In this document: positions 1 through 64,000 of the stretch, one piece after another
Numbering within the stretch: the first letter of the stretch is position 1
Layout of the letters: every line of letters starts with the position of its first letter
Assembly: GCA_016182525.1 (NCBI GenBank)
Contig: JACPGL010000029.1
Location: 22,997 to 86,996 of the forward strand
Reading direction: 5' to 3'
Source: Candidatus Kerfeldbacteria bacterium
GTDB lineage: Bacteria; Patescibacteriota; Patescibacteriia; JACPL01
DNA length: 64,000 bases
Program-made: the position numbers and the translations under genes
Notes under the pieces: model-generated
Databases searched by the model: none
Told to the model about the DNA's origin: nothing
The model's input: only the letters and a program-made list of their open reading frames with translations

Positions 1-1225
1 CGGGGTTGTGGTTGAGACGATTGCCGGAGATGAGCCATCCGCTTTAAGCTCGGCCGACGTTGAGGTCACTGACTTACTCTTCACACTCGTTCGATCATCG
101 GAAATCGAAAATACGATTCAAACATCCATCACGATTCGATTCCGCAATGAAAATCGAAAAGATCTCTATGCAGAAACAGCGCTCACAACGCAAGCAAGTT
201 TTCGGAATGATTTCCCGTATTCATGGATCCAAACCGATTGGTCGGGAGGCGGCGGTCAGGACGTGTGGTCAAACCCGACGCAATTTTTGGCGAACGCCGA
301 TGCGCATCTCGACAATACAAGCTGCCCGGGTGACGCGAGGCTCGCGAATAATCCCGACGAAATCGTCATCCACGTTGCTGACGTCTGTGACTTTCACGGA
401 TTTTTTCACTTGCAAGAAGATGTCACTGGGGCAGAGGGTGTGCGTATGGAGGATATGCCGAACCTCGGGGCGCGCGTTGGTGGGTATTCTGGCAACGCGG
501 CAGACAGCAACCCATCAAATTATTTTGATACGACATTTAAAGCACAATCCGGGAAACTCTATCATATTTGGGCACGAATGAAAGTTGCTGCGGATAGCGA
601 TTTCGGCACATCAGACTCCATGTACATTCAGTTTAACGATTCGCTCGAAAATGGAGACCCCGTGAATCGTATTGGAACAAGTCAGGGACTCGTCGTTGGA
701 AACAGACTCCAAACATGGGTATGGAATGATATGAGAACGGGTGGGATTGAAAATACGGGAAACATTATCACGTTTGAGCAGAATGGCGATCATACCCTTC
801 GTGTCCAAAGGCGAGAAGATGGAGCGGCTCTTGACCAGATTATTTTGAGTTCTGTCGCCTATATCAATTCCAAGCCGCCGAATGGAGCCATCTTTCCGGA
901 GATGCATGAATCCCCGGCCGAGATCATCTCCTCGAAATTCGACGCGGGAGATGCGAGCGTCTTTGGTCAGTTGAAGTGGTCTGCGTATACGCCATCTGGA
1001 ACATCGGTAAAGTTTCAGCTGCGGAGTTCAGACTCATCCTCTACGCTTGATTCGGAAGCGTGGCAAGGGCCAACCGATCCGTCTGACTATTACACCATGA
1101 GTGACGTGGGGGTGAATGCCCTCCATGATGGCGACCGATGGATTCAGTATCGCGCTCTCCTTGAATCCACAACCGCCGCAGAAACGCCAATGCTCAACTC
1201 TGTCTCACTCTCCTATTCAAACTAA
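1..1225 (+). CDS. Secreted/surface protein, 3' portion. The ORF is open from the window edge and is 5'-truncated. The C-terminal ~100 aa resemble a module repeated in the giant protein at ~54.5-55.1 kb.
   Basis: Frame 2 is open from nt 2 to a TAA at 1223-1225. The sequence is protein-like, low-complexity and Ser/Thr/Asp-rich. The C-terminal motif VKFQLRSS...RWIQYRALLES...P.L.SVSLSY matches VKFRFATSS...RYLRIQAYLDSS...P.L.FNITY in the giant ORF. Confidence 0.5.
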   Translation, partial: GVVVETIAGDEPSALSSADVEVTDLLFTLVRSSEIENTIQTSITIRFRNENRKDLYAETALTTQASFRNDFPYSWIQTDWSGGGGQDVWSNPTQFLANADAHLDNTSCPGDARLANNPDEIVIHVADVCDFHGFFHLQEDVTGAEGVRMEDMPNLGARVGGYSGNAADSNPSNYFDTTFKAQSGKLYHIWARMKVAADSDFGTSDSMYIQFNDSLENGDPVNRIGTSQGLVVGNRLQTWVWNDMRTGGIENTGNIITFEQNGDHTLRVQRREDGAALDQIILSSVAYINSKPPNGAIFPEMHESPAEIISSKFDAGDASVFGQLKWSAYTPSGTSVKFQLRSSDSSSTLDSEAWQGPTDPSDYYTMSDVGVNALHDGDRWIQYRALLESTTAAETPMLNSVSLSYSN

Positions 1226-1226
1226 T

Positions 1227-2711
1227 ATGCGCTCCGAACGAGGGTACACATCGCTCATTCTCACAGTTGCGCTTGGATCTCTTTTTCTGGTGGTTCTTTC
1301 ATCGCTGCTTCTTATCACACTGTCTGATGTTCGTATTGTCACAAATAGCGTGAATGGGCTCCGAGCGTTTCATGCTGCGGAGGCAGGTGCGGAACGAATC
1401 ATCTCTGATTGGAATATTGATCCTGTCCCGACTGCCGGCCGAGCGTTTGAGAATGAACCGCTTACTGATGCGCAAGAGACGAGCGTCGGAACATATACCA
1501 TTGATGTCTTTGATTTAGGCGGAGGAAAATGGAGAATCGAGAGCGAAGGGACAAGCAAAAATGCAATCCGAAAAATTCAAACTGATGTGAATGTGGGCTT
1601 GGGCGGCCCGTCATCTGCCTTTTCAAAAGCCCTTGCAACGAATTCAAACATCTCGCTGCCGTCGAACATGCATATTTGGGGCGATATCTATGTTCACGAG
1701 GGATTTATTGAGACATGGAATTCAGGAGGAGTCTACGCAACGGACGGAAATGGAGCACAATACGACGACGAGCCCACATTGCTTCAGGCGCCGTTTGGGC
1801 GTCTCGAATATTACTACACCGGAGACGACGAGTGGATCGTCAACCCCAGGCAAACATTAAACGGCGATGCGTTTGGGTATTGGGAAAGCGCACAGAAGAT
1901 TCAACGCACGACGACATGGCTCAATCCTCTCCACAATATTGGGAACCCTGATGTTGAAAGCAGCGGTCAGTACTACAACCGCGATAATCGCGGCAACGAA
2001 ACCTTATTTCCCTCTGCTGCAGAGTTGTACAGACTGAAAACGGGAATTGCGGTTCGAAATTCCGATCATCCGCTTGAATTCCCCGATATCGACAATGGGA
2101 CGTACGCGAACTTTGTGGCCTACTACGATTCCATCATGCCCGATTCGACAAAATGGCAAAATCTCAAAATCAAGGAGCCGAGCGGCGCGACGATTTCGCT
2201 CGCAAATGGCCGAAATTCAGCGATCATCGGAGCAACACCAAATGGAAATGGATTCCCAACGCAGTTTACATGGACAGGATCAGCTGTCCGCGATGATGGA
2301 TCAGTCTATGAGGGTCCGCTTGAATTTGCCGATACGTTCGCTTTGTATGTCGACGGACCGGCGTCGTTTGATGGGCCGGTGGGAATGTCCGTGTTTACCG
2401 TGATCAGTTCAAGCACCACAACGATCGGCCAACTCACCGAGATCCCTTCAAACTTTAGCGTGATGAGTTTTGATGATATAATGGTCAATATCAATATTGA
2501 CATCACCGGGGCGTTCTTTACCTCCGGCACATACACTGCAAGCACGCCGGCGAATGTTCGAGGAGTGATCGTTGCTCGGGCAGTCGACTTTCGCGGGGGC
2601 GGATTTGAACTCGTCTATGACCAAAATGTTGTCTTAGATGTCCGGCAGTGGTTGCCCGGAGGTTCGAACGGAAAAATTGACATTATTCGTTGGAGTGAAA
2701 TACTTCCATGA
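1227..2711 (+). CDS. PilX-like type IV pilus minor component/pseudopilin-like protein
   Basis: The ATG at 1227 is in frame with the listed ORF. An N-terminal hydrophobic anchor (YTSLILTVALGSLFLVVLSSLLLI) is followed by the RAFHAAEAGAERII motif characteristic of the PilX N-terminal domain. The stop overlaps the next gene's ATG. Confidence 0.6.
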   Translation: MRSERGYTSLILTVALGSLFLVVLSSLLLITLSDVRIVTNSVNGLRAFHAAEAGAERIISDWNIDPVPTAGRAFENEPLTDAQETSVGTYTIDVFDLGGGKWRIESEGTSKNAIRKIQTDVNVGLGGPSSAFSKALATNSNISLPSNMHIWGDIYVHEGFIETWNSGGVYATDGNGAQYDDEPTLLQAPFGRLEYYYTGDDEWIVNPRQTLNGDAFGYWESAQKIQRTTTWLNPLHNIGNPDVESSGQYYNRDNRGNETLFPSAAELYRLKTGIAVRNSDHPLEFPDIDNGTYANFVAYYDSIMPDSTKWQNLKIKEPSGATISLANGRNSAIIGATPNGNGFPTQFTWTGSAVRDDGSVYEGPLEFADTFALYVDGPASFDGPVGMSVFTVISSSTTTIGQLTEIPSNFSVMSFDDIMVNINIDITGAFFTSGTYTASTPANVRGVIVARAVDFRGGGFELVYDQNVVLDVRQWLPGGSNGKIDIIRWSEILP

Positions 2712-3754
2712 TGCGACGTACCCATTCTATAGGGCTTGATATCAGCGATCGTTCCATCCGATTCGCTCATCTTGAGGGTTCTTCAAAAGGCCCGCATCTC
2801 AAAGAATGGAAAGCGCTCGTTGTTCCGGAGGGGGTGATTGAGGATGGAATTATTCGCGAACCGCGCATCCTTTCTTCTCTTCTTGAAAAACTGATGCATG
2901 GACGCGATCGGCACCATCGCGAAGTCATTGTTTCGCTTCCTGAACGGCAATGTTTTGTAAAAACCATTACCGTTCATGAGGACCATCATCCGGTGAATAC
3001 ACGTGTCATGAAGGAGATCCAAGAAGATCTTCCATACGAACTCGACGAAGTTCTGACCGATTGGCAAGTCATGAAGCGAATCCAAAGCGGTCTCACCACG
3101 TCTTTTTCAATTCTTTTCGTTGCAGCTCCAAAAACGATTATTTCAGCGTATGAAGACGTACTTCAGAATGCTTCTCTTCTCCCAACGGCACTGGAGGTTG
3201 AATCGCTCGCGCTTGCTCGTGCGCTTCTTCCATGGAGTGGAAAAGCATCAAATGTGCTCATTGTTGATGCGGGCCGATCCATGACAAGTCTTGTGTTGTG
3301 CACCGGAGATTCGATCCAGCTTACCATTGGGACACGGGAATTCAGCGGGGAAAAGTGTACGATGGAAATCGCGAGACACAATTCTGTGTCACCAGAGGAA
3401 GGAGAAAAAATGAAAAAGGAATTCGGAATTACGAAGTCGAATGAAAAGGCGTGTACGAAAAGTCTTGAATCAATGCGTGAGGTTTTGCAAACCGTTCTCT
3501 CGTACCAAGAAAGCCGCTCATCAGATCACGCGCCCATTGATCATGTTTTACTCACTGGTGGATCCGCAAATATGCTTGGGCTCAATGACTATTTTGCAAA
3601 AACAACAGGCAGAGACGTTACTCTTGCCAACCCGCTCACGAATCTCTCTCAGGGCAAGAGCGACCCATCAATTCAACATGCATTGCTTTCGTATGCAACG
3701 GCCATTGGACTTGCTCTCCGCGCGTTTCAGCCCGCTGATACCCGCCTCCTATGA
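2708..3754 (+). CDS. pilM: Type IV pilus assembly protein PilM (actin-like ATPase fold)
   Basis: The N-terminus (IGLDISDRSIRFAHL) and overall length fit PilM. ATGA overlaps occur with the upstream and downstream genes. Confidence 0.75.
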   Translation: MMRRTHSIGLDISDRSIRFAHLEGSSKGPHLKEWKALVVPEGVIEDGIIREPRILSSLLEKLMHGRDRHHREVIVSLPERQCFVKTITVHEDHHPVNTRVMKEIQEDLPYELDEVLTDWQVMKRIQSGLTTSFSILFVAAPKTIISAYEDVLQNASLLPTALEVESLALARALLPWSGKASNVLIVDAGRSMTSLVLCTGDSIQLTIGTREFSGEKCTMEIARHNSVSPEEGEKMKKEFGITKSNEKACTKSLESMREVLQTVLSYQESRSSDHAPIDHVLLTGGSANMLGLNDYFAKTTGRDVTLANPLTNLSQGKSDPSIQHALLSYATAIGLALRAFQPADTRLL

Positions 3755-4305
3755 ATCCCCTCACCCTCAATCTGCTTTCCGCCTCTCGACGAAAGACGAC
3801 TCACTATGTTCGCCTGTCTCGCACGTTTCTCGCGTCGCTTCTTCTTGCTCTTATCACCTATGGTGCGATTCTTGGAATCCTCATGGGTGGGAACGTCTTT
3901 CTTGAACGAGAAAAGAAACAGGTGGAGCAGGAACTTGCGCAGAATGAAAAGATTCTTCGGGAACTTGAGGCATCAAACGCTGAAGCAAAAAGCATTCGCG
4001 GGGAACTTACGGCAATCAAAAAGAACCAAAAAGACTATCGCGTGTGGTCAGAAGCGCTTCGAGAGCTTTCGAGCTTTGACACACAAGGGATAAGGCTCAC
4101 CGAGATGAGTTTTCAAAGCGCTGATTCGAGCTACCGTATTCGAGGGATAGCGGCAACCCGAGAATCGCTTGCGGAATACCAGCAAACTCTCGAGGACACC
4201 GACCGTATTCAGACAGTTGAGAGCCCGGTCTCAAGTTTCACCCAGCGCGAAAACATCCCCTTTCAACTCACGGGAACGTTTCTCCCGCCTCTTTTTTCAC
4301 GATAA
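3751..4305 (+). CDS. pilN: PilN-like fimbrial assembly protein (bitopic, coiled-coil)
   Basis: It has a short cytoplasmic N-terminus, a single TM (LASLLLALITYGAILGIL) and a coiled-coil periplasmic part. Its position after pilM supports the call. Confidence 0.6.
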   Translation: MNPLTLNLLSASRRKTTHYVRLSRTFLASLLLALITYGAILGILMGGNVFLEREKKQVEQELAQNEKILRELEASNAEAKSIRGELTAIKKNQKDYRVWSEALRELSSFDTQGIRLTEMSFQSADSSYRIRGIAATRESLAEYQQTLEDTDRIQTVESPVSSFTQRENIPFQLTGTFLPPLFSR

Positions 4306-4850
4306 TGTACTCAAATCTCCGTAATCGCACAATTCTCTTTGGACTGTTGTTTCTGATCGCGCCGCTCGCGATCCAACTTTTCGCTGTTCGACCGCTTCAA
4401 CATTCTCGAGCCGTATTAACCCAAGAGATCAAAGCTGATATTCAAAAAAACTCGACGGTATTCTCCAGACTTCAACAATCATTTCAAGAATCAAACCGAG
4501 AGCGGCAACGATACGAGGCCTCGACTCTGCCTCAAGCGCTTCTCGACAAAGATTCCGTGATCACATTCTTCACCGGGCTTGAAGCACTCGGAAACTCCCG
4601 CGATATAGCGGTCACCATCACGTTCGGTTCTGAGCTGAAGCAAGATACAAATGGCGTTCAGACGATTGCAACGACAATCCATGGCCGAGGCGAATACATG
4701 AACATTCTCTCGTTTCTCCGTTCTCTCGAACAGGAGCCGTATTATGTAACGAGCACCTCGATCAGCATCGTGCGAGCAGCGGTTGCCGGTGAATCTTCAA
4801 CCAATCCACAAATTGAACTTATCATCAATGGCGAAACAAACTGGAAATAG
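4305..4850 (+). CDS. pilO: PilO-like pilus assembly protein
   Basis: It has an N-terminal TM (ILFGLLFLIAPLAI), is about 180 aa and follows pilN directly with a TAATG overlap. Confidence 0.5.
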   Translation: MYSNLRNRTILFGLLFLIAPLAIQLFAVRPLQHSRAVLTQEIKADIQKNSTVFSRLQQSFQESNRERQRYEASTLPQALLDKDSVITFFTGLEALGNSRDIAVTITFGSELKQDTNGVQTIATTIHGRGEYMNILSFLRSLEQEPYYVTSTSISIVRAAVAGESSTNPQIELIINGETNWK

Positions 4851-5136
4851 TCAAAAGAAAAAATTCTCACTTGGCGGGCGGCCGAGCGGCACAATGCTCC
4901 TTGTCTTTTTTGAGCGTTCGTTTTTCCGGATTGGTCTTGTGCTCGCGACTCTTGCGATTGTCGGAAGCGCTGCCTTAACCTTTCGTCATATCCAATCAAC
5001 GATGCGGCAGAATCAACAATCCAACCCCACTGCTTCGTCACTCGAATCGGAGCAGAAGGCGCTTGAAGAAGTGCACGCAAAAAAACTCCAACTGGAGGAT
5101 ATCTCGACCGAGAGCCTTGTTAATCCGTTTGAATAG
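4828..5136 (+). CDS. Small bitopic membrane protein, possibly a PilP-like pilus assembly accessory
   Basis: The ATG at 4828 gives [11 protein letters not shown] followed by one TM helix ([16 protein letters not shown]). It overlaps the pilO 3' end by 23 nt. Function is inferred from context only. Confidence 0.4.
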
Positions 5137-5398
5137 AGACAATGCGGCTCTTTTTGAGTGCGCCGTCGTATTTTTTTTGCTTTCGCGTTGAAAATCGAAC
5201 CCGCCCAGATGAGAGGGCATAGAGGGTATCATCCTCGCCTCTTCGGACATGTTGACCGGGGTGGAAAACCGTTCCGCGTTGGCGCACAAGAATGCTCCCT
5301 GCTCGAGCGCGCTCACCGCTAAAAAGCTTCACGCCAAGTCGTTTCGACTGCGAGTCTCGTCCGAGTTGTGTAGAGCCCCCTGCCTTAGTATGTGCCAT
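5120..5398 (-). CDS. rpmA: 50S ribosomal protein L27
   Basis: [29 protein letters not shown]...GTVFHPG is a canonical L27 sequence. The in-frame ATG lies at 5396-5398. The longer listed ORF is an upstream extension. Confidence 0.9.
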
Positions 5399-5519
5399 AG
5401 GATTATTCGGAGGGGAAAACCCAGAAGGGGTTTTCCCCTTCCGATACCTCCCCTTTCCAAGGAGGCCTCGGGCACAAGCAAAGCTTGATGCCCTCGGCAA
5501 TATCAAAAATTATAACGAA

Positions 5520-5548
5520 TACATACCATGTCCTTTGAGCCTTGTCAA
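5520..5548 (-). promoter_or_regulatory. Putative sigma70-type promoter for rpmA (-35 TTGACA, 17-nt spacer, -10 TATGTA on the minus strand)
   Basis: The reverse complement of 5543-5548 is TTGACA and the reverse complement of 5520-5525 is TATGTA. The spacing is 17 nt and the element lies ~120 nt upstream of the rpmA ATG. Confidence 0.3.
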
Positions 5549-5637
5549 ATGTTTGGAAAAGAAAAGTATTTTTGTGAATCGAGGGAGACTCTCGCTCCGC
5601 TGGATCGATTCAAAAAATCCTTTTCTTTTCCAAACAT

Positions 5638-7275
5638 TTACCCCCTCTTTGAGTGTGCAATTGAAGCGGCGATGAAGTCGCGGTACAATGGGTGCGGGCG
5701 AAGCGGGCGAGAAAGAAATTCGGGGTGAAATTGCGTGCCGACAAACCACGGGTGATCGCGAAGTTCGATAATTTCCACAAGGGTTTTCGCCGGGTACACT
5801 CCTGAGAATCGAACTCCGGCTTCTTCCATTGCTTTTCGATAGTCGTTATTGAACTCAAATCGGTGTCGATGCCGTTCAAAAATTTTTGGCTTTTTGTAAG
5901 CACGGAATGCTAAAGAATCTTTCGCGAGCGTACATGGATACAACCCAAGACGCATTGTCCCACCCATCCGTTTCCGTTGGATGTTTTCTTGCTGGAAGGG
6001 GTTGGCAATGATGACCGGTTCGGGTGTTTTGGGATCAATTTCTCGAGTATTCGCTTTGGGTTTCTTGAGTACGTTCCGCGTAAACTCTACACAGGCAAGT
6101 TGCATGCCATAGCACAACCCGAAATATGGGATATTGTTCTTTCGCACAAATTCAATGGCGCGAATGACGCCTTCAATGCCGCGCGACCCAAATCCACCCG
6201 GAACAATAATCCCATCATATTTTGCAAGCTCACGGACTTTTCGCGGATTGCGTTCGTACTGTTCAGCATCAATCCATGTCATCTGCGGTTTGCGCTTGTG
6301 ATACCACGATGCGTGCTTCACTGCCTCAATCACGGAAATGTATGAATCCGCAAGCGTGAAGTTCCCTGTGCCAAAGTATTTGCCGACAACTCCAATCTTC
6401 ACCGGTGTTCGCGAAGTTCGAATGCGCCGCGAAAGCGCTCGCCATGGTTCAAGACGAGATGGCCGGTTCGCAAGTGACAACGCGGAGAGCAATCGCTCTC
6501 CCAGGCGCTCCTTTTCAAACACCAGCGGCACATCATAAATCGAGTCAACATCCGGTGCAGAGATCACGTGTTCTTTTGGCACACCGCATGCAATAGACAA
6601 CTTCTCACGCCGTCGGACGTCCAAAGGCTTTTCAGCGCGGCAGACAATGAAATCCGCTTGAATTCCGGCACTATTCAACGAACGAGATGCATATTGTGTC
6701 GGCTTGGTTTTCATCTCCCCTACCTTGCTCGGAATAGGCAAGTAGCTCACCAGCACAAATGCAACATCAGCCGGATGCTCCAGCTTCATCATACGAGCTG
6801 CTTCAAGAAAAAGAATATTTTGGTATTCCCCCACTGTTCCGCCGATCTCAATAACCGTGATATCCGCTTTTGCGTGCTTTTGCGCCGTGGTAATGCGGCG
6901 GATGATTTCCTCCGGAACATGAGGCACGACTTCGACGCACTTGCCGTGATATTCCAAATTCCGCTCGCGTTGAATCACCGTTTGGTAGACGCGACCGGTA
7001 GTGAAATAATTGACCGAGGTGATCGATTCATCTAGGAATCGTTCGTAGTTGCCAATATCCTGATCCGTCTCGTCGCCGTCATCCGTGACAAACGTCTCCC
7101 CATGTTCTGTGGGATTCATGGTCCCTGCGTCAACGTTGATGTAGGGATCGGCTTTGAGCGCCGTCACACGGTATCCTTTGCTCTTCAAAAGGAGCGACAA
7201 TGCCGATGTCGCCACTCCTTTGCCGACAGAAGACATCACTCCACCAGAAACAAAGATAAATTTTGGATTTGGCAT
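5638..7275 (-). CDS. pyrG: CTP synthase
   Basis: The N-terminus KFIFVSGGVMSSVGKGVATSALSLLL is the CTP synthase signature, and a glutamine amidotransferase C-domain is present. Length is 545 aa. Confidence 0.95.
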   Translation of the reverse strand: MPNPKFIFVSGGVMSSVGKGVATSALSLLLKSKGYRVTALKADPYINVDAGTMNPTEHGETFVTDDGDETDQDIGNYERFLDESITSVNYFTTGRVYQTVIQRERNLEYHGKCVEVVPHVPEEIIRRITTAQKHAKADITVIEIGGTVGEYQNILFLEAARMMKLEHPADVAFVLVSYLPIPSKVGEMKTKPTQYASRSLNSAGIQADFIVCRAEKPLDVRRREKLSIACGVPKEHVISAPDVDSIYDVPLVFEKERLGERLLSALSLANRPSRLEPWRALSRRIRTSRTPVKIGVVGKYFGTGNFTLADSYISVIEAVKHASWYHKRKPQMTWIDAEQYERNPRKVRELAKYDGIIVPGGFGSRGIEGVIRAIEFVRKNNIPYFGLCYGMQLACVEFTRNVLKKPKANTREIDPKTPEPVIIANPFQQENIQRKRMGGTMRLGLYPCTLAKDSLAFRAYKKPKIFERHRHRFEFNNDYRKAMEEAGVRFSGVYPAKTLVEIIELRDHPWFVGTQFHPEFLSRPLRPHPLYRDFIAASIAHSKRG

Positions 7276-7335
7276 GCGGGATGATGATTATTCCAAACGA
7301 AAATACTCTCCGCGAACCTTGTTCCTCTAAAAATA

Positions 7336-7785
7336 CTATGCCTCGCGGACGACGTTCACACGAAGAGGAACCGTTGCCCCTTGTCCCATACTCACGGTCA
7401 CCGTATGTTCACCGATTCTTTTGACATGCTCGGGGAGTTCAACCCACTTCTCTTCTACTCCATGATACCCTACTTTTTCGAGTTGCGCAACAATATCTTT
7501 GGCCGTGATGCTTCCAAAAAGTTTGCCGTCTTCTGATGCCCGAGCTTTAAACTCCAAAACCACGTCTTTCGCACCTTCAAGCATTTTTTGGATCTCGTCC
7601 TTCTTCTTTTGTTCACGTCGGGTGCGAGCCGCCTCCATGTGGTTGGCCACTTTCATATTCCCGGTATGAGCGAGCATTGCCATGCCCCGCGGCAAGAGGT
7701 AATTTCGCGCATACCCAGGTTTGACGGTTTTTACGTCTCCTCGGATCCCTAAGGTTTCAATATCTTGCAAAAGAATAACTTTCAT
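7336..7785 (-). CDS. rplI: 50S ribosomal protein L9
   Basis: MKVILLQDIETLGIRGDVKTVKPGYARNYLLPRG is a canonical L9 N-terminus. The ATG at 7783-7785 was used as the start. The listed ORF has a spurious 53-aa N-terminal extension. Confidence 0.9.
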   Translation of the reverse strand: MKVILLQDIETLGIRGDVKTVKPGYARNYLLPRGMAMLAHTGNMKVANHMEAARTRREQKKKDEIQKMLEGAKDVVLEFKARASEDGKLFGSITAKDIVAQLEKVGYHGVEEKWVELPEHVKRIGEHTVTVSMGQGATVPLRVNVVREA

Positions 7786-7798
7786 ACGGTTCGCGACT

Positions 7799-8074
7799 TT
7801 AACGATAGCGAATGGTGAACTCATGAAACTCACGAGTTGCAGTTTGCCATGTTTCTCGAACAGAGTCAACCCTTGCGCGCCGCGGGCCTTTTTGAGCCCA
7901 CTCCCGAAGTTCCAAGAGAGAACCTCGAGGACCTTCAGCCACAATCTCCACTTCCCCCTCGGGTGTATTTCTCACATACCCGACAAGCCCAAGGTTTGTT
8001 GCCGTTTCGGTCGTACTCTCGCGGAAAAACACTCCTATAACAAGGCCAGTAATGCGTAGGGTCACACGCTCCAT
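7799..8074 (-). CDS. acyP: Acylphosphatase
   Basis: The protein is 91 aa. VTLRITGLVIGVFFR...LGLVGYVRNTPEGEVEIVAEG fits the acylphosphatase fold motifs. Confidence 0.8.
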   Translation of the reverse strand: MERVTLRITGLVIGVFFRESTTETATNLGLVGYVRNTPEGEVEIVAEGPRGSLLELREWAQKGPRRARVDSVRETWQTATREFHEFTIRYR

Positions 8075-9324
8075 TATTTTCCTTCATCAAGGTATTGAAA
8101 GGCACGGTCGAGCTGCGGGTCGCGATCGTTGTTATAGTCGTCTTCGGTGAGTTCCACGATAATGTCCGGCGTCACACCCTCGTTGTCGATCACTCGTCCT
8201 TTGGGCGTGAGCCAGCGCGCGATGGTCAATTTTGCCGATGAGCCGTCGTCGAAGTACGTAATATCTTGGACAGATCCCTTGCCGAATGTCTGCTCGCCGA
8301 TCAGCACAGCTTTTTTGTAATCTTGCACTGCACCGGCGACAATTTCGGATGCTGACGCGCTCCCACCATTCACCAAAAGAACTGTTGGAGCATCTTTCAA
8401 ACGCGCTCGGCCAACCGCCGGGTGCTCCTTAACAATTTGCGAAGAATCCTCCTCGAGCACGATCGTTTCATCTTCAATAAACTCAGACGCGACCTCGACC
8501 GCCGTTGTCAAAAATCCTCCTGGGTTATTTCGCAGATCAAGAATGACTCCATCAAACCCATCCAGCACGTAGGATTGGATCGCTCCATCAAAAAGACTTT
8601 GTGTATCCGATGCAAACTGCGTCATTTTGATATACACAATTTTCTTGCCGGCCGGAGTTGTTTTTTCTTCATACGTTACGGACTCGATGTGAATTTCTTT
8701 GCGGGTAATGGCAATCTCACGGTTGTCCTCTTCGTCGCCGCGATGAATGACCAATGTCACGACCGTGCCTTCTTCTCCACGGATCTTTGAAACCGCTTCA
8801 GAGAGTGTCATCCCCTCGGTGTCTTCTCCATTGATGGAGAGAATCGCATCAGCGGCCAAAAGACCGGATGTTTCTGCCGGACTCCCAGAGAGAGGCGCGA
8901 CAACCTGAAGCTGTTCGTTCTTGATGGCAATTTCCGCCCCAATCCCCGTAAAGGTTCCGTTAATCGTATCTTCAAACTCTTCGGTTTGTTCCGGTGTGAA
9001 AAAGAGCGAGTATGGATCATTTACACTTTGCACAAGCCCCCGCATGGCACCGTACAGCAACTGCTGCTCGTCAACTGGCTGATCAACATAGTTCTCTTGG
9101 ATCGTGTTCCACACTTCCCAAAAATTTGTAATATCAACATTTGCCGGTGCTTCTCCTGTGACCTTACTCAGTACGTTCCGAAAGCTGGTCGTTGTCGATT
9201 TCACCGATGAACCGACCACAAATCCGAATCCAAAAATTCCCGCAGCGGCAAGAAGAACAAAGTACATGACAAATCCTCGCTTCAGAAAAGAACTCCTTTT
9301 TTGGTGTTGATGTTGTTCAATCAT
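8074..9324 (-). CDS. ctpA: Carboxyl-terminal processing peptidase (S41 family, PDZ-containing)
   Basis: It has an N-terminal TM, a PDZ region, an S41 core (LDLRNNPGGFLTTAV... GGSASASEIVAGA) and a 416-aa length. Confidence 0.85.
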   Translation of the reverse strand: MIEQHQHQKRSSFLKRGFVMYFVLLAAAGIFGFGFVVGSSVKSTTTSFRNVLSKVTGEAPANVDITNFWEVWNTIQENYVDQPVDEQQLLYGAMRGLVQSVNDPYSLFFTPEQTEEFEDTINGTFTGIGAEIAIKNEQLQVVAPLSGSPAETSGLLAADAILSINGEDTEGMTLSEAVSKIRGEEGTVVTLVIHRGDEEDNREIAITRKEIHIESVTYEEKTTPAGKKIVYIKMTQFASDTQSLFDGAIQSYVLDGFDGVILDLRNNPGGFLTTAVEVASEFIEDETIVLEEDSSQIVKEHPAVGRARLKDAPTVLLVNGGSASASEIVAGAVQDYKKAVLIGEQTFGKGSVQDITYFDDGSSAKLTIARWLTPKGRVIDNEGVTPDIIVELTEDDYNNDRDPQLDRAFQYLDEGK

Positions 9325-10616
9325 ATATTTTCACGGATAATCGAAGCTCCAAGCGCTTGAAGTCGCTCTTCAATCTTCTCGTATCCTCGATCGATCTGCT
9401 CAATATTCAGTATACAACTTTCGCGCTTTGCCACAAGCGCTGCAATAATCATGGTCGCTCCAGAACGAATATCGAAACCCATGATCTCGGTGCCGGTAAG
9501 AGGCGTGGGGCCAACGATCAGGGCGCGATGAGGGTCGCAAATCGTAATGTTTGCCCCCATGCGCACGAGCTCTTCCAGATATTTCTGACGCCCTTCGTAC
9601 ATCCATTCATGAATCAGCGATGTGCCTCGCGCCTGCGTGAGCATCACGGCAAGAGGCGGTAAAAGATCAGGGGAACAGCCGGGATACGGCATGCTATTCA
9701 ATTTGCTCACTCCACGAAGTTCTGCAGGCTTCACAACGCAATCGGTGATCGTGTATTGCCCATCCGGATCGTTTCGTTCGTTTGTGAATGAGAAATCCAC
9801 ACCGGCTTCGTCAAACTTCGCACATTCAAGACGTGAAAATGCCGGGACGATATTCTGGATGATGAGCGAAGAATGTGTCGCGGCAGCAAGCGCGACGAAC
9901 GTTCCTCCCTCAATATGATCGGGCATGATCGTGTGTTCTGCTGCGTGCAGTGTCGAGGCGCCAGTCACTGTCACGTCATGCGTTCCAATACCCTCAATCG
10001 CCACTCCAGTTTTCTGCAAGAACCGACAGAGATCTTGAATGTACGGCTCAGAAGCCGCGTTGTGAATCACCGTGGTGTCAGGAATTTGCGCGGCAGTGAG
10101 AATGACGTTTGCGGTACCGGTCACGCTCATTTCCGTCATGACCACTTCTCCGCCATGCAAATGATCGGCGCGCAAGGTATAAAACTCCCCTGACCCTGTA
10201 ATCTGCATTCCGAGTTTTTCAAGAGCGAGAAAATGCGCGTCTATTGGCCGTGCTCCAATTTTATCTCCGCCCGGGAGCGGCATGCTCATTTCTCCGACAC
10301 GCGGCGTGACCGTACTGAACAAATAGCTGGACATGCGCATTTTTCGCACCGTCTCGGTGTCGAGTTTGGTGATATCAAGGTCGCTCCCTGAAATTTCGAG
10401 CGTGTGCTCATCTTTCCACGTGACGTGAACGCCTAAAGCAGAATAGACATCCACCAAGCGCCGGACATCAAGAATGTTTGGAACATTGTGAAGAATCGAG
10501 GTCCCTTGTGTAAGCGTCGCAGCAGGAATAATGCACGCCGCGGCGTTTTTTGCTCCACGCGCCTCAATGACGCCAGAAAGAGCCTTTCCTCCCTGAATTC
10601 GAAACTGCTGTGCCAT
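9321..10616 (-). CDS. murA: UDP-N-acetylglucosamine 1-carboxyvinyltransferase
   Basis: MAQQFRIQGGKALSGVIEARGAKNAA is a MurA N-terminus. The protein is 431 aa. An ATGA overlap links it to ctpA. Confidence 0.95.
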   Translation of the reverse strand: MAQQFRIQGGKALSGVIEARGAKNAAACIIPAATLTQGTSILHNVPNILDVRRLVDVYSALGVHVTWKDEHTLEISGSDLDITKLDTETVRKMRMSSYLFSTVTPRVGEMSMPLPGGDKIGARPIDAHFLALEKLGMQITGSGEFYTLRADHLHGGEVVMTEMSVTGTANVILTAAQIPDTTVIHNAASEPYIQDLCRFLQKTGVAIEGIGTHDVTVTGASTLHAAEHTIMPDHIEGGTFVALAAATHSSLIIQNIVPAFSRLECAKFDEAGVDFSFTNERNDPDGQYTITDCVVKPAELRGVSKLNSMPYPGCSPDLLPPLAVMLTQARGTSLIHEWMYEGRQKYLEELVRMGANITICDPHRALIVGPTPLTGTEIMGFDIRSGATMIIAALVAKRESCILNIEQIDRGYEKIEERLQALGASIIRENI

Positions 10617-10691
10617 AGAATAATTTTCTCGGATCTGATAGAATGAACTTCATCATGATGCCATACTTTTTGCAAACGGTCAACGAAAAAC

Positions 10692-12041
10692 ATGGATATT
10701 AAACTGCGCCGCGGGCTCTATCTTTCGTTCATTCTGGCTTTTATCGTCCTCTCGCCGATTATTCTTGGGTATGCCCGCGGGTATCGGTATTCTTTCCAGC
10801 AAAAGCGCATTGTCCAGACAGGGATTGCGATCTTGGAATCTCAACCAAGCAATGCGAATATCGTTATTGACGACCAACCGACCGATATGCGCACGCTTGC
10901 AACGATAAAGAATCTTCGTCCCAACGATTACGTTTTTACCGTCAGAAAAGACGGCTACGCCCCGTGGTCAAAGAAGCTCACGATCAGCGCAGGCGCGGCG
11001 ACGATTGCTGATCGGATTACGCTTTTTCGAGAGCAGCCTGAACAAAAGAATGTGCGTGACGATCTTCTCACGCTCGCTCTCCGCTCAAGACGCGAGGAAA
11101 TTCTGTATACCGTCAAGAGAGAGGACGGCGCGACAGAACTCCATCGCTACCATACCGGTTCTGCAAGTGATATTCTGATTTACGAAACACTGGATCCAAT
11201 CGAATCGTACACACTTTCGCGTCATGGAACAGCGGTGTTGATCTCTCAAACGCCCGCGGTCGGGAATCCACGCGTCATTGTTCAAAATACCTATCGCCCA
11301 TCAGACAACATTCCCCTCTCCGATCTGGTGGATGTGCCGATCCTCACCACTCGCTGGTCGGAGGATTCCGATGATGTGGTTTTTGTGCGGTCGGCAGAAA
11401 AATCCTTCATTGCCAATCTCTCCACTCGGCGCGTTCTTGAACTCGATCTGAAGGAGTTTGAAAATGCGGTGTACTTTCTCACGCATGTGCATCTCTATAC
11501 TGTTCAAAACGGAGTCCTCACCATGATCAACACGGAAGACCAAAAGCGTCAAATCCTCTCTGAAGGAATTACTGGGAGCATTTCCACGTGTCCATATTCG
11601 TCAGATCGACTGGCGATCAGTTCGCTCAAGAATCAAAAATTCATGATCCTCACTGATCTTGAAAACTCGCCCAAGATTCACACGCTCGATCAGCGCGTCA
11701 CAGGATGCGAGTGGTCGCATGACGGGAGTGAGCTGTTATTTTGGAATGAGTTTGAGATCGGCGTGTACTCAATCAAGACGCGAGTCACGGAGATTCTGAA
11801 TCGGGTGAGCACTCCTATTCGACTTGTGCAGTTTTTCCCGAATGAGTTTGCAGTTGTGGTTCTTACGGAAGATGGAACCGTTTCGGCGCTTGAACGCGAC
11901 GGCCGTGACCGGAGAAATCATTCTGTACTTGGAGAGGATGTGGATTTTTTTACGCTTTCAAATGATGGGAAAAGTCTCTTCGTTGAGAGAAAGGATGATG
12001 CAACAGGCTTTTTGAGTCTTGAATCGTTGACTATTCAGTAA
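10692..12041 (+). CDS. PEGA-domain protein with N-terminal TM anchor and C-terminal beta-propeller-like region
   Basis: It has an N-terminal TM (LYLSFILAFIVLSPIIL). The PEGA-like segment is ANIVIDDQPTDMRTLATIKNLRPNDYVFTVRKDGYAPWSKKLTI. Confidence 0.55.
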   Translation: MDIKLRRGLYLSFILAFIVLSPIILGYARGYRYSFQQKRIVQTGIAILESQPSNANIVIDDQPTDMRTLATIKNLRPNDYVFTVRKDGYAPWSKKLTISAGAATIADRITLFREQPEQKNVRDDLLTLALRSRREEILYTVKREDGATELHRYHTGSASDILIYETLDPIESYTLSRHGTAVLISQTPAVGNPRVIVQNTYRPSDNIPLSDLVDVPILTTRWSEDSDDVVFVRSAEKSFIANLSTRRVLELDLKEFENAVYFLTHVHLYTVQNGVLTMINTEDQKRQILSEGITGSISTCPYSSDRLAISSLKNQKFMILTDLENSPKIHTLDQRVTGCEWSHDGSELLFWNEFEIGVYSIKTRVTEILNRVSTPIRLVQFFPNEFAVVVLTEDGTVSALERDGRDRRNHSVLGEDVDFFTLSNDGKSLFVERKDDATGFLSLESLTIQ

Positions 12042-12861
12042 GGTATGCGCAAAGAGCCTTTTGCCACGAGCGAAGCGGCGGCATTTTTGTGTTGTGCAAG
12101 GAGGAGGTGGCCGGACGTTTCGTTGGTGTAGGGTAATCTTTTGTCTGGATCGGGGTCACGGTGACAGCGCTTTTCGAAAGTGAAAAAATCTCGCAAGCAA
12201 AGGCGTACCATGTGGTCTCTTCTTCGTTCACGGCGTGGTAGATGCCGTACGGATAGTGATTCGCGTGCTCAAGAAGGAAGCGTGTTGCGAGTGCAACATC
12301 TTTTGTCCAAGTCGATTTGCCGTGCTGATCATTCACGACTCGTATCTCTGATTTTTCGCGAGCAAGGCGGAGCATCGTATCGACAAAATTCTTACCGTTT
12401 TTCCCGTAGAGCCAGGAGGTGCGAAGAAGATAATACGCATCGCTGTTCAGGGCGAGTTGCCGCTCCCCTTCGACTTTTGAACGCCCATAGGCGCCAATGG
12501 GATGAACCGGATCATCTTCGCGATATCCCTCTTTACGCGCTCCATCAAAGACATAATCCGTGCTGTAGTGCACCAACACAGCTTTCGCCTTTTTTGCTGC
12601 ACGCGCAAGGATGCCAACGGCTTCTCCATTGATCTGTGTGGCGAGCGCTTCTTCAGATTCTGCGCCATCGACATTGGTATATGCCGCGGCGTTGATCACG
12701 ACAGTGGGTTTCACCTCTTCTAACGTCCGCCGAACTTGTAACTCGTTCGTAATGTCGCAGTTGGACTGATCACGTCCAATCGGCGACAAATCAGAAAACA
12801 CCTCCATCAGGTCTGTCCCCAACATGCCCTTCGCCCCGAAAATAAGAAGTTTCATACTCAT
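12031..12861 (-). CDS. rfbD: dTDP-4-dehydrorhamnose reductase
   Basis: MKLLIFGAKGMLGTDL...VINAAAYTNVDGAESE...YSTDYVFDG is a typical RmlD sequence. Confidence 0.9.
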   Translation of the reverse strand: MSMKLLIFGAKGMLGTDLMEVFSDLSPIGRDQSNCDITNELQVRRTLEEVKPTVVINAAAYTNVDGAESEEALATQINGEAVGILARAAKKAKAVLVHYSTDYVFDGARKEGYREDDPVHPIGAYGRSKVEGERQLALNSDAYYLLRTSWLYGKNGKNFVDTMLRLAREKSEIRVVNDQHGKSTWTKDVALATRFLLEHANHYPYGIYHAVNEEETTWYAFACEIFSLSKSAVTVTPIQTKDYPTPTKRPATSSLHNTKMPPLRSWQKALCAYLTE

Positions 12862-13280
12862 TCAAAGATATAGCCCACGGGTCCTGTCAGCGGGCACCCT
12901 GTCACACCTCGCTCCACGCTCGCTTCGCTCCCAGCTACGCTCGGTGTGACCGCTTTCCCGCTGCCACCCGTCGTGACCTCACCTCTTGAGAAGATGTGGA
13001 ACGACAGCCAGAATACGTTCGAGAACCACTTCCCGAGGAGGGGGTAAGGAGATCGCGAGAACGGAAAGGGGTCGCGGAGGAGGCTCCGGAGGCCCGAGCG
13101 GGCATGGATGCCGGTCGAATCGACCGGCAGAGCGAGGGCCGAGGAAGAGCGCAAAATCCTCGCAGGGGATTTTGACGCGTACTCCGAAGCGACACCTTTC
13201 CGGGCTCGCGGATTTTTGAGAGATCCTTCGACTCGCTTTGCTCGCTGAAGGCATGACAGTTCTGCTGGTGACTCAAGCGA
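12862..13280. other. High-GC (~63%) noncoding element A between rfbB and rfbD. It contains a perfect 17-nt palindrome (ccggtcgaatcgaccgg, 13111-13127) and shares motifs with element B.
   Basis: No protein-like ORF is present; only low-complexity ORFs of the kind expected from GC bias. It shares GAGATCCTTCGAC...ATGACAGTTC and CGCTTTGC(C)TCG motifs with 17055-17264. Confidence 0.4.
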
Positions 13281-14282
13281 TTAAGAATTCTGATACTGCT
13301 TTTTGTAGTACTCGAGATACTCGCCGCTCTTGAGCGGTTTCCACCACGACTCATTCGCTTTGTACCACTCAATGGTCGCCTCAAGCGCGCGGTCAAGGTC
13401 ATATTCAGGTTTCCATCCAAGTTTAGCGAGTTTGGACCAATCAAGAGAATACCGACGGTCATGGCCAAGCCGGTCTTTGACATACTCGATCATGTCCTCG
13501 GACGTGCTCATGGCGGCAAGAATCTTTTTTGTCAGCTCAAGGTTTGTGATTTCATTGCCCGATCCGATGTTGTACACTTCTCCGATCTCCCCTTTTGTCA
13601 TGATCGTATCAATGGCTCGGCAGTAGTCTTCGGTATAAATATACTCGCGAACATTCAATCCATCACCATAGAGCGGAACTTTTTTCCCTTCCATCAGGTT
13701 GGTAATGAACAGCGGGATCACTTTTTCGGGATACTGATACGGCCCAATGAAATTCACACTGTGTGTCACGATGACTGGCGTTCCATATGTTCGAAAATAC
13801 GCGCGGCACAGGTGATCGCCACCGGCTTTTGAGGCGGAATATGGGCTATTGGGTTCGAATGGACTTTCTTCGGTAAATTTTCCCTTTTCAATACTGCCAA
13901 ACACTTCGTCGGTCGAAATTTGGATGAATTTGCCCGTTCCGTGCTTTTTGATGGCTTCGAGAAGCGTGTACGATCCCAGCACATCCGTCATGATAAAGGC
14001 TTTCGGGTCCAAGATCGATCGGTCAACATGGGTTTCTGCAGCAAAGTTCACCACCACATCAGGTTTTGTCTGAAACACACGCTCAACATCTCCCTCGTTT
14101 GCAATGTCACCCTTGATGAACGAATATCGTTTATCACGTTCAACATCGCGAAGATTTTCAAGATTCCCGGCGTAGGTCAGCTTATCAAAATTCACCACCC
14201 GAACGTCTTGATACGTTTTAAGGAGATAGTGGATAAAGTTGGAGCCCATGAATCCTGCTCCGCCGGTAACGAGAATGGTCAT
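13281..14282 (-). CDS. rfbB: dTDP-glucose 4,6-dehydratase
   Basis: [21 protein letters not shown] is an SDR N-terminus and the RmlB-type sequence continues throughout. Length is 333 aa. Confidence 0.95.
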   Translation of the reverse strand: MTILVTGGAGFMGSNFIHYLLKTYQDVRVVNFDKLTYAGNLENLRDVERDKRYSFIKGDIANEGDVERVFQTKPDVVVNFAAETHVDRSILDPKAFIMTDVLGSYTLLEAIKKHGTGKFIQISTDEVFGSIEKGKFTEESPFEPNSPYSASKAGGDHLCRAYFRTYGTPVIVTHSVNFIGPYQYPEKVIPLFITNLMEGKKVPLYGDGLNVREYIYTEDYCRAIDTIMTKGEIGEVYNIGSGNEITNLELTKKILAAMSTSEDMIEYVKDRLGHDRRYSLDWSKLAKLGWKPEYDLDRALEATIEWYKANESWWKPLKSGEYLEYYKKQYQNS

Positions 14283-14291
14283 AGAGAGAGT

Positions 14292-16497
<2,206 letters not shown>

Positions 16498-16514
16498 ACG
16501 AAAGTGGCAAAAGC

Positions 16515-17054
16515 TTAGCTTTGGACATGCGAAAGATAGAGGAGGTATGCGGCGAGTGTGAGAGAATCGGTGATTTCACCAGCGCGTATCATATCCTGAA
16601 ATCGCGCTTGTGTCACTGTTTTCTGGGGGAGCCGGCCTTCATGTTCATCGGGCTGGAATGCATCACTCGAAAAAAGCTTGCGACCAAGATACACAAATGC
16701 CTTCTGCGCTACCGTCCCAGGTGCGACCTCAAACTCACCGATGAGCGTAAACTCTTTTGCATCATACCCGGTTTCTTCAATGCATTCTCGTCGTGCTCCC
16801 TCTTCTGGCGTTTCACCGGCTTCTGAAGCTCCCATGGGAAATTCCCACGAGCGCTGTTTCTGCAAATACCGATACGGGTGCACAAGAAGAAACTGATCGT
16901 CGTGGGTCACCGGGACGACGATGCAACAAGGAAGTTTTTCGATGTAGTGATACTTCCCGCGCGATCCATCTGACCGCTCAAACTCGTCAATACGATACGT
17001 GTGAAACGGATTTTCGTCAACAATTTTTGAGGAGAGTGTTTTCCAGATAGTCAT
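16515..17054 (-). CDS. NUDIX hydrolase
   Basis: It carries a canonical Nudix box: GASEAGETPEEGARRECIEETGY. Confidence 0.75.
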   Translation of the reverse strand: MTIWKTLSSKIVDENPFHTYRIDEFERSDGSRGKYHYIEKLPCCIVVPVTHDDQFLLVHPYRYLQKQRSWEFPMGASEAGETPEEGARRECIEETGYDAKEFTLIGEFEVAPGTVAQKAFVYLGRKLFSSDAFQPDEHEGRLPQKTVTQARFQDMIRAGEITDSLTLAAYLLYLSHVQS

Positions 17055-17074
17055 AGAAGTACAGGAAAGGGTAA

Positions 17075-17251
17075 GTGGGTAAAGAAGGATGCTGTGAAGG
17101 GGATTCCGCAGCGCGAGCGGCCATGGTGTCCCGAACTGAGATCCTTCGACAAGCTCAGGATGACAGTTCGGGACGAGCGAGCGCGAGGCAAAGCGCGGCC
17201 GACGCGGTGGGTCGGCCGACGCGGCCCCTGAACAGCACCTTCTTTACCCAC
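17075..17251. repeat. Element B: a ~177-bp high-GC noncoding element bounded by 20-bp imperfect inverted repeats (17075-17095 gtgggtaaagaaggatgctgt; 17232-17251 acagcaccttctttacccac). It also has an internal 11-bp perfect stem (gtcccgaactg / cagttcgggac).
   Basis: The inverted repeats can be read directly. It lies between the rfbC stop and the nudix start and shares motifs with element A. Confidence 0.4.
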
Positions 17252-17264
17252 GACATCATCCCCC

Positions 17265-17819
17265 TTAGCTTGGCGTGTAGTCCCAAAATCCTTGGCCAAA
17301 GGAGTCAATGGGCAAGCGATACTCATCGCTCTTCTTCACGTCCGGCGAGAAGTGTCGGTTCACGAAGTAGAACAGCTCTGAATGCTCTGAAAGGGCTTTG
17401 TATCCATGGGCAACTCCGCGTGGAATGTATAAAAGATGGGCTCGGCCGGCACCCAAAACGAGCCGTTGAACCACGTCGTGCGTTTTCGAATCTTTTCGGC
17501 AATCTTTCAGGCCAATGAGCAATGTCGACGATGGCGGAACAAACCACACATCCTCTTGATTCATGTGGAGGTGCACGCCTTTCACTCTCCCTTTTTCCAA
17601 CACCGACCAACTAAACTGCGCCGGCACAAAACCAGCGAATCCTTGGAGCGCGCCTTTTGCCTCGGCTCGAACAATTTCAACAAACTCTCCACCATCATCG
17701 ATAAACCGTTTTGATTCGCTGACGACTACTCCAACGACTTTTTCGCGAGCGGAATAATCTTGCTTGGTGAGATCGGCATTTGCCGTCTCAGTTAACTCTT
17801 TCTCAGTCAATTTTTTCAT
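17265..17819 (-). CDS. rfbC: dTDP-4-dehydrorhamnose 3,5-epimerase
   Basis: The protein is 184 aa with a cupin RmlC-like sequence (GVHLHMNQEDVWFVPPSSTLLIGL...YIPRGVAHGY). Confidence 0.9.
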   Translation of the reverse strand: MKKLTEKELTETANADLTKQDYSAREKVVGVVVSESKRFIDDGGEFVEIVRAEAKGALQGFAGFVPAQFSWSVLEKGRVKGVHLHMNQEDVWFVPPSSTLLIGLKDCRKDSKTHDVVQRLVLGAGRAHLLYIPRGVAHGYKALSEHSELFYFVNRHFSPDVKKSDEYRLPIDSFGQGFWDYTPS

Positions 17820-17827
17820 AAAAAGTG

Positions 17828-18550
17828 TTAATCATCGTTTTCGCCCGCGAGTCGAGCCGCGAGTTTATACGCACGATATAATGAAGAGAATGTGCCGGCG
17901 TCGATCCATTCCCCTTTCACCGTCTCGACGTCGAGCTCGCCGAGCTTGAGATAGGCATTATGAACCTCGGTGATTTCAAGTTCTCCACGAGCAGACGGTT
18001 TGACGTGCTTTGCAATATCAACAACGCGGTTATCATAGACATACAATCCTGTGACGGCGTAATTGGAATCGGGTTGTTTTGGTTTTTCTTCAATACGCGT
18101 TGCTTTTCCTTCGTGATCAAACCACACCACGCCAAATCGCTCAGGATCAGGAACCTCTTTGGCAAACACTTTTCCGCCGCTTTTGAAACTTTGAATTTCT
18201 TGTGAAAGATCGTCCTCAAAAATGTTGTCTCCAAGAATCATGGCCACATCCTCGTGATCCAAAAAATCTTCACCGATAATAAACGCCTGCGCCAAACCCT
18301 CAGGCTTATCTTGAATTTCGTAGGTGAACTTCGCTCCGAACTCACGCCCCGAACCAAGAAGCCGCAAATAATCCCCTGCCCGATCCGGCGCAACAATAAC
18401 CAAGATCTCCTTGATCCCCGCTTTGAGAAGCGTCTCAAGAGGATAAAAAATCATCGGTTTGTTGTAGATCGGCAAAAGTTGCTTACTCGTCACTTTGGTC
18501 AGGGGCGAAAGACGAGATCCGGCTCCGCCAGAAAGAATAATCCCTTTCAT
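17828..18550 (-). CDS. rfbA: Glucose-1-phosphate thymidylyltransferase
   Basis: MKGIILSGGAGSRLSPLTKVTSKQLLPIYNKPMIFYPL is a canonical RmlA N-terminus. The ATG at 18548-18550 was used as the start. The listed ORF begins at an upstream TTG. Confidence 0.9.
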   Translation of the reverse strand: MKGIILSGGAGSRLSPLTKVTSKQLLPIYNKPMIFYPLETLLKAGIKEILVIVAPDRAGDYLRLLGSGREFGAKFTYEIQDKPEGLAQAFIIGEDFLDHEDVAMILGDNIFEDDLSQEIQSFKSGGKVFAKEVPDPERFGVVWFDHEGKATRIEEKPKQPDSNYAVTGLYVYDNRVVDIAKHVKPSARGELEITEVHNAYLKLGELDVETVKGEWIDAGTFSSLYRAYKLAARLAGENDD

Positions 18551-18846
18551 AAAAGGTTTGATGTTAAAATCCAAAAAAGAACACTTGCTGCAAGCGTGAT
18601 GGCATACGGGATCGTAATAATCTTTTCTTCATGCTCTCGAGCGGCGAAAGACGCGAGAAGTGCAAGAAAGAAAAGCAGCGCAACGGCCGTTATCCATGAA
18701 CGAATCGAAAACACAAAAGAAACCATCCCGGGGAATATTTCTTCAAGACCAAGAAGGACGAATGTTGTGACCAGAAAAACTTTCCCGAAAAAGACGGAGA
18801 GGTCTCCTACAGATGCCGCGATAGATTTCCAGTGTTGGATAGTCAT
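18547..18846 (-). CDS. Small polytopic membrane protein (99 aa, ~3 TM), function unknown
   Basis: It has three hydrophobic helices. ATGA-type overlaps link it to both flanking genes, suggesting a real, co-translated gene. Confidence 0.45.
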   Translation of the reverse strand: MTIQHWKSIAASVGDLSVFFGKVFLVTTFVLLGLEEIFPGMVSFVFSIRSWITAVALLFFLALLASFAAREHEEKIITIPYAITLAASVLFWILTSNLL

Positions 18847-20399
18847 GAAAGGCGAAAGAAACGTTTGAGGCGAGGAAGAAAATTTTCGAGCGTCAACGGC
18901 TCTTTTTCGAGCACGACCGTGATCTTGTGAATCTTGAAATCGCTTGGATGTGATCCAATCCCTTGTGCAACAAAACGGAAATGCAACGTGTTGTCAACGG
19001 TCTGAACCTGTGTCAGATCAAATTCAGCTTTCGCACTTTTCCAGAATCCATTCTTTTCGGGAGACGAATAGTCGGATGCAATGATATAGTCAACCGTATT
19101 GATATTTGTCGTGGATGTCAGCGTGATGAGCCCTGGATACGGCAGAAATATCTGTTCTTTTGAAAATGCAATAACTCCATCTGTTGATAGTTGAACATCA
19201 TTTTTGGGCACTCCTATCTCGATTGTGTCTTCCGGTGTCGGCACTGCGTTCAGAGAAAGCTTTTCTGTGATTTTGACCCCAGGTTCAGTAAGAGAAAGAG
19301 TGCGTCCATCGAGAGTAATCTCTTGGAGACCAAATGGATGCGACGTCGAAAACGATGCCGACTTCCCCACAATAAAAATGGTGGACGGATCCCGATTCAG
19401 ATCCGGAATGGTGGAGGCATATTCTTCGCTCCCGGCAAGAAAAAGTCCATTTTGAAAAACAAGAACATCTTGTTCGGTCTCGATACTCTGAATGAGAAAA
19501 TCTGAACTCACGTCAAGTTCAACCGTGTGCACTCCTTCCAAAAGATCTGCGACTCGAAAATCGATGGATTGCCGCGCTGAAGCGACGCCACCCGCGGACT
19601 CATCTCCATCATCTTGAATGGTTTGCTCGAACACTTTTTCGTCGTTCGCATTATAGACGTTGAAGTGAAAGCGGTCAGGGCCAAAGCTACGATTCATATC
19701 TTGGAACTGAACAGCAAAAACGAGCGGCTCATCGGGAGAAAGATACGTTTGCATGGTGTGCTTTCCTCGAAGCGGCTTGTCAATTCGAATGCGCTCTTCT
19801 CGGCGTGGAGGCGGAGTGACGCGCTCATACGGTTTGAGGTTGTACCGGTATGCTGCAACAGCCGCATCGCGCGGTGGATTGGCAAGGAAATCTGAAATAG
19901 AAGCATACTGATGAACTGTTTTATTCGTCAGTGGATCAGATGGGCGCTGAAGAAGGGTGACGCCTGCCTGTCCATCACTCTTTCGATCCCAATCGAGTTC
20001 ATCAACCCACCGATTTTGAAGCGGCTTCGAGATGTATAGAGCGCTATTCGGAATGCGCTGCAGCTCCATCTCTACAATATTTTCTCTCGTGTTTTCAAAT
20101 TCAACGTTCATCTTTGCTTTTTGAAACGGGCGCCCTGTATTGAGGGTAAATTCCGCCGGACTCCCAATGACGCGCTGATACGTTACTCCTCTTTCGAGAT
20201 CTTCTTCTGGGAGCGCAACATTCTGACCGGGTTCAAGCTCTGTAAATACTGGCGACTCTTTTCCTAGTTCAAATGAAAACTCTCGCGATCCAAACGGAGC
20301 AAAATACAGAATGCTTAAATAGACAACCAGAGCGACAGGAAGCCCATATCCTGCTCTCTTTACCCATAGCTCGATGTGTCCCCGCGAAATGTGCTGCAT
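18843..20399 (-). CDS. Hypothetical membrane-anchored extracytoplasmic protein (518 aa)
   Basis: It has an N-terminal TM (LPVALVVYLSILYF) and a large soluble domain. No family was recognised. Confidence 0.5.
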   Translation of the reverse strand: MQHISRGHIELWVKRAGYGLPVALVVYLSILYFAPFGSREFSFELGKESPVFTELEPGQNVALPEEDLERGVTYQRVIGSPAEFTLNTGRPFQKAKMNVEFENTRENIVEMELQRIPNSALYISKPLQNRWVDELDWDRKSDGQAGVTLLQRPSDPLTNKTVHQYASISDFLANPPRDAAVAAYRYNLKPYERVTPPPRREERIRIDKPLRGKHTMQTYLSPDEPLVFAVQFQDMNRSFGPDRFHFNVYNANDEKVFEQTIQDDGDESAGGVASARQSIDFRVADLLEGVHTVELDVSSDFLIQSIETEQDVLVFQNGLFLAGSEEYASTIPDLNRDPSTIFIVGKSASFSTSHPFGLQEITLDGRTLSLTEPGVKITEKLSLNAVPTPEDTIEIGVPKNDVQLSTDGVIAFSKEQIFLPYPGLITLTSTTNINTVDYIIASDYSSPEKNGFWKSAKAEFDLTQVQTVDNTLHFRFVAQGIGSHPSDFKIHKITVVLEKEPLTLENFLPRLKRFFRLS

Positions 20400-20485
20400 G
20401 GTTCAAAGTATGCCTTTTTTCGGGCAAAAAGTCAACATTCTTGCGCGAAAATCTAAAGTGCGATAGTGTAGAGATCGACTTTTCG

Positions 20486-20494
20486 TGATATACT
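20486..20494 (+). promoter_or_regulatory. Candidate extended -10 promoter element (TGaTATACT) upstream of the GT2 gene
   Basis: TG is at 20486-20487 and TATACT at 20489-20494, about 23 nt upstream of the ATG at 20517. Confidence 0.25.
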
Positions 20495-20516
20495 CATCTT
20501 GATTTATTTTTCTGCT

Positions 20517-21443
20517 ATGGATTATTCGGTCATCGTTCCGATTCTCAACGAGCGTGAAAACATACGGGAGTTGCATCGGCAAATTCTCGAGACCATGCGT
20601 GGACTCGAGAAACCTTTCGAAATTCTATTTGTTGACGATGGTTCGACCGATGGAAGTTTTGACGTGATGCAAGAACTCGCGCCCCTCACGATTATCCGCA
20701 TGCGAAAATCGTTTGGGCAAACCGCCGCATTTGACGCGGGCATTCGCAATGCTCATGGCGAAGTTCTGATTACGCTTGACGGTGATCTTCAGAATCCCCC
20801 GTCTGAAATTCCTAAACTCTTGCATGAACTCGAGAAAGGATTTGACGCAGTATGCGGCTGGCGAAAAAATCGTCAGGATCCGCCCGTGAAAAAATTTATT
20901 TCCGAGGGTGCGAAGTTCCTGCGAAAATTCTTAGTGAGCGACGGCGTGCACGATGCAGGGTGCTCGCTTCGCGTCTATCGACGTGAATGCTTTCACAACA
21001 TGCAGCTCCTTGGTGAAATGCATCGCTTTATCCCTGCTATCTTGCGCTGGAACGGTTTTCGAATCACCGAGATTTCCGTAGAACACCACCCTCGCCTGCA
21101 TGGCACAAGCAAATACAATTACAAAAGAATCCCAAAGGGGTTTTTAGATATGATCACTGTGTGGTTTTGGAGAAAATACGCAACTCGGCCGCTCCATCTT
21201 TTTGGCGGACTCGGCCTTTTGTTGCTTGGCTCAGGTTTTCTTCTTGGAATCGCGCTCGGCATTCTCCGCGCATACGAGCGCATTTCTCTTGGCCAAAGCA
21301 ATCTTCCGCTCTTTACTGCTCTCCTTATTCTCGTCGGCACGCAGTTTCTTATTACCGGAATTCTCTCGGATATTTTGATTCGAATGTACTATAAATCGGA
21401 TCGTTCGGACTATTCGATACAATCCATTCACACCCGCGAGTAA
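20517..21443 (+). CDS. GT2 polyprenyl-phosphate glycosyltransferase (Dpm1/GtrB/ArnC-like) with C-terminal TM helices
   Basis: MDYSVIVPILNERENI...ILFVDDGSTDGS...ITLDGDLQNPP is the GT-A DxD-type core, followed by two C-terminal TM helices. The ATG at 20517 is preferred over the upstream TTG. Confidence 0.8.
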   Translation: MDYSVIVPILNERENIRELHRQILETMRGLEKPFEILFVDDGSTDGSFDVMQELAPLTIIRMRKSFGQTAAFDAGIRNAHGEVLITLDGDLQNPPSEIPKLLHELEKGFDAVCGWRKNRQDPPVKKFISEGAKFLRKFLVSDGVHDAGCSLRVYRRECFHNMQLLGEMHRFIPAILRWNGFRITEISVEHHPRLHGTSKYNYKRIPKGFLDMITVWFWRKYATRPLHLFGGLGLLLLGSGFLLGIALGILRAYERISLGQSNLPLFTALLILVGTQFLITGILSDILIRMYYKSDRSDYSIQSIHTRE

Positions 21444-21449
21444 GCTCGT

Positions 21450-24400
21450 TCAAGAATTTTCTGTTATCGAGACATCGGAAAACCATATCGGGCACTCGGC
21501 AAGCGTGCCGCTTTGTGGTTCGCTCGTCTGAAAGCGGATCTCGTGTTCCCCGTTGGCAATCATGAGCGCGAATCTCACAGGCGCAAACTCTGACCATGTG
21601 ATTTCTTTTTCGGAAACCTTTTTTCCATCTATGGTGGCGACAAGTGTTTGCCGACCCTCAGAACAGGTGCGAATATCTGCGGCAAACGTTGTCGAAATTT
21701 CATGCGCACTCGAATTGTGTACGACAATTTGCGCACCCTCATTCATCTTACGAACCTGCACCACGCTTCCCACTCGCTCCAGAATATCCCAATTTTTGCC
21801 AACGTGCGCCCATGGTTGTGAACTATCCTCTTTTGGCGCAATGGAATAGACGATCATATCATCTTGCGTTGACTGCGAAATAAGCGGAACGTATTGTTCA
21901 ATCATCGTGCGATAGGCATCTACGTCTTTTTCGGAAAGGAGATTAGTGTGGAGCACAATCGTTTTTGTTCCCGACCGCGCAAGAAAAGAGGAGATCGATG
22001 ACGCGTAGAACGAATCGTCGAAGATATCATGGTGAGCGCTGAACGAATCTTCGCCCTCGCCCGATCCATAAAAGAGAGCACTTCCAATCAGGGGAACCGA
22101 ATCGAGCGGTGAGAGATCTTCTGGCATTCCGAGAGAACGCGGTGACAGAATTCGCTCCTGTTCATCAGTGCGCGTTGTCGAGTATCCATGAAAAGGGATC
22201 TGGAGAACGGATCCATCGTTTTTGCTCAAGATCTGTTCATACACGCCGCGCGTCTTTGACATCCCGTCCGTTGAAATTTTTGTGATTTCAGCTTTTGCAC
22301 TGGCATCTTCGCCACCTTCAGACGTCTCCATTACAAACTGAATGCGCGTATCCTCTTGTGCAAGGGATGATGAAATGCGAAATCTCTGAAAATCCTTCGA
22401 AAGCGCAAAACGATAGGATTGCCCGTCTCCCCAATCAACGCGAAGCACCGAACCTTCTCGCCCCCGCGCAAACAATTGAAGCGTTGCGCCCTCCTGATGA
22501 AAGATATTCCGTATCGTAAGTTCTGCGCCCGTTTGCACGACTTGATACGCCAATCCTCCATCAACCTGATAGGGTTCCCATCCATTTTTTTCTATAAGGA
22601 GCGGCGCGGGCGTGATTGGAAAGAGATCGTCATTCAAGCGATACGCGGCCAATGTGTCATCTTCAAAAACCTTTCGAGCGGAGACCGCCTCCTCCAGAAA
22701 TGAACGAAGATACACATACTCCTCCAGAGGCATCTCTCGATCCCCCTCTCCGATAAACTCTTTGTGGAGGGTGATATACCGAATTCCAAACGATGAAAGA
22801 ATCGCCGTATTATTTTGCCGATTCAGCGTATCGATCGCCGAATGCGCTTGCGGGAATGCATCGTGCGGCAACTCATACAAGAGTTCCTTGAGGATCGGGA
22901 TTTCCTGATTGCGCTGAACGATGGGGTCGTTTGGATTTGACCGCGCAAACTGAAATGTATTGATCATCGGGCGCTGGTGAATCGCCTGATAATAGGTTGA
23001 GCGTGCCGCAGCTCTATAATTCGTCTCGCTCGGAATTTCAAGAATGGAGAAATTTCCCGGCTCATCTCGAATCATCGTATAGAACGGTGAATACGCGAGC
23101 GATGTCGTGGGGATTGGAACGGAGAAGTATTCTGTAACAAGCAATGCGCCAATTCCGACAATGGCAAGAGCTGCTCGGCGAGGATGACGTATCCTTTCGG
23201 CAATGTGAGCCACTGCAAACGCAAATACTACCGCAAAACACATATATGCGCTAACCGAAATCCGATCAATGGCGCGAATATTTTCAAAAAACGGAAAGGC
23301 TTTGTACAGCAAAAGGTATGGAAGAGGAATACGCGGCTCAATCACTCCTTGCACATGCAGATACGGCCCAAGCGAGAGAATATAAAAACCAACTCCTGCA
23401 AGCGTCCAAAACAAGATCTCGCGAGTCCGCTGGTGTACGAGAAGCATTGCAATGAGAATGATCAGGGTATAGCCAAGGTATGCCGAATAGTCAACCTCGT
23501 TTCCCGTAAAGGAGCTTCGGATCGGCTCAAAAAAATCTCCCCACACTCCATGCGTGAACGGCGGAACAACAGCGCTCAAGAGATCATTCGAGTACCGAAT
23601 GGCTTGTTCCTGCCCTGGGTTAAGCCAATTTTCTTGTGACGTTGCGATGCGGAGAAGTGGCAAATAGTGAAAAATACCAACCGCGACTGCAAGAATCAGT
23701 ACGGCAAAACTTGAAAAAAGAAAAACTCGATTTTTAAAAACGCTTCGATGATTCCAAAAAATAAACGGGAGAAAAACGATCAGAAACAAAGCGTAAAACG
23801 CAGCGAAATGATTTTCGCCCTGAATAAGGAGGAGCAAACTGAACAAAAGGGCGACCGCGGTTACGATACGCGGCCGGCGAACGAAACGCAGAATGAAAAA
23901 TGTGGTGAGTGGAATCCACTCAGTGTGCGTCGAGCCGGCAAATCCGAATGACCATGCGACGTGCGCCGGGTTAAAGGCGTAGATGACGCCGGCAAGAAAC
24001 GCCGCACCTTGAATAGTAAGGTACGTCCGAAAAGAATTATCCGTGGAACGAACTGTCCGACGATCATCGCCGCGCGAAACTACCCGAGCATTGTCATTGC
24101 GAGGAGTGAAACGACGAAGCAATCTCGATCCCTCAAGAACTTCTTTGGCAAGAAGATACATCCCGAATCCGGAAGCGATATACGAAAACATCCAAGACAA
24201 ATTGTACCCGAGCGGCGCGCCGAATATGGCATAGAGCGCGGTGTGGATGGTGATCGGGTCAACGCGTACATTTTTCACCGTATCCCATAGCGCACCAGCA
24301 TACCCAAGATCACGAAGGCGAGCATAATTATTGAGAATCTTCGAGAGCGTATAATGCATGTCGCTCCCCAAGCCCGCCGCTTCAGTCCCCACGTGTATAA

Positions 24401-24482
24401 TGACGGGATAGGTAAAAAGGAGTGTCAGGAGAACATACGCTGCGAAGATTCCAATGACGAAAAGGGTCGATAAACGTTTCAT
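21450..24482 (-). CDS. Large polytopic membrane protein (1010 aa); putative lipid-linked-sugar-dependent glycosyltransferase (GT-C/YfhO-like) with a ~500-aa extracytoplasmic C-terminal domain
   Basis: The N-terminal half has ≥12 TM helices. The first loop motif GLGSDMHYTL resembles the YfhO/GT-C D..QY loop. It sits adjacent to the GtrB-like GT2. Confidence 0.45.
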   Translation of the reverse strand: MKRLSTLFVIGIFAAYVLLTLLFTYPVIIHVGTEAAGLGSDMHYTLSKILNNYARLRDLGYAGALWDTVKNVRVDPITIHTALYAIFGAPLGYNLSWMFSYIASGFGMYLLAKEVLEGSRLLRRFTPRNDNARVVSRGDDRRTVRSTDNSFRTYLTIQGAAFLAGVIYAFNPAHVAWSFGFAGSTHTEWIPLTTFFILRFVRRPRIVTAVALLFSLLLLIQGENHFAAFYALFLIVFLPFIFWNHRSVFKNRVFLFSSFAVLILAVAVGIFHYLPLLRIATSQENWLNPGQEQAIRYSNDLLSAVVPPFTHGVWGDFFEPIRSSFTGNEVDYSAYLGYTLIILIAMLLVHQRTREILFWTLAGVGFYILSLGPYLHVQGVIEPRIPLPYLLLYKAFPFFENIRAIDRISVSAYMCFAVVFAFAVAHIAERIRHPRRAALAIVGIGALLVTEYFSVPIPTTSLAYSPFYTMIRDEPGNFSILEIPSETNYRAAARSTYYQAIHQRPMINTFQFARSNPNDPIVQRNQEIPILKELLYELPHDAFPQAHSAIDTLNRQNNTAILSSFGIRYITLHKEFIGEGDREMPLEEYVYLRSFLEEAVSARKVFEDDTLAAYRLNDDLFPITPAPLLIEKNGWEPYQVDGGLAYQVVQTGAELTIRNIFHQEGATLQLFARGREGSVLRVDWGDGQSYRFALSKDFQRFRISSSLAQEDTRIQFVMETSEGGEDASAKAEITKISTDGMSKTRGVYEQILSKNDGSVLQIPFHGYSTTRTDEQERILSPRSLGMPEDLSPLDSVPLIGSALFYGSGEGEDSFSAHHDIFDDSFYASSISSFLARSGTKTIVLHTNLLSEKDVDAYRTMIEQYVPLISQSTQDDMIVYSIAPKEDSSQPWAHVGKNWDILERVGSVVQVRKMNEGAQIVVHNSSAHEISTTFAADIRTCSEGRQTLVATIDGKKVSEKEITWSEFAPVRFALMIANGEHEIRFQTSEPQSGTLAECPIWFSDVSITENS

Positions 24483-24623
24483 GCGTGCAAAAGTATACCA
24501 CGTTTTTGCCTAAAACCAGCTATTGTATGTGAGTTATGCCTTGACTTCCTCGTCTTTTTTGCTAGGTTTAGGTGTTCTTGTATCCGGAAACGCCGGTGCA
24601 GGACGCCAACGCGGAGGTGTATC

Positions 24624-25124
24624 GTGACCGTTGACGAGATTCGAGAGCAGGCAGCAAGCCTGCTCGACCAGCTGAACCCGTTCGACCCGCTTGGAACCCG
24701 CCTCTTCAACGCCGTGGCACGGCACTCGGTCTCGGTCAGCGTCGAGGCGGTGTGCCTCCGGCGCACCGGCCGGGGAGTGGGGGTGTTCCTTTCTCTCCGC
24801 GGGGAGGAGGAGAGCTTCCCAGAGGAGTGGCACTGCCCCGGATCCATTCAGCGTCCCGGGGAGACGGAGGAGCAGGTTCTCCAACGCATACAGCGTAAGG
24901 AGCTCCGTGTTCCCATCGTATCTGCGCTCAAGGCAGACGAGTGGGACAATCCGGGAGAGGGGGCACGTGGCCACACGCGCCACCTGATATACATCGTCTC
25001 CTTGAACAGAGGCGACGAGGTGGCTACAGGAATGTGGTTCCTGGTGTCCAACCTCCCTCCGGACACGATCCACTACCATAGGAATGAGGTGATTCCTCGG
25101 GCTGTCCGCGCATTCCTCGCCTAG
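24624..25124 (+). CDS. High-GC hypothetical protein with a Nudix-like fold signature but a degenerate Nudix box; likely horizontally acquired
   Basis: The gene has a GTG start, is ~62% GC and shows strong GC3 bias. EEWHCPGSIQRPGETEEQVLQRIQRKELRV aligns to the Nudix box region, but the REx2EE glutamates are replaced (RIQRKE). Confidence 0.45.
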   Translation: MTVDEIREQAASLLDQLNPFDPLGTRLFNAVARHSVSVSVEAVCLRRTGRGVGVFLSLRGEEESFPEEWHCPGSIQRPGETEEQVLQRIQRKELRVPIVSALKADEWDNPGEGARGHTRHLIYIVSLNRGDEVATGMWFLVSNLPPDTIHYHRNEVIPRAVRAFLA

Positions 25125-25324
25125 AGCGAGTCGCGCGCTCGAGGATCCTCGTCCTCTGCGTCCTGCCGACCCTTCGTGGTGTCGACAGGCGCTTCACTTT
25201 CCAAGTCCCCTAAACATATAATCATTCTAGCACTTCGTGGGAAAGGACTGAATAGCCACGAGCCTTTTCAAGTCTTTTCATTGCATTTTGGCCATATCCT
25301 ATGTGAAAGTGCATACAATATAGG

Positions 25325-26377
25325 TCATGCTGAGCTCGTTTCACCATAGATGATTCGTATTAAAGAAGCTCGATAGGTTCGAAACCATCCTTGAATAGTT
25401 GATGTCTGTACACGTTTGTGTGTCTGGATGTATTTTCGTTTTCGAAGAATAGAAGGTAAATGAAGAATGATATCACGCCAAGACTGAAGGACAATAAGCA
25501 GAATGCCTCCGCGGGCGTTCTGAACAAGACGTGCAGACGGCCCTTTTTTGCGAAGGATGCTAGAAAAAAGCAAAAAATAGCGGAATGGAAAAAAAATAAA
25601 AGCAAAGAGCAGTATACGAAATGGAAGATTCTTCAGAATGTTAAAGTATTGATTCCGGTGAATATAAAACGATTTGAAAGGAGAAGAACTTTTCCCTGTT
25701 GCACTGTGTTTGTGATGAACAATTGCTCTAGGCGTATAATACGACAAATATCCACGAAGACGCATGCGAAAGGCGAGATCGACATCCTCATAGTACGCAA
25801 AATAATCCTCATCAAAAAACTCACCATTTTTCAGCGCGCAATCTTCAAGCGCCTCTCGCGTATACAATGCCGCCGATGCACTCGCGCCGAACACCTCCTC
25901 TTCTTTCTCATACTGACCCTTATCCTTCTCTCCTTGACCACGATTGATCGCGCTCATATCAGGATAAATAAGAATACCGGTTGCATCAATGACGGCATTC
26001 GGGAAAGAGCGAAGAACATTTGGCTGAATTGACCCTGCCTGAGGATGCCGCTCAGAACAAGCGATCATTTCCTCCAGGTAGTTTGGCGCGACGACCGTAT
26101 CATTATTGAGAGTGACGACAGCAGACACATTGGGCTCCTGAAGGGCTAAACGTATTCCACGATTATTTGGATCGGCAAATCCTTCATTCTTAGGCAATGG
26201 AATCATTTGAACGCTTGGAAAGAGCTGCCGAACCATTTCTTGAGAGCCATCTGTTGATCCATTGTCGATACAAATAACACGGAAATTGTGGACGGTTTGT
26301 TTGTGAAGGGCTGAGAGACATGTCCGGAGCATTTCTCTCCCATTCCAGGTCACAATAATAACTGCAATCATCTTCAT
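25325..26377 (-). CDS. GT2 family glycosyltransferase (rhamnosyltransferase-like, soluble GT-A)
   Basis: MKMIAVIIVTWNGREMLRTCLSAL...ICIDNGSTDGS is the GT-A signature. The ATG at 26375-26377 was used as the start. Confidence 0.8.
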   Translation of the reverse strand: MKMIAVIIVTWNGREMLRTCLSALHKQTVHNFRVICIDNGSTDGSQEMVRQLFPSVQMIPLPKNEGFADPNNRGIRLALQEPNVSAVVTLNNDTVVAPNYLEEMIACSERHPQAGSIQPNVLRSFPNAVIDATGILIYPDMSAINRGQGEKDKGQYEKEEEVFGASASAALYTREALEDCALKNGEFFDEDYFAYYEDVDLAFRMRLRGYLSYYTPRAIVHHKHSATGKSSSPFKSFYIHRNQYFNILKNLPFRILLFAFIFFPFRYFLLFSSILRKKGPSARLVQNARGGILLIVLQSWRDIILHLPSILRKRKYIQTHKRVQTSTIQGWFRTYRASLIRIIYGETSSA

Positions 26378-26476
26378 GCCACGTATTCTGTCACAGAAGC
26401 CCAATCGCGTCAATTATTCCCTTTTTTGCGGGATTTTGATATACTCGGCATGTTTCATTGCATCTCCCGAACAGAT

Positions 26477-27673
26477 ATGTCGCAAGATTCGAGGCAGAGG
26501 ATCCTTATGATTGCTCCCACCCCCTTCTTTTCGAATCGGGGAACGCATATTCGGATCTTTGAAGAAGTAAAGGCTCTCGTCCGGCGCGGGTATACGCTTC
26601 ATATTATCACCTATCACCTCGGCGAAAATCCTTTCCACGACTCAAACATTCGTGTGCATCGTGTCCCCGCTTTGCTTTTTTGGTATCGAAAAACTGAGGC
26701 CGGGGTAAGTTGGCAAAAAATTATTTTGGATATACTCATTATACTTCAAGGGACATGGAAAGCACTGCGCCTTCGCCCCGACATCATCGATGCTCACCAT
26801 CATGAAGGTGTTCTCATCGGATGGTGTATCACGCGACTCCTTTTCTGGCGATCGATCCGGCTCATCGGGGATTTTCATTCCTCGCTTGCCGATGAAATGG
26901 CCTCGGACGGGTATCTTTCTTGGCCTCCGCTCTTTCGGTTCTTTCGTTGGCTCGAACGAATGACATCGCGGCTCCCAGATGAGGCGATTGCCAGCTCCAC
27001 AACCTATACTGGTGCTCTACAGAAGATGCGAAGAGGCCGCCCGACTCACTATGTTCCTGATGGAGTTGGGGGAGCACGTTCGCTTGATAACTCCGACTCT
27101 TCCGCTCACGAACGATTCCATCTCCCACGCGGGAAAGTGCTCATTGTCTATGCCGGTGGCTTTCAAGAGAATAAAGGCATCCTCACTCTTCTTGATGCTT
27201 TCGGTATCGCAAGCAGGAAGCGCAGTGATATACACCTCGTTCTCGCCGGCTCGCCCGCGCTGTCGATCAAGGCGCATCTTGCTTCTCGGCCTGAATTTCG
27301 CGAAACGGTCACGCTCGTGAGTCCGCTTTCGTACCATGATGTTCCCGCACTGCTCGGCGCATGCGATATTGGGGTCGATCCAAAAGAACCGCTTGTCGGG
27401 CAAGCCAGCGGAAAGATCTTGCAGTATATGGGGGCGGGCTTGCCGATTGTGTGTTATGATACGCCTCAGAATCGAGAGTACCTCGGCGATGGTGGACTCA
27501 TCGTGCGCGAGCGATCTCCCGAGAAACTCGCTGAAGCCCTTCTCGCGCTTGCGAACGATCCTGAAAAAAGGCGCCAGATGAGGAAAGAAAGCCTCTCGCG
27601 ATCGCGAACATTTTCATGGCAACACACCGCAGAAACCATTGAAAGAATCTACCACGATGTCTCACGAACGTAG
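26477..27673 (+). CDS. GT4 (group 1) glycosyltransferase
   Basis: RILMIAPTPFFSNRGTHIRIFEEVKAL is a GT4 N-terminus and a C-terminal nucleotide-sugar binding domain is present. The start was taken at the ATG at 26477; an alternative ATG lies at 26507. Confidence 0.8.
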   Translation: MSQDSRQRILMIAPTPFFSNRGTHIRIFEEVKALVRRGYTLHIITYHLGENPFHDSNIRVHRVPALLFWYRKTEAGVSWQKIILDILIILQGTWKALRLRPDIIDAHHHEGVLIGWCITRLLFWRSIRLIGDFHSSLADEMASDGYLSWPPLFRFFRWLERMTSRLPDEAIASSTTYTGALQKMRRGRPTHYVPDGVGGARSLDNSDSSAHERFHLPRGKVLIVYAGGFQENKGILTLLDAFGIASRKRSDIHLVLAGSPALSIKAHLASRPEFRETVTLVSPLSYHDVPALLGACDIGVDPKEPLVGQASGKILQYMGAGLPIVCYDTPQNREYLGDGGLIVRERSPEKLAEALLALANDPEKRRQMRKESLSRSRTFSWQHTAETIERIYHDVSRT

Positions 27674-29102
27674 TATTGCAAAAAATATGTTCGCTATGTC
27701 CGCCGGCCATATCGCCGGCCGCGTGCTGATGTTCGTCTTCACGGTGATCCTTGCACGAGAGCTTGGAGACGAAAGTTTCGGAACGTTTTCGTTTGCCTTT
27801 GCCTATGTGGCATTCGGTTTTATCGTTGCGGATCTTGGGATAAGCGTCTACAGCGTTCGAGAAATTGCCAAAGATCCATCGCGCGAGCGTGAATTCCTTG
27901 AAAACGGGATGCCGTTGAAACTTGTGCTTTCCGCGATCGCCGGCATCCTTATGCTCGGGGTCCTTTTCGCGCTCGCTCCGTTTCTCGACGACAGCCGAGA
28001 GTTGCTTCGGATCATACCTTGGCTTGCTGTGTATGTTTTAGGTGATTCGTTTATCCGCTTGTTTGTTGCGATTTTTCGAGCGCGACACAACATGGAGGTT
28101 GAAGCTGTGATCAATGTCTTCATCCGCGTCATTATCACGAGTTTCGGCATCCTTATCTTGTATAGCGATCGCTTTGCCGATCCTCTTCTCGTCATCATTC
28201 TCGTGTATACCGTTGCTCACCTTCTTGCAGTTTTATTTCTGTTTGAAAAGATTCGGAGCCTTTTCCCGCGTATCCGTTTTCGGTGGCTTTTCTCATCGTG
28301 GAAAACGATTCTTACCCATTCGTGGCCATTTGCCTTATCCATCTTTTTTACCGGCATCTACTACAATCTCGACACGCTCATGATCGGATTTATGCGGAAT
28401 TTTGAAGAAGTTGGATGGTATAACGCCGCGTACCGCATTATCTTTTTTTTACTCATGTTCATCGCCACATTTCAGAGCGTGCTCCTTCCCGTTTTCTCAA
28501 AACTCGCTCAATCGTCGAAGGAGGAGTTGAGGCGAATGATGTCTCTCGCCTCCCGTGTACTGTTCATGGCCACCATTCCTCTTGCAGTTGGCGGGCTTTT
28601 TGTGGCACGGGATTTACTGAACCTTGTGTACACCGAGGAGTATGTGAATGGCGCGATCGCTTTAAGCATTCTTTTGTTTACTGTCGTCGTGAACGGTGCA
28701 AGTTCAGTGTATGCAACAGCAATGCAAGCGATGGGCCACCAGAAAATCCAACTCCACGCCACGGCAGCCGGAGCCATACTCAATGCTGTGCTGAATGCTG
28801 CCGTCATTCCCGTCTTCAGCTTGAACGGCGCGGCAGTGACAACCCTGATAAGCGAGCTTGCGGTTCTGTTCTATCTTATGGTGAAACTCCGGCCGCTGCT
28901 CCAGTATTCACTTTCTCCTCATCTTGCGCGCCCTGTCCTTGCCGGATGCTGCATGGGACTTGGACTTTGGCTTTTTCACCCGCCTCATGTCCTTGTTGCA
29001 ATTGCTCTCGGAGCCGGAATCTATGGGATCGCTCTTATCGTTGTCGGAGGCGTTCGCCTCGAGGAACTTCGAAAGCTCACGGGCATGCTCAAGAGGGGTT
29101 GA
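27657..29102 (+). CDS. wzx: Wzx-type oligosaccharide flippase (MOP superfamily polysaccharide biosynthesis protein)
   Basis: The protein has ~12-14 TM helices. The N-terminal AGHIAGRVLMFVFTVILAREL is typical of the Polysacc_synt family. Confidence 0.8.
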   Translation: MSHERSIAKNMFAMSAGHIAGRVLMFVFTVILARELGDESFGTFSFAFAYVAFGFIVADLGISVYSVREIAKDPSREREFLENGMPLKLVLSAIAGILMLGVLFALAPFLDDSRELLRIIPWLAVYVLGDSFIRLFVAIFRARHNMEVEAVINVFIRVIITSFGILILYSDRFADPLLVIILVYTVAHLLAVLFLFEKIRSLFPRIRFRWLFSSWKTILTHSWPFALSIFFTGIYYNLDTLMIGFMRNFEEVGWYNAAYRIIFFLLMFIATFQSVLLPVFSKLAQSSKEELRRMMSLASRVLFMATIPLAVGGLFVARDLLNLVYTEEYVNGAIALSILLFTVVVNGASSVYATAMQAMGHQKIQLHATAAGAILNAVLNAAVIPVFSLNGAAVTTLISELAVLFYLMVKLRPLLQYSLSPHLARPVLAGCCMGLGLWLFHPPHVLVAIALGAGIYGIALIVVGGVRLEELRKLTGMLKRG

Positions 29103-29136
29103 TCATTTTTTGAACGCATGATAGAGTAGTGGCGGT

Positions 29137-30099
29137 ATGTCAACGATTTTTCTGACCGGCGGTGCCGGATTTATTGGGTCTTTTGTTGCAGAAAAGCTCC
29201 TTGGGCGAGGGGACACGGTTGTGTGTGTCGATGATTTTAACGATTACTACGACGTTACGCTCAAAGAAGCGAGAGTTGAACCGTTCACACACAATCCAAA
29301 CTTTACGCTCTACCGAAAAGATATTCGCGATCTCGCTGCAATGAAAGAGATCTTCGCGAAACACCGCATTGATAAAGTATGCCACCTCGCCGCGCGCGCC
29401 GGCGTCCGAGCATCAATCAAAGATCCTCTCCTCTACACCGAAGTGAATGTGGATGGAACAACGAATCTTCTCGAGTGCTGCCGAATCTTCAATGTGAAAC
29501 ATTTTATTTTTGCTTCAACATCATCCGTTTACGGCAACAATAAAAAAATTCCTTTCTCGGAAGACGATCCTGTCGATCACCCGATCTCCCCCTACGCCGC
29601 AACAAAAAAAGCAACCGAGCTTATTGCTCACACCTATTCCCACCTCTTTGGAATTCGCTGCATTGGATTGCGGTTCTTTACGGTCTATGGGCCAAAAGGC
29701 CGGCCTGACATGGCCGCGTTTCTTTTTGCTGATGGAATTATGAATGGAACAGCTATTCAGGTGTTTAACCATGGGAACATGGAACGTGATTTTACCTATA
29801 TTGATGACATTGTCGACGGTGTTCTGCGGTCGATTGATGCTGACGAGCTTCGCTATGAAATTATCAACCTGGGCAACTCGCATACCGTCAAACTGACCAC
29901 CTTTATCGAACTCATCGAACGCGGACTTGGAAAAACAGCAAACAAAGAGTTCTGTGAGATGCAGCCAGGCGATGTGCCAAAGACCCATGCGGATATTACA
30001 AAGGCGCAGCGTCTCCTTGGATGGCAGCCTCATACGAAAATTGAAAAAGGCATAGAACATTTTATTCAATGGTATGTCAATGAGTACAAACGGTCCTGA
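29137..30099 (+). CDS. NAD-dependent epimerase, UDP-glucuronate 4-epimerase-like
   Basis: [12 protein letters not shown]...DDFNDYYDVTLKEARVE matches the NDYYDVSLK motif of UDP-GlcA 4-epimerases. The catalytic YxxxK is in an SDR context. Confidence 0.65.
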   Translation: MSTIFLTGGAGFIGSFVAEKLLGRGDTVVCVDDFNDYYDVTLKEARVEPFTHNPNFTLYRKDIRDLAAMKEIFAKHRIDKVCHLAARAGVRASIKDPLLYTEVNVDGTTNLLECCRIFNVKHFIFASTSSVYGNNKKIPFSEDDPVDHPISPYAATKKATELIAHTYSHLFGIRCIGLRFFTVYGPKGRPDMAAFLFADGIMNGTAIQVFNHGNMERDFTYIDDIVDGVLRSIDADELRYEIINLGNSHTVKLTTFIELIERGLGKTANKEFCEMQPGDVPKTHADITKAQRLLGWQPHTKIEKGIEHFIQWYVNEYKRS

Positions 30100-30105
30100 A
30101 AAAAT

Positions 30106-31143
30106 TTGTCTTCTTCCATGACGGTTACTTTTCTCACGTTCGGGCCATTTGAAACAGCGAGCACGCGATATCGCGTTCTCCAATTTCTTCCATATCTTGA
30201 GCTAGATGGAATACATTGCCGGACAGTATTGTATCTGGGGCATCATCGCTCACTCAATAATCTCGCGAAGGGTTGGTATCTTGTTCGAGCATTCGTCTTA
30301 TCGCTCCGAGCTGATGTTGTGTTTATCCAAAAAATTCTGCTCCCGTCGTGGTTCCTTAAGATTCTGCGGTTGATTTCAAAACGAATCGTGTATGGCGTTG
30401 ATGATGCAATGTGGCTTCCTGGGCCAAACGTAGCAGGGTTTTCTCGGGAGATTGTACAAAAAAGAGAAAAAAAATTTATCGCCGTCGTCAAGAACGTTCA
30501 TGAGGTCATTGTAGGGAATAATGATCTCAAACTCTTTGTTCAAAAATACCAGCCTCGGGTTCATCTTGTTCCCACATGCATCGACGACAGTCACTACCCC
30601 CAAGAACAAAAACCTCTTCCCAAGCGCTTTTGTGTTGGCTGGATTGGATCTTCCGCAAACTTTCCGTATCTCCAAAATCTTGAAAATGTTTTTGAAATTC
30701 TTTTTCAGAAGTATGGGGAAGAGGTTTATTTGAAAATCATTAGTGACCAACCGTTCGTTTCGACAAGCGGAATAGAAATCAAAACTGTAAAGTGGAACAG
30801 CGAAACAGAGATGAGAGAAATGCAAGAATTTTCCGTAGGTCTTATGCCTCTTCTCGACTCCGAGTGGGCGCGCGGCAAGTGCGGATTTAAGGCTCTTCAG
30901 TACATGGCGCTTGGCATCGTTCCGGTCGCCAGCCCTGTTGGGGTGAACACGAGAATTATTCAAGACGGGAAAACAGGATTTCTCCCTCAAACGCTAGATC
31001 AATGGCTGCATGCTCTCGAAACCCTCAAAAAATCTACGACTCTTCAAAAAGAAATGGGTGATCAAGCGCGCGAATTCTTTCGGAGTCACTATTCTCTTCC
31101 TGTAGTCTATCCCCTTCTTAAAAAGATTATCGACCGCTCATGA
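30106..31143 (+). CDS. Glycosyltransferase (GT4-like C-terminal domain)
   Basis: The C-terminal ARGKCGFKALQYMALGIVPVASPVGVNTRIIQDGKTGFL resembles GT-B donor-binding domains. Confidence 0.55.
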   Translation: MSSSMTVTFLTFGPFETASTRYRVLQFLPYLELDGIHCRTVLYLGHHRSLNNLAKGWYLVRAFVLSLRADVVFIQKILLPSWFLKILRLISKRIVYGVDDAMWLPGPNVAGFSREIVQKREKKFIAVVKNVHEVIVGNNDLKLFVQKYQPRVHLVPTCIDDSHYPQEQKPLPKRFCVGWIGSSANFPYLQNLENVFEILFQKYGEEVYLKIISDQPFVSTSGIEIKTVKWNSETEMREMQEFSVGLMPLLDSEWARGKCGFKALQYMALGIVPVASPVGVNTRIIQDGKTGFLPQTLDQWLHALETLKKSTTLQKEMGDQAREFFRSHYSLPVVYPLLKKIIDRS

Positions 31144-32360
31144 GCACAACACATCGTCCCTATCGGGTTCTCATGGTCATTCCGTTTGTGCGGCATATTG
31201 GCGGCATGGAACGGCAATCGCTTCAGCTTGCTCAGGCGCTTTCTCGGCGCGGAGTTGGGGTCACGTTCCTCACGACTGCACGGCTGTGGGAATTTTTTGG
31301 TTCAAAACCCGCGCGAGTGCACGGGGACATCGAAGGGTTCCCTGTTGTCACGATTCCCGGCGTCTACATTCCGATCATGAAAAATTTTCCTCTTGAATTT
31401 CTTCTCTGGGGAATGGCGTATCTCGCCTTTCATCGCCGATCATTCGATATTCTCCATGGGCACCAATTATTTTCTTCCGGAGTCGTTGTTGGAGCCGGGA
31501 CGCGCTTGTTTGGCATCCCTTCTCTTGTCAAACTTGCGCGCTCGGGCAAGCTCGGCGATGTGGAAGATGTCGAAACTCGTCCATTCCAGAGGATTAAAAA
31601 ATTCATTTTTCGTTCGATCACTCGTTTCATTGCCATGACGCCTGCCTTTGTCGAGGACCTGACACATTTCGGCATCGCACAAGAGAAGATTGCGCTCATC
31701 CCCAACGGCGTTGATACCGAGCGATTCGCCCCTCCGGCCTCTCGTGAACACAAAAATGAAATCCGTACACGCCTTGGTCTTCCGCTTGACCGGCCGATCG
31801 TGCTCATGGACTCGCGTCTTTCTCCTTCAAAACGCCCAGAACATGCGCTCGCGGCATGGAAGATCGTCCATGATGCTGAACCCAATGCCCTTCTTGTGGT
31901 GATCGGCCGCGGCGGATCACGGGAATCGCTGCCGCCTCATCTCACGATGTTTGTCCACAAACACGGGCTTGAAGCTTGCGTGGATTTCCGCGGCGTTGTG
32001 CCAAACCCCGAAGACTATGCAAAAGCCGCCGATCTGTTCACGCTCGGCTCGCGATCAGAAGGCATCAGCAATGCCCTGCTCCAAGCTGCCACAACGGAGT
32101 TAGGGATTGCGGTGCCAAACAATCCCGGAAATGCATCGGTTATTCAAGACGGCGTGAGCGGCATTCTTGCGGATCTTGATTCCCCTGAATCCCTTGCACG
32201 CGCGCTTCTTTTTCTCCTTCAAAATCCTGAACAAACAAAAACCATGGGCGAGCGCGCTCGCGAGCATGTTCAAAAACACTTTTCCTTTTCCTCTGTGTCT
32301 TCCGAATATCTGAATCTGTATCACGAACTCACTCGTGCGAACGTAAGTGCTTCTTCGTAA
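31140..32360 (+). CDS. GT4 glycosyltransferase
   Basis: VLMVIPFVRHIGGMERQSLQLAQAL is a GT4 N-terminus and a C-terminal GT-B domain is present. Confidence 0.8.
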   Translation: MSTTHRPYRVLMVIPFVRHIGGMERQSLQLAQALSRRGVGVTFLTTARLWEFFGSKPARVHGDIEGFPVVTIPGVYIPIMKNFPLEFLLWGMAYLAFHRRSFDILHGHQLFSSGVVVGAGTRLFGIPSLVKLARSGKLGDVEDVETRPFQRIKKFIFRSITRFIAMTPAFVEDLTHFGIAQEKIALIPNGVDTERFAPPASREHKNEIRTRLGLPLDRPIVLMDSRLSPSKRPEHALAAWKIVHDAEPNALLVVIGRGGSRESLPPHLTMFVHKHGLEACVDFRGVVPNPEDYAKAADLFTLGSRSEGISNALLQAATTELGIAVPNNPGNASVIQDGVSGILADLDSPESLARALLFLLQNPEQTKTMGERAREHVQKHFSFSSVSSEYLNLYHELTRANVSASS

Positions 32361-33430
32361 ATCTTTTTGTACGCGTGGATAATAAGCGGCCACGCATGCT
32401 GCTTTTCCAGTTTCTCACGAGCACGAGCACCATACTCCGTGCGAAGTTTTTCATTGGCAAGAAGTGTATTCACCGCGTGCGCAAGACGATCTGGATCATT
32501 CGATACAATGATCCCATGCCTCTGATCTTCGATCAAGTTTGACGCAGCAGCAGGAGTGACAACGCTCGGAATTCCCGAAGCCATTGCCTCCAACACCGAC
32601 AGTGGTTGACATTCGTCACGCGAAGGGAGCACGAACACTTGGGCGCTTTGATACAGATCGGCCATCTTGGCGTGTTCCACATTTTTGTGAAGCTCAATCT
32701 TTGCTTCGTGAAAGCGTTTCTGAAGACCAAGCTCAACGACGCGCGTTGCAACGATAACTTTTCCGTGGATCATCGGCGCGGCTTTCAGGAGGATATCAAT
32801 TCCCTTCATCACGCTCGCGCGCCCAACAAAAAGCACAATTGGTTCTTTGGACGGCTTTGGAGAAAAAAGCGCAGTATCGACCGGATTCGGAACAATCGAG
32901 ATCTGACTTGCAGGAATGCCATACCGATCGCGCAAAAAATCCGCCATGCTTTGTTTTAACACGACAAGCTTTTGCGCGCGTAAAAGACTGCGCTTTTCGA
33001 GCGTGCGGATGCGCGCGCGGATGAGCGGATTCACCACCGGCCAATATTTTGGAATACGCGCAACATTTTCGGCCATGTGGAGCCGGATTGCGTGAAGCGA
33101 TGTGACCACCGGAACAGGAGGTACACGTTCAGCAAACATCGTTGTCGCGCAGGTGTGAATAAGATCGAAATTCGGCGTAATCGTTTTCGCGATGAATCGC
33201 CCGAGTCGAGGAACCACCGTGATGTCGCGAACGTACGGGAAAAGCCGAAGCATTTCCGGTGCCCGAAACGCAAGACGATTCGAATCCTTTCCTGAATACG
33301 TGAAGGTCTCGGTTTGCACATCTGGCTCGAGATTTAGCCGTGACGCCAAGGCAAACATCGCCTCTTGCTCCCCTCCTTGACGCCGTGTCCCATACAACTC
33401 ATTCACAAACGCGACGCGGATCGGTTTCAT
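32321..33430 (-). CDS. GT4 glycosyltransferase
   Basis: The protein is 369 aa with the GT-B/GT4 EX7E region (VLPSRDECQPLSVLEAMASGIPSVV). Confidence 0.8.
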   Translation of the reverse strand: MKPIRVAFVNELYGTRRQGGEQEAMFALASRLNLEPDVQTETFTYSGKDSNRLAFRAPEMLRLFPYVRDITVVPRLGRFIAKTITPNFDLIHTCATTMFAERVPPVPVVTSLHAIRLHMAENVARIPKYWPVVNPLIRARIRTLEKRSLLRAQKLVVLKQSMADFLRDRYGIPASQISIVPNPVDTALFSPKPSKEPIVLFVGRASVMKGIDILLKAAPMIHGKVIVATRVVELGLQKRFHEAKIELHKNVEHAKMADLYQSAQVFVLPSRDECQPLSVLEAMASGIPSVVTPAAASNLIEDQRHGIIVSNDPDRLAHAVNTLLANEKLRTEYGARAREKLEKQHAWPLIIHAYKKIYEEALTFARVSS

Positions 33431-35451
33431 AAAGCTGTCTCCCCATCGTCAACGGTGATTGGCGCTGAATGAGGGATCGCGGAAGATTGAACACGAAACA
33501 GAAAATACGTTTCTTCCCGCTCCTCAATCTTTCGCGGCGGAGTATCTTTTTGATGCGTTCGAATTTTAAACACTGATAAATTGCGTTTCTCGTCATCGAC
33601 ATAGCTTGTAATCCACGTTGTGGGGATGAGATTCGGATAGGTCAGATTCCACTCTCGAACAAACTCAAGATCGCTATCATTGTAGAGAGGATGAACAAGA
33701 CTTCGACGTGAGCTCAAAATATACGCATCGTCAGATTCCGCAATGAGAGTGAAGAGTTCCTGCTCGCTCAATCCGTCCCAATTTGGAAGCGCGCGCACGT
33801 CATACAGATAGTGCAGCGCATACCCCCATTGCTGCCACCTCCAGCCCGGCTCCATAATCAAGAGATCGTTTGGCTTGAATTCACGAGCCAAACTTTGAAT
33901 CTGGGGTTGAACACCTTTATGATCCACATACAAAAGGAGCGGAGAGGAAATGGAAAGGTTCACAAGAACACCGATGACACCAACGAGAACGGCTTGTCGA
34001 ATATTTTTCACCCACGCGCTCACGCCGAGCGAGGCAAAAAGAAAAGAAAGCGGAACAATCGTCGCAATAAAACGCCGCATGAACCAGGGCTGGTCAACCG
34101 CAATGTGGGGATCGAGAACAAAGACAAAAGCCGGGAGAAGGAGGATAAGCGGAACCCACCAGGTCTTTAATACTCGACGAGCGAACAGAGCGAGAACTCC
34201 AATAACGCTCCACGGCAAGACAAGATAATAGAATAGATTCTCAAACACAAACTGGGTTTTGAGATAGGTCCAGTCGATCGTTTCAATGCGCCGGAGATAC
34301 GGCACAAACCAGAGTTCAAAGAGAGCTGCTGCAACGAGAACAAGGACAATCCCGATATCAACGCGCGACCAGTTTTTCGAAAATCGTTTTTCAAAGATGC
34401 GGCGAAGGGGAAACGAAAGGCCACAGAGCGCCACGAGGACTGCCGAGACGCCAATGATATGGGCTCCAAAAAGTGTACCGATAGCACCAGTTGCCGCGCG
34501 AGAGGTATACTCAGTTAAATGACTCGAGAAACGCTCGGTATACTCGCGAGAAAGGATGTACGGCGCAAAAGCGGCAATGCCAATTATCGCGCTTTGGAGA
34601 CTCTGCCGCCGATCGCCACTCTTAAAGCGCATGATCCACAGGCCAAGGACGAGAAGCGCCGCCATGGCCAGATACGCAACCCCCTCACCGCGAATAAGGG
34701 TACTCATGGCGATAGGGAAAAGGCCAAAGCTCGCAAAGCGAAGGTCTTTTTCTTGAACCCCACGGACGATGAACAATACCCCGAGCCACAAGCACAACGC
34801 AAAAAGATTCTCAGAAACCGTTCGCCGCGGAAACCACTGCATGAGATAGGTTGTGGAGAGAAAAAGCACCGTAAATAATCCCGCACGATCTGAATGAAGA
34901 CGCCGGCTAAGAGCGAACATCACGAGCAGAAAAACACCCGCAAGGAGGCCATTCGCAACAAGCGCGCCTTCAAGACCGCCAAAAAGAATCCATGACGCAA
35001 GATACACCACATACCCGGGAAGAAACTGCGATGTGAAAACGTCACCCTCTACCACCCGAAAAGGATGATACGGCCGAGAGATGACATCCTCAAATGCCAG
35101 ACTCCTGCTTTCCACAACCTTGACTGCGGCAGTTAGATAGCCCATGTCATCGCGACCCAGTGGAAGATCGTGGTGAAAAACAGATGTCAAAAGCGCAAAT
35201 GTCAAGATAATGAATCCGCTCGCAATGTCTGTGCGCGAAAGTCTCCACGACAAACCGCGCCTCATCCAAACGAAAAGAGCAACGGCGCCCACGCCTATAG
35301 CGAAAAAAGCGGCGGCAACAGCCGTCTTTTCAAAGACTCCGAGAACGGCAAAAAGCACACCAATGCCAACAAACAAGGCAACAGCAGATCCTGCCACGAG
35401 GGCGAGATCTTCAATGAGATGTCGTGGATGGGATGAGGCGGTTGAAGGCAT
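33427..35451 (-). CDS. Polytopic membrane protein (~13 TM), putative GT-C-fold glycosyltransferase/polymerase
   Basis: It has multiple TM helices and a first-loop acidic motif (LGRDDMGYLTAAVKV) reminiscent of GT-C DD/DE loop-1 motifs. The ATG at 35449-35451 was used as the start; the listed ORF starts at a TTG. Confidence 0.4.
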   Translation of the reverse strand: MPSTASSHPRHLIEDLALVAGSAVALFVGIGVLFAVLGVFEKTAVAAAFFAIGVGAVALFVWMRRGLSWRLSRTDIASGFIILTFALLTSVFHHDLPLGRDDMGYLTAAVKVVESRSLAFEDVISRPYHPFRVVEGDVFTSQFLPGYVVYLASWILFGGLEGALVANGLLAGVFLLVMFALSRRLHSDRAGLFTVLFLSTTYLMQWFPRRTVSENLFALCLWLGVLFIVRGVQEKDLRFASFGLFPIAMSTLIRGEGVAYLAMAALLVLGLWIMRFKSGDRRQSLQSAIIGIAAFAPYILSREYTERFSSHLTEYTSRAATGAIGTLFGAHIIGVSAVLVALCGLSFPLRRIFEKRFSKNWSRVDIGIVLVLVAAALFELWFVPYLRRIETIDWTYLKTQFVFENLFYYLVLPWSVIGVLALFARRVLKTWWVPLILLLPAFVFVLDPHIAVDQPWFMRRFIATIVPLSFLFASLGVSAWVKNIRQAVLVGVIGVLVNLSISSPLLLYVDHKGVQPQIQSLAREFKPNDLLIMEPGWRWQQWGYALHYLYDVRALPNWDGLSEQELFTLIAESDDAYILSSRRSLVHPLYNDSDLEFVREWNLTYPNLIPTTWITSYVDDEKRNLSVFKIRTHQKDTPPRKIEEREETYFLFRVQSSAIPHSAPITVDDGETAL

Positions 35452-36493
35452 CGAGATATCGTTCAACAATGATTGACCAATTATAGTGTTCACGTACAAA
35501 TATTTCAGCTTCAGTTCTGATAACTACAAGAGAAGAAGGATTTGCTGCAAAGTCCGCGATTCGCTGGCGAAAGGCGCCGGCATCCCCCGCTTCCACAAGC
35601 CAACCGCTCTTCCCTTCTTTCACGGCATCGCGTATCCCTTCGATATTGGATGCCAGAACCGGCAGCCCGCTGGCTCCAGCTTCGATTGCAACAATACCAA
35701 ACCCCTCGGCATCACCCGGCACAAGAATGTTCGGCATCACAAAAAGATCAGCAGTGCGGTAGATCATTCGAAGCCGCTCGCGACTCACTCCGCCAAGCAG
35801 CTTCACTCGATCGCCGAGGTTCCTTTTGTGTATCTCGCGTTGGATCGAAGGCGCCATCGGGCCTTTCCCGAGCACAAGGTAGATGACGGATTCCGGCAAC
35901 TTCGGCATCACGGTTTTCACAAACCACAGCACTCCTTTTCGCTGAACCAGTCGGCCCGTGGTGATGCACACAAATCGCTCGCTCGTTGGCATCCCGAGAA
36001 AATCGGAAAGCTCGCGCCGTTCATATGTTCTGCTCCAGTCCTCGATATCAACTCCGACAGGGATGACGACGCGCGGCTCCAAGCCCCACTTTTTCGCAAG
36101 CCGTTCTGTTGAAGAGCTGATGCAGATATACAGATCAAAGGATCGAATGCACCAGCGTATATAGCGCTGATACAGGGGATTCGGGTAGGTCAGCTCAAGC
36201 CCATGAACGGTCGTCGCAATTTTCTTCCGCGGATAGACGCGCTTCATGACCCACGCAATAATCGAAAGAACAGGATCGCCAATATGGATCATATCATACC
36301 GGCGGGCTGAAAACAACGCATAGAGCATCACGGCGATCGTAAAAAACGGCAGCCATATTTGAGAATGGCGCCATGCAATAATCGTCTTTTCACATGGGAT
36401 CTTTTGGGTAAGGTGGTAACTTAACTGCTCCATCCCGCCGATTCGGGGGGGATACTTTCGGGTGATAAAAAGAACGCGCAGTGGACGAGTCAT
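35411..36493 (-). CDS. GT4 glycosyltransferase
   Basis: MTRPLRVLFITRKYPPRIGGMEQ is a GT4 N-terminus. The ATG at 36491-36493 has a GGAGG Shine-Dalgarno 8 nt upstream. An ATGA overlap links it to the upstream gene. Confidence 0.8.
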   Translation of the reverse strand: MTRPLRVLFITRKYPPRIGGMEQLSYHLTQKIPCEKTIIAWRHSQIWLPFFTIAVMLYALFSARRYDMIHIGDPVLSIIAWVMKRVYPRKKIATTVHGLELTYPNPLYQRYIRWCIRSFDLYICISSSTERLAKKWGLEPRVVIPVGVDIEDWSRTYERRELSDFLGMPTSERFVCITTGRLVQRKGVLWFVKTVMPKLPESVIYLVLGKGPMAPSIQREIHKRNLGDRVKLLGGVSRERLRMIYRTADLFVMPNILVPGDAEGFGIVAIEAGASGLPVLASNIEGIRDAVKEGKSGWLVEAGDAGAFRQRIADFAANPSSLVVIRTEAEIFVREHYNWSIIVERYLDAFNRLIPSTTSH

Positions 36494-37401
36494 TTTGTAT
36501 TCCTCCAATACGCCAACACATCGGCGACCGTCTGCTCAAATGGAATCACCGGCCGCCATCCTGTCTCATTTTGAATTTTTGATGGATCACCGAACCGAAT
36601 CGGGCAGTCAACGGGTCGAAAGAGCGCAGGATCCGATTCTACAGTGATTGTGGTGGTTGACAACCCGAGCATCATCTCTAACACATCGCTGATCTTTCGA
36701 GGAATACTACTGCAGACGTTATACATCTCATGGGACTTCCCGTTCTCGAGAAGAAGCCGATAGGCACGAACGACATCGCGAACATCAGAAAAATCTCGCT
36801 CGGGGGCAAGATTTCCAACGCGTAAAATCGGCTCGTGTTCTCCACGCTCGATCTTCACAATTTCCGAAGCAAAATAGGGAATCACGAAGGGAGGAGGCTG
36901 TGTCGGCCCTGTATGATTAAAAGCGCGCGCGACAACTATTTCAAGATCCGTTGCTTCCTGCACAAGACGCTCTTGCTCAACGCGCGACTTGGCGTATGGT
37001 GAATCACCTCCGATGGGATCAGTCTCTACGGCTCCGCGATCAAAAGTCTCCAAATAAAGCTCTCCCGAACTCACAACAAGAATTCGTGAAGGCTTCGACA
37101 AGCTCCGCGCGGCCTCAAGGATATTCCGTGTTCCCTCAACATTGATCGCAAACGTCTCCTCGGGACGCTTCCAACTTTCTGCAACCGAACTGAAACCAGC
37201 GAGATGGAGCACAACGTCTGGTTGGGCATCCTGAAACGCTCGCTCGACAACGAGAGTATCTCGAATATCGCCACAGTATGTATGGCACACCGCACTCTCG
37301 TTACGATCAAACCCAACCACACGCGCTCCTGTTTTTGCAAATTCAGCGGCAGCATAGGGCCCGACAAATCCCGCGACTCCGGTAATGAGAACCGTCTTCA
37401 T
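36490..37401 (-). CDS. NAD-dependent epimerase/reductase; candidate GDP-4-keto-6-deoxy-D-mannose reductase (Rmd-like) partner of Gmd
   Basis: MKTVLITGVAGFVGPY is an SDR N-terminus. It lies immediately downstream of gmd. The ATG at 37399-37401 was used as the start. Confidence 0.5.
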   Translation of the reverse strand: MKTVLITGVAGFVGPYAAAEFAKTGARVVGFDRNESAVCHTYCGDIRDTLVVERAFQDAQPDVVLHLAGFSSVAESWKRPEETFAINVEGTRNILEAARSLSKPSRILVVSSGELYLETFDRGAVETDPIGGDSPYAKSRVEQERLVQEATDLEIVVARAFNHTGPTQPPPFVIPYFASEIVKIERGEHEPILRVGNLAPERDFSDVRDVVRAYRLLLENGKSHEMYNVCSSIPRKISDVLEMMLGLSTTTITVESDPALFRPVDCPIRFGDPSKIQNETGWRPVIPFEQTVADVLAYWRNTK

Positions 37402-37402
37402 A

Positions 37403-39332
<1,930 letters not shown>

Positions 39333-39336
<4 letters not shown>

Positions 39337-40625
39337 CGTCCGATGCTTACATATTCAAATCCGAGCGAGCGCATTTTCTCTGGAGAAAAAACATTTCGGC
39401 CATCAACCATTTTCGGCGATTTCATAAGCGACTTCACTTTGGCAAGATCAATCTGGCAAAACTCATCCCATTCGGTGAGAAGAAGCACGACATCAACATT
39501 TTCGACTGCGTCGTAAGCGCTCTTCACATATTCTACATTGGGAAAATGTTTGGCACATTCGGTTTCAGCAACTGGATCGAACGCGACAATCTCCGCACCT
39601 TCTTGCGTCAGTTCTTCAAGGACAACGAGCGAAACGGCATCACGCATATCATCCGTTTTCGGCTTAAAAGCTAAGCCCCATACTCCAATTCGTTTCCCTC
39701 GTATATCTCCGACCAGTGATCGTAATTTGTCAACAACTGATTGCTTCTGGGATTCATTGACCTCTTCAACAGCCTTGAGAATCGAGAAATCATACTTAGC
39801 GAGCGTCGCGATGCGAATCAACGCTTTCACATCTTTCGGGAAACAGCTCCCGCCATATCCGGCGCCCGCGCTTACAAAAGCATGTTTCCCAATACGCTTG
39901 TCGTATCGCATGCCTTCAGAAACCATTTCAACATCTGCGCCCACGCGCTCACAAATATTTGCAACGCTGTTCATGAACGAAATGGACGCCGCCAAAAAGG
40001 AATTGGAAGCATACTTAATCATCTCCGCACTTTTGACATCCGTGAAAATAATGGGGCAGTCAAGAGGTTTATACAGTTCCTGAATAATGGACTTCGCACG
40101 TCCATTGTTCGTACTTCCGATCACCACACGATCAGGATGGAGGCAATCTTGCACTGCCGATCCTTCGCGTAAAAATTCGGGATTTGAAACAACCTCAAAT
40201 TCTCCGTCGTAGTACTTTCGAATAATGTCGTGGACAATGTCCCCTGTTCCAACCGGAACCGTACTCTTATTCACAATCACTTTAGAGCCGTTCATGTGTT
40301 TTCCAATCTCTTCGGCAACGGCACGAACATACTGGAGATCGGCTTGGCCATCTTTGTCAGATGGCGTACCCACCGCAATGAAAATAATGTCCGACGCCCG
40401 TACAGCCTCGCCAGTGTTTGTCGTAAAGGTCAATCGCCCATCTTTCGCATTCCGATGAACAAGCTCCTCCAAACCCGGCTCATAAATGGGGATAACCCCT
40501 TCCTCTTTGAGTTTGCGGATCTTTTCTTTGTCAATGTCAACGGTGATCACATCATTTCCAAGTTCCGCAAAAATTGTTCCGGTGACAAGCCCCACGTACC
40601 CAGTTCCAATGACAGCAAGTTTCAT
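39333..40625 (-). CDS. ugd: UDP-glucose 6-dehydrogenase
   Basis: [16 protein letters not shown] is a Rossmann motif, followed by the UDPG/GDPM dehydrogenase central and C-terminal domains. Length is 430 aa. Confidence 0.9.
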
Positions 40626-41548
40626 AGTGCGTTTTGAAAATACTCAATCATCTTTGGGAGTCCCTCCTCAAGTGTCGTTGTTGGTTTCCAACCAAGTTTT
40701 TTTGTGGCAAGAGCAATATCCGGGCGTCGCTGTTTCGGATCATCACCAAGAGCCGGTTTATGCTCGATTCTGGAACGCGAATGAGTGAGACGCTTCACCG
40801 TGTTTGCAAGATCGTTGATGGAAATTTCCTCGGGGTTCCCAAGATTCACCGGCGTCGTTACTCTTTCGGTGTTCATGAGACGGATAAGGCCGCGAACCAT
40901 ATCATCAATGTAGCAAAAACTTCGTGTCTGATTCCCATTTCCATAAATCACAAGCGGTTTCCCTTGAAGCGCGTTTGGAACAAAATTTGTGAGGACGCGA
41001 CCGTCATTCAACGCCATGCGTGAACCATACGTGTTAAAAATCCGCGCAATCCGAATATCCACTTGACTCTGGGTATGGTACGCGATCATGAGACTTTCCG
41101 CAACGCGCTTTCCTTCATCGTAGCAACTACGAGGCCCGATGGGGTTCACATGACCCCAATAGGACTCCTTTTGCGGATGCTCTTCGGGGTCGCCATAGAC
41201 TTCTGATGTTGATGCTTGCAGGATGCGCGCGCCGCATCGTTTGGCAAGGCCGAGCATATTCACCATGGCCACTGTCCCCATTTTGATTGTTCGCACGGGG
41301 TTCTCTTGATAATGCACAGGCGATGCCGGACACGCGAGGTTATAGATTTGGTCGACTTCGAGGTACAACGGCATGGTGGTGTCGTGGCGAATCAGTTCAA
41401 ACCGCGGATTATCGAGAAGATGGAGGATGTTTTTTTTTGATCCTGTAAAATAATTGTCGACGCAAATAACCTCATGACCGTCATGTAAGAGACGTTCCGA
41501 GAGATGCGATCCAATAAATCCGGCGCCGCCGGTGACAAGTATTTTCAT
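40622..41548 (-). CDS. uxs: UDP-glucuronate decarboxylase (UDP-xylose synthase)
   Basis: [11 protein letters not shown]...[10 protein letters not shown]...[29 protein letters not shown]...[41 protein letters not shown] is the UXS family signature. The start was taken at the ATG at 41548. Confidence 0.85.
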
Positions 41549-42489
41549 AGAGAAGGTTTTTCGGATATCGTATTCTTTTGAAACCACTCAACCGTTTTAC
41601 GAATTCCCTCGTCTAATGCAACCTGTGGTTCCCAACCGAGCTCTTTTCTCGCACATGCAACGAGAACTGCGCTTCTGCGCTGTTCGCCAGGTTTTTCTGG
41701 CCCATACTCCTCTTGCACATCGGATCGGGTCGCCTTTTTTACTTCCCTAAAGATGTCGTTCACCGATGTTTCAATCTCTGTGCCAACATTGTACATTCCT
41801 TCTTTTTCCGAATCCATAGCGCAAAGATTCGCACTCACCACATCAGACACATACACGAAATCTCTCGTGTTATTGCCATCTCCATTGATTACTGGCTGTT
41901 CATTCTCAAGCATTTTTTTGACAAAGATCGCGACAACACCAGCTTCGCCGTACGGATCTTGGCGAGGGCCATACACATTTGCGTAGCGAAGAATCACCGG
42001 AAGCGGCCCGCCAAGAGCAGCGTAACAGCGCGCATAATATTCGCCGGCAAGCTTTGACGTACCGTAAGTAGAGACAGGTGCACAAGGTGTATCTTCGGGA
42101 GTCGGCAACACAGACACATCTCCATACACCGCGCCGCCAGTGGATGAGTAAATCATTTTTTGCACACCCGCTGATTTTGCGCACTCCAACAGATTGACCG
42201 TTCCTTCGATATTGATGCGAAGATCATTCACCGGGTCGGTGACAGAATCCCGCACGCTTTTTTGCGCTGCAAGATGGAACACAACATCGGGGCGAAAGCG
42301 GTTGAACACATCGACAAGAAAAGCTTTATCAACAATATCCACCTTGAAAAATTCCGCCTGCGCGTTGACATACTCTTTCTTGCCTGAAGAGAGATTGTCA
42401 ACAACCGCAACCGTGTCTCCACGCTGAACAAGCGCATCCACCACATGAGAACCGATAAATCCTGCTCCTCCGGTGACAAGCACGTTCAT
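41545..42489 (-). CDS. UDP-hexose/pentose 4-epimerase (GalE family)
   Basis: [20 protein letters not shown] ... [11 protein letters not shown] ... YxxxK context is an SDR extended-family GalE-like sequence. Confidence 0.75.
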
Positions 42490-42492
42490 AAT

Positions 42493-43650
42493 CTACCCGA
42501 GGTATGCTTTTAGAACATCGACTTGATCGGTTTTTTCCCATGTGAAATCTGCGTCATTGCGTCCGAAATGGCCATAGGCAGCGGTCTTTTGATAGATCGG
42601 CCTCTTGAGTTTAAGGTGTTTGATAATTCCGCGCGGCGTCAACGGGAAGTGCTTCTCGACAATTTCAGCAATGTTCTCTTCGGGCAGTTTGCCTGTCCCG
42701 AATGTGGTCACAAACACCGACACCGGTTTGGCAACGCCGATAGAATACGAGAGTTGGATTTCACACTTTTCGGCAAGTCCGGCCGCAACCACATTTTTGG
42801 CAATATAGCGGGCCATGTACGCCGCCGAACGATCGACTTTTGACGGATCCTTTCCTGAAAAACATCCTCCTCCATGGCGTGCATACCCGCCGTATGTGTC
42901 TACGATAATCTTGCGACCGGTCAGCCCTGTGTCCGCTTCTGGCCCTCCAACAATAAAGACACCGGTTTCGTTGATAAAGACTTTTGTTTCATCATCCATC
43001 CATTTTCCACACACCGGTTGAATCACTTCTTTCTTGATATCAGAGATGATCTGCTCACGAGACACTTCGGGATTGTGGTGAACGGCAATCACGACTGCAC
43101 GCACGCGCGTCGGTTTGCCATCCACATATTCAACCGTGACCTGCGATTTACCGTCCGGGCGAACCCATGGCAAGATTCCTTTTTTTCGAACTTCGGACAA
43201 TCGCATGGTTAATCCATGCGCAAGCGAAATCGGCAAGGGCATAAGCTCCGGCGTTTCATTGCAGGCAAATCCAAACATCAAGCCTTGATCTCCTGCTCCC
43301 TGCTCGTGATCAGAGCTTTCATTCACACCAACCGCGATGTTCTGGCTCTGTTCATGAATGCTCGTCAACACTCCGCAGTCATAACAGTCAAGGCCGAATT
43401 CTGGATTGGTGTATCCAATGTCTTTGAGCGTTCGGCGCACAAGCCCCTGAATATCGACATACGCATTTGTCGTGACTTCACCTCCGACAACAACAAGACC
43501 CGTCGTGGTAAAACACTCAACCGCGACTCGGGAGTTTGGATCCTTTTCCAAGAGCGCGTCGAGAACGGCGTCTGAAATCTGATCGCAAATCTTATCCGGG
43601 TGCCCCTCGGTCACCGATTCTGAAGTAAAGATGGAAGATGCATGAGCCAT
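42493..43650 (-). CDS. metK: S-adenosylmethionine synthase
   Basis: [25 protein letters not shown] and the [16 protein letters not shown]-like motif are canonical MetK sequences. Confidence 0.95.
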
Positions 43651-43690
43651 AGAGAGATAAAAAAATAGGAATCAAATGCGAAGAATACAA

Positions 43691-44776
43691 TTAGGATTTT
43701 TGTGAAGAAGGTTGAGGGGTGGAGGTATCAAGCCGTTGAATATGGCTGCGCCCGCGCATCGCTTCGATGGTCCGTTGTAACCCATCCTCAAGCGAGACCA
43801 CAGGGAACCACCCGAGCGCGTCGCGAGCCTTGTCTACATCTGGCACTCCTTGGCGTTGATGGTAGGGCAATGGGTCAGCAAATTGAACGCTGGACGTCGA
43901 TTGAGCAAGGTGAATCACGTGATCGGCAAGCGCTCGGATCGTCAGTGGTTCAGGGTTTCCGATATTCACCGGACCCGCCTCTCGAGATGCCATCACTTTC
44001 ATGAGCCCTTCAATACAGTCCGAAACATAGCAAAATGTGCCAGTTTCCGAGCCTGTTCCATAGATCGTGAGCGGCGTGTTCGAAAGAGCAGATTCAACAA
44101 AATCCGGGATGAGCCGCCCATCCCCCAGTTTCATCTTTGGACCATAGGTATTAAAGACGCGAACGACTTTTGTGTCAAGTTTTTCCGCCATCCGATAGTT
44201 CATGCACAAACTCTCGGCAAATCGCTTTCCTTCGTTATAGCAACTTCGAGGCCCCATCGGATCCACATAGCCCCAATAATCCTCCTTCGTCGGCGCATCA
44301 AGGAGCGGCGAACCATACACGGCCGAAGACGACGTAAAAACGACTTTTGCTGAATACTTTTTCGCAACATCAAGCACGTTTTTGGTTCCCAGTGCGCTCG
44401 TCAAAATGGTCGGAAGCGGAAATTTTTCATAATAGGCAGGAGAGGTTGGGCACGCGAGATGATAGATTTCTTGAATGCCCTGAAAACGCACTTTGAATTT
44501 TTCTAAAATCGGATACTTTTGAATATCAGCCAAATCAAACGGCTCGGTAATATCATGTCGAATAAACTCGAAATTATAGTGCCGGAGAAACTCATCAATG
44601 TTATCCTCTATGCCCGAAACAAAGTTATCAATGCAAATCACATTCCGATTTTCAAGAAGCCGTTCGGTGAGGTGAGACCCAATAAACCCAGCGCCTCCGG
44701 TAATGATGACGTTCGGGCGTTCAAAAACTGGATTCTTTTTTCCCATGGTGTTCTGAATAGATTCCGCGAGCATCAT
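43691..44776 (-). CDS. UXS/ArnA-family NAD-dependent sugar-nucleotide decarboxylase/dehydratase paralog (divergent, with an insertion and a C-terminal tail)
   Basis: [13 protein letters not shown]...DNFVSG...YHLACPTSPAYY...TSSSAVYG...EDYWGYVDPMGPRSCYNEGKRFAES is a UXS-like core with an extra ~25-aa insertion. Confidence 0.6.
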   Translation of the reverse strand: MMLAESIQNTMGKKNPVFERPNVIITGGAGFIGSHLTERLLENRNVICIDNFVSGIEDNIDEFLRHYNFEFIRHDITEPFDLADIQKYPILEKFKVRFQGIQEIYHLACPTSPAYYEKFPLPTILTSALGTKNVLDVAKKYSAKVVFTSSSAVYGSPLLDAPTKEDYWGYVDPMGPRSCYNEGKRFAESLCMNYRMAEKLDTKVVRVFNTYGPKMKLGDGRLIPDFVESALSNTPLTIYGTGSETGTFCYVSDCIEGLMKVMASREAGPVNIGNPEPLTIRALADHVIHLAQSTSSVQFADPLPYHQRQGVPDVDKARDALGWFPVVSLEDGLQRTIEAMRGRSHIQRLDTSTPQPSSQKS

Positions 44777-45476
44777 TCAGACGAACGCGGAGAAGGTCGC
44801 GAAATGTTTTGAGATACCCTGACGGACGAACTTTGGAACGTGTATCGTTCTTCCACTGAACCGGGACTTCTCGAATCCTCAGTCCATGTTTTTTTGCGAC
44901 AAAGAGGAGTTCGAAATCACTTCCCCATCCATCAATAGTCAGTTTTGTGAGGATTGGTCGAATTGCACTTGAATAGAGCTTAAACCCGCACTGCGTATCT
45001 TTGATTCCAGGGAGAAGAAGGAGTTGAATAAGACGGTTGCCGAACCGACCAAGCATCACCTTCCATTGCGATTGCGATTCAAGAATGCGCGACTCTGCGA
45101 GAGCGCGAGACCCAATGATCGCATCGGCCTCACGTTGGTGTTTCAGGAGTTTCAGAACCTCTGAAATGCGCGTAGAGGAATCGGCATCCATCACCAGAAT
45201 CCATTCGCCTTTCGCTTCTGCAATTCCAGTTCGGACAGCCCAGCCTTTGCCGTGGTTCTTTCCATCTCCCAGGATCTGAATACGAGGATCATGTAGTGCA
45301 TCGACAACCGCCCGTGTTCTGTCGGTGCTTCCATCATCGACGACAAGGATCTCGCTCTCTTGCCCTGCATATCCTTTCTGCATCAAAAACTGAAGGATAT
45401 CCCTAAGCGTTGAGCCAATTCGATGTTCTTCATTCCACGCAGGAACGACAATTGAAATTTTCAACATACCGCTCAT
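44721..45476 (-). CDS. GT2 polyprenyl-phosphate glycosyltransferase (Dpm1/GtrB-like, soluble form)
   Basis: LKISIVVPAWNEEHRI...LVVDDGSTDRT...VMDADSST is the GT-A core. The ATG at 45474-45476 was used as the start; an alternative lies at 45467. The listed ORF starts at a GTG. Confidence 0.75.
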   Translation of the reverse strand: MSGMLKISIVVPAWNEEHRIGSTLRDILQFLMQKGYAGQESEILVVDDGSTDRTRAVVDALHDPRIQILGDGKNHGKGWAVRTGIAEAKGEWILVMDADSSTRISEVLKLLKHQREADAIIGSRALAESRILESQSQWKVMLGRFGNRLIQLLLLPGIKDTQCGFKLYSSAIRPILTKLTIDGWGSDFELLFVAKKHGLRIREVPVQWKNDTRSKVRPSGYLKTFRDLLRVRLNDARGIYSEHHGKKESSF

Positions 45477-45490
45477 ACTATACCAAAATA

Positions 45491-45955
45491 TCACTCATTT
45501 TGCAAGGTCTTTGGGACATGTCGGAATGTCCAATGGCGAGTCATGAGAAAATTCCATCCGAGATTTGCACAAAGCGCTATGAGCTTTCCAAAAAGGTCAT
45601 GAAATCCAAAGATGAGCACGGAAACAGAAAGAGCGGTCTGGTTAATCCCAAATCCAACAGAATAAACCAAAAAAAACTTTACAAATTTCTTCGAAACCTC
45701 AGTGGAAGTATCACGAAATGTCCAACGGCGATTCAACACGAACGCAACGGAAACAGCAAGTAAGAAAGCGAAAAGATTTGCGACGAGGAAGTGTTCACGA
45801 AAGAAGTCAAACGCTCGAGTTAAAAAAAGATAGGAAAAAAAATCAATGGCTGTATTGACCACACCGATAATCGTGAACTTCACGAACTGCCGCGCAATAA
45901 GATGCGATCGTAAAATAGGAAGTGAGACAACTCGCTTTCGTATCCGATGGATCAT
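45491..45955 (-). CDS. GtrA-family small polytopic membrane protein (lipid-linked sugar flippase-like)
   Basis: The protein is 154 aa with 4 TM. The FVKFTIIGVVNTAIDFFSYLFL...LNRRWTF motif is typical of GtrA. It is adjacent to a GtrB-like GT2. Confidence 0.75.
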   Translation of the reverse strand: MIHRIRKRVVSLPILRSHLIARQFVKFTIIGVVNTAIDFFSYLFLTRAFDFFREHFLVANLFAFLLAVSVAFVLNRRWTFRDTSTEVSKKFVKFFLVYSVGFGINQTALSVSVLIFGFHDLFGKLIALCANLGWNFLMTRHWTFRHVPKTLQNE

Positions 45956-47160
45956 AAGGGCTCTCGCATATCAAGAGTCACGGTTCCTTCTTTCGAAAGT
46001 CCATCGCGGACGTACGAAATCTGGAGAGTATCCCCTGCCCGATGCTTTTGGATCTCATCCTGCAGTCTGACTCGCCCGCTCAAAGAAACGCCATCCACGG
46101 CAAGAAGAATATCCCCTTCTTGCAATCCGGCTCGATCGGCAGGTCCGCCCGTGATCACAGCGGGATGTTCTGCAGTGCGAACCAAAAGAGCGCCAGATGT
46201 GCGCCCGTCACGCAGGGTATCGGGGATATTCAACGCTTGTGCAAGATCAATGTACTGCACGCCTAATCGGGGACGCTCAATCGATTTTCCTTGGATGACG
46301 TTATCGAAGATCGGCAATACGTGGGACACAGGAATACCGCGCGCGAGAGCACTTTCTCCGGATGTTGAAAGCCCGAGAATCTTTCCGTCTGCCGTCGAGA
46401 TCGGCGCACCATTAAGTGAGGAGGTGAAGGGAGTCGAGATCATGAATTCCCCGCGAAGGTCTTCGGCGGTTAAAAGCGCATCTTGAAACGAGCTGGGAAT
46501 GGTGACGTACTGGCCTTGAAGCGCTGTTGGGAGTATTGCTCCATTTTTTGCCAAACCGCTATGACTCACCAAAAAGACTGTTGATCCAAGCGTTTCATCT
46601 TCAGGATTTCCAAATTGGGCAACAGAGAGATCAGAAGCATCAATGGAGAAAAAGATGAACCGACTCGCAGGATCGCGGGACACATCTTTCACGTCGAATT
46701 GCCGATGGTCGTGCGTCACGGCAACCAAAGGTGCGACAGGATCCTGGATGACACCACTGTGAGTCAACGCCAACCCATCTGATGTCACAATAACGGCATA
46801 CCCCAGAAAATTCTCCGCCGTGAACACATCCTGAATCTGGCCGGTGTTTTTTCGTGTAAAAAGTGCAAGTGTTTGAGGAAGCACGCGCTCTCGCAAATCA
46901 CGAAGCTCGGACTGCTCCTCTGCAACTGTCTTCGTCTCTTGGATAATGCGAACTTCAGTTTCCTGAGGAAGACGAAAAAATTTCAAGAAAGGCGAAGAAG
47001 AATAGTACGTCAGAGCAACGCGAAGCAGGGCAAGCGCAAGAACTCCTCCAATCATGCCCGAAAGGATACTGACAACAAGAATGCGGCGCCAGCGAGACGG
47101 TGAGCTTTTGTCCTCATCAACGCGAACTTTTGGTGATGTTGGAGAAGGTTGAACTTTCAT
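45952..47160 (-). CDS. HtrA/DegP-like trypsin-fold protein with an N-terminal TM anchor and a C-terminal PDZ domain; the catalytic Ser motif appears degenerate
   Basis: The ATG at 47158-47160 gives MKVQ. A His region (GLALTHSG) and a PDZ domain (GGPADRAGLQEGDILLAVDG) are present. The expected GNSGGP motif aligns to SLNGAP. Confidence 0.55.
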   Translation of the reverse strand: MKVQPSPTSPKVRVDEDKSSPSRWRRILVVSILSGMIGGVLALALLRVALTYYSSSPFLKFFRLPQETEVRIIQETKTVAEEQSELRDLRERVLPQTLALFTRKNTGQIQDVFTAENFLGYAVIVTSDGLALTHSGVIQDPVAPLVAVTHDHRQFDVKDVSRDPASRFIFFSIDASDLSVAQFGNPEDETLGSTVFLVSHSGLAKNGAILPTALQGQYVTIPSSFQDALLTAEDLRGEFMISTPFTSSLNGAPISTADGKILGLSTSGESALARGIPVSHVLPIFDNVIQGKSIERPRLGVQYIDLAQALNIPDTLRDGRTSGALLVRTAEHPAVITGGPADRAGLQEGDILLAVDGVSLSGRVRLQDEIQKHRAGDTLQISYVRDGLSKEGTVTLDMREPL

Positions 47161-47164
47161 ATTT

Positions 47165-47926
47165 TTACGCCCACGGTGCACTAAGGAGTGCGATCGCAAT
47201 CGTTGCGCACCCGATAATCAGATACCGTTTGAGCACTGATCGATCGAGCGCGTGCACATAATAATAGCGCGATACATTGACGATCATGTAATACAGGGAG
47301 GTGAGCACAAGTCCCGCAACAGACATGCCAAGCGGTGAAAGCGCTAACACCCAAAAGCTTTCGACAAGAACAATACTGATGATGAGGATGGACACTTTTG
47401 ACTGACCAAAGGGAATCATGCTCACGGCCATTGCGGAAAGCGTTGAAAGCGTGACCCCAAGGAGCCACACGAGAAGCAGCGCCCACACCGGTTGATTTAA
47501 AAAGCGAAGCAAGCCGAATAGCGCGCTCCCCATAAAAAACATCGCGAGAATGTTGAGCGAACTGGTGGTGTTGGCAAGTGATCGCGGCTGAAAGCGTTCC
47601 TGATCGTAATGAAACGAATAATAGCTATCCAGAAAAACGCCGAGAAGGCCGGCCGTGACAAGGAGACTTGCAAAAAAGATCACGGGCTGCTCAACAAAAA
47701 GCAAAAATCCAAATAACCCGAATATAACGAGCGGCGGCGTAAGATAAAATTCAATAATGGAGGCGATCGAAAAACCTTGATGAATAGCGATGAGCACAAG
47801 GAGGATCCCAAATCCTGAGGCAAGAAGAATCACATGCCAAAATGCAGGGAAAAAATACAACAGAACCCCTGATCCTGTCAAAAGAACCGGACTCACATAC
47901 ACAAGAAGACGAAGAAAGAGAATCAT
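47165..47926 (-). CDS. Polytopic integral membrane protein, function unknown
   Basis: It has ~7 hydrophobic helices. The ATG at 47924-47926 (MILFLRLLVY) was chosen because it avoids a 107-nt overlap with the upstream gene. The listed ORF extends to 48037. Confidence 0.4.
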   Translation of the reverse strand: MILFLRLLVYVSPVLLTGSGVLLYFFPAFWHVILLASGFGILLVLIAIHQGFSIASIIEFYLTPPLVIFGLFGFLLFVEQPVIFFASLLVTAGLLGVFLDSYYSFHYDQERFQPRSLANTTSSLNILAMFFMGSALFGLLRFLNQPVWALLLVWLLGVTLSTLSAMAVSMIPFGQSKVSILIISIVLVESFWVLALSPLGMSVAGLVLTSLYYMIVNVSRYYYVHALDRSVLKRYLIIGCATIAIALLSAPWA

Positions 47927-47930
47927 GCGC

Positions 47931-48566
47931 TCATTTGATAATGAATTGAATTTCGCCGTCGCGGAGTTCAACATCTTTGACCGTACTCGCAAGCAGAATT
48001 TCGGTTCCAAATGTTTGGGCAAGTACGGATGTTGCAATGCTTTTCTGAAGAAACCGAGGGATAGAGACGGCGCCGAGTTTCATTGAAGTCACATCGAACT
48101 GAATTCCATCAGCCGCATTGATCGTCGCTTCGAATAAGAGGACGAACCGGTCATCTGGCCCAAACACTCGAAGGTATTCCATCCCTTCCGGTACAAGGAC
48201 GACTTGACTGACGGTATCGTCTTCGGATTGAAGACGGCGAGTGAGTTCAGCTTCGGTAAACTTCAGATCGACACCGTTGAATCCAATCGTGAACCTTTCG
48301 GCGATCGTCGATGAATCATTCTCACTCGCGACCACTCGGCGCGTGGGAACAGGCGCTTTGTAGACAAGATCCGAAAGAATCGGAATGGTGAACAGACCCG
48401 AAGCCGCAACAAACCACAAAGCGACACTGAGTATACCGAAAAAGACAAGAAATATCAAGGCGCGGAACGCCTGATGCATCCATCGAAAGGGATGAAATCC
48501 AATCCGCGATTTGGGCGGTGAAACAGACATGACCAATGGTTGCTCTTGTGTTTTTGAAACTCGCAT
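47931..48566 (-). CDS. Hypothetical bitopic membrane protein (211 aa) with an extracytoplasmic domain
   Basis: It has an N-terminal TM (ALIFLVFFGILSVALWFVAASGLF). No family was recognised. Confidence 0.45.
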   Translation of the reverse strand: MRVSKTQEQPLVMSVSPPKSRIGFHPFRWMHQAFRALIFLVFFGILSVALWFVAASGLFTIPILSDLVYKAPVPTRRVVASENDSSTIAERFTIGFNGVDLKFTEAELTRRLQSEDDTVSQVVLVPEGMEYLRVFGPDDRFVLLFEATINAADGIQFDVTSMKLGAVSIPRFLQKSIATSVLAQTFGTEILLASTVKDVELRDGEIQFIIK

Positions 48567-48567
48567 A

Positions 48568-49608
48568 TTAATAGGTCAGCCCATCTTTTTCGGAAACACG
48601 CTTCGCGCTATCCGAGCGGAGATCATAGACCATAACGGTCGTAGTACTTCCCTGAACCTCTTTATAGAGGACGGATTCATCAATGATCCGGACATCAAAG
48701 CCATTTTCCGAGATGGTTTGTGACGTTTTTGAAGCGAGCGAATAGACAAGCAGTTTTTGCCCACTCTGTTGATCGTCGAGCGCATACACGAGCGACGTAG
48801 AGTCAGCGGACAATTCGCCAGTAACGCCGGTCGTTTTTGGTAGAGAGATATTCCCCACGCGCGCCAGCGTCCCAGTTGAATCAAGCGTCGCAAGATCAAG
48901 CACGCCATCAAACTCGGCGAAAACAAGAAATGCGCTCCCTCCGGTTTCTCCGACAAAGCTCCACACAGCGCTTGAAAGCGCTGTCGGCTCTCCAAATGTG
49001 CCGTCAAGATTCCGCAAGCGAATAGCCAGCTCACTCTGCCCCTTTTCGTTTTTCGAAAGAGTGGCGATCCCGCGCCCATCACGAAGCCATCGCGCTTCCT
49101 GAATGTCGCTCGCAATTCTCTGCCGTTCTTTTGAGGCAATGCGGATGACTGATCCGCTGAGTATTCCCTCTGAACCTCGCTCGAGCAAAAAAAGCGCTTT
49201 GTCGTCCGGAGAAAGCGCAAAATCAACCACTTCGAGTTTCCCCTCACTGACCCTCGACTCTGCGCCATTACTCTCCGCAATCCACACACTCCAGAACGGA
49301 TCGTCAAACGTTGAAAAAGCGATGAACTTCCCTGACGGCGAACGAACCACACGCTGTTCATCTCGATCGGGCGTTTCGCGCTGAACTTCAGTCCCTACAT
49401 CCGGCAAGACAAGATAGAGATCTGATTTCTTGTTCTCGGTGCGAATCAGCGGGATCATCTTATCAAAAGGAGGATACGTTGATGACTGCTGTGTGATCCG
49501 GGCTTCTGGAAGTTGAGACGGGAGAAAAAATACAAAAATACCGACGAGGAATGCGCACATAAAGAGAATTCCGAACAACCAACGAGTCATAAGGGTTTTC
49601 CCTTCCAA
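48568..49608 (-). CDS. TolB-like/PD40 beta-propeller protein with an N-terminal signal anchor
   Basis: It has an N-terminal TM and then repeated SPDGK/SPSGK...F motif blades (VRSPSGKFIAFST, ALSPDDKALFLL). Confidence 0.5.
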   Translation of the reverse strand: MEGKTLMTRWLFGILFMCAFLVGIFVFFLPSQLPEARITQQSSTYPPFDKMIPLIRTENKKSDLYLVLPDVGTEVQRETPDRDEQRVVRSPSGKFIAFSTFDDPFWSVWIAESNGAESRVSEGKLEVVDFALSPDDKALFLLERGSEGILSGSVIRIASKERQRIASDIQEARWLRDGRGIATLSKNEKGQSELAIRLRNLDGTFGEPTALSSAVWSFVGETGGSAFLVFAEFDGVLDLATLDSTGTLARVGNISLPKTTGVTGELSADSTSLVYALDDQQSGQKLLVYSLASKTSQTISENGFDVRIIDESVLYKEVQGSTTTVMVYDLRSDSAKRVSEKDGLTY

Positions 49609-49611
49609 CGT

Positions 49612-50796
49612 CTATTCATATCGAAGCGCCCATAGGGGATTCAACCGCGAGGCGCGCCACGACGGATACAAACCGGTGATAAACCCAAGTAAAACCGATA
49701 AGATAAGCATCGCAACGGCAAGATCGAGATTCACAATAAAGAGTTGAACCGTTTCACCTCCATATCGCTCGGCGAGGATATTAATACCACTATTTGCAAG
49801 AAATCCTACCAACCATCCTGCGCCAATTCCGATCACCCCGCCAATCAAACCCACCACAAGCGCTTCTGATAAAAAAATAGCCATCACGTCGCGATTCGTC
49901 GCACCGACCGATTTCATAATCCCAATGTCGCGCGTGCGTTCAAGCAGAGAAATCGTGAGGGTATTGAACATGCCGATTGACGCAACGACGAGCGCAATCA
50001 CACCAAAGATCGCCAGGATCACTTTCACAACATTAAAAACCACCGTCACTTCGGTGAGCGTGTCGGCCGGCGACTCCACAAAATATCCCATATCCTGAAT
50101 CGTTGTGCGAGTTGATGCAAGCAACTCAGGAGCTTTCGCAAGAGCTTTCACACTACTGTATTCACCGAACTCAACATCGGCAAGAGATGAAAGCGGAGCG
50201 AAAAGATAATTCTCATCTTCCGTTTCAACAACCCCATGGACGGTGTATGTTTTTTCTTTCCGAACAACGTCCGTTGTTCCTTTGACCGGAATAAAAATCG
50301 CGAGCCCAATTTCTTTGCCGAGAATCTCACTTGTGTTCTCGTATCCAAGAAGCTTTGAAAGCGTTGAGGAAACAACAACCCCGCCCGTGGCATCGGTAAA
50401 ATAGTCCCCACTCGCAAGCGTATTCACCTCAAGTTTGGCAAATTTTGATTCAACGCTATGGAGAACACTCTCCGTTGTGGTCTCGCCAAGCGTTGCCTGC
50501 ACTGAAAAACTTGCGCGCGGGCTCACCGATTCGATCGATTCGATGTCCTTGAATTTCTTTACCGTCTCTGCGTCAAGCTTCAAAATGTCGGATTTGCCCT
50601 TTGATACGTTCAAGAGGCGAAGTGCTTCTGATGAGGTAATCTGTTTCACCGTAATTTCTTCAAGCCCGCGCCCCAAAGAAACCAAAAACACAATGGCGCC
50701 GATCCCAATCACGACAGCGCCGACGGTTAAGAATGTTCGCAGTTTATTCGAACGGAACGTATCTTTGGCAATGTAAAATACGTCAATGGGCTTCAT
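49612..50796 (-). CDS. ABC transporter permease, FtsX/MacB family (large periplasmic domain between TM1 and TM2)
   Basis: The N-terminal TM is followed by a ~220-aa extracytoplasmic domain and then a 3-TM FtsX-like C-terminus. The protein is 394 aa. Confidence 0.85.
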   Translation of the reverse strand: MKPIDVFYIAKDTFRSNKLRTFLTVGAVVIGIGAIVFLVSLGRGLEEITVKQITSSEALRLLNVSKGKSDILKLDAETVKKFKDIESIESVSPRASFSVQATLGETTTESVLHSVESKFAKLEVNTLASGDYFTDATGGVVVSSTLSKLLGYENTSEILGKEIGLAIFIPVKGTTDVVRKEKTYTVHGVVETEDENYLFAPLSSLADVEFGEYSSVKALAKAPELLASTRTTIQDMGYFVESPADTLTEVTVVFNVVKVILAIFGVIALVVASIGMFNTLTISLLERTRDIGIMKSVGATNRDVMAIFLSEALVVGLIGGVIGIGAGWLVGFLANSGINILAERYGGETVQLFIVNLDLAVAMLILSVLLGFITGLYPSWRASRLNPLWALRYE

Positions 50797-51671
50797 TTCT
50801 TCGTGCGTTTTCTCATCAAAATTTCACGCGCAAGATCAACTTCTTGATGAAATTCTTTCGGATTGATGTGAAGGGCTCGCGCCTGTGCATCGAGTTCAGA
50901 TCGGCGAGACTCCCGAGCCAGTTTTCGTGCTTCGCGGGTCAGACGAACATCTTGAATTTCTTTTTCTGATCGCTGCTGCTCTATCGATTTAATGATTTCT
51001 CCATCGCGCATATACAATACGCGATCGCCGTAATGCAAGTAATCAGGATTATGCGTGACGAGCAAAATCGTACGCTTGGATTTGCGATTGAGATCATGAA
51101 AAATCGCCATAATTTCTTCGGCCGTTGCCGAATCCACGTTCCCGGTTGGCTCATCGGCCAGAAGAATCCACGGGTTGTTCACGAGAGCGCGCGCAATCGC
51201 CACCCGCTGCTGCTGCCCTCCAGACAGTTCGGCTGGCCGATGGGAATAATATTCGCCAAGTCCCACCTCGCGAAGCAGCTCTTTGGCTCGGTGTTGGCGC
51301 GTTGACCGCCGTACGCCTCGGAAGAGCTCGGGCAGCGCAACATTATTCACGATATTCATGGTTTTGAGCAAGTTGAACTGCTGAAACACAATCCCGATTT
51401 TCTCGCGCCGGTGCCGCGCAAGCTGACTCATCGAAAGATGCGTTAAATCCTCTCCGCGGATCCGCACAACGCCTTTTGTGGGCGGTTCTAATCCTGCGAT
51501 GACGTTCAAAAGCGTGGACTTGCCGCATCCTGACGGACCGAACAAAATCACATACTCCCCAGGATGCACCGAAAAATCGATATTTTTCAGCGCGTGCAAC
51601 ACATTCTTCCCTAAAAAAAATTCTTTGGTGACGTTTTTCAGTTCAATCACTGGAGTGGAGTTCCGTGTCAT
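50793..51671 (-). CDS. ABC transporter ATP-binding protein (MacB/LolD/FtsE-like) with a ~70-aa charged C-terminal extension
   Basis: It carries Walker A (GPSGCGKST), the signature [15 protein letters not shown] and Walker B ([12 protein letters not shown]). The ATG at 51669-51671 overlaps the stop of the giant gene (ATGA). Confidence 0.9.
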
Positions 51672-54600
51672 TCTTTTCGAAAGAAAATATGCTTGATCTC
51701 TCCAACCCACGAGAATGTTCGCTCGAGTGAAGAGACGACTTCTTCAAGCACCGATTCCGCCGCTTGGGGGGTGAGCAATGTGAAATCGCTGGACTGTGCA
51801 ATGTTCCCCGATTCATCAATGGAGAGAGCGCGGAAATGATACGTGGTACTCGGCAAGAGACCCGGCAAGATCACGGTGTGCGAACGATTCAGCGTATCAT
51901 CTTTTGGCGAGCGTAATTGATACTGGCCTCCGGTGACAACGCCCGGAGAGTACTCAACCTGCGCTGTGGAGAATTCATCGGCAACCCAAAAGACGATCGC
52001 TTGCACTTTGCCGCCTGCGCCCAAAGAAGAGACTTCCGTCTTCATGCCAGTCAGGACCGGCGGTGCGGTATCGGCATTTGTCGTCAAGGTATTTGAACCG
52101 GAGGCGGCGCGATTCCCAAACTCATCGGTGCCCGTGATGCGGAACGAATAGGTCGTTTTTGGTCTCAGACTTGTAAGCACAATCTCATGCGCCGTTACAC
52201 GATCAGGTTTGCCCTGCGACTGATCGAATAATCCCGCCTCGCCAAATTCAACAATCGAATCGGTTGCGACATTCGTTGACCAGGTGATTTTCGCGGTGTC
52301 GTAGCCCACGCTATCGAGCGTCACTCCTGAAACTGTCGGAAGGGTTCGTGTCGAAAAGACATAATCATCGGATGCAATCACGCTACCATTCTCTTCTGCT
52401 CCGATCACTTGTACATGATATGTCACCCCATTGTTAAGCTCATCAAGAAGCACCGTGTGTTGTGTCGTAAAATCCGTGCTCTCATCATTGATGACTGTTC
52501 CATATTCGGTGTCTTCACCATACTGCAGTCTTGAGTTTGCAATACGGTTTGTTGTCCACGAAACAATCGCCGAATCGAGTGTGATGCTACTCACCTGCAG
52601 CCCAAGCACAGACGGATTCCCGATCGCCGCTCTTGACGTGGTGAAATTCAAGACATCCGAAATCGTTTCGTTGTTATACACATCAACAGATTGGACTTTG
52701 TAATAATATGTTGTTGCGGCCGAGAGATTTGAAAGTGTCACAAAATGCGAAACATTCAAGAGCTGGTCATCCTCGGTTTCTTGATCAAGATTCGCGGGCG
52801 TTGTGCCATAGACCACGCTTGAGGTGGACGCAGCATCGGTGACCCACGAAATGATCACCGTGTTTGAGGAAACGCCGGCCGATTGCGTGCCAATATCCGA
52901 GATCGTTGGTGGGACATCGGATCCAATAGGTGCAGTGGTCAAAAAGGTGCCAGTTTCCCCAAGCGAGAGATTGCCCGCTTCATCAGTTGAGCGGACGCGG
53001 AAATAGTGCACCTTGAGCGGAGTCAGACCAATAATGGTAACGCTATGATTTGTGATGAGTGTTGGATCGCCTTGAATCGTTCCAAACTCTTCGGAATCTC
53101 CGAATTCAACAAACGAATCTGCCGGCTCGTTTGTCACCCATGTGACGGTCGCGGTTGAATCTGTCGGAGTGACAATGGCTCCATCTCCGGTAACACTCGG
53201 TGCAGTCACATCATCATCCGACTCGATCGTTTCAAACGTATACTCATCGCCGATCGATTCATTACCGTTGGCGTCTGTGGAACGAACGCGATACGAATAG
53301 GTTGTTTGGGGCTGCAAATTTTCGATTTCGACTTGATGCGCAAGGACATATTCTAAATCGCAGACAATCGTGCCATAATCAGAGCTTGTTCCAAATTCAA
53401 TGCACGATGTGGATGATTCATCGGTTGTCCATGCAATGGTTACCGAATTTTGTGTTGTCACGGCAACGGGAGCCTCACCAGAAAGATCGGGCCCTTGCGC
53501 ATCTGCTCCGCCTGGTTGGCCAAAAGCAACGGATGAAGGGCTGGAATTGTTGCCTGCGCTGTCCTGCGTGACAATACGATAATAATAGGTTGAGTTTGCC
53601 GCAAGACCCGTATCGAGGAAGCCACTATCCGTAATCGTATTTAAGGTTGCGCGATTTGAGTACGTTGAACTATCGGTTGAGCGCTGAACGACATATCCTC
53701 CAAAGTCGGGGTTGCGAGCAGATGTGACTGGCGTCCATGTTGCCGCTAAACTGTAGCGATCCAGCCCAGCATCAGAGGCATCGGCAACCGAAACCGCAGT
53801 CACAATGTCGTTTGCAGACGTATCAAGCGTAATCGTATCGCTCGCTGTCGTGGCAGTATTGCCGTATGTATCACGGTACTTCACATACGCAGTGCGTATG
53901 CCATCAGATCCTGCGGTCAACCGCCACGCTTTTGCTGTCGTGTAGGTCTCCCACGTTCCGGAATTCGTCACCAAACCATTTGTATCGACGACTGTTCCAA
54001 ATGTCGTGCCGTCGTTACTGAATGTCATCTGTATGGCCGTATCATCACTTGAACTCAAGGTAAGGGTGACCGCGACAGAGTTGGTTGTTGACGCGGAGGA
54101 GTTAATCGTGATCGAAGTCGCTCCTGCAAGCGGCGTTTTCGTATCAACATCAAAGCTGCTGCTTGTCGCCGAAGCGGTGTTGTTGAGGGTATGCCCATCA
54201 TCAAGCGTCACCTTCACTTTGACCACGTCATCAAGGAATGAATTCGTGAAATTGCTTGAGAGCGTCCAATGAATCGTTTTGGTTGCTGCTGTTCCTGTCA
54301 CGGCAACACCTGAACCCACATTACCAGTTTTGGTTGTCGGCGTGTTCCATGTGGTTCCGCCGTCAACCGAATACTGTAGCGTCACGGTGACTGAAGTGTC
54401 ATCTTGATCACTTGCCTCGTAGGTGACTTTTGCCGTTCCATCCGTTTGCGCAACCACGGCAAGATTTGCGATGACCGGAGCGAGATTGCGCTCGTATGTA
54501 ATGTTAAACGTATCGAGCGTTGGAGAGGTGTCATCTGATGACGAGTCAAGATAGGCTTGAATGCGGAGATACCGCGAACTTGTCAAACCAGAGAGACTTG

Positions 54601-57600
54601 CACCAGAACTTGTGTAGTATGAGGAGTAACTAGAATAGGTGACTCCATCCGATGAGGTGGCAAACCGAAATTTCACATCAGTGCCAGAGGGTTCAGTCGT
54701 TGTAAAATTAAGCGTGCTCCATCCAACTGTGATGCCGGCATCAAAATCGTATGTCCATGTGCCATTGAGCAAGCTCGCGGCAACGGTGACATCTTCCACT
54801 TGCGGATTTTGGGATGCGCTCGTGGTGGAAAGATCAATACGGTACTGCATATACCGATGCCCGTCGGTCATACAACTGTTTGTTGTCATGTCCGTGCCGC
54901 TGGAAATGCCGCTGCACGACGCCCAATCGGTTGCTCCGCTCATGTCCGAATTGTTGGACGACCGCACTTTCACGGTAATGGTTTGGGAATTCGCGGTTGA
55001 ATTAAACGTAATATTCCCCCACGTGGAATTGGTTGTGCCAAAATCTTTGATGGTTGAAACCAACGAACCAGACGGCGCAACACCCGGATAGAACCGTGTG
55101 ACACCTTCAGATGTGCCCAGCACAAGATCCGCAACATTTCCGGACGCAATAGCCCCTTGGATCGCGGTCATATCGTTATCCACCATATTCGGTGTCGAAC
55201 TTGACTCGCGCCAACTATCGCCCTGAACCGCGTTCGCGCTATTCACGCTATTCAATTGGGTAAGCGAACCATCATCAGCGCCGCCGGCATTGGTTGCCAC
55301 CCATGCTCGCGTTCCATCACTTGTGGGAAAAACTGCCGACACATTATCAATTGTTCCTTCCAAGGTGTGATAGCGGAACAGGGGTCCATTTGTCAGTGTT
55401 CCGTTATTTGATTTTGTTCCGGAATCTGTCGCCGTTGTGCCCGACCCATCATTGAAGTGCAACAACAATCCTTTTGTCGCACTGCCCGGGAAACTAAACT
55501 CTGCGCCTGGCACGGTAAAAGACGCGCCAGAATGTTCCGCCGTGTCGGAAATCAAGAGCTCATCAATCGTGCCGTTGAAGAAGGCTTCTTCTCCATTGTG
55601 GTCTGCGCGGCCAATATACAGTGCTTGTTCCGATGGATCCGGCAATGCCGAAATCGTGCGTGTGGCCTGACGCGTGCCATCAATATACAAGCTGGCGGTC
55701 GATCCATTAAAGACCAGTGACACCAAATACCACTGATCCGCAGTCCAGGATGTTGTTGTCGATTGCAATGTCACCGCATTCCCGACGGACCGAACGTCTC
55801 CAACGCTCGTTAGCCCCTGGCCAACATACAGCTCCCCTTGGAACGACCCTAGGCGATTAAATTCCGCATACGTGGACAGACTTGCCGTTGCTTCTTCCCA
55901 TTCGCTCTGATCATCACAGTACTCGGTGTTGCCAGCACGCTCGGCATAGCAGGCAAAGAGCTGCTCACGATCCTCATCATTCATATACAGCTTATCCTGA
56001 AAAACGAATAAGTCATTCACGGTGTTCTTCGTTCCGGGATAGACGAGCGTCCATTCGTTCGCATTATCACATGCCGTGGTTGTGCCGCCTACGCTCGGGT
56101 CGCACATGTACACATCATTATCCCCACCAGCAGTACTTCCGAAACCAGCGTACAGGCGACCGCGGAACGTCGCTAAGGCGTTGACCGTTTCATATTCCAC
56201 CCCATCCCACACCGTGGACCAGTCGCCGGAGTCGCACAGTGTCGCACTACCGGTTGCAGACGGATTGCACATCAATACATCGCCATCTCCAGCTCCACTC
56301 CCCATGCCTGCGTATAACCGACTATTGAAGACCTCGAGGGAATTAAAAAGTTCCTGTGAGCCATTGTAAGATGTCGACCAGTCGCCGGAGTCGCAAAAAT
56401 CTGTCGCACCGGTTGTCGTTGGATCACACACTATAACATCGCCATCACCTGCTGAACTTCCTGATAAACCGGCATAGAGATAGCCATTCATCTCCTCAAA
56501 GACAATCGCATTTTCTGCAAGCGACGAATTATACACAAGAGAGAAATCTCCAGACTCACACGTTGTTGCTCCACCGGTTAGATCCACATCACATCCGGCA
56601 ATATCCCCTTCTGCACTTCCATCTCCCATCCCGCCATACAGATTTCCCTTAAACTCTTTTGCCGAATACACCCCATTGTAGACGGTTGACAATGTATAAA
56701 TGCTGGAGAAGTCAGCCGTTTCACAGGTATCCGCGTCGCCGTTGCCGCTCGGATTACACATAATGATTTCTCCGGTTCCCGTGTTTACCTCCACGCCGGT
56801 ATACAACCGGTCGTTAAAGTTGACCGATTCCCATGTCTGATCATTTGACCCATCATAGGCGGTGGGGTTGCTCATTTTCATCACATTCGCTCCTCCGTTG
56901 GTACCTGTTCCAGACGTGACAATCAAATTTCCTTGGTAGGTTCCCATGTCTCCCCATGTACTGGTGTCGGTATTGACCACCGTTGTCCACTCCCCAGTAA
57001 GACAGATGGTATCGGCACCTGGTGTACACTCATACACATCACCTTCGCCTCCTGAACCTCCGCCTGATGCATACACTTTTCCGTTAATCGTTTCCATATC
57101 ACGGACATAATCATCAGCGGAATTATCGTATGACGAAGCCCAGTCCGCATCTTCGCACACTGTTGACCCACCAGAAGTTGCCGGGTTACACGCGATAAGA
57201 TCTCCGTCCCCCGCACTCGTATCACCAAAGCCAGCATACAGAGCTGTGCTCGTTGCAAAGAGCACGCGAATACTTTCATACGACGACGTATTGACCGGCG
57301 TGGTATTCGCTCCATCCCACGCGCGAATATCCGAACTGTTCACAAACCAGATATCAGCATCGCTACTTGTCGCCGTTCCTTGCGTCGTAAAGTACACAAA
57401 GGTATCCGCGCCGGAGGTGAAGGTTGTCAGACCACGCGTTGAGAGATAGTTATCAAAATCCAGGTACACGACCCAATCAGTGCTGGTACATTCGTTATCC
57501 CCGCCGGGTGTACACTTTAACAAATCAGCACTGCCGGCGGTTCCTTCTGTGGTCATGTAAAGCTCACTATTATAGGCCGCAAAACTTGTGACGCTTCCTT

Positions 57601-60589
57601 GATTGCTTGTATTCGCATACGCGCTGGTAAAGTCCAATGCATTGTCGCAAAGACTTGCGTTTCCTGCTGTCGCTGGATTACAGATCGTAACATCCGCATC
57701 GCCCGCGCTCGATCCCATCCCGATATACATGCGACTATTAAACACTTCGATATTACGAGCGGATTCATACGATGCGCCCGCATCATAGGCAGCCGTAAAA
57801 TCTCCATTCGCATCACAAATGTCCGCATTTCCATTTGATGATTGCGTACAATAGAACAGTTCGGCTTCTCCCGCTTCTCCACCAAACGAAACGTACATGG
57901 TGCTGTTCAGCGTCGTAAAATCCGTGACGTAGTTAAAATTTGTCGCGGCGACGCTCGTATCATAGGCAATCGCCCAATCCCCGGAATCGCATGTTGTTGC
58001 CCCGCCTGTTGTCGCGGGGTTGCAATAATACACATCCCCATCGCCCGAGGAGTTCCCGGTCCCAGCATACAGATAACTGTTAAAAACATACAGCGATGAA
58101 ACAAACTCATACGCCGAACCTGGGGCATACGATAACGACCAATCCAGGGGTGAGTCACACTTTGCGGTCGAGGCGCCACCCGCTGCTGGATCGCACACCC
58201 AAATTTGCCCGTCCCCCGCGATGCCCTGCGTCCCGACATACAATTTTGAATTGAACGTCGCCGCCGCGCCTTCGGCCATAAATGCATCAAAACCCGTATC
58301 ACGCACTTTTGTCCAATCACCAAAGTTATCGCATCTCGTTGCTCCCCCGATCGTCGCCGGATCGCAGATAAAAAGATCACCGTCGCCATCACCGGTTCCA
58401 CCGCCGGCGTACAGATAGCCGTTAAAGACGGTTAAGCCCTCGAATCGCTCATAGTTCGCGCCTGTATCGTCGTAGGAAATATGGATGTTGCCGAGATCAA
58501 AGATATCGGCTTCCCCCGCGGCCGCGCCGACGCCCGCATACACGCGACTATTGAAAACTTCAATATTCTCGATCCCGTTCGTTGCGTCGTAACGGAAATA
58601 GGTGCGCCAGTCGGCGCTTTCACAAACATTCGTATCCCCGCTTGCTTGGGGATAGCAATACCACAAGTCCGCCAAATCCTCGACTGACGCATACAGATAC
58701 GTTCCATCCTGCGCAAGGTCGGTGACACGATTTTCCAACGTATTCAGTGAGATGGTCCAGTCGCCAGAGTCGCAAAACGTCGCGCCTCCTGAATCTGCAG
58801 GGTCGCAGACATAGACATACCCATCCGTCACATTGCCTCCTGTTCCAATATACAAGCGACTGTTAAAAACGATCAGCTCATCAATATATTGCGTGCCGGT
58901 TGTCAGCACAGTTGTCCAATTATCGCCGTCAAACGCTAACACCGAGCCATCCCCTTGGCTCGTCCCGACTCCAATATAGAGGACATCGTTAAATTCCACA
59001 ACGCCATTGACGTGATCAGTGGTGCCTGTCAGGGATCCCCACAAACCCACAGTGCTCGCTGTTGAAGCGCCGGCGCCAAGCGGACCTTGATCGCCGAACT
59101 CAAAATTCAGTTTTCCGGTCTGATGGTCAAAATACGCTTGGAATTGCTCGCCTTTCGAAAGAAGCGGCGCATCTTTGGCTTGGGAATCGGCAGAAAAAGC
59201 ACTTGGGAACTTCACATACATGTCAACCGTAAAGCTCGCGGTCAAATCCATGTCATCGTCGTCGCTCACTTTGACATAGTCATCGGTGCCGTCGAATTTC
59301 AATGCGCTTTTAAACCCGGTTGAAGCGTAACCGGAGTTGCCGGCCGTGGCTTCGTTGACATAATGTCGCACCGTTCCCGAAGCTTGGGTGGAATGTTCCT
59401 GAAGAATGGAAAGTCCTGAATTGGTTCCGACAAAAATCGTATTGGACGTTGCTTGCGCCGTTGAAGTATTGACCGTGGCTTCAAGCGAATTGATGGTATT
59501 GGAAAGAATCGCCGGAGTGGTTGCCGTGGTATAGTTCACGGTTTCCGTAAATCCCGCGCCTAAACCTGAAACATTATCCTTTCGCTGCAGCTTCGCGGTT
59601 GTTGAACCGTAATAATAGAGTTCATTGTCGGTTGTGACTCGAACAAGGGAATACGAACTTGTTTCCGAAGAATTTTTGCTTGTTGCGGCGGTTTCATTGA
59701 CGACCGTCACGCCACCCGCTGTTGCCACGGCAAGATAGGTGCTTCCGGAAATGACCGCGCCCCACAGGTCGTTGACGTTATTGTTCACAATGGCAGGGGA
59801 TGTGGACGAGAGATAGGTGGCTGAACCCACCGAGGTGTTTCCACTAATGTTGTTAATCACATACTTGAACACCCCGCCATCGCCGTCGCCGGCATACACA
59901 TTGGTGGCATCGGCATAGACAGCGGTAAATCCGTTTGCGAGCGAAACGTATCCTTTGGACGTGTTTGTGGATTTGGTGATCACGTCCAGCCCACCGGCTG
60001 TTGCAATAAACAAATACGTGCCATTGTCAAAAACGTCATTGATGACATTCGAGCCCGTATTCAATCCTGACCCGTTCGTAAAATTCTGCGCCACTTCGGC
60101 TTTGAGTTTTGTTTCGGTGGTGGGGTTAATGGCGTAATCAGCCGACGTGTAGTTGTTACTCCCCCAATTCGTATCAACAAATTGGTTATTTGTGGTTGAG
60201 AGCACCAAATCTGTGCCGGTTTTTACGGTATTTGACTTTGTGGCAGCAGCATTATCCCAATCCACATCTGTTGGAACTGTCAAGGTAAGGGTTGCCGCAG
60301 TAATGCGCTGATACGAAACCATTCCCGCCAAAATCAAAACAGCAAGAATCGGAAGAGCGATCGCTCGGTGCTCGCGGAAAAATGATCCAAGGTGCGCTAT
60401 TCTCAGGCGAAACGGTTTCGCTTGCGCACGGGTAAGCTTCAGATCCTCCTTATGATGATGCGGTATGGTTGTTTTTCTTTTCCTCCGTTTGGCCAAGGTT
60501 AGAAAAATAAATAAACTCAAAGCACCATTTATTATAACACAAAATCCCCTTTCATGCGATTGTGGATAAGTAACGAAAAAAGAATACAC
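51668..60589 (-). CDS. Giant (~2.9k aa) N-terminally anchored surface protein. It has ~20 tandem ~50-aa Cys-containing propeller-like repeats, two LamG (concanavalin-like) domains, Ig-like modules and seven FN3/purple-acid-phosphatase-N-like repeats. The true start is probably downstream of the listed GTG, near the Shine-Dalgarno at 60445-60451.
   Basis: The ORF is 8.9 kb and uninterrupted. The repeat consensus is FNSxLYAGxGxxxGDGDVxxCxPxxxGGATxCDSGDWxxxYD. The LamG domains lie at about aa 425-500 and 1600-1700. FN3-like 100-aa units (AWTTDESSTSCIEFGTSSDYG...YSYRVRSTDANGN) occur seven times at the C-terminus. A TM segment (AIALPILAVLILAGMV) lies near the N-terminus. Confidence 0.85.
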   Translation of the reverse strand: MYSFFVTYPQSHERGFCVIINGALSLFIFLTLAKRRKRKTTIPHHHKEDLKLTRAQAKPFRLRIAHLGSFFREHRAIALPILAVLILAGMVSYQRITAATLTLTVPTDVDWDNAAATKSNTVKTGTDLVLSTTNNQFVDTNWGSNNYTSADYAINPTTETKLKAEVAQNFTNGSGLNTGSNVINDVFDNGTYLFIATAGGLDVITKSTNTSKGYVSLANGFTAVYADATNVYAGDGDGGVFKYVINNISGNTSVGSATYLSSTSPAIVNNNVNDLWGAVISGSTYLAVATAGGVTVVNETAATSKNSSETSSYSLVRVTTDNELYYYGSTTAKLQRKDNVSGLGAGFTETVNYTTATTPAILSNTINSLEATVNTSTAQATSNTIFVGTNSGLSILQEHSTQASGTVRHYVNEATAGNSGYASTGFKSALKFDGTDDYVKVSDDDDMDLTASFTVDMYVKFPSAFSADSQAKDAPLLSKGEQFQAYFDHQTGKLNFEFGDQGPLGAGASTASTVGLWGSLTGTTDHVNGVVEFNDVLYIGVGTSQGDGSVLAFDGDNWTTVLTTGTQYIDELIVFNSRLYIGTGGNVTDGYVYVCDPADSGGATFCDSGDWTISLNTLENRVTDLAQDGTYLYASVEDLADLWYCYPQASGDTNVCESADWRTYFRYDATNGIENIEVFNSRVYAGVGAAAGEADIFDLGNIHISYDDTGANYERFEGLTVFNGYLYAGGGTGDGDGDLFICDPATIGGATRCDNFGDWTKVRDTGFDAFMAEGAAATFNSKLYVGTQGIAGDGQIWVCDPAAGGASTAKCDSPLDWSLSYAPGSAYEFVSSLYVFNSYLYAGTGNSSGDGDVYYCNPATTGGATTCDSGDWAIAYDTSVAATNFNYVTDFTTLNSTMYVSFGGEAGEAELFYCTQSSNGNADICDANGDFTAAYDAGASYESARNIEVFNSRMYIGMGSSAGDADVTICNPATAGNASLCDNALDFTSAYANTSNQGSVTSFAAYNSELYMTTEGTAGSADLLKCTPGGDNECTSTDWVVYLDFDNYLSTRGLTTFTSGADTFVYFTTQGTATSSDADIWFVNSSDIRAWDGANTTPVNTSSYESIRVLFATSTALYAGFGDTSAGDGDLIACNPATSGGSTVCEDADWASSYDNSADDYVRDMETINGKVYASGGGSGGEGDVYECTPGADTICLTGEWTTVVNTDTSTWGDMGTYQGNLIVTSGTGTNGGANVMKMSNPTAYDGSNDQTWESVNFNDRLYTGVEVNTGTGEIIMCNPSGNGDADTCETADFSSIYTLSTVYNGVYSAKEFKGNLYGGMGDGSAEGDIAGCDVDLTGGATTCESGDFSLVYNSSLAENAIVFEEMNGYLYAGLSGSSAGDGDVIVCDPTTTGATDFCDSGDWSTSYNGSQELFNSLEVFNSRLYAGMGSGAGDGDVLMCNPSATGSATLCDSGDWSTVWDGVEYETVNALATFRGRLYAGFGSTAGGDNDVYMCDPSVGGTTTACDNANEWTLVYPGTKNTVNDLFVFQDKLYMNDEDREQLFACYAERAGNTEYCDDQSEWEEATASLSTYAEFNRLGSFQGELYVGQGLTSVGDVRSVGNAVTLQSTTTSWTADQWYLVSLVFNGSTASLYIDGTRQATRTISALPDPSEQALYIGRADHNGEEAFFNGTIDELLISDTAEHSGASFTVPGAEFSFPGSATKGLLLHFNDGSGTTATDSGTKSNNGTLTNGPLFRYHTLEGTIDNVSAVFPTSDGTRAWVATNAGGADDGSLTQLNSVNSANAVQGDSWRESSSTPNMVDNDMTAIQGAIASGNVADLVLGTSEGVTRFYPGVAPSGSLVSTIKDFGTTNSTWGNITFNSTANSQTITVKVRSSNNSDMSGATDWASCSGISSGTDMTTNSCMTDGHRYMQYRIDLSTTSASQNPQVEDVTVAASLLNGTWTYDFDAGITVGWSTLNFTTTEPSGTDVKFRFATSSDGVTYSSYSSYYTSSGASLSGLTSSRYLRIQAYLDSSSDDTSPTLDTFNITYERNLAPVIANLAVVAQTDGTAKVTYEASDQDDTSVTVTLQYSVDGGTTWNTPTTKTGNVGSGVAVTGTAATKTIHWTLSSNFTNSFLDDVVKVKVTLDDGHTLNNTASATSSSFDVDTKTPLAGATSITINSSASTTNSVAVTLTLSSSDDTAIQMTFSNDGTTFGTVVDTNGLVTNSGTWETYTTAKAWRLTAGSDGIRTAYVKYRDTYGNTATTASDTITLDTSANDIVTAVSVADASDAGLDRYSLAATWTPVTSARNPDFGGYVVQRSTDSSTYSNRATLNTITDSGFLDTGLAANSTYYYRIVTQDSAGNNSSPSSVAFGQPGGADAQGPDLSGEAPVAVTTQNSVTIAWTTDESSTSCIEFGTSSDYGTIVCDLEYVLAHQVEIENLQPQTTYSYRVRSTDANGNESIGDEYTFETIESDDDVTAPSVTGDGAIVTPTDSTATVTWVTNEPADSFVEFGDSEEFGTIQGDPTLITNHSVTIIGLTPLKVHYFRVRSTDEAGNLSLGETGTFLTTAPIGSDVPPTISDIGTQSAGVSSNTVIISWVTDAASTSSVVYGTTPANLDQETEDDQLLNVSHFVTLSNLSAATTYYYKVQSVDVYNNETISDVLNFTTSRAAIGNPSVLGLQVSSITLDSAIVSWTTNRIANSRLQYGEDTEYGTVINDESTDFTTQHTVLLDELNNGVTYHVQVIGAEENGSVIASDDYVFSTRTLPTVSGVTLDSVGYDTAKITWSTNVATDSIVEFGEAGLFDQSQGKPDRVTAHEIVLTSLRPKTTYSFRITGTDEFGNRAASGSNTLTTNADTAPPVLTGMKTEVSSLGAGGKVQAIVFWVADEFSTAQVEYSPGVVTGGQYQLRSPKDDTLNRSHTVILPGLLPSTTYHFRALSIDESGNIAQSSDFTLLTPQAAESVLEEVVSSLERTFSWVGEIKHIFFRKE
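60531..60539 (-). promoter_or_regulatory. Candidate extended -10 promoter (TGTTATAAT on the minus strand) for the giant surface-protein gene
   Basis: The reverse complement of 60531-60539 is TGTTATAAT. It lies ~80 nt upstream of an AAGGAGG Shine-Dalgarno (reverse complement of 60445-60451). Both sit inside the annotated N-terminal extension of the ORF. Confidence 0.3.
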
Positions 60590-60654
60590 TTTCTCAAGGC
60601 GCTCCAGCGGAGCGAGAGTCTTCGCGACTTGAGAAAGTGTATTCTTTTTTCGTT
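60572..60654 (-). terminator. 27-bp perfect inverted repeat (aacgaaaaaagaatacactttctcaag / cttgagaaagtgtattcttttttcgtt) with a 29-nt structured loop, immediately 3' of corA. It is a putative bidirectional terminator/insulator.
   Basis: The perfect complementarity can be read directly. A-tract and U-tract arms flank it. The loop contains the GCTCC-AGC-GGAGC mini-hairpin. Confidence 0.4.
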
Positions 60655-60655
60655 C

Positions 60656-61570
60656 TTAAATCCAATCTCTCTTTCGAAAGACGAGAAGAATCATAAGAAT
60701 AAAGAGAATAGTACCACCAACGATTGCCGGAAAAGCCCAAGCATGTTCGGCAAACGGCAAACCAATGATATTCATCCCATAGACGCTCGAGACAAGCGTA
60801 AGCGGCAAGAACGAAACCGAAATAATGGTCAAAATCTTAATGATCTCGTTCGTGCGTTGCGAAATCAAGGCTTCGTTCGTCTTTTGCAGCGCATCCACAA
60901 TCTCTCGATCATTCTCTAAAATACTCCATGCGCGTTCAAAATGATCATGCACATCATCAAAATACACATCGGATTCTTCGCCCAAAAAAGGTCGATTCAA
61001 ATGAACCAGCGTTCCAATGATACTCCGCACCGGATTCAAGATTCTTCTCGACTTGAGCACAGCGCGTTGCACAATCGCCAACTCGCGAATGACGTTCGTT
61101 TCCCCTTCGTACATACTTTCTTCCACTTCATCAAGATCATCTTTAATCACATCGAGCAGTGGATACAAATCTTTCGAGAACATGTATAACAGGCGATAGA
61201 GTAAGAAGCCCGGTTGACGCCCAAAAAAATCCCGACGAATATCGGGATTGTCCTTGCAGTTAAAAAAAATAGCTTGGAGAGCGGGGAGTGTCTTTTTGTG
61301 CACGGTCACGAGAAACTCTTCGCCGACAAAAATGTTGATCTCTGCCGTGCGCACTCGCCGCGTTTCGGTATCATACGTCGGCAAGTGAATGATCAAAAAG
61401 ATGTAGTCGTCGTACAGGTCGATCTTGGGCGTTTGGGTAATCGACAAGCAATCCTGCAGATCGAGCGTATGCAACCCAAAACGCTTCTGAAGATCATCAG
61501 CGTCTTTTGAGGTGAGATGATCAACATTCACCCATGTCATTGTTTTCTCTTGGATTTCTGACTGCGGCAT
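60656..61570 (-). CDS. corA: Magnesium/cobalt transporter CorA
   Basis: The C-terminal two TM segments carry the YGMN motif (VYGMNIIGLPFAEHAW). The protein is 304 aa. Confidence 0.85.
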   Translation of the reverse strand: MPQSEIQEKTMTWVNVDHLTSKDADDLQKRFGLHTLDLQDCLSITQTPKIDLYDDYIFLIIHLPTYDTETRRVRTAEINIFVGEEFLVTVHKKTLPALQAIFFNCKDNPDIRRDFFGRQPGFLLYRLLYMFSKDLYPLLDVIKDDLDEVEESMYEGETNVIRELAIVQRAVLKSRRILNPVRSIIGTLVHLNRPFLGEESDVYFDDVHDHFERAWSILENDREIVDALQKTNEALISQRTNEIIKILTIISVSFLPLTLVSSVYGMNIIGLPFAEHAWAFPAIVGGTILFILMILLVFRKRDWI

Positions 61571-61621
61571 ACCTCATTCTTTAACCTCCAAACTATATCA
61601 CTCCTCGCATCATCTGGCAAC

Positions 61622-61651
61622 TTGCCAAAGAGCCCATGTATTCAGTATACT
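61622..61651 (+). promoter_or_regulatory. Candidate sigma70-type promoter (TTGCCA - 18 nt - TATACT) upstream of the DegT-family gene
   Basis: The -35 element is at 61622-61627 and the -10 at 61646-61651. The ATG is at 61692. Confidence 0.3.
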
Positions 61652-61691
61652 ACGAAGCAGGCCGAGAAGAAATTCACCCGGACGGTAGACT

Positions 61692-62798
61692 ATGGCAATC
61701 TCCATTTCAGCACCCATTATCGAGGAGGAAGAAATTCAAGCTGTAACCCGTGTTCTTCGATCAGGAATGCTTGCCGCCGGTCGGAAGACACAGGAGCTTG
61801 AGCGTTTATTCGCAGATTTCTGTGAAACGAAATATGCCGTTGCTGTTAGTAGTGGAACGGCTGCATTGCATGCGAGCGTTCACGCGCTTGGAATCAGCCA
61901 TGGCGATGAGGTCATTACTTCCCCATTCAGCTTTGCTGCGTCGGCAAATGCAATCCTGATGGAAGGCGCGAATGTCGTCTTCGCCGATATTCGTGAAGAC
62001 GATTTTTGTATTGATCCTCAAAAAATTGAAGCAAAGATCACGAACAAAACCAAAGCCATATTACCTGTCGATCTTTTCGGTCAGCTCGTGGATACTGAAT
62101 GCATCCGGAACATTGCTCGTGGACACACTCTTCGTACTATTGAAGATGCCTGCCAATCGGTTGGAGCCGAGCGCAATGGAATCAAAGCGGGCTCTGTTGG
62201 TGACGTCGGATGTTTTTCGTTCTATGCAACAAAAAATGTTATTAGTGGGGAGGGTGGAATGATCACCACGAATGATGCGGATATTGCTGAACGTTGCCGC
62301 CGCTTCCGTCACCATGGACAATCTGAGCATACGAGGTATGAATACTGGGAGCTCGGGTACAATTATCGCACAACCGACATCTGTGCGGCAATCGCACTCG
62401 AACAACTCAAAAAAATTGAACGTTTTACTACGGCGCGCATCGAAAATGCAAAACATTTAACTGAAGGGCTTCGTGATATCCCGGGGATTATTCTGCCCAC
62501 CATTCATCAGAACTCTACGCACGTCTTTCATCAGTACACTATTCGCGTGACCGAAGAGTGTAAGCGAACACGCGACGAACTTGTGAATCATCTTCGTGCT
62601 CACAATATCGGGGTTGGGATATATTATCCGAAACCTCTCCACCTTCATCCTCACTTTGCGAGACAAGGGTACGAAAAAGGCGACTTTCCTGTGGCCGAAA
62701 AACTTGCGACGGAAGTCTTGTCTCTTCCTGTCCACCCGAGCCTCACAGATCAAGACATCGAGGTTGTTCTAAATACAACACGCGAATATGCGCAATAA
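61692..62798 (+). CDS. DegT/DnrJ/EryC1/StrS-family PLP-dependent sugar aminotransferase
   Basis: The motif ...AVSSGTAALHASVHALGI... is characteristic of the family; the protein is 368 aa. Confidence 0.9.
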   Translation: MAISISAPIIEEEEIQAVTRVLRSGMLAAGRKTQELERLFADFCETKYAVAVSSGTAALHASVHALGISHGDEVITSPFSFAASANAILMEGANVVFADIREDDFCIDPQKIEAKITNKTKAILPVDLFGQLVDTECIRNIARGHTLRTIEDACQSVGAERNGIKAGSVGDVGCFSFYATKNVISGEGGMITTNDADIAERCRRFRHHGQSEHTRYEYWELGYNYRTTDICAAIALEQLKKIERFTTARIENAKHLTEGLRDIPGIILPTIHQNSTHVFHQYTIRVTEECKRTRDELVNHLRAHNIGVGIYYPKPLHLHPHFARQGYEKGDFPVAEKLATEVLSLPVHPSLTDQDIEVVLNTTREYAQ

Positions 62799-63753
62799 AC
62801 TTCGTTGTGCCGTTATCGGAGTCGGCAACATGGGAAAAAATCATGTGCGAACATACCTTGAGCTCGAGGAGATTCAGCTCGTCGCTGTTGCCGACACAAA
62901 CACTGCGCTTGCACAGGAAAATGTTCGGGGTTCCAGAGTAACCGCGTATTCTGACTACACAGAGATGATTTCGGAGGTGAAGCCTAATGCTGTTTCTATT
63001 TGTGTTCCTACGGCACTCCACTACCAAATTGCAAAGTATTGCCTTGAGAAAAAGATTCACGTCCTGCTTGAAAAACCAATTGCAGAGACTATGAAGGAGG
63101 GCAAAGGGCTCCTGAGCATTGCGAAGTCGCATAAGTGCGTTTTTCTCATTGGTCATATTGAGCGTTTCAACCCATCTATTATCAAAGTGAAAGAGCTGAT
63201 CGATAAAGGAGATCTTGGGAATATCACCGCCATCATCGCACGACGCGTCGGCGGATTCCCTCCACAGATTAAAGATGCGAATATCGCGATTGATCTCGCA
63301 ATTCACGATATCGATATCGTCAATTACCTTCTCGATGATCTTCCTGTTACCATCTCTGTAAACAAACAAAAGAACCACATTGAACAGCGCGAAGATTCGG
63401 TTGAATTCTTCCTTAAATACAAAAAGGCCTCGGCATATATTCAGGCGAACTGGATCACCCCGGTTAAAATACGCAAACTCAATATTACGGGAACGGAAGG
63501 GTATTTAGAAATGGACTATATTACGCAACAAATTGAATTCCAAAAAAGTAACTACAAAAAATTTAGAGAAACAAATGGAGATTTTTCAGACTACGTTCTC
63601 CGTTTTTCTGAACCAGATCGTATTACAATTTCTGTGGCAAAAAGGGAGCCGCTCCGAGAAGAAATTCTCTATTTCTTGGGTATGGTCGAGCGGCGTCAAC
63701 CTATTGATTCACGCTTTGCCATCGAGGCACTAAAGACTGCTCTTCATTCCTAA
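62788..63753 (+). CDS. Gfo/Idh/MocA-family NAD(P)-dependent oxidoreductase (sugar-nucleotide 3-dehydrogenase-like, WbpB-type context)
   Basis: LRCAVIGVGNMGKNHVRTY is a Rossmann motif. The EKP motif (LLEKPIAETM) is present, followed by a C-terminal dimerisation domain. Confidence 0.85.
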   Translation: MRNKLRCAVIGVGNMGKNHVRTYLELEEIQLVAVADTNTALAQENVRGSRVTAYSDYTEMISEVKPNAVSICVPTALHYQIAKYCLEKKIHVLLEKPIAETMKEGKGLLSIAKSHKCVFLIGHIERFNPSIIKVKELIDKGDLGNITAIIARRVGGFPPQIKDANIAIDLAIHDIDIVNYLLDDLPVTISVNKQKNHIEQREDSVEFFLKYKKASAYIQANWITPVKIRKLNITGTEGYLEMDYITQQIEFQKSNYKKFRETNGDFSDYVLRFSEPDRITISVAKREPLREEILYFLGMVERRQPIDSRFAIEALKTALHS

Positions 63754-63771
63754 AATACTCATGAGGGCATT

Positions 63772-64000
63772 ATGAAACGTATTCTTGTTACCGGCGCAGG
63801 GGGTTCCGCATGTTACAATTTTATTGAATCGCTCCGGGATAATAACAGTGGAGAAAAATTTTACATCGTTGGTACAGACGTGAGCCGGTATCACATTGAG
63901 TTATCCAATGTTGATAAGCGGTATATTGTCCCGCGAGTGACCGAACCACGATATTTTGATGTCGTCAATACGATCATCGAAAGAGAAAAGATAGATTTTT
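63772..64000 (+). CDS. ATP-grasp-like enzyme, N-terminal fragment; the ORF runs off the window
   Basis: The ATG at 63772 gives MKRILVTGAGGSACYNFIESL...YIVGTDV, which resembles the pre-ATP-grasp N-domains of sugar-modifying ligases. It was not listed in the ORF track because it is truncated. Confidence 0.35.
   Translation, partial: MKRILVTGAGGSACYNFIESLRDNNSGEKFYIVGTDVSRYHIELSNVDKRYIVPRVTEPRYFDVVNTIIEREKIDF

Follow-up and report, generated by a model that had tools for sequence, protein, structure and literature searches.

A conserved pairing of a giant surface protein with a MacB/FtsX-type ABC system within a probably composite gene array of a Kerfeldbacteria genome

A 64,000-nucleotide stretch of a compact Candidatus Kerfeldbacteria (CPR) genome (hereafter the window), assigned by a 100% match to a protein of a Ca. 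Kerfeldbacteria MAG, holds a long run of same-strand genes in which a giant surface protein is followed by an ABC transporter, a protease-like protein and a large set of glycosylation genes. The question raised by this locus is whether such a run encodes one dedicated secretion and glycosylation system, as the first-pass annotation had suggested, or separate functions sharing a stretch of chromosome. We consider it probable that the array is not one dedicated system but combines four or more modules, inherited independently of each other, in a packed and likely co-transcribed run.

The run from 60589 down to 32321 comprises 20 genes, all on the minus strand as had been stated, and the ORF listing, junction table and inspection of start codons show it to be unbroken from the giant ORF (51668-60589) through the last GT4 gene (32321-33430). 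Its real first gene lies one gene further upstream: corA (60656-61570, minus strand; Pfam CorA, 219 bits), which encodes a CorA-type Mg2+ transporter and is separated from the giant gene by 66 nt, brings the run to 21 genes and up to 61570. Plus-strand genes flank the run at 61692 and at 31140-32360, the latter being convergent with the last GT4 gene and overlapping it by 40 nt.

Nine ATGA stop/start overlaps had been claimed, and eight were confirmed, namely giant/ABC-ATPase, ATPase/permease, HtrA-like/GtrA, galE/uxs, uxs/ugd, ugd/GT2, rmd/GT4 and GT-C membrane protein/GT4. The ninth, GtrA/GT2, is present only if GT2 begins with the GTG at 45494; in a Logan contig of the same sequence, genes called independently place the start at the ATG at 45476, which leaves a 14-nt gap and is the start adopted here. 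Gaps of 1-4 nt occur at five junctions and gaps of 14-21 nt at three (permease/unkA, GtrA/GT2 and GT2/gmd), two junctions with uncertain starts imply overlaps of 26 and 41 nt, and the largest internal gap is, as described earlier, the 40 nt before metK. Tight spacing is one argument for reading the whole array as one system, in which the ABC pair exports the giant protein, the HtrA-like protein and a propeller protein act as chaperones, and GtrA, GT2 and GT-C proteins glycosylate it together with the sugar genes: all genes are co-directional, eight junctions are ATGA overlaps, and gaps within the array never exceed 40 nt. However, the packing of the array does not differ significantly from that of the rest of the window, as 4-nt overlaps are found at 8 of its 19 junctions and at about 5 of the 21 same-strand junctions elsewhere (Fisher p = 0.31).

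Consensus scans for sigma-70-like promoters and terminators gave no excess of matches over shuffled sequence, and counts at this level argue neither for nor against a single transcript; the top minus-strand -35/-10 match is located at 61620-61592, upstream of corA. No RNA family was found in an Rfam search of the window. Translational coupling and co-transcription of the array are plausible.

According to Pfam and its sequence features, the 2,973-aa giant surface protein begins with a basic region and a TM anchor (residues ~77-93), contains Laminin_G_3 domains and carries a C-terminal fn3/PurAcPhosph_N-like array (residues ~2330-2940). Its C-terminus is formed by the helix ESVLEEVVSSLERTFSWV, encoded within ~51680-51770. 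The adjoining ABC ATPase (292 aa; 50793-51671; Pfam ABC_tran, 135 bits) has intact motifs as read from the translation, i.e., Walker A, the signature LSGGQQQR, Walker B ILLADEPT and the H-loop (VTHN), as well as a charged C-terminal extension of ~65 aa. In the permease (394 aa; 49612-50796), TM1 is followed by a MacB-like periplasmic core domain (residues 21-234; PF12704 MacB_PCD, 67.5 bits, cut-off 27) and then by a 3-TM FtsX domain (residues 263-387; PF02687, 83.6 bits, cut-off 25.5). With all three tested features present, the pair is a type VII (MacB/FtsX-superfamily) ABC system.

The neighborhood of this pair was compared across 122 loci with the same ABC permease family, 80 of them from genomes and 42 from metagenomes. 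A tail-bearing fn3 protein adjoins the ABC pair in 34 of the 50 non-redundant CPR genome loci, in 33 of these on the same strand, and such a partner lies beside the pair in a further 19 metagenome loci. The other 16 CPR loci have no detectable partner; most of them are contig-limited or have a large ORF truncated before its C-terminus. The fn3 array at the C-terminal end is common to the partners, as is a helix motif at the very terminus, SLLQxIxxxLExxFxW, which alignment and HMM place at extreme C-termini only, in 30 unique sequences, and the C-terminal ~450-650 aa of the giant are conserved beside ABC pairs in dozens of CPR genomes. Partner lengths range from 454 to >3,200 aa, and every complete partner inspected has an N-terminal Sec-type signal peptide or anchor. 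NCBIfam has no model for the tail of the giant or for the three proteins unkA, unkB and unkC encoded next to the permease gene, and an AF2 model of the C-terminal 674 aa, run on the single sequence with no alignment, was unusable (pLDDT 36).

The partner gene mostly lies upstream of the ABC genes, with a downstream position in L004, L034, L013, L029, L048, L050, L052 and L054. Flanking genes of these cassettes are unrelated from locus to locus, the neighboring ABC pairs are orthologous or paralogous to that of the window, and several genomes contain more than one copy (e.g., L009/L043, L013/L032 and L018/L035/L042). Partner divergence correlates with permease divergence (Spearman 0.71, p = 4e-6), which may partly reflect organismal phylogeny. 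Because partners with an fn3 array and terminal helix recur beside ABC pairs, the link is conserved and, as far as sequence comparison goes, giant, ABC ATPase and FtsX/MacB permease are a conserved unit across CPR bacteria. The pairing of a giant protein with a MacB-type ABC in these bacteria seems undescribed, and the literature retrieved on their giant or fn3 surface proteins mentions neither an ABC link nor this terminal motif.

NCBIfam scored the ATPase similarly for MacB, LolD (222.5 against a cut-off of 307.75) and FtsE (215.9 against 264.85), all under the equivalog cut-offs. The MacB equivalog gave 224 and 79.8 bits against 966 and the lolCE model 82.3 against 362, and FtsX models matched the permease in its C-terminal TM region only (49-52 against 225-255). 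A MacAB-TolC tripartite pump was rejected on the missed MacB cut-off and on finding no gene for an MFP adaptor or outer-membrane duct in the array or among recurrent neighbors, LolCDE lipoprotein release on the missed LolC/E and LolD cut-offs, and FtsEX on its own missed cut-offs and on the permease domain, which is of the full MacB type and not the small FtsX ECD. The nearly equal ATPase scores and the partial FtsX matches would suit a reading in which the giant/ABC adjacency is functionally meaningless, the pair being either the FtsEX of cell division or a non-specific pump for efflux or resistance. We regard this as very improbable, since the adjacency recurs across the genome and metagenome loci with its order rearranged and its flanks unrelated, the cassette is multi-copy within single genomes, and both the full periplasmic domain and the failure of every FtsE and FtsX equivalog cut-off speak against a division complex.

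The designation of the pair as an export apparatus is doubtful as a mechanism. A true one-step exporter of type I secretion (T1SS) kind, with the conserved C-terminal helix as the secretion signal, would account for a signal at the extreme C-terminus, as in T1SS substrates, and for a dedicated ABC beside every large protein, often with more than one copy in a genome; as the outer membrane is generally believed to be missing in CPR bacteria, MFP and OMF components could also be unneeded. Nevertheless, the N-terminal Sec-type signal or anchor of all complete partners is absent from T1SS substrates, the permease combines FtsX and MacB_PCD instead of the six-helix ABC_membrane exporter domain, and HlyD/MFP or OEP families were found neither among the 21 array proteins nor among recurrent neighbors in 45 CPR loci. 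MacB-type (type VII) ABC proteins are not known to contain a channel that takes substrates across the membrane, and the solved MacB, LolCDE and FtsEX structures show none. The combination of an N-terminal Sec signal or anchor with a type VII ABC makes a role as a pore-type exporter unlikely, and the pair does not have the defining features of a type I secretion system; we give one-step export roughly one chance in ten.

In the composite reading that we favor, the giant, ABC ATPase and MacB/FtsX-type permease form a first module, which comparative genomics shows to be a CPR-wide and often multi-copy cassette. Its partner proteins follow one plan, with an N-terminal Sec signal or anchor, a variable payload of 0 to >2,500 aa, the fn3 array and a terminal amphipathic helix. 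The giant would cross the membrane via Sec, and the type VII ABC would then act on it from outside by mechanotransmission, gripping the C-terminal helix or fn3 stalk and using ATP hydrolysis to anchor, extend, extract or release it. We infer this model by analogy; FtsEX acts on EnvC/PcsB, and LolCDE on lipoproteins, by mechanotransmission. A further step, which we hold to be possible but doubtful, is that SLLQxIxxxLExxFxW could be a new C-terminal docking or sorting signal committing Sec-exported surface proteins to a MacB-type ABC for ATP-driven surface display. Such display might cover proteins of ~450 aa to >3,000 aa, usually accompanied by a TM-anchored TPR protein, and the ABC machine might mechanically anchor, erect or release them on the CPR surface.

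TPR proteins are the sole recurring neighbors in a Pfam census (20 of 150 neighboring ORFs), and a TM-anchored TPR protein of ~210 aa is the fourth cassette member in most other CPR genomes. In the window, its position is occupied by unkA (48568-49590), a TM-anchored probable beta-propeller with weak PD40/Tricorn_N-like evidence, consisting of a faint Tricorn_N match on the homologue in the related locus L002 and weak NCBIfam propeller matches. unkA has only three homologues among 5.8 billion proteins and is lineage-restricted, as is unkB (47931-48566; 211 aa, one TM segment), which has no Pfam or NCBIfam match and homologues in L002 and a second locus, L003, only. unkB was considered as the missing TM-TPR component and rejected, having no TPR match and no similarity to those proteins. 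In DPANN archaea, the gene between those for ATPase and permease encodes a beta-sandwich protein that starts with a signal peptide and has a TM helix at its C-terminus, an arrangement that is an apparent counterpart of the proposed CPR display pathway.

unkC (47165-47926) is a 253-aa polytopic membrane protein of the DUF5656 family (homologues annotated PF18900) and is followed by a membrane-anchored PDZ pseudo-protease with HtrA fold (45952-47160). There are 329 representative homologues of unkC; its AF2 model is all-helical (pLDDT 86) with no PDB fold match, and its alignment found no relatives in metagenomes. While the gene identities given in the first-pass annotation were mostly borne out by Pfam and NCBIfam, the "HtrA-like factor" was not a working protease. 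A trypsin-like fold and subsequent PDZ domain are present (Trypsin_2, 38.3 bits; PDZ_2, 42.7 bits), but the HtrA/DegP triad (TNxHV, D, GNSGGP) is absent at the aligned positions: the window protein has Gly/Arg/Asn in place of the catalytic His/Asp/Ser, the L002 protein has Thr, Gln and Glu, and the loss was seen again on alignment to the solved HhoA structure (5b6l), leaving the protein catalytically dead. Homologue searches with this protein were dominated by generic PDZ/HtrA matches and missed even the L002 orthologue. The DUF5656 and PDZ pseudo-protease pair recurs in CPR genomes in three independent contexts, where its neighbors include glycolysis genes and a PilT-like ATPase but no ABC, giant or glycosylation genes, and small ORFs upstream of DUF5656 in other genomes have no similarity to unkA or unkB. 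The pair forms a second module, a separate conserved membrane pair of CPR bacteria.

The remaining genes are largely concerned with sugars. A GtrA-family small membrane protein (45491-45955; PF04138 GtrA_DPMS_TM, 88.9 bits against a cut-off of 26.1) is, by its family, a candidate flippase for a lipid-linked sugar. It is followed by a polyprenyl-phosphate sugar synthase-like GT2 (GtrB/DPM1/ArnC-like; 44721-45476), and a second GT2, an AglJ-like polyprenyl-P hexose transferase, is found at 38383-39336; the Pfam domains (Glycos_transf_2) score 103.5 and 74.3 bits, respectively, and the best NCBIfam matches are AglJ, PpgS, PgfS and ArnC (Pren-P sugar synthases), all under the equivalog cut-offs. 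Between the two GT2 genes lie an SDR epimerase/decarboxylase gene (43691-44746, start uncertain within 44746-44776), whose UXS/ArnA-decarboxylase-like product is a paralogue with 43% identity to that of the uxs-like gene, metK (42493-43650), a housekeeping gene for S-adenosylmethionine synthetase with all three S-AdoMet_synt domains, and galE-like (41545-42489), uxs-like (40622-41548) and ugd (39333-40625) genes, with ugd passing the NCBIfam subfamily cut-off. The array continues with gmd (37403-38362), which passes the NCBIfam equivalog cut-off, an rmd-like reductase (36490-37401), a GT4 (35411-36493), a 674-aa GT-C-like polytopic membrane glycosyltransferase (33427-35451; PMT_2, E = 4e-5 and 24.3 bits, under the cut-off of 26.1, with no NCBIfam match) and the last GT4.

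These sugar genes are part of a two-strand glycan locus of at least 38 kb (~25.3-63.8 kb), which extends on the opposite strand beyond both array ends and also has a Wzx flippase, more GTs, DegT and GFO. The locus would build one or more envelope glycoconjugates. Modules three and four of the composite array are annotated as GtrA, two likely polyprenyl-phosphate GT2s, the GT-C-like enzyme, genes for the nucleotide sugars UDP-GlcA/Xyl and GDP-6-deoxyhexose, and GT4s. The giant protein could be one glycan acceptor; nothing was found tying it specifically to the glycan genes.

The synteny comparison that had been proposed as a check on the single system bore out the giant and ABC part alone: these genes co-occur, and the propeller, HtrA-like, GtrA/GT2 and sugar genes do not join them. 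Within 10 kb of the ABC pair, unkA, unkB, unkC, the pseudo-HtrA and GtrA had no match in the 122 related loci, and neither a syntenic glycosylation nor a sugar-gene block was found near these loci or among the recurrent families of the 150 neighbors. Isolated, weakly similar GT2, GT4 or SDR genes occur at a few related ABC loci, on varying strands. In support of one system, GtrA, the two putative Pren-P GT2s and the GT-C-like enzyme would give the array everything needed for lipid-linked glycosylation outside the cytoplasm, and two close relatives alone, L002 and L003, keep the order permease-unkA-unkB-unkC-pseudoHtrA-GtrA-GT2, with the L002 proteins at 36-59% identity to those of the window. 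The retained order suggests that the modules may be functionally coupled within Kerfeldbacteria. Both contigs end before showing whether the giant or sugar genes are retained. Against a single system stand the separation of the modules in every other genome examined, where DUF5656 and PDZ occur without the other parts, the "HtrA" without a catalytic triad, the glycan genes on both strands and past both array ends, and metK interrupting the array. The dedicated system as first proposed is thus unlikely, and the composite array is the reading we retain.

CPR bacteria (Patescibacteria) are thought to live attached to host cells, and recognition of the host is a role for which the giant proteins on their surface are prime candidates. 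The terminal motif together with the ABC cassette provides a searchable signature for a class of CPR surface proteins, and ATP-driven mechanotransmission onto a surface fiber is a hypothesis testable in the genetically tractable Saccharibacteria. It would represent a possible new type VII ABC role beyond efflux, lipoprotein release and hydrolase activation and, if the docking-signal proposal is true, a new ATP-driven surface-display pathway. The array also illustrates that in streamlined genomes, long co-directional overlapping runs should not be equated with a single system without a synteny test.

Among known systems, the three-component lipid-linked glycosylation of GtrA/GtrB/GtrC, ArnC/ArnE-F/ArnT and Ppm1/PMT (protein O-mannosylation) resembles the GtrA-family protein of the window together with its putative polyprenyl-phosphate GT2s and its candidate GT-C enzyme, and the ugd and UXS-like genes of the window could supply UDP-GlcA or a pentose. 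In contrast to these systems, the parts here are ~10 kb apart, the GT-C match is under the Pfam threshold, and the comparison revealed no conserved link between them and the giant-ABC cassette. The pseudo-HtrA has the N-terminal membrane anchor and the trypsin-like fold followed by PDZ of HtrA/DegP, but its triad His, Asp and Ser are all replaced, here and in CPR homologues, and it is paired with DUF5656.

Giant adhesins of type I secretion (LapA, SiiE and RTX adhesins) are likewise giant repetitive beta-sandwich surface proteins whose genes adjoin those of a dedicated ABC ATPase system, and they too have a conserved signal at the C-terminus. They differ in that the ABC here is of type VII and not of the exporter fold, the substrate begins with a Sec signal or anchor, and neither RTX repeats nor a component for membrane fusion or the outer membrane could be detected. 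MacAB-TolC and LolCDE have the same permease architecture (TM1, periplasmic core domain and FtsX 3-TM) and ATPase class as the pair described here, which lacks a MacA-like adaptor, TolC or LolA/B and stays under the MacB, LolC, LolD and LolE equivalog cut-offs. LolCDE and Aat extract or present membrane-anchored proteins and are a possible analogue for handling of the tail helix.

Compared with FtsEX and its extracytoplasmic partners (EnvC, PcsB, CwlO and RipC), the periplasmic core domain of the permease is complete and of the MacB type, the equivalog cut-offs are not reached, no hydrolase domain was detected in the partner, which is an fn3-array protein or resembles a giant adhesin, the docking candidate is a single C-terminal helix and not an N-terminal coiled coil, and the cassette is multi-copy per genome. 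Both consist of a type VII ABC pair and a Sec-exported extracellular partner, whose gene in the CPR cassette adjoins the ABC genes. FtsEX acts on its partner via a helical docking element and without substrate transport, and this is the likeness we propose for the giant-ABC pair.

The giant surface protein (2,973 aa; 60589-51668, minus strand), together with the ABC ATPase (51671-50793, minus) and FtsX/MacB_PCD permease (50796-49612, minus) adjoining it, belongs to a cassette that is inherited as a unit. The synteny query was an alignment (A1) in which the permease was joined by two partial relatives found on Logan contigs, and the permease scan of one genome per GTDB species gave 80 loci, 53 of CPR type (50 non-redundant) and the rest mostly from DPANN archaea; tblastn and phmmer were then used to look for all 21 proteins of the array, a minus-strand gene run, at these loci. 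Of the 50 non-redundant CPR loci, 34 encode a homologue of the last ~450-650 residues of the giant (region ~2330-2970), hereafter the partner, immediately next to the ATPase and permease genes, and only one of the 34 has it on the opposite strand. Scanning JGI metagenomes as well brought in another 19 loci organised in this way, and the divergence of the partner correlates with that of the permease (Spearman 0.71, p = 4e-6). The tie between giant and ABC pair proposed by the first-pass annotation thus recurs well beyond this contig, and their functional linkage is highly probable.

Partners range from 454 aa to >3,200 aa and are encoded upstream of the ABC pair at most of the related loci (L-numbers) and downstream in L004, L034, L013, L029, L048, L050, L052 and L054. 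Several genomes carry two or three cassettes, with flanks that vary by locus (beta-helix/FG-GAP proteins, Fpg, RecG, ComEA). Other loci, without detectable similarity, have the ABC pair followed by a ~200-aa gene and a truncated ORF (1,800 to >2,900 aa).

Some contigs with clearly CPR-like genes (L004, L034, L020, L022, L066, L073, L078, L080) were deposited as "Gammaproteobacteria", "Coxiellaceae" or "Rikenellaceae" MAGs, with identities to the Kerfeldbacteria window of, for example, 53% for the permease, 70% for the ATPase and 47% for the giant, which suggests mis-binning or mislabelling. In the DPANN loci (L057-L083; Woesearchaeota/Nanoarchaeota), often with two permease genes, a 276-445-aa protein is encoded between ATPase and permease (e.g., L057 9147-9992, L059 8616-9953, L064 1922-2752). 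This protein combines a signal peptide with beta-sandwich repeats and closes with a TM helix and a basic tail at its C-terminus; the layout may be an archaeal counterpart of the partner-ABC arrangement.

Partners begin with a Sec signal peptide or a signal anchor. All complete partners share one C-terminal order: the last fn3 strand (S.DYT..TP), a short linker, an amphipathic helix and 5-20 residues. The helix follows SLLQ.I...LE..F.W (30 unique sequences) and reads ESVLEEVVSSLERTFSWV in the giant. A tail HMM matched ABC-adjacent proteins alone, and these at their very C-terminal end; within the window its one match was the giant. The test is partly circular because the training set contained most hits; the HMM additionally turned up new cases in L013, L034 and L047. 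The tail motif was not found in the 1,010-aa protein at 21450-24482 (minus), which like the 518-aa and 531-aa ORFs at 18843-20399 (minus) and 1116-2711 (plus) has no Pfam match. At the other end of the giant gene (5' region 60496-60655), no ATG lies close to the 5' end; the longest ORF starts from GTG 60589, 66 nt after corA, and its first 25 codons contain a TATAAT-like sequence. Protein similarity to the L034 homologue starts at residue 16, supporting an early start.

Among 150 ORFs lying no more than 3.4 kb from the ABC pair at ~45 CPR loci, a Pfam census revealed TPR as the sole recurrent family (20 ORFs). The TPR ORFs encode proteins of ~200-220 aa that carry a TM segment at the N-terminus, and they adjoin the ABC genes directly (L007, L008, L012, L013, L016, L019, L024, L025, L027, L029, L031, L033, L037, L039, L040, L043 and L044), and the TM-TPR protein is a recurrent fourth cassette member in other CPR genomes. 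The window has no TM-TPR gene; the place after the permease is held by unkA (49590-48568, minus), with a TM anchor and probable propeller, homologues of which number three among 5.8 billion proteins.

The first-pass annotation had read the array as a candidate for one dedicated secretion-plus-glycosylation system. Co-occurrence of propeller, HtrA-like, GtrA and sugar genes with giant and ABC pair was not borne out in related genomes: neither unkA, unkB (48566-47931, minus), unkC (47926-47165, minus), the HtrA-like protein and GtrA (45955-45491, minus) nor the GT2/GT-C/sugar-gene block was found at any of 122 related ABC loci. Isolated GT2, GT4 or SDR genes of weak similarity and varying strand occur at a few, and no GT2, GT4, SDR, unk, HtrA-like or GtrA family was recurrent in the census. 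Local order is kept only in two short Logan contigs of close relatives, L002 (permease-unkA-unkB-unkC-HtrA-like-GtrA-GT2, 36-59% identity) and L003 (permease-unkA-unkB). The array is very probably a mosaic.

The HtrA-like protein (45952-47160, minus; also L002 3369-4565, L084 10807-11925, L086 10811-11947 and L088 7381-8508) retains its PDZ domain and likeness to HtrA, but in two alignments, to canonical HtrAs and to the solved HhoA 5b6l, the positions of the catalytic His, Asp and Ser are occupied by Gly, Arg and Asn; Thr, Gln and Glu stand there in the L002 orthologue. The protein is classed as a PDZ-bearing pseudo-protease anchored at its N-terminus. For unkC, encoded immediately upstream, there are 329 representative homologues, each ~253 aa long and annotated PF18900/DUF5656; its confident AF2 model (pLDDT 86, ten helices) had no match in a PDB fold search. 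Three independent CPR contexts have, right after DUF5656, a ~375-aa PDZ protein homologous to the pseudo-HtrA (phmmer 1e-20 to 1e-23); upstream lie two small ORFs along with a PilT-like T2SSE ATPase, and downstream pgk and eno. None of the three contains ABC, giant or glycosylation genes, and DUF5656 and the PDZ pseudo-protease therefore form a conserved pair of their own.

The window derives from a Candidatus Kerfeldbacteria MAG (CPR/Patescibacteria); two of its proteins match NCBI entries from a 98-kb contig of this organism at 100% identity. The gene map, built from an ORF listing, start-codon inspection, and Pfam and NCBIfam scans, bears out the co-directional series. It continues from GtrA with GT2 (45476-44721), a UXS-like SDR (44746-43691), metK (43650-42493), galE-like, uxs-like, ugd, an AglJ-like GT2, gmd and rmd-like genes, and ends with GT4, a GT-C-like membrane protein and GT4 (to 32321), all on the minus strand. 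The series in fact has one gene more than first described, since corA (61570-60656, minus), first in transcription order, is part of it; its best promoter-like site (61620-61592) precedes corA. The junction table contains eight of the claimed ATGA overlaps, but that of GtrA/GT2 requires a GTG start, and an independent gene call, from a Logan assembly that also contains this stretch, takes an ATG 14 nt downstream. The remaining junctions are five gaps of 1-4 nt, three of 14-21 nt and two with uncertain starts, apart from the largest internal gap, indeed the 40 nt before metK. Four-nucleotide overlaps occur at 8/19 array junctions vs ~5/21 in the rest of the window (Fisher p = 0.31), and scans found promoter-like and terminator-like sites in no excess over shuffled sequence. 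The packing, though correctly described, is not exceptional for this genome and is rated as ordinary.

The 3' ends of the last GT4 and a convergent GT4 (31140-32360, plus) overlap by 40 nt (32321-32360). S-adenosylhomocysteine hydrolase (14292-15545) is encoded 27 kb from metK on the same strand, the methyl-cycle genes being scattered among envelope genes. Further upstream are PilM (2708-3754), CTP synthase, S41 C-terminal protease and MurA/EPSP-synthase-fold genes.

Both array GT2s look like sugar synthases of the polyprenyl-phosphate type (AglJ, PpgS, ArnC, PgfS), with scores under equivalog cut-offs; gmd exceeds its own (NCBIfam), and PMT_2 matches the 674-aa membrane protein below threshold. 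Together with GtrA and the sugar genes, which include ugd and two UXS/ArnA-decarboxylase-like SDRs, they would plausibly provide a lipid-linked extracytoplasmic glycosylation route, by analogy with the Gtr, Arn and PMT paradigms. Outside the array lie GT4, Wzx-type flippase, SDR, GT1-like and GT4 genes (26426-32360, plus), a GT2 (25325-26413, minus), rmlD-like and rmlB-like genes (12031-14282) and, beyond corA, a DegT aminotransferase and GFO/IDH/MocA oxidoreductase (61692-63753, plus). Glycan genes run on past the array on the other strand, and the strand-defined array and the functional boundary therefore differ; the giant/ABC/unk/PDZ block lies within a glycan region extending over 38 kb or more.

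The ABC pair belongs to the MacB/FtsX type: its ATPase is intact and its periplasmic core domain full, but NCBIfam places it outside the MacB, LolCDE and FtsEX equivalogs. The ATPase ends in a charged extension of ~65 aa (50793-51000) common only to the closest relatives L004, L034 and L038; most homologues cover ~75-83% of the protein. Type VII ABC proteins of known structure act through mechanotransmission and are not known to offer substrates a path across the membrane, making Sec export followed by ABC action on the giant the most likely model. The giant would be exported via Sec, and the ATP-powered ABC complex would then act on its C-terminal stalk and helix for anchoring, extension, extraction or release, with TM-TPR, or unkA in the window, as a putative scaffold. 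As a specific mechanism, this is put forward tentatively.

The CPR literature mentions giant or fn3 surface proteins; a limited full-text search found no description of an ABC link or tail motif for them. Membership tests for MacAB-TolC, LolCDE, FtsEX and T1SS each failed. In its way of working the cassette comes closest to FtsEX with its partner, or to LolCDE or Aat, while its likeness to giant-adhesin T1SS loci is one of genomic logic only.

Follow-up and report, generated by a model that had tools for sequence, protein, structure and literature searches.

What does an ABC system of the MacB type do beside the gene for a giant surface protein in a bacterium that probably has a single membrane? 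The question arises from an operon in a 64,000-nucleotide stretch of DNA (the window) from Candidatus Kerfeldbacteria bacterium, an ultra-small member of the Patescibacteria. On the basis of published cryo-EM work, the envelope of Patescibacteria is widely considered to have no outer membrane. An outer membrane is thus not expected in this host and the TolC/outer-membrane model is probably inapplicable, which would not fit the frame of the initial annotation, in which MacB pumps act with a periplasmic adaptor and an outer-membrane channel.

Organization of the locus

All genes of the operon lie closely spaced on the minus strand (Table 1), with five of them at the coordinates that had been claimed initially. 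Both of the stop/start overlaps previously reported were verified in the sequence. Specifically, the ATPase ATG (51671-51669) shares bases with the TGA of the giant ORF, which ends in FRKE-TGA, to form the ATGA at 51668-51671, and the permease ATG shares bases with the ATPase TGA in the ATGA at 50793-50796. By itself, an ATGA overlap is nothing unusual in a compact operon. Among relatives, the spacing between the giant stop codon and the ATPase start codon ranges from −4 to ~460 nt, and the two genes overlap translationally in only 4 of 44 loci, so this feature is not conserved. As had been stated before, there is no HlyD-like adaptor nearby: family scans found no such domain in the eight operon-region products examined (45952-61570), and the recurrent neighbour families of the 85 loci described below include neither an HlyD-like protein nor any other channel component.

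Table 1. Features of the operon and of its encoded proteins, with positions in the window
Feature	Position	Strand	Details
Giant surface protein	51668-60589	−	about 2,900-2,973 aa (start codon uncertain)
Giant C-terminal motif, residues ~2921-2967	51689-51829	−	last FN3 strand + ~25-aa amphipathic helix
ABC ATPase	50793-51671	−	292 aa; MacB/LolD/FtsE-like nucleotide-binding domain; PF00005 E = 3e-39
ATPase C-terminal extension, residues 226-292	50796-50996	−	charged, helical
Type VII ABC permease	49612-50796	−	394 aa; 4 TM helices, MacB_PCD + FtsX (Pfam)
MacB-like extracytoplasmic core domain of permease, residues ~42-251 (~210 aa)	50044-50673	−	between TM1 and TM2
Membrane-anchored divergent PD40/TolB-type beta-propeller	48568-49590	−	340 aa from ATG; in-frame TTG at 49608
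Bitopic membrane protein	47931-48566	−	211 aa; one TM at residues 36-54, ~150-aa C-terminal domain (presumed outer)
Polytopic membrane protein	47165-47926	−	253 aa; 8-9 hydrophobic segments; probable divergent DUF5656 (PF18900) relative
Membrane-anchored HtrA-like protein (Trypsin_2 + PDZ)	45952-47160	−	Trypsin_2 38.3 bits, PDZ_2 42.8 bits
GtrA-like membrane protein	45491-45955	−	Pfam GtrA_DPMS_TM in orthologous loci
GT2 glycosyltransferase	44721-45494	−	Pfam Glycos_transf_2 in orthologous loci

Classification of the ABC system

Judged from sequence, the ATPase and permease together form a complete and apparently active type VII ABC system (MacB/YtrEF-like, of the MacB-type 'ABC3' group). The Walker A motif, the signature LSGGQQQR, the Walker B motif LLADEPT and the H-loop THN are all intact in the translated ATPase, whose best NCBIfam alignments are to the nucleotide-binding domains (NBDs) of MacB, LolD and FtsE. 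The permease matches both MacB_PCD (PF12704, 67.5 bits, cut-off 27) and FtsX (PF02687, 83.6 bits, cut-off 25.5), and hydropathy places its transmembrane segments at residues 23-41, 252-270, 304-322 and 352-370. The features that define type VII membership are therefore present, namely a 4-TM permease with a large outer domain between TM1 and TM2 and a cognate NBD with intact motifs. An AlphaFold2 model of the permease (pLDDT 84.8) gives full-length Foldseek matches with probability 1.0 to MacB, YtrF, LolE and Spr0695, including MacB 5nik_J (TMq 0.79), YtrF 9o9x_C (0.72) and LolE (0.71). Among PDB sequences, the matches in descending order are YtrF (4e-59), MacB (9e-46), Spr0695, LolF/C/E (LolC/E 1e-20) and FtsX (4e-7). 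The Pfam, transmembrane and fold evidence thus bears out the original description of a separate-subunit MacB/FtsX-type system.

The pair does not belong to the MacB, LolCDE or FtsEX equivalog families. MacB proper, in which NBD and permease are fused, is rejected because the two are encoded by separate genes here and because, with NF007826 and its cut-off of 966, the permease scores only 79.8 bits and the ATPase 224 bits. Similarly, LolCDE is rejected by the scores for TIGR02212 (82.3 versus 362) and the LolD model TIGR02211 (222.5 versus 307.75) and by the single permease gene, and FtsEX by the scores for FtsX models (49-52 bits versus 225-255) and FtsE (215.9 versus 264.85). Moreover, the outer domain of the permease is a full MacB-type core domain rather than the small FtsX type, and FtsX ranks last among the matches to type VII systems. 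The possibility that the permease is simply a housekeeping LolCDE or FtsEX ortholog, raised at the outset, is not borne out by scores so far under these cut-offs.

The ATPase also carries the unusual Lys/Arg/Glu-rich tail of ~70 residues that had been noted earlier. Residues K, R, E and D make up 45% of positions 226-292, compared to 24% of the core, and the net charge of the tail is +6. It contains a module of ~55 aa (R.LAR..R.ELD..A..lgI.P..y..E.dLA.AIL) that is present in one copy in related locus L006 and in two copies in L003, L004 and L007. The likeness of this tail to the helix-extended-helix fold of Rho_N is sub-threshold only (E = 0.006 and 0.088). In other lineages the tail is missing or different, and in one case it carries a significant HHH_5 domain.

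The giant protein and its C-terminal motif

The giant protein begins with a basic region and one hydrophobic segment that could serve as a Sec signal or an anchor. These same features, together with AxA-like sites, occur in 15 of the 19 giants examined. They are followed by a variable Cys-containing repeat region, Laminin_G_3 domains and a conserved C-terminal array of FN3 / Pur_ac_phosph_N-like domains. Phylum-wide conservation is limited to the C-terminal third (residues ~2150-2960); the N-terminal two-thirds vary by lineage. At the very end is an amphipathic helix (QAAESVLEEVVSSLERTFSWVGEI, about 51695-51766) within a motif whose family consensus is ...ytvLTsrkreSfLq.i..nLE.tFsWlg. The helix has a high helical hydrophobic moment and is not a transmembrane segment, because its mean hydropathy is near 0. 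No sortase-type LPXTG sequence or C-terminal transmembrane anchor is present in the translation of the giant. The initial annotation was silent on this conserved helix, as it was on the phylum-wide pairing and on the HtrA-like, GtrA and GT2 genes further downstream in the same block.

Pairing of the giant and the ABC system across Patescibacteria

We compared 85 related loci. The wider Patescibacteria set among them consists of the 80 best of 561 matches and is consequently biased towards closer relatives. A homologue of the giant that bears the motif is encoded within four genes of the permease/ATPase pair in 56 of these 85 loci, and in all 56 the full-length match to the motif HMM is located exclusively at the extreme C-terminus (0-12 aa from the end), whatever the gene order. 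In 45 of the 85 loci, the giant homologue immediately precedes the ATPase gene; 50 loci have it no more than three genes upstream, and 8 others have it solely on the downstream side. A protein with the C-terminal motif occupies position −2 in 44. Among the 83 loci that can be classified, 56 are positive, 11 have a large ORF with its end out of view, 8 are on cut contigs, and 8 are negative, with adequate flanks and an ABC pair but no partner nearby. The motif is not confined to giants, as it also occurs in L011, where the two tandem partners each carry it, and in the small partners encoded in L079 (209 aa) and L080 (367 aa).

The positive loci are scattered over the whole permease tree and carry the labels of at least seven candidate phyla (Kerfeld-, Berkel-, Sacchari-, Woese-, Moran- and Andersenbacteria, and CPR3). 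In L004/L007 and L006, the order is ATPase, permease, giant. Locus L003 has the same order as the window (giant, ATPase, permease, propeller, 211-aa protein, DUF5656, HtrA, GtrA), and L087 has the downstream part of it. The pairing is kept where gene order is inverted and where the genes on either side have been replaced entirely. This permease family has, as its conserved partner in the genome, a surface protein with an FN3 array that is giant in many cases. The specific tie between ABC system and giant that was originally suggested holds well beyond this genome, since relatives of the permease adjoin giant homologues across Patescibacteria rather than being independent of them. We found no description of a pairing between a MacB-type ABC system and a giant FN3 protein in the literature searched. 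The recurrent pairing and the shared terminal helix suggest that giant surface proteins are held or handled here in a way not described before.

Probable accessory genes downstream

The 340-aa protein has one N-terminal transmembrane helix followed by an all-beta domain, and it has no match in Pfam. However, a profile search with this protein gave 984 weaker matches, and all 10 of those checked are PD40 propellers; its orthologue P0003 matches PD40 at E = 0.0078, which is under the cut-off. In an AlphaFold2 model (pLDDT 80), the transmembrane helix spans residues 2-21 and strands run from residue ~46 on. The top PDB matches of the model in Foldseek are TolB propellers (E about 4e-11), with TM-scores of only 0.41-0.45, and the propellers of S9 peptidases fit equally well or better (TMq up to 0.62). 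The earlier designation as a TolB/PD40-like propeller is thus sustained at the level of fold. TolB proper is rejected, as the protein has a transmembrane helix in place of the N-terminal alpha/beta domain, and no Tol or Pal genes were detected among the neighbours scanned or annotated through orthologues. Orthologues of the propeller are present only in L001, L002, L003 and L087, and a search of 1.84 billion representative proteins contains only two orthologue clusters of it.

The 211-aa protein has no significant match to a known family, and its orthologues occupy the same position in those four loci. The 253-aa protein scores only 13 bits against PF18900 (E = 0.064, cut-off 23.3), but its homologue L006_254 (phmmer E = 3.8e-23) reaches 28.9 bits against that cut-off, and P0273 and P0274 also contain the domain. 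The propeller, 211-aa and 253-aa genes occur in the same order in L001, L003 and L087, and L002 has the first two before its contig ends after the 211-aa gene. In L006, only the DUF5656 and HtrA-like genes of the accessory block are detectable. The proposal that these proteins are non-canonical partners of the ABC system is therefore upheld in part: they are indeed retained in order in close relatives, but none of the three is present in the 80 wider loci (the best 80 of 561), and so they are not general partners.

For the HtrA-like protein, we take the catalytic triad to lie within the active-site motifs NAH, D and GNSGG of HhoA. A phmmer alignment to HhoA places G, R and N at these positions in the window protein, and N/T/N, A/Q/S and E/E/N in its orthologues. 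Because none of the three positions in the window protein holds the expected residue, it is probably a non-catalytic PDZ scaffold. The propeller, the 211-aa protein, the DUF5656 protein and this triad-less protein all have membrane segments predicted by hydropathy and co-occur only in a narrow Kerfeldbacteria subclade. Their probable role is that of accessory factors at the envelope, in scaffolding or quality control, rather than that of core components. In other clades, a TM-anchored TPR protein is often found at position +1 (12 loci). The GtrA and GT2 genes come after the block in each close relative that was inspected. They and an epimerase, all beyond the scanned genes, were named from Pfam matches of their orthologues. 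The GtrA/GT2 combination suggests a lipid-carrier-linked glycosylation step at the envelope, which might conceivably act together with the giant.

A proposed role for the ABC system

We propose, with a probability of about 0.5, that the type VII ABC system acts from the membrane on the cell-proximal C-terminus of the giant and does not export it. Presumably, the N-terminal signal directs the giant to Sec for export. The variable N-terminal part would be the distal, target-binding end and the conserved FN3 stalk and terminal helix would be the cell-proximal end. As established for MacB, LolCDE and FtsEX, the type VII fold has no transmembrane pore or substrate channel. This fold and the Sec-type signals on the giants make it unlikely that the system is a pump for the giant, as was initially envisioned. 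Rather, hydrolysis of ATP in the cytoplasm might drive mechanical work at the outer face of the membrane, as it does in LolCDE, HrtBA and FtsEX. The client of this work would most likely be the C-terminal end of the giant, which the complex might dock as an anchor, extract or release from the outer leaflet, or place under force. In the permease, conservation is lowest in the extracytoplasmic domain (0.44, compared to 0.6-0.83 for the transmembrane and cytoplasmic parts), which is a poor fit with binding of a highly conserved helix. Alternatively, the terminal helix could serve the giant in oligomerisation or as a cap.

An unlikely alternative is that the pair serves general envelope homeostasis or the efflux of peptides or antibiotics, as do YtrEF, YknYZ and Gram-positive MacB homologues, and is merely co-transcribed with the giant without acting on it. 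The neighbouring genes are indeed envelope and glycan genes, and the 8 loci without a partner fit this view. Also, papers on YtrF, the nearest solved sequence relative, describe a role that is envelope-related and not yet resolved (PMC8060467, PMC12772383). In the cultured Saccharibacterium Southlakia, the MacB-like pair SEML1_0053/0054, a putative counterpart, stands alone beside a tRNA gene rather than a giant, and a growth defect is the only phenotype reported for it (PMC10633639). However, mere co-transcription does not readily explain adjacency that outlasts order inversion and flank turnover across at least seven candidate phyla, or why the partner always bears the same terminal motif.

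The system might also work like FtsEX and switch an enzyme or scaffold outside the cell, for example the propeller, a wall hydrolase or the HtrA-like PDZ protein. It would thereby make an opening in the wall for the giant or remodel the envelope, with the giant as a passenger and not as the client. Mechanotransmission to bound partners is well established for FtsEX (PMC7668044, PMC6355983), and candidates exist: four proteins predicted to have membrane segments come after the pair in the window clade, and the TM-anchored TPR protein does so in the 12 loci of other clades. We nevertheless regard this as quite improbable, since it is the giant and not the downstream proteins that is conserved over the family, family scans detected no hydrolase domain in these proteins, and the HtrA-like protein lacks the triad. 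Least probable is a type I secretion-like route in which the C-terminal motif is a signal for ABC-driven export of the giant over the cytoplasmic membrane: a conserved extreme-C-terminal signal beside an ABC system recalls the logic of RTX adhesins, and the absence of an LPXTG or transmembrane anchor accords with it, but the giants have Sec-type signals, the permease has the channel-less 4-TM MacB fold rather than the 6-TM exporter fold, and no membrane-fusion protein or outer-membrane factor is found among the operon products scanned or the neighbours in the 85 loci.

If the system does act on the C-terminus of the giant, a bolder and quite tentative extension is that Patescibacteria use the MacB-type complex as an ATP-powered anchor or motor, with the amphipathic helix as a docking tag that replaces anchoring of the sortase/LPXTG type. 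This would provide for regulated holding, tensioning or release of a giant host-contact adhesin, and would amount both to a new mechanism of surface display and to a class of client that is new among type VII ABC mechanotransducers.

Comparison with known systems

MacB of MacAB-TolC, Spr0694-0695 of S. pneumoniae and YknYZ of B. subtilis share with the window system the 4-TM architecture and the MacB periplasmic core domain. MacB and the Gram-positive MacB-like pairs have NBDs of the same family, with 20-23% identity, and the best structural match is MacB 5nik_J. In contrast to MacAB-TolC, the NBD and permease in the window are encoded by separate genes (as in Spr0694-0695), with no HlyD-type adaptor and no expected outer membrane. 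The conserved neighbour also differs from the MacB systems, being a giant FN3 protein in place of a small substrate such as a toxin, peptide or antibiotic. Of the solved systems, YtrEF of Bacillus subtilis (PDB 9o9x) is closest in sequence, with E = 4e-59 and, when the structures are aligned, 24% identity. It has a monoderm host, as is expected for the window system, and likewise a separate ATPase and permease. Unlike the window pair, YtrEF is encoded in the ytrGABCDEF operon and linked to cell-wall stress, and we know of no giant partner for it.

LolCDE, HrtBA and FtsEX have the type VII fold in common with the window system and are a precedent for an extracellular client without transport across the membrane. 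LolCDE and HrtBA pull lipid-like moieties out of the outer leaflet, and FtsEX transmits mechanical force to a bound extracellular protein. The window system has one permease gene in place of LolC plus LolE and is far under the LolC/E and FtsX cut-offs, and its proposed client, the C-terminal amphipathic helix of a protein, is without precedent in these three systems. TolB resembles the 340-aa protein in its PD40-type propeller, but the 340-aa protein lacks the TolB alpha/beta domain, the scanned operon genes include no Tol-Pal gene, and an outer membrane is not expected. Finally, the giant resembles LPXTG/sortase and RTX/T1SS adhesins in having an N-terminal signal, a variable distal region, a repetitive Ig/FN3-like stalk and a conserved C-terminal sorting element. 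It differs from them in that its terminal element is an amphipathic helix, without LPXTG, a transmembrane segment or RTX repeats, and in that its conserved neighbour is a MacB-type ABC system rather than a sortase or T1SS.

Gene organization of the cassette

The ABC ATPase and permease genes of the window belong to a cassette encoded entirely on the minus strand, in which intergenic gaps range from −4 to about 20 nt. The gene overlaps reported in the initial annotation are borne out by the ORFs: the ATPase ATG lies over the TGA of the giant gene (ATGA at 51668-51671), and the permease ATG lies over the ATPase TGA. Overlapping stop and start codons of this kind are a frequent feature of compact operons, and taken alone they are unremarkable. 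A scan of positions 42400-61800 for promoters and terminators yielded counts at chance level, and we infer an operon from gene packing alone. In that same scan, the strongest promoter-like match of the region is at 61620-61592, in front of the CorA gene, and the transcription unit may start upstream of CorA. No ABC/FtsX paralogue is present elsewhere in the window.

Genes of the cassette and its immediate flanks in the window
Feature	Coordinates	Strand	Remarks
CorA magnesium-transporter gene	60656-61570	-	Directly upstream of giant gene, gap of about 66 nt
Giant ORF (FN3-array surface protein)	51668-60589	-	C-terminal end ...FRKE-TGA
ABC ATPase, 292 aa	50793-51671	-	PF00005, E = 3e-39
ABC permease, 394 aa	49612-50796	-	MacB_PCD and FtsX domains
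340-aa protein (propeller), one N-terminal TM helix	48568-49590	-	In-frame TTG at 49608
211-aa protein, one TM segment	47931-48566	-	No Pfam match
253-aa polytopic protein	47165-47926	-	No Pfam match at cut-off
HtrA-like protein, Trypsin_2 and PDZ	45952-47160	-	

The ABC pair is a type VII system

The translated ATPase retains intact Walker A, signature, Walker B and H-loop motifs. The permease has four hydrophobic segments, with a loop of ~210 aa between TM1 and TM2, and its AlphaFold2 model, built from a 38-sequence alignment, is confident (pLDDT 84.8). Full-length fold matches of this model include MacB (5nik_J, TMq 0.79), YtrF (9o9x_C, 0.72), LolE (0.71) and Spr0695. Sequence searches against the PDB rank YtrF (4e-59) ahead of MacB (9e-46 to 1e-38) and Spr0695 (2e-37), with weaker matches to LolF/C/E (6e-26 to 3e-16) and FtsX (4e-7). 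The NCBIfam equivalogs for MacB, LolC/E, LolD, FtsX and FtsE were all missed by a wide margin. Given these misses and the fold and sequence rankings, the pair is a MacB/YtrEF-like type VII ABC system and not a Lol or Fts orthologue.

The host, Candidatus Kerfeldbacteria, is a member of the Patescibacteria group, whose cells are regarded as lacking an outer membrane. For this reason, the classical frame given in the initial annotation, in which MacB works with a periplasmic adaptor and an outer-membrane channel, does not fit this organism, and neither does a role of the propeller in a TolB-Pal system. Consistent with the absence of an HlyD-like adaptor noted at the outset, none is encoded among the eight operon-region genes scanned (45952-61570).

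The outer domain is the least conserved region of the permease. Some of the few well-conserved extracytoplasmic residues of the family (N335, N339, L341, A342, G346 and G347) are found in the short outer loop that links TM3 to TM4, which spans residues 335-348 (window about 49753-49794, minus strand). This loop is a candidate client-contact site.

The ATPase does carry the charged C-terminal tail that had been pointed out, with 45% charged residues over positions 226-292 (window 50796-50996, minus strand) compared to 24% in the core. Tail length is lineage-specific and varies across the family from 0 to about 200 residues. A module of ~55 aa is kept within the window clade, where it is single in locus L006 and duplicated in L003, L004 and L007. 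Matches of the tail to Rho_N/helix-extended-helix domains are sub-threshold (E = 0.006 and 0.088), and this identity was retained only as a lead. In another lineage, the ATPase tail of L053 scores significantly (31 bits) as a helix-hairpin-helix domain (HHH_5), and GG.GL..R.A repeats ('LD.P...GG.GL..R.A') are common to the tails of five other lineages. Tail differences were noted for the ATPase genes of L003, L004, L006, L007, L053, L009, L015, L031, L079 and L082. Two-helix motifs that are typical of nucleic-acid binding sit here on a membrane ABC ATPase.

The ABC pair is associated with a tagged FN3 protein across Patescibacteria

The full gene order is kept in L003 (61% permease identity), where the giant, ATPase, permease, propeller, 211-aa, DUF5656-like (253-aa) and HtrA-like genes are followed, as in the window, by GtrA, GT2, epimerase and MetK genes. 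The order downstream of the permease is also kept in L087 (60%), whose contig starts just upstream of this gene. Two loci at 53% identity (L004 and L007) have the order ATPase, permease, giant. At 46% identity, L006 encodes the ATPase, permease, giant, a 186-aa protein, a 356-aa protein, DUF5656 and the HtrA-like protein; neither the 186-aa nor the 356-aa protein is detectably similar to the 211-aa protein or to the propeller.

A wider set of 80 loci was fetched from GTDB species genomes by permease alignment, representing the best 80 of 561 matches. These loci are labelled as Kerfeld-, Berkel-, Sacchari-, Woese-, Moran- and Andersenbacteria, CPR3 and other Patescibacteria, and some of these labels are clearly unreliable. 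ORFs were called by a simple longest-ORF rule and searched with profiles of the window proteins. Flanks of 10 kb were used, and many giants are therefore incomplete in the fetched DNA.

Across the 85 surveyed loci, the ATPase gene is almost always immediately 5ˊ of the permease gene. The suspected tie between the ABC system and the giant holds well beyond the window: in 45 of the 85 loci the gene immediately upstream of the ATPase gene encodes a giant homologue, in 50 one is encoded no more than three genes upstream, and in eight more only downstream. Alignment of giant C-termini revealed a terminal motif, hereafter the tag, that comprises the last FN3 strand and a helix of ~25 aa with the core ...S.Lq.i..nLE.tFsWlG..., followed by a few variable residues. 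Full-length matches to an HMM of the tag occur only 0-12 residues from a C-terminus. Of the 85 loci, 56 have the tag. Counted from the permease, it sits at position −2 in 44 loci, −3 in six, −4 in one, and +1 or +2 in six. Among 83 classifiable loci, these 56 are joined by 11 in which a large ORF either runs out of the fetched DNA or ends without the motif, by eight cut contigs and by eight negatives. Because the tag-positive loci span the entire neighbour-joining permease tree, the data indicate that the association between the ABC pair and a tagged partner is ancestral, with occasional loss or relocation.

Conservation of the giant itself is limited to its C-terminal third, which consists of FN3 / Pur_ac_phosph_N-like repeats; the N-terminal two-thirds are lineage-specific among the surveyed loci. 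No NCBIfam model matches the giant. The tag also occurs on two small partners, of 209 aa in L079 and 367 aa in L080, and on both tandem partners of L011. Judged by these sequences, a client would be defined by the tag and the FN3 repeats, irrespective of its size. The tag helix combines a high hydrophobic moment with a mean hydropathy close to zero; it is amphipathic and not a membrane span. At the opposite end, 15 of 19 giants examined have a basic N-terminal stretch and then a single hydrophobic segment, which in many cases precedes an AxA-like site; together these form a putative Sec-type signal or anchor.

The N-terminal two-thirds of the window giant contain many repeats of ~55-60 aa with paired cysteines (pattern '...C.P....G.....CD...DW...', 37 Cys in total). 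These repeats sit between two Laminin_G_3 regions and are not conserved in the giants of other lineages. Several giants (in L008, L012, L035, L083 and L086) have a conserved cytoplasmic motif at the N-terminus, just before the hydrophobic segment, …KSTKT.LPF…LR.KF.WYYKWHLNP…, that is not clear in the window giant and may be a specialised targeting region.

We found no description of this pairing or of the tag in the full-text literature searched. The type VII ABC system, PD40 propeller, DUF5656 and HtrA-like protein are all of known kinds. What appears to be undescribed is the occurrence, throughout the phylum, of the ABC pair beside a tag-bearing FN3 protein, together with the tag itself.

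Downstream proteins are clade-specific

The 340-aa protein was initially described as a TolB/PD40-like propeller, and this description stands at the level of fold. Its profile returned 984 weaker, multi-stretch matches, and all 10 of those checked are PD40-repeat propellers. The model (pLDDT 80) has a TM helix followed by about 28 strands, and its best PDB fold matches are TolB propellers (E about 4e-11), with S9-peptidase propellers close behind. The protein is predicted to have a TolB-like fold without TolB function. A search of 5.8 billion proteins recovered only three orthologues, and one of 1.84 billion representatives gave two orthologue clusters.

The 253-aa protein scores 13 bits against DUF5656 and is homologous (E = 3.8e-23) to an L006 protein that passes the DUF5656 threshold; a homologue search with it returned three proteins only. 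An exosortase, rhomboid or CAAX-protease reading was considered and set aside, the alignment showing, on inspection by eye, neither a conserved Cys nor a Ser/His or Glu motif that could be recognised. The 211-aa protein has no NCBIfam match at E ≤ 0.01, no Pfam match at E ≤ 10, and no detectable relatives beyond its orthologues. A resemblance to YpmS/DUF2140 or LmeA was considered and dropped. PDB sequence searches with the propeller, 211-aa and 253-aa profiles gave nothing significant.

The propeller and the two membrane proteins had been put forward as possible non-canonical partners of the exporter. Their presence in close relatives agrees with this proposal: propeller and 211-aa homologues are detectable in L001, L002, L003 and L087, and DUF5656 and HtrA-like proteins in L001, L003, L087 and also L006. 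However, these loci form a narrow subclade, and the wider set of 80 loci contains none of the four proteins. We therefore regard them, at most, as accessories specific to this clade.

In the HtrA-like protein, the sites aligned to the active-site motifs of HhoA are G, R and N, and the triad positions are equally non-canonical in the orthologues of L003, L001 and L006. The protein is probably a non-catalytic PDZ scaffold, namely a pseudo-protease with an N-terminal membrane anchor. Binding of its PDZ domain to the giant C-terminus was considered unlikely, the last 3-5 residues after the tag helix not being conserved.

A GtrA protein and a GT2 enzyme are always encoded downstream in close relatives, a hint that lipid-linked glycosylation may occur at the same site. 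The cassette lies within a conserved block of GtrA, GT2 glycosyltransferase, UDP-sugar epimerase/decarboxylase-like and MetK genes, together with further NDP-sugar epimerases/dehydratases. This block covers window positions 42493-47160 and extends further 5ˊ on the minus strand (about 36-45 kb), and it is also found in L003 and L087. At least six epimerase-family and three GT2-like ORFs are present in the window. These surroundings suggest a surface-glycan or protein-glycosylation locus.

In the wider loci, position +1 after the permease is often occupied by a TM-anchored TPR protein or a LOG-like protein. The TPR-like protein (~216 aa, with an N-terminal TM helix) occurs in 12 loci of other Patescibacteria clades, such as L010, L017 and L062, in the slot held by the PD40 propeller in the window clade. 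Near the cassette, the wider loci also repeatedly contain response-regulator and histidine-kinase-like genes.

A proposed action on the protein C-terminus

With an N-terminal Sec-type signal or anchor, the giant would not need the ABC system to cross the membrane. Type VII transporters, including MacB, LolCDE, HrtBA and FtsEX, have no transmembrane pore and perform mechanical work on clients at the outer face. The variable distal part, conserved stalk and terminal tag would correspond to a surface-adhesin layout with the C-terminus proximal to the cell. From the putative signal, the pore-less fold and this layout, we propose that the ABC complex acts on the C-terminal end of the exported protein, which it might dock, extract or place under tension. 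The complex could serve as a static anchor, release the protein from the outer leaflet in a Lol-like manner, or transmit force as FtsEX does. Beyond family and fold, such functional statements draw on gene context.

Several observations run against this proposal. The domain of the permease that faces outward is its least conserved, and eight loci have no neighbouring partner. The MacB-like pair SEML1_0053/0054 of Southlakia, a putative counterpart listed in a Tn-seq paper on Saccharibacteria, likewise stands alone without one (PMC10633639). The tag helix could instead be an oligomerisation element. The cassette offers a testable handle on how giants are held at or released from the envelope.

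Comparison with known systems

Patescibacteria, which make up a considerable part of bacterial diversity, live in attachment to other cells, and the foremost candidates for contact with their hosts are giant surface proteins. The tag provides a sequence handle for locating client proteins in any genome. The propeller resembles TolB in fold, but the TolB-Pal role is unfitting. The findings also caution against annotating such ABC pairs as "macrolide export" or "lipoprotein release". A protein terminus is possibly a new type of client for the mechanotransmission family to which LolCDE, FtsEX and MacB belong.
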